Assembly (NCBI RefSeq): GCF_004010195.1
Contig: NC_057760.1
Coordinates: 2,756,647 to 2,796,377, forward strand
Origin: Chiloscyllium plagiosum
Lineage: Eukaryota
Direction: 5' to 3'
Length of the DNA stretch: 39,731 nucleotides
A program made the translations under genes and the position numbers. Below, in pieces: positions 1 through 39,731 of the stretch (within the stretch, counting starts at the first letter, position 1; every line of letters starts with the position of its first letter). A model generated the notes under the pieces. The model had not been told where the DNA came from. It worked only from the letters and a program-made list of their open reading frames with translations, and did no database searches.

Positions 1-572
1 CTGCGGCACACCACTGGTCACTGCCTGCCATTCTGAAAAGGAGCCGTTTAGCACTACCCTTTGTTTCCTGTCAGCCAACCAATTTTCAATCCATGTCAGT
101 ATTTTGCCCCTAATACCATGTACCCTAATTTTGCTCACAAACCTCCTATGTGGGACTTTATCAAAGGCTTTCTGAAAGTCCACTGGATCTTCAGAGTTAC
201 GTCCTCAAAAAATTCCAGAAGGTTGGTCAAGCATGGTTTTCCCTTCATAAATCATGCTGACTCTGACCTATCCTGTTACTGCTATCCAGATGTGTCGTAA
301 TTGTGTCCTTTATAATTGACTCCAGCATTTTTCCCCACCACTGAGGTCAGACTAACTGGTCTATAATTCTCTGTTTTCTCTCTTTCCCCCCCTTTCTTAA
401 AAAGTGGGACAACATTAGCCACCCTCCAATCCGCAGGAACTGACCCTGAATCTATAGAACATTGGAAAATGATCACCAATGCATCCACGATTTCTAGAGC
501 CGCCTCCTTCAGTACCCTGGGATGTAGACCGTCAGGTCCCGGGGACTTATCAGCCTTCAGACCTAACAGACT
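1..572 (-). mobile_element. CR1-clade LINE ORF2 (reverse transcriptase) fragment, internally deleted
   Basis: Minus ORF 282-488: DALVIIFQCSIDSGSVPADWRVANVVPLFKKGG..NYRPVSLTSVVGK; DFQKAFDKVPH motif around 140-180 on the minus strand. Confidence 0.9.
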
Positions 573-589
573 CTGGGATGTTGCTTGGG

Positions 590-1030
590 ACGGACTATTT
601 TTCTCAATGAAGAGAGAGGCTGAATAAGCGTGGGTTGTTTTGTTTGGAGTAGAGAATGCTGAGGGCCTTCCCTGACTGAAGTTGATAAGATTAGAGGGGC
701 ATGTACAGGGTGGGTAGGAAGCAGACTCTTCTGTTTAGTTAAAGGGTTAATAACAACTTATTTAAAGATGCAAGGCAGGAAGTTTAGAGGGGGTTTGTTT
801 TACATGAGGGTGCTGGGAATCTGGAATGTGCTTCCTGGAAGGATTATTGAGACAGGAAACCTCACAACCTTTAACAAGTTCTTGAATGAGCACTTGAACT
901 GTCCCAAGGTTCAAGGCTATGGGCCACGTGCTGGAACGAGGGGCTAGAGTAGATTTGGAGTAGTTTTTTTGTCAGTGCAGACTTGATAGACCACAGAGCC
1001 TAAACTGTATTGTATAATTCTGTGATCTTT
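590..1030 (+). mobile_element. Degraded CR1 LINE 3' end
   Basis: Resembles the CR1 ORF2 C-terminus and 3'UTR seen in better copies here (7764-8244, 22912-23205). Confidence 0.6.
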
Positions 1031-1059
1031 CCTTTGGAACCAAATCACTCTGTACTGTT

Positions 1060-1745
1060 TTGTCAAAAATCTATTGTTCTCTGATTTTAAAATGATTAAT
1101 GGAGCTCACCAGCTACTGCTGTTAGTGAGAAGGTCCTGCTACCCTTTCTGTGATGAAATATTTCCGAACTTCTGTCTCAAATGGCCTGCTTCTGATGTTA
1201 CAAGTGGTGTCCACTTTTCCTAGACTTCCCTCCTCACAGAGGAGAATTCTCTCTATCTACCCGATGACTTCCAATCAAATTCATACACATCTGAATCAAA
1301 CCAACCCTAAACATTTTATATTCCAAATTTCCTCATAAATTAGTCCTTGGATCTCAGAGAACATGCTAGTGAATCTCTGCTGAGGCTGCTAAATCATTGC
1401 CAGAGCTGTGTGTGGTATTGCAATCTGATCAACCCTTACATGGCTATTCCAAAAATCCATCTTTTTATATTCCAGCTCCTGACATAACGAGCTGCACATT
1501 CCATGATTATTTTTGTTAATGCGGATCTACATCTCTCTGAACCTCCATCTATCATTTGAAGTGGGGAGGGGGGGAAGCCTTGGTTCTATCCTTTTTTGTT
1601 CGGTCCAAAATGGTTAGCCTCCCACTTGACCAGCATTGAAATCCAGCTACCACGATTCTGATGTTCAGCTGATGTCTCTGTAGTTTGATATTCCTGTCTG
1701 CACTATTTACAGTTCTACCAATCTTTGTGTCACCAGCACATAGTG
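1060..1745 (-). mobile_element. Old CR1-type LINE fragment
   Basis: Minus ORF 1552-1749 contains AGDTKIGRTVNS...LQ (decayed FADDTK motif); boundaries approximate. Confidence 0.5.
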
Positions 1746-2899
1746 GCATCTAGATCAGGAGAGGTTGGTTTCTATTTCCTGACCTGTGATGAGTGTGGCA
1801 AATCTCCATTAGGGCAATACAAGTGGCCCCGGAGCAAACTGTTAAAGATGTGCCTGTTACCTGAGGGTTCAGGGTGTGCTCAGCTGTGGTTGGCCCTCTT
1901 TCCCGTCCCTCCCGCCCTTTTCCACCACCTTCTGGTCACACGCACATACCCAAGAATCCTTATTCTTCACCTGGCCACAATCCCTACCCTCACAATAAAA
2001 ACGATTTGACTTGAGGGAAAGGATGGGGAGGCCATTGGAATGTGGCAGTATTTTTGAGGTTCCCTATCTATCTTCCCAGTATTTGCCTAGAGCAGCTGTG
2101 TTAGAAACAGTGTCATTTGAGAAAGCGTATAAGATCTCAAGGAAAATAAAATCATCAAAAGATTTGTCCTTTCCTGCTTTGAATTTTAAGTTTCAGTCAG
2201 TTATCTCTTTCCAGAGCCCACGTTAAGAAAGAACTGTGGGTTTTCCCGCAAGCTCCATTCCCCTTCCTCCTCAAAACTGCCAGTGTAAGGCTGACTGTAT
2301 GTTGGAAAAGAACTCACTGGAAATTGAGCACTTGGGAACAGTCCCAAGGACGTGACATGGGACTGAATAAGTCCAAGTCGGATCTCTTTTCTAGGCTGAC
2401 TTCATCCTCCCGCCTGGTTTCACTTTGGTGTGCTGTGCTGTGGGCCCCTCTCTCCCTTTCACCTGGAATTCTGTCCGATTCCTGGGGAAAGAGAACAAGC
2501 CCCCACAGCTGTTTGATCCTGTCATGTAATTGGTGCCTAAGTGCTCACATCTGTGAAGCTTGGCACTGTGCACTTCCTGTAAGGCAGTATTAAACTAATC
2601 AGGGATGGATACCGTGGGACCTGCTCATTGCTTTTCTAATGAGTAGGTGTTTGCTGCAGCAGAGTTCAATGAGAAGTTGAGGCAATCTGTTGAATGTAAC
2701 TTTTTTTAAAAAAATAATTCAGCTGTCGACATGATGCCCATGTTGCAGTTCATTTTGATTACAGTCATTCTCTTTATTCCAGAATGGAAATTCTTAGCCT
2801 GAAAAAGGCACCCTGCTTATTACCATGAGAACTTTTAACACATTCAATCCTCAGTTTAAAATAACAGCAAGTAACTCTTACACAATGTATTGGAAATAA

Positions 2900-3235
2900 A
2901 ACACAGCACAGAAGCAGGCCATTCAGCTCAGCTGGCTCATTCCAAGCAAACCACCTCTGTCCTCTTTTTAACTTAGCCTTTCAGTATATCCTTCTCTTCC
3001 TTTTCTCCCTCATGTGCTTTTCCGTCTTCCCTCTGACTGCATCTCTGCTATCTTCCTCAGGACACCCTGTGGTAACAAGCCCGCAGTATTGCCACTCTCC
3101 TTGGAAAGGTGTTTCTCCTGATTTCCCAATGGGTGTCTCTTAGTGATTATTTTGTGTTTTGGCCTTTCCCACAAGTGGAAACATTTTCTACCCTATCAAA
3201 TCCTTGGATAGTTTTAAAGACTTCAGCTCTTCTTC
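2900..3235 (-). mobile_element. Old CR1/L2-type LINE 3' end
   Basis: cacagaagcaggccattcagctc tail motif and similarity to other minus-strand LINE tails here. Confidence 0.5.
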
Positions 3236-3464
3236 AGAAAAGAAGAAATACTACTGTCAGTATTCAAACCATACAATGATTTGACAACTTGATGGTGACA
3301 TTCCCTGAAACTGCCACTTTATTTACAGCTTTTAAACTCTCAAGTTGCCACTTAGTGGGATTTCAGTTTACAGTCCCTCCAGTATTAACCTAAGCCTTTG
3401 CATTAACAGTCCCGTGACATAAACACTATACTGCCATCACCCAGCAGGTGGGAGGAGTCTTTTA

Positions 3465-3629
3465 CAGAGCTGAAAATGTGTTGCTGGAAAAGCGCAGCAG
3501 GATTCCTGAAGAAGGGCTTATGCCCGAAACGTCGATTCTCCTGTTCCCTGGATGCTGCCTGACCTGCGCTTTTCCAGCAACACATTTTCAGCTCTGATCT
3601 CCAGCATCTGCAGTCCTCACTTTCTCCTC
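3465..3629 (+). mobile_element. Short palindromic non-autonomous element (probable Penelope-like derivative) with hammerhead motif and TSD
   Basis: Perfect 33-bp inverted repeat 3465-3497/3564-3596; 14-bp direct repeat GGAGTCTTTTACAG at 3454-3467 and 3630-3643. Confidence 0.8.
3501..3538 (+). ncRNA. Minimal type I hammerhead ribozyme motif (intact core)
   Basis: gattc CTGAAGA A GGGC-ttat-GCCC GAAA CGTC gattc; predicted cleavage after GUC at 3533. Confidence 0.7.
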
Positions 3630-4457
3630 GGAGTCTTTTACAGCCCAACTCATTCAAAATGTGTAAACTTCCTCCTGACAGAACGGACATTTAAGGTAGT
3701 GAGCACATAGGAATGACGGGATCAATGTGTCCCAGGCTCAGTGTCCAGTCTCTATTGTACTGAGAGCTACAGTCATCAGCAGGAGCAAGAAAGGGTGCAG
3801 TTCGAGTGTCTTGCCTTGGATTGTGAGCTGTGCTGTTAGGAGGTCTTTGTGTGCATTGAGTGAGAACCAAAATGTTTCTTTAAGCTATGCTGCCTCACCT
3901 TTGAATAATACAAGGGCACCCCTTGTCTCAGGTCAAGTGCAAAGAACCTCCAATTGGATGAGGTACCAGAGAGCACCATGAGGGGGCACACTTCATGAGG
4001 GGGCTATAATATACTCCTCCCACCTGCTGGGTGAACGCAGTGTAGTGTTCATAAGGCCAAGGTAGACGTCTTGCTGGTCAGTAGAGATTTTACTTGTTTA
4101 AGGTTGATTGAGGAATCTAAATCTGACAAAAGGTGGCAGATCATTTGAAGAGATGCAGCCTGTAGATTGAGAAGTTACAGGGCAGAAGGACGTCATTGAG
4201 CCTGTTGTCCTTACCAAAACTCTGCAAGTATAACACAGTCCCACTTGCACACCTTTCCCGTGCAAGCTTGTTTTTTTAAAACAAGCACCCATTTTCCTAA
4301 TGAAGCTGGTGACTGAACCTTTCCTCACTGCACTCTGCGTTCTGTCTCCTCCTCACTCTCAGACATAGCTTGTTGCATTGAACCCCTTCCCTAATTCCTC
4401 ATATGCTCACAAAGGAGTGTGTACTGATTTAATTTCTAATTTCTCCATTTTAAACAG

Positions 4458-4590
4458 AAAATCTGATTATTATGAGAAGATTACAGATCCAATTGATCTC
4501 ACAAGTATCGAGAAACAGATCCTCACAGGCCATTATAAGACTGTAGAAGCCTTTGATGCAGACATGCTGAAAGTCTTCAGGAATGCCGAG
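4458..4590 (+). CDS. ASH1L: ASH1L coding exon (bromodomain), first in window; upstream exons lie outside the window
   Basis: Acceptor ttttaaacag|A, donor GAG|gtgagg; translates (after 1 nt) [44 protein letters not shown], matching the ASH1L bromodomain as I recall it; 133 nt. Confidence 0.96.
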
Positions 4591-5321
4591 GTGAGGAAGT
4601 AGTTCTTTACCTTGGTTTGGCAGCTATGACCATTGTTATTGGGAAATAGTCTGCTACCCATTGCATGGTGTCCAGATCATGTAACCTTCACGAGTCACTT
4701 GTTTTCCAATTGCTGTCATGAAGAGTAAAGATTATGTTTATGTTCTCACCCCTCACCCCTTCATCTGAGAATGTGTTGCTTGGCTTAATATCTTGCTGGT
4801 TTTGGGATCTCCAGCCTTGAATTCCCACATCATCAGCTTGTGTTCGGGTCATCTTGTTGAAAAGGACGTTTAAAATGTCATCTGAGACAGCTGGTGCTGT
4901 GGGTACTGAGTGTGTGCACTGACAGTGGGTGCTGTGGTACTGAGCTGTACGTTTCAGGTGATCCTGTCAGGATTAGCTGATCTTCTCCAGGCCAGCTGTA
5001 AAGATGGTCAGGTTCGTTTCAATGCCCTGTGTTAGGAAAAGGAAGTGTTTCTACCCTGGATATCGGTATCAGGTAAGGAACCACTGATGATGCTTTAACA
5101 AATAGTCTCCTGGTGCCATCATGGGCTTGGCCTTCAAGAGAAAATATGATAATTAATTAAAATTATATAAAATAAGTTACTGGGGAAGCAAGCTATAGAC
5201 ATAACTTTCTAGAAGGAAAGGAGGTTGATAATGTTTTGAGTGTGAGCTTGTGGGGATGAAGCATTTGGCGGGGGGGAATGTGAAAGTGGGCATTAAGAGC
5301 TACAGGTCAAGATTGGAGTGG

Positions 5322-5355
5322 GCGGCACGGTGGCACAGTGGTTAGCACTGCTGCC
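5322..5355 (+). mobile_element. 5' head fragment of tRNA-derived SINE (box A region)
   Basis: gcggcacggtggcacagtggttagcactgctgcc matches the 5' end of full SINE copies in the window. Confidence 0.8.
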
Positions 5356-5431
5356 AATGTTTTGAGTGTGAGCTTGTGGGGATGAAGCATTTGGCGGGGG
5401 GGAATGTGAAAGTGGGCATTAAGAGCTACAG

Positions 5432-5590
5432 GTCAAGATTGGAGTGGTGCTGGAAAAGCACAGCAGGTCAGGCAGATTTCTGATGAAGGGCTTTTGCCCG
5501 AAACAGTGATTTCCCTGCTCCTCAGATGCTGCCTGACCTGTGCTTTTCCAGCACCAGTCTAATCTTGACTTTAATCCCCAGCATCTGCCT
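5432..5590 (+). mobile_element. Palindromic Penelope-like derivative with partly degenerate hammerhead motif
   Basis: Inverted arms gtcaagattggagtggtgctggaaaagcacag / ctgtgcttttccagcaccagtctaatcttgac; CTGATGA A GGGC-tttt-GCCC GAAA at 5480-5503; 12-bp TSD AAGAGCTACAGG at 5421-5432 and 5594-5605. Confidence 0.75.
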
Positions 5591-5966
5591 ATGAAGAGCT
5601 ACAGGCTTAGTGAGTTGTGTGGGTGGGGGTAATGGGAGGTAAGTGGGGTTATGGATTATTGGAAAAAGGTCAGGCTTGTGGGCCCTAATGACCTTTTGGA
5701 TTTCTGAGCTTTCTTGTTGACAGTGTTCATGTTGGCAGGTTAATTTGTGGGAGCTCATTAGCCACAACTGGGAGCAGATGCCGGCCCAGCACGTGAGGTA
5801 ATCAGCCAGACATTAAGGCCTTTGGCTGTGATAATGAGATGCCAGGTAAATGGCTTTATGCACAGCACTCTGCAAATACCTCGCAGCTGTGTGGTCAGTT
5901 CACAGAGGTCATTGATGTTAGTGAACTGGCTGTGTGGGTTTTGTGATTTTTTTTAGTATCTGTTTC

Positions 5967-6435
5967 AGAGTCATACAGCATGACAACAGACCCTTTGGTC
6001 CAACTAGTCTACGCTGACCATGTCCCCAAAATAACCTAGTCCCACTTGTCTGCAAATGGGCCATATCCCTCCACACCTTTCCTCTTCATATACTTACCCA
6101 AATGTCTTTTAAAAGTTGTAACTGTGCCTGCAACTATCGTTTTCTTTGGTGGTCTGTTCCACTCTGTGTAAGAAAAAATAGTTGCCCCCATGTCCTTTTC
6201 TCAATCCCCCTCCTCTCATCTTAAAAGATATGCCCCCCTAGTTTTGAACTACTCCACCCTGGAAAGCATCCTTGTCATTCACCTTATCTATGCCCTTCAT
6301 AATTTTATAAACCTCGATAAGGTCATCCCTCAACCTCCTACACTCCAGTGAAAAAAGTCCCAGCCTATTTTTGTAACTCAGATGCTCCATTCCTGGCAAT
6401 ATCCTGGGAAATCTTTTCTGAACCCTCTCCAGCTT
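5967..6435 (-). mobile_element. CR1 (HER1-like) LINE 3' fragment
   Basis: agagtcatacagcatg..acagaccctttggtccaac tail, reverse complement of the + strand copies at 9700-10115 and 22912-23205. Confidence 0.8.
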
Positions 6436-7039
6436 TATATTTAGTAATTTTGTTAAATGTTTGTGCTTTGAAGAATGTTGGTGCTGGGAATGGATTGCTT
6501 TCTTTTGGAAGTCACCTTTTTTGCATTATTTTATCAGTTCAGGTATTGCATGGGGAGATGTATTTACTCAGCCCCATCCAGTGTGTTTTAGCTTCCATCT
6601 TCTGACAGCTCTTCATCCTGCCCTGCTGGGGGAATGTTAAATTGTAATGAGAAGCGCTCCTGGGTTTGAGTGTAATGATTGAGTAGCAGAAGAGAATCAT
6701 TGGGACAAATGGTCTAACTTTGGTTCTAAATCCTGTGGTCTTATGATAACACGGAGTGCTGACAAGAATAGGAAAACATTCTTGGGATCTTGCAAAGTGG
6801 TAAAGACTGAGTTCTCCCTGTCCCAGTGTTGCTCCTGTCTGCAGTTTTCTTCTCTCAATCTTGTGGAAGTGCTGATTCATCAGAACAGTCTAAAAAGACC
6901 CTTTCTTCATAAGCTGGGAGGCTGTTCAATTATTTAAAAATGTTGAAGTTGAGCCTGAGTATCCTGCATCCACTGTCCAACAACATTAGCATCAGGGGCA
7001 AGAATCCTAATTGTTTTGTATTTCTCCCCCAAGTCCTTG

Positions 7040-7115
7040 CTTGATTAGGGACAGCCAACATGGATTTGTGAAGGGTAGATCTTGCCTTACAAGTCTTATT
7101 GAATTCTTTGAGGAG
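7040..7115 (+). mobile_element. CR1 RT fragment
   Basis: Translates LIRDSQHGFVKGRSCLTSLIEFFEE, a typical CR1 RT motif. Confidence 0.8.
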
Positions 7116-7297
7116 AAAGTGAGGTCTGCAGATGCTGGAGATCAGAGCTGAAAATGTGTTGCTGGAAAAGCGCAGCAGGTCAGGCAGCATCCAGGGAACA
7201 GGAGAATCGACGTTTCGGGCATAAGCCTTTCTTCAGGAATCATTATTGAATTAAGCGTCGATACTCCTGTTCCTTGGATGCTGCCTGACCTGCTGCA
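7110..7297 (-). mobile_element. Penelope-like derivative with minus-strand hammerhead motif (7204-7241) and partial inverted arm
   Basis: Reverse complement of 7110-7241 is nearly identical to 3501-3629; minus strand reads gattc CTGAAGA A AGGC-ttat-GCCC GAAA CGTC gattc. Confidence 0.8.
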
Positions 7298-7371
7298 CTC
7301 TCTCCCTAGTTACCCTTTTGTCCTTAATATATTTGTAAAATCCCTTTGGATTCAACTTAATCCTATTTGCC
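7297..7371 (-). mobile_element. CR1 ORF2 fragment abutting the gap
   Basis: ANRIKLNPKGFYKYIKDKRVTRER on the minus strand. Confidence 0.75.
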
Positions 7372-7763
7372 NNNNNNNNNNNNNNNNNNNNNNNNNNNNN
7401 NNNNNNNNNNNNNNNNNNNNNNNNNNNNNNNNNNNNNNNNNNNNNNNNNNNNNNNNNNNNNNNNNNNNNNNNNNNNNNNNNNNNNNNNNNNNNNNNNNNN
7501 NNNNNNNNNNNNNNNNNNNNNNNNNNNNNNNNNNNNNNNNNNNNNNNNNNNNNNNNNNNNNNNNNNNNNNNNNNNNNNNNNNNNNNNNNNNNNNNNNNNN
7601 NNNNNNNNNNNNNNNNNNNNNNNNNNNNNNNNNNNNNNNNNNNNNNNNNNNNNNNNNNNNNNNNNNNNNNNNNNNNNNNNNNNNNNNNNNNNNNNNNNNN
7701 NNNNNNNNNNNNNNNNNNNNNNNNNNNNNNNNNNNNNNNNNNNNNNNNNNNNNNNNNNNNNNN
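7372..7763. other. Assembly gap (392 N)
   Basis: Run of N; flanked by CR1 fragments of opposite orientation. Confidence 1.
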
Positions 7764-8244
7764 GGCCACATTTGGAGTACTATGTGCAGTTCTGGTCGCC
7801 TCATTTTAGGAAAGATGTGGAAGCTTTGGGGAGGGTGCAGAGAAGATTTACCAGGATGTTGCCTGGAATGGAGAATAGGTCATACAAGGATAGGTTGAGC
7901 GTGCTAGGCCTTTTCTCATTGGAACGGAGAAGGATGAGGGGTGACTTGATAGAGGTGTATAAGATGATCAGGGGAATAGATGGAGTAGACAGAGTGTTAC
8001 AAGGGGACATAAATTTAAGGTGAAGGGTGGAAGGTATAGGGGAGATGTCAGGGGTGGGTTCTTTACCCAGAGAGTGGTGGGGGCATGGAATGCGCTGCCT
8101 GTGGGAGTGGTAGAGTCGGAATCATTGGCGAACTTTAAGTGGCAATTGGATAGGTACATGGATGGATACCTAAGCTAGGACAAATGTTCGACACAACATC
8201 GTGGGCTGAAGGGCCTGTTCTGTGCTGTATTGTTCTATGTTCTA
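7764..8244 (+). mobile_element. CR1 LINE 3' end
   Basis: PHLEYYVQFWSPHFRKDVEALGRVQRRFTRMLPGM...LERRRMRGDLIEVYKMIRGID; tail tgttctatgttcta. Confidence 0.92.
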
Positions 8245-8458
8245 GTAAAGGCGCAGAGTTTACAAATCATTGCCCTGGCTCAGATTAGCCAACTGCATGG
8301 AGAATGGGAATTGAGTTTGGGACTTAGTACCTCACTGGGGGAGTGCAGGGCTGAGCTCAAACATTGACAAGATCCCTAGTTAATGTTGACCGTAAATGAA
8401 AATGACGGCTATTCCACTTTGTATTGCTTCTGTACTCATTTAACATTATGCGCTTCAG

Positions 8459-8707
8459 AAATACTACGGCAGGAAGTCTTCCATTGGCAGAGATGTTTGC
8501 CGCTTGAGGAAAGTCTACTACAATGCTCGGCACGAAGCCTCTGCCCAGATCGATGAGATCATTGGGGAGACAGCCAGCGAGGCAGACAGCAGTGAGACGT
8601 CTATTGGTGAGAAGGAAAATGGCAATGAGAAAGATGACGATGTGATTCGTTGCATCTGTGGGCTGTACAAGGACGAGGGACTGATGATTCAGTGTGAGAA
8701 GTGCATG
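8459..8707 (+). CDS. ASH1L: ASH1L coding exon (end of bromodomain, acidic linker, start of PHD finger)
   Basis: Acceptor cgcttcag|AAA, donor ATG|gtaagt; 249 nt: [83 protein letters not shown]. Confidence 0.97.
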
Positions 8708-8796
8708 GTAAGTAACTTTCAGAATTGGGCAGCATCCTGGGGGAATTCAAGTTCCACATGTTTACATTTGGATTTCTGTCTGTCTGTCCAACAGTG

Positions 8797-8989
8797 TGGA
8801 GGTGCCGATGTTGGACTGGGGTGGACAAAGTCAGAAGTCACACGACACCAAGTTATAGTCCAATAGGTTTGTTTTACACCAGAAGCTTTCCGAGTGCCAC
8901 TGACGAAAGGGGTGGTGAAGGGACAGTGCTCTTAAAGCTGGTGATTTCAAATAAACCTGTTGGACTATAACATGATGTCGTGTGACTTT
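8797..8989. mobile_element. Palindromic short element, second family (probable Penelope-like derivative)
   Basis: 40-bp inverted arms 8835-8874/8949-8988 with 4 mismatches; related to 35511-35712. Confidence 0.7.
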
Positions 8990-9699
8990 GTTGTACAGGG
9001 CAGAGTTTCAGGTGACCTGGCAGAAGTCGTAAGAATTTTTTTAATGCATTTATTTAATGTCACATCTTGGGGCTGTCCCAAAGCAAAGCACAGCACATCC
9101 AGTGAATTTTGATTTCCGTTCTGCTCCAGAGCCAGGAGGTCTCTGGTGCCTGGTCCATCAGGAACACTTGATGGAGATTTGGGCAGAGACTTCAGGCACA
9201 GTCCTAATGGACAAAGCTCTTAGTTTGGTGATGTTGACTGACGGGTGATTGTTCGCCAAGATGCAGGGAAGAATGTGGAAAAGTGCATGGATGACCACTT
9301 GAGATATCCTAATATTCAAGGTTATGGAAAAGTGGGATTAATGTAGGTAGGTTGGTGCAGACTCAATGGGCTGAAAGGTCTGTTCTGTGCCGAATGACTA
9401 TGGCTGAGTAAACCCTAAACCCTTGCAAGCCACTGCTCTGCTGAATAATGTAATCTGGACCAAACAAGGAGCTCTTGCCTGTTCACTGTGGGTCAACAGC
9501 ATATTTTCTGCTGATTTTAATTCTCTGGGGGTCATGCATAGCTTTGGAGGTCCCTCATTCAGCTATGAAATTATGTCTTGAGTGGTGTGCGCCTCTATGG
9601 AGATGGCGGTTTGGGATTGAGAGTTAAACAAGCAGAAATTGTAGTTATTGTGAAGTAGCAAGTTAGCCTGGAGCAGTGTTTCTTTAGAGCAGTAAAACT

Positions 9700-10115
9700 G
9701 TGCTGTTTTCCCTGGAGTGTCAGATACTGAGGGGTCACCTTATAGAGGTTTATAAAATCATAGGGACATGGATAGGGTAAACAGACCAAGTTTTTTTCCT
9801 GGGGTGGGGGAGTCCAGAACTAGAGGGCATAGGTTTTAGGGTGAGAGGGGAAAGATTTAAAAGGGACCTAAGGGTGACTTTTTCCACAGAGGATGGTGCG
9901 TGTATGGAATGAGCTGCCAGTGGTGGTGGTGGTGGAGGCTGGTACAGTTACCCATCCAAGATGCCTTTTAAATATTGTATGTGAATAAGGAAGAGGTGAG
10001 CAGGATATGGGCCAAGTGCAGGCAAATGGGAGTAGATTAATGTAGGAAATCTGGTCGGCATGACTGGGTTGGACTGAAGGGTCTGTTTGCATGATGTACA
10101 TCTCTATGACTCTAT
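9700..10115 (+). mobile_element. CR1 (HER1-like) LINE 3' end
   Basis: ctgaggggtcaccttatagaggtttataaaatca (LRGHLIEVYKI, CR1 LRGDLIEVYK-type motif); tail ctctatgactctat. Confidence 0.85.
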
Positions 10116-11371
10116 AACTAGACCAGAGCCACTTGTGTGTGTTGATGAGTTCTTGTGCTGGTTAACACCCAGCAGACCATTCTTTTCACAAAAAGACTGA
10201 TGCCTGTTATTGCAAAGTGTGTAGAGAGATGTGTAGTCTGCAAACTGAGATTTAAACAAAGTTCGCAACATCCACAGTTGTGAATACCACTCAAAACTCT
10301 TGTCAGAAGGTACAGTTAAATCACTCAAGCCTTGTTATGACAACTCAGACCAACGGGAGAGGAATAAAAGCCCATTCATTTGCACTTAGTCTTCAGGCAA
10401 TCGAGTCAGCAGCTGCAGTTCAGTGTGTAAATGGTGAATGGAAGCAACATGCAGAATCGGGCAATTTGCCAGTCAGCTAAGAATAGTTACAGACCTGGAT
10501 TTTCACCTCCAGTTACATGGATGAAGCTTTCGTATCTGGTAAAATTCAGGCAAATTTTCCAAATGCCTTGGCAGTGTTCCTAGTGGGTAAAGGTATGGTG
10601 TCTGGATATTGACAGTGGCAGTCTAGTCCATTTTTCACCAGCTCCATGCTGTCGGTGTAAATAGTCTCTGCACCAGATATACTTGTGGGAAATTTGGGCA
10701 CATTTCAGAAACTTTCATGATGAACAAAGCTAGAGTGCACGGATGCTGAAGGTGGATCGCTAGGCCACAGTGGATAAACCTGTAAAAGCACTTCCATTCC
10801 ACTGCTTGGTATATGGTATTAAGTTATAAAAGTAGGGTGCAAGTTAAAGGTAGAGTTGCTGTAAAAGGAGCTGTCAGAGAGTTAGAGTTGTACAGCACAG
10901 AAGCAGTCTCTTTCGTCTGGCTCGTCTGTCAGTTCTGATCACCTAACCAGAGAATAGAATTGAATTGCCCTTGAGGTGGAATAAACTTGTCTAAGTTGAA
11001 TTGCCTCCTGCTATTCCTAGGAGATACAGTAATAAACAGCAAAATTGGTTCTTGCTTCAGGAATTAGACTTGTACAGCAAGTTTAAAAAAAGTTGAACTT
11101 GCTTCCATTTGGAGATTTTTGAGTCTTTCAAATTTGAGAAAATTAATTTGAAGCGAATTGTCCAAATACGAGGAGATCAAAATTAAGAATGAGGCATCAA
11201 ATTGGACTAACCTTTTAATATAGAAGCTGATACGCTTAAGCTGTAAGAAGGTCTTTGAGGTAAGAGGAATGAGTCTGTTTCTGGTGACTGTAATGATAGA
11301 CAGCTACTTGCATCTTGTCCTTGTTAAATAAATGTAGTGATGTTGAATTGGGCGGGGGGGGGGGGGGGGAT

Positions 11372-11673
11372 GTGCAGCACAGTGGGCTCAGTGGTTAGCG
11401 CTGCTGCCTCACAGCACCAGGGACCCGGGTTCAATTCCAGCCTCGGGCAACTGTCTGTGTGGAGTTTACACCTGCTCCCCGTGTCGGTGTGGGTTTCCTC
11501 CCATAGTCCAAAGATGTGCAGGTTAGGCAAATTGGCCATGCTAAATCGCCCATAATGTTAGGTGCCTTTGTCAGGGGTAAACTTAGGGGAATGGGTCTGG
11601 GTGGGTTGCTCTTCAGAGGGTCGGTGTGGACTTGCTGGGCCAAAGAGACCTGTTTCCATGCTGTAGAGAATCT
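11372..11673 (+). mobile_element. tRNA-derived SINE (HE1/V-SINE type)
   Basis: Box A-like cagtggttagc, box B ggttcaattcc, V-domain tgtgtggagttt...gggtttcctccca, CR1-like tail. Confidence 0.9.
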
Positions 11674-11779
11674 TAAAAAAAAAACTGGGTGGTCTATAGG
11701 TTCCTGTGCGTTGTGCTGTATTTTGTACTTGTTTATTCTAACCTCCTCTCCTCTCTTCACCCCCCACCCCGCCCACTAG

Positions 11780-11866
11780 GTGTGGCAGCACTGTGACTGC
11801 ATGCGTGTAACTGCAGATGTTGAGCACTACCTGTGTGAGCAGTGTGATCCTCGACCTGTGGAGAGG
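11780..11866 (+). CDS. ASH1L: ASH1L coding exon (PHD finger, second half)
   Basis: Acceptor cccactag|GTG, donor AGG|gtaagt; 87 nt: [29 protein letters not shown], completing the C4HC3 PHD pattern. Confidence 0.96.
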
Positions 11867-12329
11867 GTAAGTCAATCCCTTGTGAATAACAAAAGGTGTT
11901 GTGCATTCTGGTTAACAACATTGGCCACAGCAGTCAGCCCGGGCCTCTTTGTTTAGGCTTATGTGCTGTGCCTTTCAGTGCATTAACAGCACTGTTTCCT
12001 AATGGATGGTTAAACAGCTTTGGGCATTTCACTTAATTGTACGCAGTTACATTCCTGCAAATCCTGTGTTGTGAACATTTTCTGGGAAGTTTCAGCTGTG
12101 GTATCAAATGTCAGTAATGCTGCTGCTCATCAGTGGCTGCCCCGGTTGCTGGACATATTGCCACTGGAGAGTCATCCAGACCAGAGGATCCTGATGTTGC
12201 TGCCACCTTGCACTCCACTGATCTTAGTGACAGGGGGGGGCCATTGCAGCTGGAGTCCCAAACCTGAGTAGACAAATGTCACAAAACAAAAGCAACCCAG
12301 CCTTCCAGGTTATGGCAGCAAGAGTCAGC

Positions 12330-12541
12330 ACTCCCCTGAGAGGCTGATGGTGACATTAGTCAAATCAATTGGTAGATTCATTTAAGATGCATCTGGACAG
12401 ATGCATGAGTCGGTGGGGAGTAGAGGGATACAGATGCTTAGGAATTGACCGACAGGTTTAGACAGTACATTCGGATCGGCTCAGGCTTGGAGGGCCAAAG
12501 GGCCTGTTCCTGGGCTGTAAATTTTCTTTGTACTTTGTTCA
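12330..12541 (+). mobile_element. CR1 LINE 3' tail fragment
   Basis: catttaagatgcatctggacag...ggagggccaaagggcctgttcctgggctgta tail. Confidence 0.65.
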
Positions 12542-12648
12542 AATCCTTAAACAATGCCCATTTGCTCCTTTTTTCTCCCCCGTGGCCACTGCTGGTCCAT
12601 AAGTAGCCACTGTCTGTTCTGTGACTCACTATTGCTGTTTCTCTACAG

Positions 12649-12739
12649 GAAGTCCCCATGATCCCACAGCCACATTATGCCCAGCCTGGTTGTGTGTACT
12701 ACATCTGCCTTCTGCGGGATGACCTGCTGCTCCGACACG
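12649..12739 (+). CDS. ASH1L: ASH1L coding exon (PHD-BAH junction)
   Basis: Acceptor ctctacag|GAA, donor G|gtaggt; 91 nt: [30 protein letters not shown] + 1 nt. Confidence 0.96.
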
Positions 12740-13578
12740 GTAGGTGGATGCTGGGGAGAATGGCCTTACTCACGTGCCTTCATGTGAGAAGCTGATAGCA
12801 TTCCTGACATACACACACACATGTATCTTCAGAAAAGTAACAAAACACAAACCCCAGTTGGCATATATTCCATTGAAATGTTGTATTAATGTTGGGCTGG
12901 ATATCAGGTACTTGGGGTTAAGAAGACTGCCGTAACAGGTGTTTGCATGGAAGTAAAATCCAGCACGATAGTCATTACTTATCAGCTCAGCTACTCTAAT
13001 ACAGCTCTCTTTTCACTGCTACCCATTAACAATCCACCATTTGGTGCTGCACCTCTTTCTCCTTGGGCTGGCTTGTCTCCTGGTGCAATGATCAAATCAG
13101 TAGGGGAAGAAATGGAAAGCTTGCCAGTGCTTTATGTTGGTCATTGTACGGTTAGAGGGGGCTAAACTCTAACTTCACATGAAGTTTGGGGGGGGTGGGG
13201 GGGGGTGGGGGGGAAGAAGACACTGTCAGCACATTGGACCAGTATTCTGTTTGGATGTGCAGACAGTGTGTGAAACATTTACACTCAACAAATACGGTTC
13301 CAGCAACACTTTTTTAACAGCTTGCTTTCAACTCGTTGAAACATCTCAGTATAACACTGGGCATATCAGCAAAGTGACCAAAGGAAAGAGATTGGTTGTT
13401 CTGCACAGCTTAAGTATTGGTGACAATTGTTTCCCATGAGCACCAACTTTAATCTTTAACCTTAGTCAAAACATAAATGTGGAAACCTTTCTAAGTTGAC
13501 GTGGAAATCACCAAGGAATTTTAAATTTTGTACCTTTGCTCCACTCTTCTGATCAACTCGGTATATGTTCTGCTGCAG

Positions 13579-13717
13579 GTGACTGTGTCTATCTGATGAG
13601 AGACAATCGGCGAGGGCCTGAGGGCCAGCCTGTCCGACAGTCCTACAGACTGCTCTCGCACATCAATCGTGACAAGCTCGATATCTTCCGTATTGAAAAG
13701 CTCTGGAAGAACGAAAA
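13579..13717 (+). CDS. ASH1L: ASH1L coding exon (BAH domain)
   Basis: Acceptor tgctgcag|GT, donor AA|gtaagg; 139 nt: (G)[45 protein letters not shown](K). Confidence 0.96.
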
Positions 13718-13792
13718 GTAAGGCAGCTGCAGGATCAACTACATAATGCAAACTTGTAAAATGGCTCCTGAACCGCAGTGACCTGGGCACTT

Positions 13793-14540
13793 CCCCAGTG
13801 TTACACAGTGACAGACCTGTCCCCCACCAGCACTGTACCCCAGTGTTACACAGTGACAGACCTGTCCCCATCCAGTACTGTACCCCAGTGTTATACAGTG
13901 ACAGACCTGTCCCCACCAGTACTGTACCCCAGTGTTATACAGTGACAGACCTGTCCCCACTCAGTACTGTACCCCAGTGTTATACAGGGACAGACCTGTC
14001 CCCCACCAGTACTGTAACCCTGTGTTACACAGTGACAGACCTGTCCCCACCAGTACTGTACCCCAGTGTTATACAGGGACAGACCTGTCCCCCACCAGTA
14101 CTGTACCCCAATGTTATGCAGGGACAGACCTGGCCCCACCAGTACTGTATCGCAGTGTTGTACAGTGGCGACCTGTCTCCACCAGTACTGTACCCCAGTG
14201 TTACACAGTGACAGACCTGTCCCCACCAGTACTGTACCCCAGTGTTATACAGGGACAGACCTGGCCCCACCAGTACTGTATCGCAGTGTTGTACAGTGGC
14301 GACCTGTCTCCACCAGTACTGTACCCCAGTGTTACACAGTGACAGACCTGTCCCCACCAGTACTGTACCCCAATGTTATACAGTGACAGACCTGGCCCCA
14401 CCAGTACTGTATCGCAGTGTTGTACAGTGGCGACCTGTCCCCACCAGTACTGTACCCCAGTGTTACACAGTGACAGACCTGTCCCCACCAGTACTGTATC
14501 GCAGTGTTGTACAGTGGCGACCTGTCTCCACCAGTACTCT
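13793..14540. repeat. Minisatellite, 43-45-bp unit, about 17 copies
   Basis: Unit ccccagtgttayacagtgacagacctgtccccaccagtactgta; one degenerate unit continues after the insertion at 14668-14710. Confidence 0.97.
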
Positions 14541-14544
14541 ACTC

Positions 14545-14664
14545 CTGATGAAGGGCATTTGCCTGAAACGTCGATTTTCCTGGTCCTCTGATGCTGCCTG
14601 ACCTGCTGTGGCTTTCCCACACCACGCTCTCGATTCTAATCTCTAGCATCTGCAGTCCTCACTT
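14545..14664 (+). mobile_element. Penelope-like derivative with hammerhead core, inserted in the minisatellite end
   Basis: CTGATGA A GGGC-attt-GCCT GAAA CGTC gatttt at 14545-14578, then the family tail gatgctgcctgacctgctg...agcatctgcagtcctcact. Confidence 0.75.
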
Positions 14665-14928
14665 GCACCCACCAGTTCTGTTCCCCAGCATTATACAGTG
14701 ATAGGCTTGTGTACACTGGTACCACATTTGAAAATATTCTGTCCAGACACAGCCTAAGTTTGGAAGAGCGTGTCCTCAAATTGTACAGCTAAGCTTATTT
14801 CCCCAGTTGAAGTCTGAAACTAACGTGCGTTTGCCATCACCTTTTACTGGTGCGGTATTTTGCTGCCTATATGTTATTTTGAAATTCCATTTTGCTTGAT
14901 GTCATGATAATCTCTATTGTTCTGACAG

Positions 14929-15101
14929 AGGGGAGCGATTTGCCTTTGGTCATCATTATTTCCGACCCCATGAGACCCATCACTCCCCTTCAAGACGGTT
15001 TTACCATAACGAGCTATTCAGGGTGCCTCTGTACGAGATTATCCCTCTGGAGGCAGTGGTTGGAACCTGCTGTGTGTTGGACCTCTACACCTACTGTAAG
15101 G
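14929..15101 (+). CDS. ASH1L: ASH1L coding exon (BAH domain)
   Basis: Acceptor tctgacag|A, donor G|gtgagt; 173 nt: [57 protein letters not shown](G). Confidence 0.96.
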
Positions 15102-15915
15102 GTGAGTGAAATTTTAGTCTCTAAGCCTTTTCACCCCTGTCCCTGTCCCTGTCCTGCTAGTTTCCCACCACTGTTGATGTCACCTTTTGTGCTAGCTGTT
15201 GAACACTGAATGGTTCAAGATGGTGTGAACCTCCCCCAGTCAGTGCCCTTCGTGATTTCTTCTGTTACCTCCCTGACCCAGGGGTTCTCCACACCTGAGC
15301 ATGGAACCCAGGCTTAAATTCACTTGGAGTGCACACCAAAGGTTAGCACCACAGCTCCCTGGATCATGATCAAAAGTTGGAATCCAAGCTGTTTATAATA
15401 CCCCTAACTCTGCACATCCTGGGGGTAAGCTCTGCCCCTTTACGTAGAGTTGGGCAACATTTATGAACGTAGACTTTATCGTGCATGTCTGCATTGTTGT
15501 TTAGCATCTACACATACCACCTCCCATTCCTCTTCATGTCACTCCACCAGCATATCCCTTTATTCCTTTCTGTTTGCTGTGTGTCCAGCATTCCCCTTCG
15601 GTGCATCTCTGCAATTCAACTTAATAGTAGTGTGGTCAGGAGTTCCACATTCTCAGCACACCCTGGGTGAAGTGGTTTCTCCTGAACTCCCAATTTATTA
15701 GTTCGTCTTTTTTTTTAACCTTTTGTCGCCTTTTAAAGGAATTTCTGAAAGTCACCACTGAATGTGAGTAGAAGTTTACCCTGTCATGAGAAGGTGTGAA
15801 AGCCAGCCGTGCCCTGCCCTAAGCTTTGTTAGAGGGTTAGCTGTGGTGAAGTTTTGTGCTGGAGCTTGTAACTGCACTGTTAATGCACTCTCACCTTTCC
15901 CTTTTGATGGTTTAG

Positions 15916-16082
15916 GGAGGCCAAAGGGTGTGAAAGACCAGGATGTTTACATCTGTGACTATCGCCTGGATAAATCTGCACATCTCTTCTATAAGATCCA
16001 CCGGAACCGCTATCCTGTCTGCACAAAATCCTACGCATTCGATCACTTTCCGAAGAAACTGACACCCAAAAGAGATTTCTCT
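15916..16082 (+). CDS. ASH1L: ASH1L coding exon (end of BAH domain)
   Basis: Acceptor ggtttag|GG, donor TCT|gtaagt; 167 nt: [55 protein letters not shown]. Confidence 0.96.
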
Positions 16083-16595
16083 GTAAGTGTTAATGGTGGG
16101 ATTGTTGCTGGCCGGGGGTGGGGGGGATGGATCAGAAGGGATTCAGGGGTAGGTGTCGGGTGAGCTCCTGGTGAGGGAGAGCAAGTGAAGGAAATGAATG
16201 CTTCAGTTTGTAGTTGGTTTGTTAACCTGTTGTGTACACTGCTGCTGCTACACGGTTAGGTTATACCCTCTGTCTGCCCCTTTTTCCATATGAGCCCCTC
16301 CTGCACCCTCTGCCAAATTGGAGAGCTGACCAGTCGTTTTGCCATTTGCAGAAAGAAGCACTGTTGGGAAATTAAGGTGCGGGGCCCCTAGCTTCACTTC
16401 AGGCAATTGCTCAAGGCCCTGGCAGCAGAGAGGCCAGGGTGATGACATGCATGGCAGAGGAAAGTGAGCCCTGAGAGGCTGGGCGGTGGGATGGATGAAG
16501 CCTGATGGAAAGGAGTGTTGTTGTGCCTAGTCATAATTTTTAAACCAAAATCTGCTTTTTGTTTTCTTCTTCTTCTGCTGTTTACTTTCCATTAG

Positions 16596-16636
16596 CCTCA
16601 CTATGTACCAGAAAATTACAAGAGGAATGGAGGCCG
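16596..16636 (+). CDS. ASH1L: ASH1L 41-nt coding exon
   Basis: Long pyrimidine tract, acceptor ccattag|CCT, donor CG|gtgagt; PHYVPENYKRNGG(R); phases match neighbouring exons. Confidence 0.94.
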
Positions 16637-16848
16637 GTGAGTAACATTTACTGTCCGACTGCTCTGTTTGTACTTTCAGTTCTGTTACCTGCGGCAGGTT
16701 TGTCTCTTAACTTTACAGTTCTTGCTCGCAGAAACCTGTAGTCGCCCACGGCCTCTGTGGGTTACAGCAGCTCACCTGCTCTCATGTCAGTTGGAGCCGG
16801 TGTGGTGAGACTTGCTGACCCTGTTACCCTTAATCCTGTGCTATGTTA

Positions 16849-17186
16849 TAGGATTCATAGAACCCCTACAGTGTGGGGACAGGCACTTCGGCCCAGCAAG
16901 TCCACTCTGACCCTCTAAAGACTAACCCACCCAAACCCATTCCCTACCCTATTATCCTATATTTGCACCTAACCTATACATCCCTGAACACAATGGGACA
17001 ATTTAGCATGGCCAGTTCACCTAACCTGCACATCTTTGGATTGTGGGAGGAAATTGGAGCACCCGGAGGAAGCCCATGCAGGCACTGGGAGAATGTGCAA
17101 ACTCCACACAGCTAGTCGCCCAAGGGTGGGATCGAACCCGGGTCCCTGATGCTGTGAGGCAGCAATGCTAACCACTGAGCCACCGT
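16849..17186 (-). mobile_element. tRNA-derived SINE (HE1/V-SINE type)
   Basis: Reverse complement of the SINE head (acggtggctcagtggttagca...gggttcgatccc), V-domain and tail. Confidence 0.9.
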
Positions 17187-19329
17187 TAGCAAATCTCTTC
17201 CAAAATCCTGACTCCATAAAGATGGGATCGGATAGTTCCTACTGCTGGCTCCTGCTGCAAGTTGTGGGCTTTGAATTACAACAGGTTTGCAGTGAATTCT
17301 GATGCCTGCCTTGATTGCTAACACAGTGAGAGAGACCAGTGGATATACCTACCTGACAGCATCTCAATCCCAATGAGACTCGGTGCCTTTGGGAGCAGAG
17401 AGGGGCATTGAGTCAATAATACATGTTAAAATCTCATTACCAATCTCTCTCTGTGATCAGTAAGTAGAAGGTTCATAGATTTCATTTGGTCTCGAGTGCA
17501 AGTTGAAAGCGTGCGCTGCACCGTGCTTGGCAGACAAATCGTATTGAGTTGAAGTTTGTTTTCTTATTTTCCTAGCCCTCCCCAGCAGTCTTTGGATTGC
17601 TGTGGTCAGCTTGCAAAGGGAGTGACTCAGAAATAAATGGTTCCTTTACAATTCCTGCCTCCTTCCCAACTCCCTCCGTCATAGACAGCAGAAATCTTGC
17701 TTCTGTTACGTGACCTCCCACTTTTGACTTGTCAGAGAACTGATGAAACTCCAACCCAACTGAAGGCAGTCAAGTTTAGTGTCACCGGCCCCAGTCCCAA
17801 CTCACTGTTCCACAGATGAGACACTGGGTGGGTGGGGGCTGGGGCTGTTTGTTGTCACATCTGGACCAATCTCGGGAGTGTGTAAGAAGCTTCCACTGTG
17901 AATTACCCCAGTCTTTTCTCTTTCTCTATCTCACTCCGATGTAGGAAGACTGTTGGATAAGGGCCAGATAATACTTAGTTGAGGTGTCTCCTGCCGCTGT
18001 AGCACCTGTAAATGCTCACGCCTAGTTCCATATGCACTGAAGCCATCCGTGTCTAAACTGTATGCCCTAACAAGCAGGGCAGTAAGAGATGACACATGGT
18101 TAGTTGTTAAGCAATTGATTGAAGGTGAAGAGTACCTGTGAAGGTATCAGTTATGGGAAGGGACACATCTCTCTCATTGGGTCTATGGATTGAATGTTGA
18201 TAATCACTGTCTCACTGCCCAGGGCTCTGGTTTACTCTGAGGCTGATGGATCACAGGTCTGATGTTCTAGTAAAACAGGGAGCAAGAGGATTGGTCTTGG
18301 AGAATTCTTTTTAACCTTTCAGTTGGATTGTCGTTGATTATTATCTGAATAATTTAGAAAGGGACACAGAATGGAGGAGGAAAAGACCGGAAGTAGTAAA
18401 GGTTGGGCTGGCATGGTCACTGGGACTAATAGTTAATGGTGGCTGCTGATTAGCTCAACTTAACCAGGAGGAATTAAGGGGCTCCAGTCTTGCTGATGCA
18501 TGGACGAGGAATGGGACCTCAGTTTTTTACTATCTGTTACAGACTAGTGTATACAGCTTTGAATTGTTTAAATAAGACCCACCTAAGCCTCTGCTAAGAT
18601 GTGCCTGGTTAAACAGCCTGCACTAGTTGTCTAAGCTCAGATATAAGGAGTACCAGATGGTGACTGGTGACCAGCAGTCTTAAATAGAGATGGGGTCTGG
18701 GATAAGGACTGAGTGATTGCACAAAGGGATGAATAATGCGTGATTGAGGGAGACACGATAAAAGAGTGGTGTTTGGTGAACTTGTCCCTTTTGGCTCCCT
18801 ACTCCTGCTCCAGGGAACCAGGAAAATGATGATCAACCCCTGTCCTTTGACTGACCTGGTGGGTGAGTTGACTTGGAACAAGGAGGTTCTTGAGGGAGGG
18901 GTGACCCTCTTTCAAAAAATAGCTGTAACTTCTTAATGCATGTTTCAAAAGTAGATATTGTGATTGGGCAGGGGTTCACTGAGGGGGGGGGAGTGGATTT
19001 ATTCAGTTTTAGAACTGGAGCTAGCTGTCTTAAGTTTTCTTCCCCTTGTTAATTCATTTTAAAACACCTCACTCCAATTGTTTATTCCGAATACTGTTAA
19101 TTCTCTACACCGTAAATCTTCGACTATCATACCCACTTTGCTTCCTCTCCTCAAAACCTTGATGAGGAAGGGTGCACATTCTAAATGGGTACTAAAATAT
19201 CTTCACAACATTTCATAAAGTTCACAGGGGACTTGGGGAGAATGTATGTTCTATATCCAGGGTATGTTCCATTCAAAGATTTACGGTTGCTTAAAAAGTT
19301 ACTGTTTAGTCTTAAGTTCTCTTTTAAAA

Positions 19330-20050
19330 TTCCTCACGAGCTGGAGGAGATAGAGCTACAATTCTCCATAGTGCTGCCTGGCAATGATGTCAGCATATCA
19401 CCATGCTGCCAAGGCCGACTGTCGGAGACTTGTAGCTTTTGTTTCCTGCAGTGGCAGGAATGCTTTCCGCAGTGCAGCATTCTAATCAAGGAGTGCAGGG
19501 ACGGCACTAAGGGATGAGCGATGCGCGATCCAAACACTAATGAAACCATCAGGGCTGTACAGTGTGGGATGGGTGACTGTTGAGAGTTTGCAGAAAGCCC
19601 GTTACCCATTTAGTGGGAAGGGCAGTAAGCTTGAATCTACGCTTTGGTTCTGATTTCTTTTCAGCTTGACATGCACTCATTGGGCAGGTTCCACCAGTTC
19701 TCAGCCAAACCGTTAGTTAGTGGACTCTGGAGCAGTGGGGCTTGCTGTGTTTTCTCAGGTTTGGGTGGGTGGTGGGATCTGACACTGCCACAGGAGGACC
19801 GCACCTTGTACTGAGCCGTCGGCGGAACAGTTGGAGCATGGTCACGGAGCAGTGCAGAACCAGGATCCTGTGCCAGGAATTGGTGCGAGATGCCAGAAGG
19901 CAGGAGTCTGACCAGCAGGCAGTGGGCAAGTCCCAGAATCTATCCCACAACGGCTCAGTTTGGAACGCAGTTCGCTCATCACCTACTGTTGCTGTTGGAG
20001 AGCAGTACACCGCTCTCTGATGTCAGAAACACCACGGTTTCCACTGATTC
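19330..20050 (+). mobile_element. Highly decayed RTE-like LINE remnant (tentative)
   Basis: VLSRRRNSWSMVTEQCRTRILCQEL loosely resembles the RTE C-terminal LLxxRRLRWLGHVxRMxxxRIPK motif. Confidence 0.3.
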
Positions 20051-21128
20051 TGGGTGACTTTTATTTCCCTTCATCTTAGACTTTGCTGCACTCCCACCTA
20101 CCAAACAGCCTTAACAAAGATGTGAGTAAAGACATTAGTGAATAAATAAGTGAATGAGTGATTGATTTCATTTCACAATATTGTCATAATATCTGTGCAT
20201 GTGTGTCTGTTTAAAATGGAACTTGGCGTTCTTGCAAACTTATCCACAGTTATGTGATTGTCTTTTGCAGTGAATTGGTTATAGTACATTCCTCTTCTAG
20301 GTTCATACAAACATGCTGGATACAACAATGAAGGCCAAATGGCCTCTGATACTTGGAAATTGGACCAAGGAATTATCTATTATAAATGGGGGGGGTGGGA
20401 TGCAACTTGGAACAACCCATCTGTTGTTCCCATCAAGAGCTATGTACTGTCAGTCTGTGGTTCCCCACCTCCAGTCTCTCAAAATCAGTGTACCATTCCA
20501 GAGTCACAGAGCAAGATCTCCAGAAATACAAGAGCATTTCCAGGGAGTTGATGTTGAATTTTTTTTTAAACAATTTGGATGCTGCACACTAGGGACCTTG
20601 ATTAAAGTTGGTGTACAGTAGAAGTGATTCTGCTGCCTATGCCTTTGGGTATTGAATAAATGCTTGAAAGGGAATGCGTTTTCAGGACAGGATACAAGGA
20701 CTAACTGTAAAGCTCTTTCAAATCAGCTAGCCCAGGCATGTTTGGCTGAATGGCCGCCTCTTGTTCTTGTATCATTCCGTTTTATAACTGGCATTATTTC
20801 CTTCAACAATCAAACTTTGAAATGGTTTGGGAATAGTTTAATTCTGTTTAACCAGAAATTCTGAAAAGACTAGTACTATCCAAGTATTAAAACACTAAAC
20901 TTGGAAACTTTGCACACGTGTGAGATTATTTTTCTTGTGTTGAACGAGTCACTGAGCACTAACTAAAATAAGGTGCAGGATCTGAAAGTGTTTCAGGAGC
21001 AGACTCTGCATGTGCCATGTCTGAAGTAGCAGTGACCATAATCCTGAAGTCACAGACCTGCAGCCACATCTCAAGTGTTTCCTTTTTTTCTCCACCCTGT
21101 TCCTATCTGGGCGGGACACAAACAACAG

Positions 21129-21391
21129 ATCCTCGTGGAAAACGGAGAGAACAAAAGTGCACTGCAAGGAGGTAGTTCAGGAGGAAGACCTTCCACCCCC
21201 CATCATTGAGGACATGTCAACCGCCCAAGAGCAACCAGCTGCTGAGATGCCCCACCTGGAGGAGCAGGAGAGCGAGAGCAGCAGTAACCCTCCGAAAGTG
21301 GATTGTAACCCAGAGGAGAAGCAGAGATTGCAGAGAGACAACCTCAACAAAATCCTCCTGAACCTGTTGGCCAAGATCCCAGGAAAAAACG
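21129..21391 (+). CDS. ASH1L: ASH1L penultimate coding exon (acidic linker and C-terminal helix)
   Basis: Acceptor aacaacag|A, donor G|gtgagg; 263 nt: SSWKTERTKVHCKEVVQEEDLPPPIIEDM...CNPEEKQRLQRDNLNKILLNLLAKIPGKN. Confidence 0.92.
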
Positions 21392-21727
21392 GTGAGGCTT
21401 GGCTATTGGCTAAACAGTTTCACCAGGAGCAGGGTGATTATGCAGCTTACAGCTGTGTAGATAAGAAAGGGATGGGTGGGTGTTATAGTTTGGGTGATGC
21501 AATCATTATGCCCTGCACTGAAGAGGAAATGTCTCCCACCAGCCCAGCTAGGTTAAAATGTCTCATGCTGTCAGATATAGGCATATTGGTAAAGTGCATT
21601 CTCTTGGCTAAAAAGCGTTAGTGTATTGCAGGTTCCTGGCATCACACACTGAAGGGTGTGAGGCCATGATCAATCAGCAATAAATATTGACTCGCCAGCA
21701 ATGCCCATATCCCTAGAATAAATTAAA

Positions 21728-21968
21728 AAAACCGAGTGCTGGTCAGTCTCAGCAGGTTGGGCTGTATCTGTGGAGAGAGAAATAGCATTAATGTTCCAAG
21801 TCCAATATGACTTTGGTTTGGCACTGAGTTTGTTTTGGACTGCACATTGGTGCAGAATAGAGTTGAACTGAGATTGTGAATGAGCTCTGCTTCTCTACCA
21901 CAGATGATGCCAGACTTGCTGTGTTTCTCCAGCACTTTGTCTTTATTTCAGATCTCCAGCATCCATAG
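21728..21968. mobile_element. Decayed palindromic Penelope-like derivative
   Basis: Inverted arms agtgctggtcagtctcagcaggttggg..atctgtggagagag / ctctaccacagatgatgccagacttgctgtgtttctccagcact; tail gatctccagcatc. Confidence 0.55.
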
Positions 21969-22067
21969 GACTTTGTTTTTGTGGATAAATAAACACAGTG
22001 TTTAATCCTGTAAATACATGCCTGGTCTGGTTCACTTTCTAGTCCGTGATAATCCCCAGTGGATCCA

Positions 22068-22165
22068 AGACAGAAATAGCTGGAAAACCTCAGTGGGTCT
22101 GGCAGCATTGTGGAGCTGGAGAACCAGAGTCCATGTTTCAAGTCTGGTGACCCTTCTTCAGAATC
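22068..22165 (-). mobile_element. Penelope-like derivative with degenerate minus-strand hammerhead motif
   Basis: Minus strand CTGAAGA A GGGTC-acca-GACTT GAAA CATG at 22161-22132. Confidence 0.6.
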
Positions 22166-22174
22166 ATTCATAGT

Positions 22175-23460
22175 GGGTATTTGGCAACAATAATGCTATT
22201 GAATGTCAGGGAACTTGGAATCTGTCTTATTGGTGATGGTCATTGCCTACTATTTGTGTTGTGCGACTGTTGCATGTCACCTGACAGCCCAAGCCCATCT
22301 TGTCCAAGTGTAGCAAGACCTGGACATGGATTGCTTCAGTATCTGAGGAGTTGTGAATGGGGCTGAACATTGTGTGACCATCCCCACTTCCCCAGCATTG
22401 ATGAAGTAGCTTAAGATGGTTAGGCCTAGGGCACACCCTGAGGAACTGTTGCAGAGTGTCCAGCTAGTGGAGAGTTCTTCTACTCTCTGGCCCCAGTTAG
22501 GAATGATTCCAGTTTTGCAAATGCCACAAATGCTGCCTTGCCACTCCCACCTGTGGAGTTCAGCTCTTTGGTCGGGTTTGAGGATAGTAACTAAGTGGCT
22601 CTGGCTCTGGTAGAACTGAACTAGTTGTATAGGTTATTGCTGGACAAGGTCCGTTGATAGCACTGTTTTTTGAGACCTTCCCCTGCTTTGATGGACACTT
22701 AATGGCTGGATTGGATTTCTCCTACTTTTTGTACACAGGGCAAACTTGGACATTTTTCTACATTTCAGTCAAAATGCTGGTACCTACTTCTCCCTGAAAT
22801 CTTGACGAGGACCACACCTCATTCTGCAGCACAAGTCGTCAGTCCTATTGGACATGCTGTCACTACTCAGTCTTTGCAATATCCAGTGTCTACAGCTATC
22901 ACTCAATGTCAACTAGAGGGCATGGGTTTAGGGTGAGAGGGGAAAGATATAAAAGAGACCTAAGGGGCAACTTTTTCATGCAGAGGGTGATACATGTATG
23001 GAATGAGCTGCCAGAGGAAGTGGTGGAGGCTGGTACAATTGCAGCATTTAAAAGACATCTCGATGGTTTTATGAATAGGAAGGGTTTGGAGAGATATGGG
23101 CTGGGTGCTGGCAGGTGGGACTAGGTTAGGTTGGGATATCTGGTCAGCGTGGATGAGTTGAACCGAAGGGTCTGTTTCCGTCCTGTCCATCTCTATGACT
23201 CTGTGAATGTCATGTGGAGTGAATTGAATAAGCTGAAATCTGGCTTCTGGGATGCTGGGGACCTCGGGACGAATTACAGATGGATTATCCACTTGGCACA
23301 GCTATTTGAAGGTGGTTGCAACTCCTTCAGCCTTGTGTTCCGATACTGATGCATTGAGCTCCCTTATCATTAAGAATGGGGATATTTTGTGGCCCCTTCT
23401 CCTCATGTTGTTTCATTGTCCACTACCACTCATGGCTGGACATGAAGACCAGCATTCCTG
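22175..23460 (-). mobile_element. Old CR1/L2-clade LINE fragment, interrupted by a younger CR1
   Basis: Reverse complement homologous to 38130-39130 (PQG-type motif and 'DGHTMFSPIHNSSDTEA'); boundaries approximate. Confidence 0.6.
22912..23205 (+). mobile_element. Young 5'-truncated CR1 (HER1-like) insertion with 7-bp TSD
   Basis: TRGHGFRVRGERYKRDLRGNFFMQRVIHVWNELPEEVVEAGTIAAFKRHLD; AATGTCA at 22905-22911 and 23206-23212. Confidence 0.9.
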
Positions 23461-23568
23461 AATTATTCTAAAGTAATCCTGTTATCTTGAATAAGTAGTT
23501 TGTTAGCCTTTTCACAGACAAACGGTACTGAGTAACTAAACTGGTCTTTTGGTTTGTCTGCTTTCCAG

Positions 23569-23660
23569 CTATCGACGTAACCTACTTGTTGGAAGAAGGA
23601 TCGGGGAGACGGCTACGTAGGCGCACACTAATGTTAACTGAGAGCAGCTTCAGGAAGTGA
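23569..23660 (+). CDS. ASH1L: ASH1L last coding exon, to stop codon
   Basis: Acceptor ctttccag|CT; (A)[29 protein letters not shown] then TGA at 23658-23660, matching the recalled vertebrate ASH1L C-terminus (...SFRK*). Confidence 0.96.
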
Positions 23661-24530
23661 TGCACAACCATGGAAGGGAGCGTTTCCTGTATTGGAAATC
23701 ATGGCTTCTGCCCTGTCCTATTGCGTCCTGACAGCAAGAGAATTGAGGGATGGGGCCCCTCCCCACCACCCTACACAACCCCTCTGCTCCTCAACCCCCA
23801 CCCCCCACACCCCCCGGAGCTCTCTGATTAAACTATTAAATAGGACAGGAGGATGAAGAAGAAACTGACAAATTGAAACGAGTTAGCACTTGGATGCAGT
23901 GAGCCGGCCAGCACTCCCGCTGTTGATCTGCAGAGTGCTCTTGCTGTGTGCGCGCACATGCACGCGCGTGTGTATGGTGTTCCTCTCATTAACATCGGGG
24001 GGGAGCGGGGCTCAGTCAACTCTATGCTCCCATGGCCTGAGGCAGCCGAGAAACTTTATTTTGGGGGAGGTGGGGCACTATTGTGTTGCCAAACCACCAT
24101 CCATGAAGTGGGTGGAGGTGGTGTCTGATCGAAATGTTAATAATACACAAGCATCAAGAGATCTCTTTTCTTTTTTAAAAAAAAAGGACTGAACTCCATT
24201 TCTGTTCCTGTTCTTTGATTGTATGTGTGAATTCACCAGTGTGATTGTCATACAGTTTGTCCGGAGTGTGTATATATGTATATGGAGAAAGAGAAGACAG
24301 CTGAGAAACAAGGTAGTGGGATAGGGACGTTTACAATCCAAGCCCAGTGTTTGCACTCTCTCTGAGCAATTAAAGGCAACCAGTGTGCTGGCCCAGTAAC
24401 CTACTATGGTACGTGCTTGGATCAGGTCCTGTCCACCTTACCTTCAGCAAAACAAAAAGCAATTAATAAGCAGAGGGCATAAAAATAGGCGAAAAAAATG
24501 AAATTAAAAAGAGACACGAGTGGATTGGAA

Positions 24531-24554
24531 GATTGATTGATTGATTGATTGATT
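24531..24554. repeat. (GATT)6 microsatellite in the 3'UTR
   Basis: Directly visible. Confidence 0.9.
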
Positions 24555-27500
24555 AATAGCACTTAAAGTGTCTTTGTAGTTGGGTCAGGGAGAGGAGGGG
24601 TCTTGCTCTGGGTGGAATGGGATCTTTGGTTTTGACTTTTTCTAAGTTCATTGAGGACATTCAGAGATACCATTGTTGTTGTCCTAAGCTGTGTGTCTGG
24701 TGTGCTCCGTAAAGCAAATAAATTAAGGTGTGCTTTCTCAAAAACCGTAACCCCATCCCCCCGGAGGTTTGCACACAAGGGTCTCCTGCTGGGACTGATG
24801 GCGACATTGCGCACCACGCAAATTACACCTAGCTTAATGGCGACTATGCTTGAGGACAAGTCGAAGAGCTTGTTCTAAGTTGTGCTTCCTGTACTCTTGG
24901 TAAAAGAGAAGGTTATGAAAGAACCGAGCACCAAAGAGTTAATTTTGTTATCAAAACAAGTGATCTGTGGATGAAGTTTCTCATTCCCATTAAGCTCTGA
25001 GAGATTAACATCTCTCCTGAGCAATTTTCTCCCAACTAAGACCCCACTATTACAAAGAGTCTGGGGGTCCTGGAATATGTGATTCGGGGCTAATTCTTTC
25101 TCTAGAATCTGTTAAGACTTTTGAACAAGCCACTCATTTGGCCCATCAACCCTAATCCTTTTGTAAATCCATTTGCGACTCCGCCTCCAGGCAGTTCTTT
25201 CGCTGGCCCATTTCCTGTCCCAAACCTATCTTTAATGAGCCAAGCTTTGAGTGGTTTGTTTGAAGCTGTTCCTGCCACCTTTAACATCAGATGTGAATGG
25301 GTCCCAAACTTTGATGTGAAACCGGGACTGATGATCCCACGTCTAATTAGGCGTACGGTTCCTTTCAAACAAAAACACATGGCCAAACAATAACATTGTC
25401 ATAACTTGAACCATACAAGCTGCTGCTGTTTCCTCAAGTTCCTGTCCCCCTTACTTTGTTATTACTTATTTCCAACCTGGGGTGAGCTGGGGTTTGCATG
25501 CTGTGTACCCATAGTGCAGTGCAGCAGGGCAGGAAGTCACCTTGCCCATTGAATCGGCTCAGGCTCTTTCTCAGGGGGAGGAAGATCACTTTGGTTTATT
25601 CCACTTGCCCTTGTTCTTATTTCATTTGTTTCTCTCGTTTGAAATACTTATCTATTTCCCTTTGCATTTGTATCTCCCACCTGATCAGGCAGCGCGTTCC
25701 AAAGCTAAATGAACCATTGTGTCATGTCATGTCTGATTCATTCTCTTCCCCCCCCCCCCCACCTTTGATTTTCAGGGAGAGCCACAGTACAAGTCCAGAA
25801 TTATTGTCTGCTCTGTGACCGGCTCTGATCTCGCTGTACATTAGGAGAAAGTATACCGGTTTTCCCCTCCCTCTCCCAACTCCGTCATCTGTTTGATTTT
25901 TTTGTTGTCATGCAGTTAGCAATTCACAGCCGTTACCCCCTAGAATTGGATCACATGGATTTGCAACGAGTAAATCTGACCACATTATTAAAATGATACA
26001 TGACTTGTGACTTCTATTTCCTGATGACATTCATTAGGTTGAGTCTGACTGTACCTGAACTCTTGCCTATAGCATCTTGGCCAGAAACATAAGGCAGAAT
26101 CCCTGTCTCTTTTGCTTCATTCAACATTTCCTCCCTCCCAAAATTTATAAACTCCCCTGGCCCCGCTGAGTGTTGTCATCTATTTCCAGTACCTGCCCTG
26201 CTGAGTGGCAGCTCGCCAAAGAGACACCAAACCTCTGCCCCAAAATTACTGAACACAGCAGAGGGCGTGGTGGGGAGGAAGTCTCTTACAGGAAGAGCAG
26301 TGGGTCGCTTACTCTCCTTGAAAGCTCTGCAAGCAGAGGTATCAGGGCCATGTGGGGAAAGGGACTGAGTGTTGATTGCCAGGTCAACCACTCGTGTTGG
26401 GGGCCATGTCAAAATACATTTGAACTGAGGTTTTGGTGTGTGAACGGATTGGGAAGCCACAGTTACCGAGGGTCTTCACTTGTGTACAGTATTAACCAGC
26501 TACATGTGCAACACCAGTAACACCAAAGTCATGGCCAAGTGGAGCCAGTGTGAAATCTTCTCTTTTCTTAAAATAAAACCAACATAAGTAGGCAGGAGAA
26601 TACAAAAGGAAAGCCACTACAGAAATGAAAAGCAGTATTCAAAATGAAAAAGTATTTGTTGTGAAGTAGAAAACATTCGCGTAGAAGTAATAATCAAGAC
26701 ACTACGTCTGTGTTCTGTTTGAACTGTACAGTGTAGTACCTTCCCGCCCATTTTAACTAAAAAAAAACGAAAAAGGAAAAAAAAAGCTTTGCTTTGTCCG
26801 TATGTAAGCTTATGCAGTCCCACTCCCAACATCCTTTTAAATAAGTAAAAAACAGAAATTATGATGTGCCAATGTGTACATATCAGTTGTGTGGTTGTCA
26901 GCAATACTGTCATCACATGTTCCTTTACATGGACCAATTCTGTCCTAATGTACAAACGCATTGCGTCAATCTCAGTGGAACATGTTCCATCCCATTCCCC
27001 TTTTGTGTCTCAAAAGAAGAAAACCCTTTGAGATCGTATTTTATTAAAAAAAAATCGAAAAAAGAGAAAGATTGTTTTGACTATTTTCTTACTGCAAAGC
27101 AACACTGTACAGTAGCAGACGATTGAGTATGAGATACTCGATTCATCATTGATAGGAGTTTTGACAGGTCTGTAATATTTTCATTTGTCTCCTATAGACA
27201 TTTCACTCTTGGTAATAGTGTCAAACACTAAGAAAAATACAAAAAAAATTTATATATGTAGAAGGCACACTATGTCTGTCATTTTCTCTTTCTTTGCCGA
27301 AAGATTAAATCATGTTTTAGACAATCAGTGGTTAGGTAATGCCATTTTATTTTTTTTCTTCCTCTTTCCTTCCCTTCCCCTACCCTACCCTCCCCTCCTT
27401 ATTGGCATAGAAAGTGATGACAGGTTTTTTTTTAAATGTTTTTTTTGGGTTACTTTTTAAAAAAAAATTACAAAAACAAAGTCACGGAATCGCTGTTTAA

Positions 27501-27719
27501 AAGCACTACATTATTGCAAATAGATATAACTATAGTCTGCATGGGTGTAGGCAGTGTGATTGTTTGCTGGAAAAATGCTGCTAATATATTTACTTTTTAC
27601 AGAAGCATATCTAATAGATAATTGTTTTGACTTTAATCTTTGTAAATTATGTATTACGAATTTTAACGTTGGATGTAATTGCATAAAGACGCGTGTATCT
27701 CAACTTGAGAAAGTCTAGT

Positions 27720-27725
27720 ATTAAA
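27720..27725 (+). promoter_or_regulatory. Putative distal polyadenylation signal ATTAAA
   Basis: ATTAAA followed by a T-run and ttgtcgtttgtg (GU-rich); repeat-rich DNA resumes about 110 nt later. Alternative AATAAA at 26572-26577 and 24717-24722. Confidence 0.55.
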
Positions 27726-27837
27726 TGGAGAAACTGTTTTTTTTTCTTAATTGTCGTTTGTGACCTTTCTTTGCGTTGGACCTCAACATGCTTCCCCTTG
27801 TCTGCTCCTCAGGCAGGCTATCTCTGGTGACCCTCTG

Positions 27838-28132
27838 GGGGTGGCAGGGTGGCACAGTGGTGAGCTTTGCTACCTCAGAGCACCACGCTCCCAGGTTTGA
27901 TTCCAGCCTTGGGTGACTGTGTGGAGTTTGTACATTCTCCCCGTGCCTGCGTGGGTTTCCTCCGGGTGCTCCGGTTTCCTCCTGCAATCCAAAGATGTGC
28001 GAGTCACGTGAATTGCCCGTAGTGTTAGGTGCATTAGTCAGAGGGGAAATGGGTCTGGGTGGGTTACTCTTCGGAGGGTCGGTATGGACTGGGTGGGCTG
28101 AAGGGCCACTGTAGGTAATCTGATCTAAATCT
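27838..28132 (+). mobile_element. tRNA-derived SINE (HE1/V-SINE type)
   Basis: gggtggcagggtggcacagtgg head, V-domain, tail gtaatctgatctaaatct. Confidence 0.9.
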
Positions 28133-28231
28133 TGCAAGTCTCTCTCTACCAAGTTTGGATTGACTGTGAGGACCATGAACAATACAGGTATTGTCCCCAA
28201 GTTTGATGTAGCAAAATGCCAGTTACTATAT

Positions 28232-28541
28232 GATTAGATTAGATTACTTACAGTGTGGAAACAGGCCCTTCGGCCCAACAAGTCCACACCGACCTTCCGA
28301 AAAGCAACCCACCCAGACCCATTCCCCTACACCTAACACTAGGGGCAATTTAGCATGGCCAATTCACCTAACCTGCACATCTTTTGGACTGTGGGAGGAG
28401 ACCGGAGCACCCGGAGGAAACCCACGCAGACACGGGGAGAATGTGCAAACTCCACACAGACAGTCGCCCAAGGTGGGAATTGAACCTGGGTCTCTGGCGC
28501 TGTGAGGCAGCAGTGCTAACCACTGTGCCACCATGCCACCC
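28232..28541 (-). mobile_element. tRNA-derived SINE (HE1/V-SINE type), near full length
   Basis: (gatta)n tail at 28232, V-domain, head ending at 28541. Confidence 0.92.
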
Positions 28542-28679
28542 ACAACATATATATTCACCTCCTTCAGGCAAGGTTCCCACTCCTGATCACTATCTGTTGA
28601 GAAGCTATCAGGAGGTGTGGTTTAGCGGTTCAGAGTTCTCCTATGCTTTATTCCTGGCTTTGACTCCAAGGTAAAGAAT

Positions 28680-30130
28680 AGCCATCTGTGTGTAGGCATG
28701 GGGATTGCATGCCTGCAGTACTGTCTTCAGATGGATGGGGAAGGATCTCTTTTAGAAGGATCTTGTAACTGCATGACTGGCAGTCCACATTTGTGATCAA
28801 CTGATCTGTTCCACTGTCGATGATCGCTTGGCTGCAATGCACTCAGTACTGAGTCCCTTTGAACTATCGAACACTTCAAAGGCTTGCTGATATGGAAGGG
28901 CCTTATCTTTTGAGTGAAGCTTCATGTCATAAGGGAATAATTCCAGTAGAGAAGCCCGGACACTGGTTGCTCTTGCACTTCTGCACAATGGCACCTATAA
29001 CGTACCAACAGGAATGAATGTTCACAATTACTTTCTGTGGAGCAAGTATCCAGAGAAACAATGCAATTGCGCCTTTGTGGTTGGGTTCAGAAACTTCTCA
29101 ACGCAAACAAGATGGATATTCTGCTGTAGTCTCCAGGCATTTCCTGTTGGTTGAAAGGTGCTTTTGGAAAATCTTAAGAGTGTAACGTGCTGCAATGAGT
29201 GCATTTGTATTCTCTTGATGCGAGAGTGCTGGCGTCAAGGCTGCTACTCCGTACCCAATCTGCTTTTTGATGCCGAGGAATCCTCTCCTGAGGTTAAGGA
29301 AAGAGTTTAAGAGTCAAGGACCGTTGGTGAAAGCCTTCCCCTGCACCGGAGTCCAGCTTCAGCAAGTATCCTGAGAAACAAAACAATCCCGCCTTAGTGA
29401 TTAGGTTCAGAGTCGCAACGCAGACAAGTTTGGATATTGCTGCTACGGTGTCCAGGCATTCCATGTCATCAGCATTTTTCGTTCCTGGCCTAACTCGTTC
29501 AAACATGGGTAACTAGCAGGCTCTGCTTGGACATAAGGAACTGGAGTGACCCCTTGAGCTGTGTGAAGGGGAATGGTTCTGCTGTGAATCATCCTTCCTG
29601 GATATCCACAAGCGTATAGACCAGTAACTGCACAGTGCCATTAAATTAGATTTGAGAAGACAAGAGGGTTCACTCACCTTGGAGCATGTCAGCATGATCT
29701 CTGTGAAAAAGGCAAAACCTAGCTGCTGCCTGGATCTTGTGTTTACCAGTGGAACTATCTGCAGCCCCAGTAGACCAACACAAACTGCTGGCCTGCATTC
29801 ACTAGCCTACCCTTCTCACTCCTGGTTTGATTTGGTGACAACTGGGATCGGTTATCCCGAAGGAGCCGATAGCCTTCCCTGTCGAGATATCAGTTAATGA
29901 TTGCTGGCTTTTTGCAATCCCTTCCCCTACCTGGTTTTGTTCCACAGCTTGGCCCTCTCTGGAGCCAGGCTGCTGGCTGTGTCTCCGGGAAGCAGCAACC
30001 ATCTCCAAATCAGAAGATTTTTGGAGCCAGTTCCCACTGCAGAAATCCAACTACAGAATCTACACTGGCACTCCCCTGCACTATTCAAGGGTGCTGCATT
30101 GCCTTTTGGATACAGTTTTAAATCCTCGTG
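28680..30130 (+). mobile_element. Highly decayed non-LTR retrotransposon (RTE-like RT, tentative) with internal duplication
   Basis: Fragments resembling RT motifs across frameshifts (about 29225-29270 SAGV-KGC..PNLLF, like SGVKQGCxLxPxLF); diverged direct repeat 29041/29361. Confidence 0.3.
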
Positions 30131-30249
30131 ATGAATTGTGACACGTCCCATGGCGATTTTCAGAGAATAATAGGAAAATGGATATCTATGTCCTGTCCCT
30201 CAACTAGTATCAATCAAAAAGTGATTTGCCAATGTTTTCTGTGGAGCAT

Positions 30250-31955
30250 AGCAACCAGAGTCTATGGAACTATTCAGTCCATTGAGTCTGCTCCACCATC
30301 CAGTTAATTGTGAATGATCATCTGTCCTTTGATACCAATTAGTGACCAGAAGTTTCTCAATTTCTATCTTGAATATGTTCTTTGACCTTCCACAGATCTC
30401 CACAGCACAGAATTCTAAAGATTCACGGTCCCCTGAAAAATAATGCCGCCTCATCTTAGTCTCAAAACCCCTTATCCTGAGATTGCATCTCCTGATTTTA
30501 GACTCTGACTAGGGGAAGCTATCAATATCATGGTTTGTAAGCTTCATCAGGTGATCTCGTTCTTCAATACTCTGCAGAGTCCAGATTCTGTCTCCTCAGT
30601 CTCTTACGACAATTTTACTATCCCAGGATTAACTTGGTGAATCTCTGTTCCACTCCCTCTGTGCCAGGTGTATCCCTTAGATAGGAGAACCAAAATTGAA
30701 CGCAGTACTCCAAATATGGTCTCACCAAAGTTCTGTGTAACTGCAGCAAGACATCTTTACCCTGTCCTAAGATCTCCCTTCAATGGTTCATGAACAAGAG
30801 CAAAGCGTTCTTTTCCCCAACCTCTCGTTATCTAAGATGTATTCTGCCTTTGTCTTGTTGCTGCCAAAGTGAAACATTTAACTCTTCTTCACATGTTCAT
30901 GAAGCCTCCTCGCCTCATCCTTAAAAACTTGTAATATTTGCACAGTGCCTGGGAATACAATTGGGTCACACAGCCATATCATTTACATAGATTGTCATTG
31001 GTTGTGGACCAAGCACTGATCCTTGCAGTACCCTCTGCTAGTAACAGCCTGCCACTCTGAGAATTATCCATTTATTCCTGCCCTCTGTTAACCAATTTTC
31101 ACTCCATGTAGAGATATTCCCCCAGTTGCATGGACAACCTTTAGTCTGGTTAACATGACAAGCATTGCATCTTCACTAATGCCAATTTCTTTAAGTTCTT
31201 TACTTTCAAGAGTCCCCTGGTCACCATTGTTTCTCAAGAGTTTTTCTGCACTGATGTATGGAAAGTAACTATTTAGTTCCTCAACTATTTCCCTGTTCTC
31301 AACGATAAATTCTCCCGACCCTATGTGTAATGGGTCTACATTTCTCCTTGCTAATCCTTTCCTTTTGTACATAGATAAAGAAGCTCTTAAAGTCCACATT
31401 TTATGTTCCTTATTTGTTTGTATTCAAAATTTCTGGGTTTTGTTTAGTCAGGTTCTTCGTCTTCCTTAGGGTTCGAAATTGCATCCAATCCTCAGGCTTA
31501 CTCTCTTTCTGGCTTTCTTACCCACCATTTCCTTTTAATTTAGTACAGTCTTTACCTAAATGTTGATTTACCTTTGTTCCTTTGGGTGTTCAGGCCTTAG
31601 AGGAATATGTATCTGTTGTAAATCATATAGCTTCTCCTCTTCAAATATTCGCCATTGCCTTTCGACTTCCAAACCTATAGTGTATTTTCCTGATGAAGAG
31701 CTTATGCTCAAAATGTCGACTCTTTCACTGCCTGACCGGCTGTGTTTTTCTAGCGCCATACTTTTTGACTATAGTGTATTTTTCCAATCCACCGTAGACA
31801 CCTCAGACCTTGATAATATCTCATTTTCCAGTTGAAAACCCTAGTTTCAGAATGAACTGTATTTCCTGATGTGAAGTTCCATCATGTTATGGTCATTATT
31901 TCCCAAAGAGCACTGCACAGCCGAGTTATTAATTAGCCCTCTCTCATTACACCTT
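30250..31955 (-). mobile_element. Old CR1 LINE, fragmented
   Basis: Minus-strand LEYCVQFWFSY-type motif near 30680-30720; ORF 31088-31399 GEFIVENREIVEELNSYF. Confidence 0.7.
31689..31768 (+). mobile_element. Truncated Penelope-like derivative with CpG-decayed hammerhead and 14-bp TSD
   Basis: CTGATGA A GAGC-ttat-GCTC AAAA TGTC at 31690-31717; CTATAGTGTATTTT at 31675-31688 and 31769-31782. Confidence 0.7.
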
Positions 31956-32612
31956 AGAGTCATAGAGATGTAGAGCATGGAAACACCCTTCGGTCCAACC
32001 TGTCCATGCCGACCAGATATCCCAACCCAGCTAGTCCCACCTGCCAGCACCCGGCCCATATCCCTCCAAACCCTTCCCATCCGTATGCCTTTTAAATGTT
32101 GCAGTTGTGCCAGCCTCCACTTCCTCTGGCATCCGCCCATTGAGTCATCAATGGAGTTAAGTACAAATGTGAAATCTCACTTTGGGGTTCTTAGACTGTT
32201 AGCATAGCTCTTGGTTATCTTTCCATGCACGCACCACCCTCTGTGTGAAAAAGTTGCCCCTTAGGTCTCTCTTATATGTTTCCCCTCTCACCCTAAACCT
32301 ATGCCCTCTATGCCCTGACCCCAGGGAAAAGACTTTGTCTATTTGCCCTATCAATGCCCCTCATGATTTTGTAAACCTCTATAAGGTCACCCCTCAGCCT
32401 CTGACCTCCAGGGAAAACAGCTTTAGCCTCTCCCTATAGCTCAAACCCTCCAACCCTTGCAACATCCTTGTAAATCTTTTCTGAACCCTTTCAAGTTTCA
32501 CAACATCTTTCCGATAGGAAGACCAGAATTGCACGCAATATTCCAACAGCGACCTAACCACTGCCCTGTACAGCTGCAACATGACCTCCCAAATCCTGTA
32601 CTCAATACTCTG
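31956..32612 (-). mobile_element. CR1 (HER1-like) LINE 3' end containing a foreign 96-bp insert
   Basis: IEYRIWEVMLQLYRAVVRSLLEYCVQFWSSYRKDVVKLERVQKRFTRML on the minus strand; agagtcatagag tail. Confidence 0.9.
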
Positions 32613-32714
32613 TACTCGATCCTTAAAGGGTTCCTCCACACGCTGCTCCAGGAGCTCATCATCCACACAATGAGCATAATTATAGTTTCTACATAGAAAC
32701 AGTAAATGCATCTT

Positions 32715-33610
32715 TCATGAAGAGCAGGAGTAGGCCAGTCAGTTTTGCCAGTTCATGAGATCGCTGGTGATCTCTGGCCAAACTCCATGTACCTTCCTTT
32801 GGCCCATATCCCTTAATACCTTTGCTTAACAAGAAATCCATGTCAGATATTGAAAGTAACAAGTGATCTAGCATCAACTGCCACTTGAGAGTGTTCCAAT
32901 CTTTGTGTGTGGAAGTGCTTCCTAACATCTCTCCTGAAGACTTTGTCCCTAATTCTCAGACAGTGGCACCGAGATCTGGAATCTGCAGCCAGTGGAAAAC
33001 GTTTATCCTTATCAACCCTGTCTTTTCCTGTTAATATCTTGAAGGCTTTGATCAGATCACCCCTTAACCTTATAAATTTGAGGGAAAACTAGCCTCATTT
33101 GTACAATCTCTCCACAGAAGCCCTGGAGTCCAATTGTCATTCTTGTAAATCTACATTTGTGCTCCCTTCAAGGCCATTATATCTTTCTGAAGGTGTCCTG
33201 CCCAGATCTATGCTCAGTGTTCCAAGTGGGGTCTAACCAGAGTTTTGTATAACTGCAGCAAATCTTTCACATTCTAGTATTCCAATCTTTTAGATGTAAA
33301 AGCCAGCATTCCAATAGCTTTCTTGATTATTTTCTACACCTGTTCATGGTATTTTCAAGATCTATACCCCTCAGCCCCTGGGTTTCTTTGGGCATCCAAC
33401 TGCATACAATTGAGCAAATATCCTGATCAGTCTTTACTCTGTCCAGCACGGATAATCTCACACATGCTTACATCGAACTTTATCTGCCACAGTTTTGTGC
33501 ATTCACCTAGTCTGTCAATATCCCTTTATAATTCTATGTCTATCGTGTTGTCTAACTTTGACGCCAGCAAATTTGGATGTATGACTTTCTCAGCTGTTAT
33601 CCATCCAAGT
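32715..33610 (-). mobile_element. Old CR1 LINE 3' portion
   Basis: agcaggagtaggcca tail; minus-strand LYKTLVRPHLEH motif near 33215-33255. Confidence 0.7.
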
Positions 33611-33803
33611 TGTAAAGGGTTTTATATTGTGTAAGGCCATATACAAACCTAATCCTTTCTAAATCTCTTGTTTCCAGTTTGAGCTGCCTATAATTCAGCC
33701 TTAAGTGATGCTATGTAAGCTTTTATATGTCTTTCCAAGATACTCATTCGTTGCTTATATTATTATGGAAGCTTTTGACAATGATGTCCCAACCTCCCAT
33801 TTA

Positions 33804-33881
33804 TCTCTCTCTCTCGCGCTCTCTCCCTCTCTCTTGCGCTCTCTGTCTGTCTCTCTCTCTCTCTCTCTCGCGCTCTCTCTC
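33804..33881. repeat. Interrupted (CT)n microsatellite
   Basis: Directly visible, with GCGC and GT interruptions. Confidence 0.9.
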
Positions 33882-34878
33882 CTGGGCTCTCTTAGTCTCC
33901 TGCTTCACTCAAATCTCACCTGATCCTTCAAACAAGTTGCCAATGCATGGAGACTATTGAGTCATGACGAGGGTTAGGAATACAGAGCTGCGCACAGATC
34001 TGCAGTTGTGGTCAAGAACTGGATCCCAAGCTGAATCATCGTCGCACACCTTTGGCCGATTGCACAGTTCTCACCTGAGTAGGAAGAGGAAATTCTGTAA
34101 ATCAAACGAGGGTCTTCATTGACTTGGCTAAGTATGACATCCGCCCATTGAGTCATCAATGGAGTTAAGTACAAATGTGAAATCTCACTTTGGGGTTCTT
34201 AGACTGTTAGCATAGCTCTTGGTTATCTTTCCAGGGATGTTTAAAGGTTAGTTCTTAATAACCTGCTATTCTTTTAAACACTGACAGGATATGTTTGAAA
34301 CAACTGCAAGAGATAAGGATTATGACGTTTAACGGGTGGTACATGGTTCTAAGCATGGTATTGGATAACAAATAGAAACCACTGTAATTGGGTTTCTTTG
34401 GAAGATTTTGAAGTATTGTACCCTGGTATCCCCTCTTGTCACGTATGTGATTCTAAAGTTCTTCTGTTCATTTTCCAGGGCTTTGAGGGGAGAGGTGAGA
34501 AGTGATAGAGGAATGAGTAGCTGGCAGTGAGGAGCAGACAGAGAGGTGCTACCCAAGAAGCCAGGCCAATGGGTGCCAAGGAGGTGCCCCAAAAGAAGCC
34601 ACCGTCACTGTAGTTTAGTGAGCTTCAAAAAAAAAAGACGAGGCCATGCGGAGATGGAAGAGAAAGGTTTGGATAATGTGGAGATGGTTGTGAGCTGCGG
34701 AGAGGGGATGTGAATGCTCGCACTGAAATGTCATCTTGCCCGTTCCGTGAGTGAATTTCAGGACGTGCCTGGACTTGGCACAGATCTGGCTGGAGCAGCG
34801 AGGAGACATTCATGGGGTGTTCAAAAACCCAAGTAAACACATTGATGGTGGTGGGGCTCCAGTGGCACAGCAGTGACA

Positions 34879-35078
34879 AGAGTCATAGAGATGTACAGCA
34901 TGGAAACAGACCCTTCGGCCCAACCCGTCCACGCCGACCAGATATCCCAACCCAATCTAGTCCCACCAGCCAGCACCCGGCCCATATCCCTCCAAACCCT
35001 TCCTATTCATATACCCATCCAAATGCCTCTTAAATGTTGCAATTGTACCAGCCTCCACCACATCCTCTGGCAGCTCAT
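34879..35078 (-). mobile_element. Young CR1 (HER1-like) 3' tail
   Basis: ELPEDVVEAGTIATFKRHLDGYMNRKGLEGYGPGAG on the minus strand plus tail. Confidence 0.9.
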
Positions 35079-35510
35079 AGAGCACAGTGTGTTGTAATGG
35101 TGATGCACATTGGTTAGACACCACCTGGAGTTTGGTCTCCACGTCAGCTGAAAATGAATTCCAGCTAGCCTTGGGATGACGCAAACAAATTTACCAGAAT
35201 CCTCCAGTTATAAGGCTATGACCTTCAGGACATCTCAAACTGAAGAAAGAACATGGGAACTAGTAGAGATTTTTAATATTATGGAAGCATTTGGCAGGCT
35301 TAGCGAACAAGTTTCACTTGTGGCTGAACCCAAAATTGGGGCAGATATGTAAGAGTGTCAAATTCAATTGGGAATTTGGGAGAAATTCCTCCACCCAGAG
35401 GGGGACCCGCTTCTGCAGGGAGTGGGTGGGCAAGAATGGGGGATTCACTTCTGCAGGCTGTGGGGGAGGCAAATAACAGAAATATTGAAGGGGCAACAAA
35501 AATAATTTCA

Positions 35511-35712
35511 ACAAAGTTAAAAGTCTCACAACATCAGGTTATAGTCCAGCAGGTTTAATTGGAAGCACTTTGCTTTCAGAGCAGTGCTCCTACATGAGGT
35601 GGTTGTGGAAGGAGCTAGTGCTTCCGATTAAACCTGTTGGACTATAACCTGGTGCTGTGTGATTTTTAACTTTGTACAATCCAGTCCCAACCCCCGGCCT
35701 TTCCAAATCATG
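35511..35712. mobile_element. Palindromic short element, second family (probable Penelope-like derivative)
   Basis: 59-bp inverted arms 35511-35569/35617-35675 with 6 mismatches; decayed minus-strand hammerhead ctcatgt-A-GGAGC-act-GCTCT-GAAA-GC. Confidence 0.75.
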
Positions 35713-35954
35713 AACTTCAGCAAAGGGACACTGGATTTGCAACCCTACGTGTGTCCCCACAAGTGCAGCCAGCCAGCTAAGTTTCTCCAGCACTGTTTTG
35801 ATTTCAGATTTCCAACATCTGCAGTTCATTGTTTTATTCTGTTGAAAGCATCAGGAGGCAGGGGAAAGCTAGGTAAACACGTGAGGAAGAAATGGTGATG
35901 AAATGGAAGACCACTAGTCTGGAGTCATAAGCTTTGGCTTGTTGGGGTAGGCGT

Positions 35955-36740
35955 GCAAACAGATCCTTCAGTGCAGTTGGTCCATGCTGAAAAGATACCC
36001 TAACTTAATATAGTCCCATTTGCCAGCATTTGGTCCATATCCCCTTAAACCCTTCCTACTCATGCACCCATGCTTTTAAATGTAATTGTACCAGCCTCCA
36101 CCGCTTCCTCTGGCAGCTCATTCCACACATGTGCCACGCTCTGTGTGAAAAAGTTATCCATGAGGTCCCTTTTAAATCTTACCCCTCTCGCCTTAAACCT
36201 ATGTCCTCTAGTTCTGGACCCCCCCTTCCCCACCCCCACCCCATCCCAGGGAAAAGACTATTTACCCTCTCCATGCCCCTCCTTTAATAAACCTCTATAA
36301 TGTCACCCCTCAGCCTCCGATGCTCCAGGGAAAATAGCCCCAACCTATTCAGCCTCTCCCTCTAGCTCAAATCCTCCAACCCTGACAATGTCTTTTCTGC
36401 TCCATTTCAAGTTTTAACAGTATAGCGGGGAGACCAAAATTGAACAGTTTTCCAGAAATGAACTAACCACTGTCCTGTACAGTCGCAACATGACCTCCCA
36501 ACTCCTATACTCGATGCACTGACCGAGAAAGGCCTGCGTAACAAACGCTACCTTCACTACCCTGTCTACTTGCAGCTCCACTTTCAGAGAACTATGAGCC
36601 TGCACGCCAAGGTCTCTTTGTTCAGCAACACTCCCTGGGACTTTACCCTTAAATGTGTACGTCCTGCCCTGATTTGCCTTTCCAAAATGCAGCAGCTCGC
36701 ATTTATTTAAATTAAACTTCATCTGCCATTTCCTCAGCCC
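35955..36740 (-). mobile_element. CR1 LINE 3' portion
   Basis: KWQMKFNLNKCELLHFGKANQGRTYT...EQRDLGVQAHSSLKV..QVDRVVK...IEYRSWEVMLRLYRT. Confidence 0.9.
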
Positions 36741-36839
36741 TGAATTCCAGCTGTTATAAATTGTGCTGATGTTGCCGTGGGGTTTGAACTTGTGCCCCCC
36801 GGCGTTGTTAGGCCTCTGGCTTTCTAGCCTAGTGATATT

Positions 36840-37085
36840 GCCACTATGCTGCAGTCTCCCTGAACAGGGCAAGAGAAGCTGATACAAGGGAACACCACCA
36901 CCTACAGGTTCCCGTGCGAGCCACTCACCCATCCTGACTTGGAACTATATTGCTGTTCCTTCAGTGCCGCTGAAGGGTCAAAAATCCTGGGACTCCCTCC
37001 CTAAGGGCATTGAGAGGTCACCCGCACCAAATGGTGATTAGGGTCAGGCAATAAATGCTGGCATCACATCCCATTAATGAATAAG
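36840..37085 (+). mobile_element. LINE 3' tail fragment, same family as 38130-39130
   Basis: gccactcacccatcctgacttggaactatattgctgttccttca...ggcaataaatgctggc...aatgaataa. Confidence 0.6.
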
Positions 37086-37530
37086 GGAATGAAAGGAGTG
37101 CTATCTTGTGGAGGAGCGCGGAGTTTTCAGGGAAGGGAGGCATCAGCCAGTCTGTTGCAAGAGTTAATGAAGGGAGTGTGTGAGCTGAGTGAATTACGAG
37201 CCTGCTGACAGAGCTGGGGAAATTCTGCTGTCTGCTTTATGTCGGCTCTCACCTCGGACAAGCATCTTTTTCATTTCCCTCCCCTGTGACTTTGCCAAGG
37301 GAAAGGGAATACTTCTTGTTAAATGCTTTACTTTAGAATCAAAGCGGAGGACCTTGGAGTGGTCAGTGCGCTGAGGTACTTAGGAAATGGCGCTCACTCC
37401 AGTCAGAATCACCACCTGCATGGCACTAAAGGTAAACTCTTCCCACCTAGTCAGCTCTCACACAGGCCCAGTGCTGTGGGAGCGAGGGTTTCTCAGGTCT
37501 GGATAGCGCACTCACGACAGGATGCAACAG

Positions 37531-37860
37531 CGGGTGGCACAGTGGTTAGCACTGCTGTCTCACAGCGCCAGAGACCCGGGTTCAGTTCCTGCCTCAGGCA
37601 ACTGTGTGGAGTTTGCACATTCTCCCCGTGTTTGCGTGGGTTTCCTCCAGGTGCTCCGGTTTCCTCCCACAGTCCAAAAAAAACGTGCAAGTTAGGTGAA
37701 TTGGCCACGCTAAATTGCCCGTAGTGTTAGCTGAAGGGGTAAATGTCGGGGAATGGGTCTGGGTGGGAATGGGTCTGGGTGGGTTGCGCTTCGGCGGGTT
37801 TGTGTGGACTTGTTGGGCTGAAGGGCCTGTTACCACGCTCAGTAATCTAATCTAATCTAA
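37531..37860 (+). mobile_element. tRNA-derived SINE (HE1/V-SINE type)
   Basis: Head ggtggcacagtggttagcactgctg, V-domain, internal duplication ggaatgggtctgggtg, (taatc)n tail. Confidence 0.92.
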
Positions 37861-38129
37861 AAATATTCCGAGCTCCTTCCTGATGTGTAGCAGGTGAATC
37901 CATCTCCAAGGAATAACTGGCAACTATTTGATGCATCTATAATGGGGGCGTGCACTCCACCCCCTTGAGCACAATCCTTTCGGTCACTGTGCTGAAGGCA
38001 TGTGTCCCTGTGCCAAGAACTGCACTGTACAGATAGAGCTGTACTCCTGACGCCCACTCAAGCAGACACTTCAAAGCTTTCTCCCAATACTGAGTGTTAG
38101 GAGCTGAATATTTATCCCTCTCCACTGGT

Positions 38130-39130
38130 TGGAGTCATACCTGGCACATAGGAAAATGGTTGTGGTTGATGGAGGTCAGTCATCTCACCTCCACAATATC
38201 TCTGCAGGAGTTCCTCAGGGTAGTGTCCTCGGCCCAACTATCTTCAGCTGCTCCAACGCTGACCTTCTCTCCTTCAAAAGTGGGGATGTTTGCTGATGGT
38301 TGCTTAAAGTTCAGCACCATTCGCCCCCTCCTCAGATGCTGAAGTAGTCCGTATCCAAATGCAGCAAGATCTGGACGATATCCAGGCCTGGGCTGACAAG
38401 TGATAAGGAATATTTTTACCACACATGCCATGCAATGACCATCTCCAATAACAGACAATCTAACCATTGCCCCCTTGACAGTGGCGTTACCATCACTAAA
38501 TCCCCCATTATCAACATTGACCAGAAACCCAACTGAATTCGCCACATAAACACAGTGGTAACAAGAGCAGGTCAGAGGCTGGGAATCCTGCAGCAAGTAA
38601 CTCCCCTCCCAACTCCTCATCTACAAGGCATAAGGAGTGTAATGGAATACTCCACACTTGCTCTGGATGGATTCAATTCCCAACACTCAAGAAGCTCAAC
38701 ACCATCCACAATATAGCAGCCCACTTGATTGGCTCCACATCCACAAAAATCCCCTCCCTCTGCCATCGATGCTCAGTAGCAGCAGTGTGTACTATCTACA
38801 AGATCCACTGCAGAAATTCACCAAAGCTCCTCAGACAGCGCCTTCCAAACCCAAGACCACTTCCATTTAGAAGGACAAGGGCAGCAGATACATGGGGAAA
38901 AAAACCCCTGCAAATTCTCCAAGCCACTCATGATCCTGACCGAGAAGTCTGTTGCCATTCCTTTCCTGTCGCCAGGTCATCCTGGAATTGTCTTCCTAAA
39001 GGCAGTGTGGGTCAACCCATTAGCAGGTGGACTGCAGCAGTTCACAAAGACCAAACCACCATCACGTTCTCAATGAGCAACTGTGGAAGAGTCATAAACT
39101 TAGCCGTGCCAATGATGCCCATGTTCAAAA
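38130..39130 (+). mobile_element. CR1/L2-clade LINE RT and 3' region, decayed
   Basis: ISAGVPQGSVLGPTIFSC (about 38197-38250) and VGMFADGCLKFSTIR (FADD-like) motifs. Confidence 0.8.
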
Positions 39131-39182
39131 AATACAATTTCAGCTGGCACGCCACCCAGCTACGTGGAGCATACTGTTAGGG

Positions 39183-39731
39183 GGTCAGTGCTGAGGGTGT
39201 GGGCACTGTCGGAGGGTCAGTGCTGAGGGAGTGGGCACTGTCGGAGGGTCAGGTCAGTGCTGAGGGGGTGGGCACTGTCGGAGGGTCAGGTCAGTGCTGA
39301 GGGAGTGGGCACTGTCGGAGGGTCAGTGCTGAGGGAGTGGGCACTGTCGGAGGGTCAGGTCAGTGCTGAGGGAGTGGGCCCTGTCGGAGGGTCAGTGCTG
39401 AGGGAGTGGGCCCTGTCGGAGGGTCAGTGCTGAGGGAGTGGGCCCTGTCGGAGGGTCAGTGCTGAGGGAGTGGGCCCTGTCGGAGGGTCAGTGCTGAGGG
39501 AGTGGGCCCTGTCGGAGGGTCAGTGCTGAGGGAGTGGGCCCTGTCGGAGGGTCAGTGCTGAGGGAGTGGGCCCTGTCGGAGGGTCAGTGCTGAGGGAGTG
39601 GGCCCTGTCGGAGGGTCAGTGCTGAGGGAGTGGGCCCTGTCGGAGGGTCAGTGCTGAGGGAGTGGGCCCTGTCGGAGGGTCAGTGCTGAGGGAGTGGGCC
39701 CTGTCGGAGGGTCAGTGCTGAGGGAGTGGGC
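39183..39731. repeat. Minisatellite, 32-bp unit, about 17 copies, runs off the window end
   Basis: Unit gtcagtgctgagggagtgggc(a/c)ctgtcggagg. Confidence 0.97.

Follow-up and report, generated by a model that had tools for sequence, protein, structure and literature searches.

Minimal hammerhead motifs have been described in Penelope-like elements by Cervera and De la Pena (2014; PMC4209133), and in the sections of that report drawn on here they are of type I order with no real helix III, a palindromic 15.1-16.1, an extra base between positions 9 and 10.1, a G10.1-C11.1 pair and a short helix I. The copies reported are mostly solo, derive from truncated elements and include some opposite-strand pairs. 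These traits are shared by the motif and family examined here in Chiloscyllium plagiosum, with the differences that helix II is 4 bp long, compared to 7-8 bp in the Schistosoma motifs of the same report, and that the copy number is far above the 4,000-9,000 quoted there for coelacanth and Xenopus. The conserved intronic hammerheads of amniotes of the RECK type (PMC6155905) share the type I order and the intronic location, but they are reported as conserved single-copy motifs with canonical helices, whereas the present motif belongs to a recent repeat copy and lacks those helices.

Insertions of a related layout are also on record. Craig et al. (2021; PMC8557442) and Arkhipova et al. (2013; PMC3846280) report inverted 5'-truncated copies with a tail of 30-40 bp at one end, and inverted copies with a one-sided tail are likewise reported in PMC8969392. 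Head-to-head arms, a one-sided tail (36 nt here), a target duplication and a microhomology junction are common to the copies of the first two reports and the insertion described below, which differs from their units in being reduced to 162 bp without an ORF; target duplications in its family are mostly 13-16 bp, compared to 8-10 bp in the rotifer cases. For PAc, a Poseidon element of Anolis (Frangieh et al. 2024; PMC11167929), both target strands were reported to be cut and extended in vitro, with reverse transcription starting at two internal sites that bound the tail on a template continuing past it, and the hammerhead was described as dispensable and as cleaving only with protein. The two internal start sites and the continuing template have counterparts in the present family, as would the cutting and extension of both strands. 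PAc belongs to another clade, however, and its start site is described without a strand difference; neither a rule of one site per strand nor a template end before the hammerhead is stated for it in the sections of that report drawn on here. How Penelope-like elements insert is still unsettled, and the many young copies of this family provide a genomic test. Searches of the open-access literature found no relevant paper on a hammerhead in ASH1L, on hammerheads or Neptune-type Penelope elements in sharks, or on an untemplated base, cap or pLTR of Penelope-like elements.

Structure of the insertion in the ASH1L intron

The window analysed is a stretch of 39,731 nucleotides of contig NC_057760.1, numbered on its forward strand. 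An insert of 162 bp without an ORF was found in it between the two copies of a perfect 14-bp direct repeat (3454-3467 and 3630-3643, + strand, 100% identical in a repeat search), representing the left and right target-site duplications. The insert consists of an untailed antisense arm of 34 nt (3468-3501, - strand), which repeats family positions +57 to +90 in reverse (numbered with C3 of the hammerhead core as 0), joined head to head to a tailed sense arm of 128 nt (3502-3629, + strand), which is the pseudo-LTR end: it begins at position -4, takes in the hammerhead and stops where the tail ends. The tail occupies the last 36 nt (3594-3629, + strand), between the two classes of 3' end found in the family. 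Relative to most family copies, the sense arm carries a 3-nt deletion at 3563, across which the antisense arm pairs with it.

A preliminary description of this DNA had reported the direct repeat, a perfect 33-bp inverted repeat and a young, target-duplicated insertion. The first and last of these were confirmed, and the repeat search recovered the inverted repeat as perfect (3465-3497 and 3564-3596), but three of its 33 bases (3465-3467) belong to the target duplication and not to the element. The inverted repeat has an apparent length of 33 bp because the left duplication closes with these three bases, which complement the template immediately beyond the short priming site. No tandem repeat was identified at the locus, and the hammerhead motif is single.

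The motif itself (3501-3538, + strand, predicted cut 3533/3534) has the sequence given in the preliminary description and is a minimal type I hammerhead of Penelope type. Helix I is formed by 3501-3505 with 3534-3538 and contains a U-U pair at 3503/3536; it is followed by the core (3506-3512), an extra A (3513), helix II (3514-3517 with 3522-3525), GAA (3526-3528), a palindromic 4-mer (3529-3532) as the remnant of helix III, and C17 (3533). Core boxes, the extra base after A9, G10.1-C11.1, the palindromic helix III remnant and a short helix I are thus all present, and the hammerhead-core pattern matched three times in the window compared to 0 in 100 shuffles. A search with hammerhead models, which the preliminary description had put forward, returned none among six Rfam matches at E<=10; canonical models expect a stable helix III, here a 4-nt palindrome, together with loop contacts, and the miss is to be expected of a motif without that helix. 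The miRNA-like Rfam matches obtained were far below thresholds and were rejected.

The placement of the insertion in sense within ASH1L was upheld by matches to + strand ASH1L exons on both sides. Downstream, frames at 4369-4599 (E 1e-20) and 8444-8707 (E 3e-47) match solved ASH1L chains, while an upstream + strand exon (locus L061) matches a solved ASH1L chain with E 3e-5; a small exon about 1.5 kb before the start of the window was located with short motifs. The host intron is about 5.9 kb long and is closed by a bromodomain exon (4458-4590, + strand), given here as context and not as part of the element, which lies 814 nt upstream of the 3' splice site.

Parent element and abundance of the family

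Family copies extending upstream of the motif were found to translate into a GIY-YIG domain (PF01541, E 1.6e-4), at a score of 22.3 bits that lies just under the Pfam cut-off of 22.6, and a C-x4-C-x2-C linker precedes this domain in three loci (L108, L114, L120). A reverse transcriptase frame (RVT_1, PF00078, E 1.1e-5, 25.7 bits, under the cut-off of 29.6) was identified in a gap-free copy that ends in the same pseudo-LTR. Judged by these sub-cut-off Pfam matches, the hammerhead motif is positioned in the pseudo-LTR downstream of an ORF encoding reverse transcriptase and GIY-YIG. Craig et al. (PMC8557442) give a CX2-5CxxC linker before a C-terminal GIY-YIG as the mark of Neptune, shared with Nematis, and the family examined here shows the same arrangement of a C-terminal GIY-YIG after a Cys linker. 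In addition, the features of endonuclease-bearing Penelope-like insertions are present, namely 5' truncation, a 5' inverted copy, a one-sided tail of 30-40 bp and a target duplication. From these sequence features, the insertion is likely to be a young, passive, 5'-truncated copy of an autonomous retrotransposon, with the parent assigned to Neptune-type Penelope-like elements by the linker definition. The two-armed, 5'-truncated architecture has already been described, and the 162-bp stub is an ordinary copy of a known kind.

Walking upstream did not find a 5' pseudo-LTR joined to the ORF's beginning, long copies being broken by assembly gaps. Two kilobase-long two-armed insertions (L338, L363) have the same layout as the short copies, with Pro/Thr-rich short repeats upstream of the reverse transcriptase domain.

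The family is very numerous. In the 3.56 Gb genome assembly, the 33-nt core has 29,848 exact copies (reversed control 0), or one per approximately 120 kb, and a 24-mer of the arm has 90,287; a pattern for a sister subfamily gave 38,687 matches, compared to 42 in its control. Five further insertions or pieces of the family were found in the window and the 30 kb upstream of it, three of them inside the window. A sense copy in an ASH1L intron is expected by chance at this abundance, and the special link to ASH1L implied by the preliminary description was not sustained given this density and the five neighbouring pieces. The single locus matters little, being one among tens of thousands of similar stubs.

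Two of the copies in the window are older and lie in sense to ASH1L. The one at 5444-5588 is two-armed with a broken core, while that at 14543-14664, where a 44-45-bp tandem array (13748-14538) ends, has kept its core with a G-U pair in helix II. The third (7110-7293) is antisense and 96% alike across the whole arm; beyond a short spacer comes a sense fragment beginning just before the cut site, and the copy adjoins an assembly gap (7372-7763).

Arm architecture and the route of insertion

The 3' ends of family arms fall into two classes, one near +90 (untailed, spanning +84 to +97) and one near +126 from C3, the 36 nt between them being the tail. The start site is internal to the RNA, since 261 copies continue for a few shared bases past the tail. 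A set of 156 loci, taken with either the core or the arm as anchor, yielded 48 two-armed insertions, and 45 of these combine one tailed with one untailed arm (p 7e-11 against 0.5). The exceptions, as scored, were two with no tail on either arm and one with a tail on both; one of the three is a mis-scored arm consisting of the tail alone and two are complex. An exact target duplication of 12-18 bp accompanies 35 of the 48. Mismatches between the paired arms of an insertion amount to 47 of 1868 sites (2.5%), compared to 4.4% for shuffled pairs and a lowest value of 3.5% among 500 shuffles, and at a site evenly split in the family both arms agree in 36 of 38 pairs. Being more alike than shuffled pairs, the arms of one insertion come from one template.

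In four loci (L344, at about 1990-2050 on the minus strand, together with L045, L056 and L176), the antisense arm is the tail alone, joined to the sense arm by microhomology. The sense arm of L344 reaches into the ORF.

The rule of one tail per insertion, along with the variants shared between arms, points to paired priming on one RNA. Family statistics and the published in vitro data together make it rather probable that insertion proceeds by a double-strand cut, paired priming on one element RNA and head-to-head joining at microhomology. The GIY-YIG nuclease would cut both target strands approximately 14 bp apart, and each target 3' end would then prime reverse transcription on a single shared element RNA, one where the tail ends and the other about 36 nt upstream. 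Joining of the two cDNAs head to head at a short microhomology would leave an inverted repeat tailed at only one end, together with a target duplication, with the hammerhead motif carried along as part of the pseudo-LTR. No paper stating such a paired-priming rule, or Penelope twin priming with inversion, was found in the open-access literature.

A point against paired priming is that the shared arm variants fit fold-back copying equally well. The inverted arm could instead arise by fold-back (self-priming) of one cDNA or template, or by the shortening of a fuller palindrome between CAGG repeats, which we consider possible but doubtful. Self-priming has been argued from junction palindromes for rotifer Penelope elements (PMC3846280), and in the present family every junction among similar copies stops at a CAG(G) repeat, with three central variants that full palindromes also show. 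Plain fold-back alone, however, gives neither the one-tail rule nor two fixed outer start sites (45/48), does not give the unrelated letters found between arms at junctions (gaps of up to 43 nt), and sits poorly with the 3-nt deletion present in only one arm of the copy described here. The shortening of a palindrome by deletion is compatible with paired priming.

The 5' ends bear on where the template of paired priming begins. They were scored in 100 listed arms, which cover the first 1.83 Mb of contig C1 on both strands and what lies beyond on the + strand only; 13 of these arms, abutting gaps, were dropped (n=87). Ends at -5 to 0 account for 37 of the 87 arms and ends at -5 to +10 for 54, with none at -43 to -15 and 16 further upstream. 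The hammerhead cut site was rejected as the main class, as only four of the 87 end near it. This sharp edge before the hammerhead, and not at the cut site, speaks for a template that is uncut and probably capped, and the template RNA of paired priming probably starts at the front of the hammerhead core.

A genome-wide count of the base before -4 gave 23,664 copies with the templated C, 5,322 with G and 3,500 with either A or T, so that G makes up 60% of the non-C bases, compared to 28% expected from the GC content of the window; in the 5'-end sample, G precedes seven of ten ends at -4 but two of 13 at -3. Both subfamilies agree around -4 with the initiator consensus YYANWYY, and in other retrocopies the cap is copied as an extra G. 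The simplest reading is a capped RNA that starts at -4 with its cap copied in this way. An internal promoter inside the pseudo-LTR has been reported for the Penelope element of D. virilis (PMC2377424). Against a capped start, microhomology at the junction supplies some of the G bases (including G3501 of this copy), and the second subfamily shows a far weaker pile-up at the core front, most of 30 loci from it continuing upstream. The possibility that -4 marks a splice junction, which has been reported for the motif of D. virilis, was rejected, as no AG precedes -4 in long copies.

Activity of the hammerhead motif and the host gene

The preliminary description had treated the U-U mismatch of helix I as a reason for doubt about activity. 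As a sign of decay this does not hold, since almost every copy of either subfamily has U-U there. Prediction with ViennaRNA, which models neither the catalytic fold nor help from protein, gave a fold of the element at z = -8.0 with helix II at p ~1 and helix I at p < 0.05, the latter remaining unformed because the long hairpin takes up its 5' side. Covariation of helix II among copies, also anticipated in the preliminary description, was not detected: pair counts for helices I and II over 31 motifs (18 distinct) gave no measure above shuffles, with none of the four helix II pairs changed on both sides, a weak test given rows that are 96% alike. In the report of Cervera and De la Pena (PMC4209133), single minimal motifs did not cleave and dimers showed low cleavage. 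Self-cleavage in ASH1L is thus improbable, as helix III needs a dimer, helix I barely forms and single minimal motifs are inactive, and the lone motif in its hairpin most likely brings about no useful cleavage of ASH1L pre-mRNA.

That the motif is an active ribozyme altering ASH1L processing is accordingly very unlikely, whether it acted by itself, with the sense motif at 14545, or in trans together with the protein of the element and further family RNA. All core positions are intact on the sense strand, a cofold of the minimal motif allows pairing between two copies, protein-assisted cleavage has been published for a related motif (PMC11167929), and a poly(A) run contains RNA of the family (1,718 reads). 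These observations are set against the cleavage results for minimal motifs, the low probability of helix I in context, the covariation result and the chance expectation for intronic sense copies given above; in addition, just one further intact sense motif was found in the window, at a distance of 11 kb and several introns. Given the tens of thousands of intact minimal hammerheads in the genome, intronic sense copies might be cut in trans, by pairing of the palindromic helix III with other family RNA and with help from the protein of the element, which is likewise very improbable; if true, Penelope activity would trigger the cleavage of many host pre-mRNAs, with that of ASH1L included.

Sequencing runs were also examined. 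The family reads of the poly(A) run (X19) included none on the unique flanks of the element and showed no shared begin or end point of molecules, a fragmented poly(A) library being unable to show cut or cap ends; about 180 of its reads continue beyond the tail in a single common A/T-rich sequence, which suggests one expressed family copy in a 3' untranslated region. Run X20 had 0 family reads. Contigs from two runs of unrecorded library kind (X15, X16) match exon 4458-4590 exactly, which suggests RNA, and enter the element by 5 and 25 letters, short of the 31 letters required for presence in other individuals; no empty site was found among the joints listed from these contigs. A-to-G differences in both runs were not accepted as editing, the runs being without a DNA control.

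The preliminary description had proposed a non-autonomous insertion. A non-autonomous mini-element (similar to a SINE or retrozyme) transcribed and copied as a 162-nt palindrome is largely refuted: although 29 loci including this copy have a similar short-arm structure with target duplications, the exact junction occurs in only 20 copies, compared to tens of thousands of family copies, the 29 closest loci carry 18 haplotype strings, the left arm agreeing with the right in each locus, and arm lengths vary continuously in unbiased samples. The 20 junction copies sit on several haplotypes and so do not form a separate family, the junction structure being a recurring by-product of insertion and not a replicating unit. 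Non-LTR retrozymes (preprint 10.64898/2026.07.22.740005) share the type I hammerhead and a link to Penelope, but are defined in the cited part of that preprint by a tandem array, and the insertion is not one of them because tandem units are absent.

Further + strand frames resembling ASH1L exons were observed at 8444-8707, 13500-13718, 14900-15106, 15768-16160, 21025-21618 and 23532-23657, with bromodomain and PHD regions identified by PDB match and the frame at 14900-15106 identified as BAH by Pfam; those with no PDB or Pfam match are presumed to belong to ASH1L. A YoeB match on an ASH1L exon frame was sub-threshold and was dismissed as noise. A + strand frame of 95 residues rich in P, F and N (25106-25390) may be a coding exon of ASH1L or of a neighbouring gene, and a tandem array of 32- and 37-bp units (39183-39731) extends to the end of the window.

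Follow-up and report, generated by a model that had tools for sequence, protein, structure and literature searches.

Hammerhead-bearing stubs of Chiloscyllium plagiosum as leader pieces of Penelope-like elements

Minimal hammerhead ribozymes have been described in the pseudo-LTRs of metazoan Penelope-like elements (PLEs; Cervera and De la Pena 2014, PMC4209133). In the part of that paper available to us, the motifs resemble the copies analysed here in their type I core, an extra unpaired base before helix II, the G10.1-C11.1 pair, a palindromic 15.2-16.2 and a short helix I. They also occur as thousands of solo copies with some close opposite-strand pairs, and in many consensus families with compensatory changes. 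They differ in helix II, which is 4-5 bp here, and in number, with 4,000-9,000 in coelacanth and Xenopus against about 140,000 cores here. The same text treats solo motifs as truncated PLEs without a fixed 5' boundary, and no shark was found named in it or in the supplementary files searched.

Two described groups of PLEs come close to the present families. Neptune/Nematis-type units, as given in the accessible portions of PMC8557442 and PMC3846280, share with them the DKG motif of the reverse transcriptase (RT), a CX2-5CxxC linker and a GIY-YIG endonuclease with CCHH, as well as partial tandems, an inverted 5' copy, a one-sided 30-40 bp tail and target duplications; most copies here, unlike those units, are leader-only. 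Poseidon of Anolis carolinensis (Frangieh et al. 2024, PMC11167929, in excerpt) invites comparison through its two internal priming sites bracketing the tail, the cutting and extension of both target strands, the absence of RNA ends at the cut site, and a hammerhead near the ORF start that is dispensable for insertion. Poseidon belongs to a different PLE clade without the zinc linker, and its ORF begins inside the hammerhead, whereas here it starts 162 nt after C3. Cap-ended leader-only insertions are not described in those excerpts.

Metazoan non-LTR retrozymes (PMC7229834 and preprint 10.64898/2026.07.22.740005, both from partial text) likewise have type I hammerheads, short non-coding copies and PLE kinship, and the available part of the preprint reports retrozymes in one chondrichthyan. 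They consist of 150-450 bp head-to-tail repeats, typically with canonical hammerheads, and are expressed as circles, whereas the stubs described below occur singly or head-to-head, with minimal hammerheads, and are continuous with a PLE ORF. The literature covered contained no shark description and no cap or strong-stop model for PLEs; Repbase, Dfam and most subscription journals, which may name the families, lie outside that scope.

Hammerhead stubs in the window

The window is a stretch of 39,731 nt (NC_057760.1, positions 2,756,647 to 2,796,377). Its features are as follows.

3468..3629, + strand: family A stub with a short inverted arm and a full leader arm, matching the leader of the ORF-bearing locus L332 at 91.6% over 143 nt; inverted arm 3468-3501, stopping at the ~+90 site (from sequence); leader arm 3502-3629, with A-4 at 3502 preceded by G at 3501, stopping at the ~+126 tail end
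3502..3537, + strand: predicted minimal type I hammerhead, the sole intact one in the window (sequence, haplotype table, folding); core 3506-3512, helix II 3514-3525, GAAA 3526-3529, self-complementary helix III stub, predicted cut after 3533
3454..3467 and 3630-3643: left and right copies of a 14-bp target-site duplication
5433..5593, + strand: older family A stub with decayed core and inverted arm 5444-5475 (BLAST)
5421-5432 and 5594-5605: 12-bp duplication flanking the 5433..5593 stub
7110..7299, - strand: family A leader arm 7240-7110, its A-4 preceded by G, and a separate inverted piece 7253-7299
7096-7105 and 7243-7252: 10-bp repeat at the 7110..7299 stub (by eye)
8787..8995, strand unassigned: family B stub, palindromic and decayed; 81-88% to the family B reference
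14541..14668, + strand: older single-armed family A stub lying where a 44-bp minisatellite ends; a candidate 11-bp duplication has 1 mismatch and is ambiguous within the minisatellite repeat
21878..21985, + strand: coreless decayed tail piece of family C/A type (boundaries by eye)
22066..22166, - strand: family C stub, single arm, stem and core decayed, no duplication found
31689..31768, + strand: subfamily A' stub, helix II GAGC/GCTC, core broken
31675-31688 and 31769-31782: 14-bp duplication flanking the 31689..31768 stub
35511..35710, - strand: family B palindromic stub with decayed core, short arm 35612-35511 and tailed inverted arm 35613-35710, no duplication found
8444..16088, + strand: host context, coding sequence of an ASH1L-like gene in two stretches, the bromodomain/PHD part near 8456-8710 and a later part near 15912-16082

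The stubs sit in non-coding DNA around the ASH1L-like coding stretches.

A preliminary description had placed the layout CTGAnGA-stem-GAAA at seven positions, and inspection of the sequence finds it at all of them. This is beyond chance, since a strict descriptor (CTGAnGA-N-stem of at least 4 pairs-GAAA) yields 4 matches in the window where 200 shuffles average 0.045, and 24 over 421 kb against 0.8 expected from shuffles. The target duplications first noted at three copies are also real (14 bp at 3454/3630, 12 bp at 5421/5594 and 14 bp at 31675/31769), as are inverted arms, found at 3468-3501, 5444-5475 and 35613-35710, with a separate inverted piece at 7253-7299. Corrections concern intactness, the number of families and most of the covariation.

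The seven sites are divided among three families: A (3506, 5480, 7236, 14545 and, as subfamily A', 31690), B (35598) and C (22161). The family B palindrome at about 8787-8995 and the coreless family C piece at about 21878-21985 had been overlooked. Core and helix II are intact only at 3506, one of seven window copies. Elsewhere G10.1 has become A and the first helix II pair is broken (7236), a G-U stands at 10.1-11.1 (14545), U16.1 is lost (5480), the ACGU self-pair is lost (22161), AAAA replaces GAAA (31690), or the core carries two changes (35598). Up to E = 5, an Rfam scan yielded no hammerhead; its matches were miRNA-like hairpins by chance and a U6 below threshold. No hammerhead lies within a tandem array in the window.

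Genome copies were gathered by sequence patterns. A relaxed core pattern matches 139,507 times genome-wide, against 117 in a reversed control, so that the three families together hold about 140,000 cores. The family forms fit a minimal type I hammerhead with its core, G10.1-C11.1, a self-complementary helix III stub and a short helix I. The helix II covariation claimed at the outset survives for one pair, GAGC/GCTC, and between families for helices I-III, but not for three of the four stem variants: GACTT, GCTCT and GCCT derive by C-to-T decay from GACCC, GCTCC and GCCC, and other variants are different families. GAGC/GCTC is a real compensatory subfamily, GAGC occurring with GCTC in 34 of the first 100 and GGGC in 2 of 97 (hand counts). 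Structure-keeping changes across lineages (ACGU versus AGCU, helix I variants) amount to few independent events.

Linkage to Penelope-like coding sequence

All three families have genomic copies in which the hammerhead end is joined to PLE coding sequence, which bears out the earlier suggestion of Penelope terminal-repeat derivatives. The autonomous partner that had been proposed as a check is also present, as an RT plus GIY-YIG linked to the family A end and as endonuclease ends for B and C. In family A, the tail lies in sense within 700 nt downstream at 24 of 30 endonuclease-pattern loci, L062 and L199 being gap-free examples. At 12 of 30 N-terminal loci it meets the ORF-side leader, the ORF of this family starting 162 nt after C3. 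Loci L320 and L332 are tandems with a hammerhead repeat at both ends of the ORF. For families B (L360, L112, L357) and C (L157), the link to the hammerhead repeat is shown on the 3' side of the coding sequence only. An earlier family B ORF link (L115/L116, L106) was discarded, the pieces being family A-like and lying beside or inside B arms.

The parent ORF, pieced together from several broken copies, encodes a PLE-type RT (DKG motif, YIDD) and, at its C terminus, the GIY-YIG endonuclease; none of the loci examined has an intact full-length ORF. A CX2-5CxxC zinc linker between RT and endonuclease, together with CCHH, is of Neptune/Nematis type as defined in the consulted part of PMC8557442. 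The L052 protein matches only RVT_1 in Pfam, GIY-YIG being seen by motif and on relatives; PLE protein relatives reach 49% identity, some of them with GIY-YIG, and include no named reference PLE by which Neptune could be told from Nematis. A sequence search of the PDB with the PLE protein gave nothing significant.

Hence the stubs are leader or pseudo-LTR pieces of PLEs, not tandem retrozymes or DNA transposons. The alternative offered beside the Penelope derivation, non-autonomous retrozyme-like elements carrying a ribozyme, finds no support in copies that are single or head-to-head with junctions differing from locus to locus. Head-to-tail tandem repeats of 150-450 bp with hammerheads, as in metazoan non-LTR retrozymes, were not found in the window or among the first 100 copies.

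Ends of the copies and the route of copying

The first 100 exact family A copies, drawn from one 8.9-Mb stretch with the core required and with both arms of some palindromes counted, have sharply placed ends. Seventy begin within 1-8 nt of C3 and 4 within 9-30, an approximately 50-fold fall in end density upstream of -8 (70 in 8 nt versus 4 in 22 nt). The other 26 reach past -30; extensions longer than 30 nt are partly inflated by N runs and self-matches, and only the class 'longer than 30' was used. These 26 need read-through or another template, and count against a leader-only reading. The 3' ends form two clusters near +90 and +126 (58 at +74..+105, 38 at +122..+128). Inverted arms occur in 45 copies, 40 of which pair one long with one short arm, and duplications of at least 10 bp in 55, of which 44 are 12-16 bp. 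Palindromes set their unequal pair of arms within a duplication of 12-16 bp. Such duplications, inverted arms and a one-sided tail of about 36 nt are hallmarks of PLEs. Some stubs extend a few bases into the ORF-side leader, and at 11 loci N-terminal pieces of the ORF are fused straight to the leader; four of these fused leaders hold 9-13 upstream bases, so the 5' boundary is not absolute.

Genome-wide, the base before the family A start is G in 3,017 cases against 2,016 for A or T, the background share of G being 0.30. In a sample drawn without requiring the core, 10 of 12 copies that start at -4 have the G, and in family B it stands in 68 of the first 100 and in 21 of 23 short copies. Long copies have no G at the boundary position (0 of 73). 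It counts against the reading of a copied cap that none of ten gap-free ORF-bearing 5' ends has a G-ATTC start. The G is often common to the target site or to a G-rich inverted arm (G share before A in the arm 0.5), and microhomology therefore adds to the excess. In a poly(A) single-cell RNA run, a depth step and 99 loose ends fall at the same boundary as the genomic 5' ends; the run has no pile-up of starts, and its reads look like host read-through. From these sequence patterns, the 5' boundary with its G likely marks a capped transcription start and most stubs are likely leader-only cDNAs.

We consider it quite probable that the stubs are hammerhead leaders of three endonuclease-bearing PLE families, most of them likely formed when RT was primed in the 5' leader of the element's own capped RNA and ran off its 5' end after 95-130 nt. 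A-4 in family A and A-8 in family B would be the transcription starts, and the G a copied cap, for which full-length L1 provides a precedent (PMC11702581); an internal promoter is known in Penelope (PMC2377424). The two 3' ends may be internal priming sites as in anole Poseidon, where internal priming and a tail are on record (PMC11167929, excerpts). Palindromes would arise when both nicked target strands prime cDNA and the two cDNAs become linked in head-to-head orientation. This differs from the model in print (PMC3846280, in its accessible part), where such palindromes come from self-priming on an antisense template; the pairing of one long with one short arm and the G at arm starts point to two sense-templated cDNAs. 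Each stub would be a dead-end product.

The same PLE origin could be combined with a different route, the stubs being heavy 5' truncations of cDNA from the 3' pseudo-LTR, caused by RT stalling at the hammerhead fold or by endonuclease cutting at ATT before the core. Strong 5' truncation is a known trait of PLE insertions (PMC8557442, available part), the anole Poseidon endonuclease has a preference for ATT close to the ORF-pLTR junction (PMC11167929, available part) and family A has ATT at -4..-2; many ends at -1..-3 lack G, and some fused leaders reach -9..-13. This route leaves unexplained why two families carry a non-master G at a single fixed position, finds no ATT at the family B boundary and sits poorly with the drop in end density upstream of -8, and we regard it as improbable. 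We give still less credence to the idea that some or all stubs propagate themselves as non-autonomous, SINE-like or retrozyme-like elements with their own internal promoter, copied by the PLE enzyme. Copy number speaks for it (29,143 exact matches versus 270-823 exact ORF-pattern matches), as do the likely start and priming sites retained by every stub, the internal promoter of Penelope, a CTGT loop subfamily seen only in short copies (few examined) and the derivation of animal retrozymes from pLTRs in the available text of the preprint (10.64898/2026.07.22.740005). The first 100 copies have, however, no same-strand neighbours within 500 nt, junctions and arm order differ by locus, the sole recurrent junction also occurs in another subfamily, and the main loop variants are present in long copies too. 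Moreover, stubs that run into the ORF-side leader and the leader-ORF fusions mean that ORF RNA was part of the template. Miniature inverted-repeat DNA transposons with termini resembling a hammerhead by chance would account for the palindromic layout in 45 of 100 copies, but have next to no likelihood given unequal arms, duplications varying from 10 to 17 bp, 55 copies without an inverted arm and continuity with the RT-GIY-YIG ORF; linkage to that ORF and the variable duplications rule them out.

Priming in the leader of a capped RNA might be taken further, to copying that begins in the leader, although we rate this as rather unlikely. Cap-ended strong-stop cDNA would be inserted as it is (about 70% of copies), be paired with a second cDNA from the other nicked strand to give palindromes, or jump back onto the RNA to give fusions of an ORF piece and leader; hammerhead cutting at the 5' end would decap the message, and cutting at the 3' end would leave behind a 32-nt repeat as a possible landing place for the jump. 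If true, retrovirus-like strand transfer would explain the pseudo-LTRs and give the ribozyme a role. Strand transfer after copying of the cap found no support, with no G in 73 long copies.

Ribozyme role and significance

Genomic copy ends do not pile up at the predicted cut site (1 of 124 at +28), nor do RNA ends in one poly(A) single-cell run, a type of library unsuited to small or circular RNA. With only 3 of 124 ends at +27..+30, the stubs are not copies of hammerhead-cut RNA. The hammerhead would occupy the first ~32 nt of the PLE RNA, and a dimer or help from the protein is predicted to be necessary for it to work. As the stubs derive from RNA that was not cut, cutting would serve to regulate or process the parental RNA and not to produce stubs.

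A claim to a new ribozyme element does not stand, as hammerheads at PLE ends and the insertion layout are already in print. Dead PLE stubs will flood ribozyme scans in such genomes. The useful part is the mechanism. The origin of inverted and tailed PLE insertions and the role of the hammerhead are stated open questions in the portions of PMC8557442 and PMC11167929 consulted. The present reading makes a sharp and cheap prediction, an RNA start that precedes the core by 4 nt in family A and by 8 nt in family B, and a genome with about 140,000 stubs is a base-level record of where copying starts and ends.

Hammerhead-like sites and neighbouring repeats

All seven hammerhead-layout sites of the preliminary description (3506, 5480, 7236, 14545, 22161, 31690 and 35598) are present in the window. 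A strict descriptor gave 4 matches there versus 0.045 in shuffles, and 24 versus 0.8 in 421 kb (40 stretches of 10 kb in addition to the window). Only 3506 retains an intact core, the remaining sites having at least one core or first-pair change; at 31690, GAAA had been reported and the sequence reads AAAA. All three target duplications match exactly (14, 12 and 14 bp). An eighth copy (~8787–8995) and a coreless piece (~21878–21985) had been overlooked. The copies occupy the non-coding sequence that surrounds exons of an ASH1L-like gene and fall into families A (3506, 5480, 7236, 14545; 31690 as a subfamily), B (35598, ~8787–8995) and C (22161). Genome-wide, the exact 30-mer around 3506 has 29,143 matches, the relaxed core pattern 139,507 versus 117 for its control, and the patterns of families B (35598, 8900) and C (22161) have 14,133 and 1,223, respectively, all being pattern counts and not copy numbers.

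Other features of the window
8456–8710: ASH1L-like coding stretch (match to ASH1L structure, E 6e-48)
15912–16082: ASH1L-like coding stretch (match to ASH1L structure, E 7.9e-34)
11385–11645, 17035–17184, 27847–28107, 28264–28532, 37532–37839: tRNA-headed SINE-like repeat
13793–14542: minisatellite, 44 bp, 17 copies
39182–39731: minisatellite, 32 bp, 16.7 copies
5234–5321 and 5360–5447: near-perfect local duplication, 88 bp
32127–32225 and 34135–34233: near-perfect local duplication, 99 bp
282–734(−), 7361–8023, 36414–36944(−), 38180–39180: broken reading frames

The SINE-like repeat, two copies of which lie head to head at 27847–28532, is probably the shark SINE HE1, in keeping with the label 'shark' of the preliminary description, and the broken frames look like CR1/L2-type LINE fragments. 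The short copy at 14545 lies at the end of the 44-bp minisatellite. The 88- and 99-bp duplications are either recent or assembly artefacts.

A Penelope-like partner

The autonomous partner with the same termini anticipated by the preliminary description was found: an ORF encoding a reverse transcriptase (RT) and a GIY-YIG endonuclease is joined to the family A end. In some copies the sequence continues upstream, by way of ~230 non-coding nt, to where an ORF ends, and among 30 loci selected by an endonuclease-region pattern 24 carry the tail in sense at most 700 nt away. Locus L052 and its neighbours encode RT motifs, a C-x4-C-x2-C linker and a GIY-YIG domain with CCHH; a DKG motif lies upstream in the ORF. 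The partner protein matches Pfam RVT_1 and has 48 longer relatives (best 47–49% identity), many carrying an RT annotation and some a GIY-YIG one. By the definitions in the available text of PMC8557442, the parent is a Penelope-like element (PLE) of the Neptune/Nematis type.

Of 30 loci selected by an N-terminal pattern, 12 have a tail that runs on downstream through additional leader sequence to an ATG, which lies 162 nt after C3, the first core base. Since the tail is joined both to the ORF end and, downstream, to the ORF start, the 'element' is the PLE 5′ leader, repeated at the 3′ end as a pseudo-LTR. That the short leader-only copies (stubs) are PLE sequences is close to certain. Family B is joined gap-free to its own linker and endonuclease (L360), and family C to an endonuclease across a nested insertion (L157). 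No intact full ORF occurs among the loci examined. Long PLE copies very often contain or adjoin assembly gaps (loci L276–L305, L001–L030), so that the assembly probably under-represents long and tandem copies.

Fold of the predicted ribozyme

In their family forms the sites correspond to the minimal type I hammerhead that PMC4209133 describes for PLE repeats; shared features are an extra base before helix II and G10.1–C11.1. Helix III is shrunk to self-complementary ACGU (families A, C) or AGCU (family B), and helix I has 3–4 pairs, starting at the inferred start in families A and C. On folding, a partial monomer structure made up of helix II and two helix I pairs comes out 1 kcal/mol above the minimum, and calculated energies for the helix III duplex are low (−3.1 and −4.5 kcal/mol). 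Such values are to be expected of a dimer-dependent or protein-assisted ribozyme (PMC6765202; PMC11167929). The Rfam search returned no hammerhead match.

Helix II covariation, claimed earlier, stands in part. Among the first 100, GAGC has GCTC as its partner in 34, versus 2 of 97 for GGGC; all 34 share one subfamily background, hence one real compensatory event, whereas GACTT, GCTCT and GCCT are decay. Other subfamily changes fall mostly in loop II and at position 7. The compensatory change argues that selection probably acted on structure in the parents of this predicted ribozyme, a view based on a small number of independent events. Further hammerhead-like families with a longer helix II (CTGAGGA-T and CTGATGA-T types; L066, L081 and nested in L360 at ~1050–1190) are probably other PLE families.

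Ends and origin of the short copies

Anatomy was read from every one of the first 100 exact matches, which span the first 8.9 Mb of contig C1. Their 3′ ends, numbered from C3, are bimodal: 58 at +74 to +105 (mostly +86 to +97), 38 at +122 to +128 and 4 elsewhere. An inverted arm is present in 45 copies, with a long arm paired with a short one in 40 of these, and duplications of at least 10 bp in 55 (44 of them 12–16 bp). Such an arrangement is the PLE layout of PMC8557442 and PMC3846280, an inverted 5′ copy with a 30–40 bp tail at one end. In anole Poseidon (PMC11167929), two internal RT start sites flank the tail, and cutting and extension take place on both target strands. A MITE does not fit arms that are unequal and duplications that vary; DNA-transposon termini were one of the contrary outcomes named in the preliminary description. 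The retrozyme-like reading of that description fails on the defining feature: retrozymes, according to PMC7229834 and preprint 10.64898/2026.07.22.740005, form head-to-tail arrays, whereas the stubs in the window and the first 100 copies form none. Some stubs may have been re-mobilised. Outside Repbase, Dfam and most subscription journals, we found no paper that describes these families or proposes a PLE model with a cap-ended leader.

The 5′ starts lie 1–8 nt before C3 in 70 of the 100 copies, at 9–30 nt in 4 and further upstream in 26. A set of 124 gap-free copies chosen by the 3′ part alone, in which long copies are over-represented, has its most frequent junction downstream of −100 at −4 (12 copies, with G before 10 of them); only 3 junctions fall near the predicted cut, at +27 to +30. 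Base −5 in long copies is C in 70 of 73 and never G. Genome-wide, the base before ATTC is G in 3,017 cases versus A or T in 2,016 (background G share 0.30). In family B, the base before the inferred start A-8 is G in 68, T in 23 and A in 9 of the first 100 (hand count); in the first 30 loci G precedes 21 of 23 short copies, and 7 of 8 T cases are long copies (two judged by eye). Both arms of a family B palindrome (L381/L382, G000:C1:22812384–22812429) start at A-8 with an extra G, two bases apart. Full-length L1 insertions carry an extra G and Penelope has an internal promoter (accessible parts of PMC11702581 and PMC2377424, respectively).

We consider it quite probable that most stubs arose as leader-only copies of a capped RNA. 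Counting against a cap, the extra G is frequently common to the target site or to a G-rich other arm, a G-ATTC start occurs at 0 of 10 gap-free ORF-bearing 5′ ends, and in 4 of 11 fusions between a leader and an ORF piece the leader has 9–13 upstream bases. In these fusions (L307, L310, L314, L315, L319, L323, L325, L328, L330, L333, L334) N-terminal pieces of differing length run straight into the hammerhead leader, which starts at −4 to −13, twice with an extra G; their form suggests a jump of template once the leader had been copied. Across 2,168 reads of the poly(A) single-cell RNA run X19, depth rises about sevenfold over the boundary base, with 99 varied loose ends and no start pile-up there; the reads confirm a genomic boundary, not a transcript start.

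ORF linkage, ends, arms, duplications and G excess are the observed basis of the mechanism we propose, whose steps are inferred. The RNP would nick both target strands ~14 nt apart, and RT would start at ~+90 or ~+126. When copying the 5′ leader, RT would reach the capped end within 95–130 nt and copy the cap, and the leader cDNA would be joined to the target or to another cDNA, that of the opposite strand; alternatively, it may jump back into ORF RNA, as in the 11 fusions. Long copies would need priming in a read-through 3′ repeat, and uncut RNA would be the source of the stubs.
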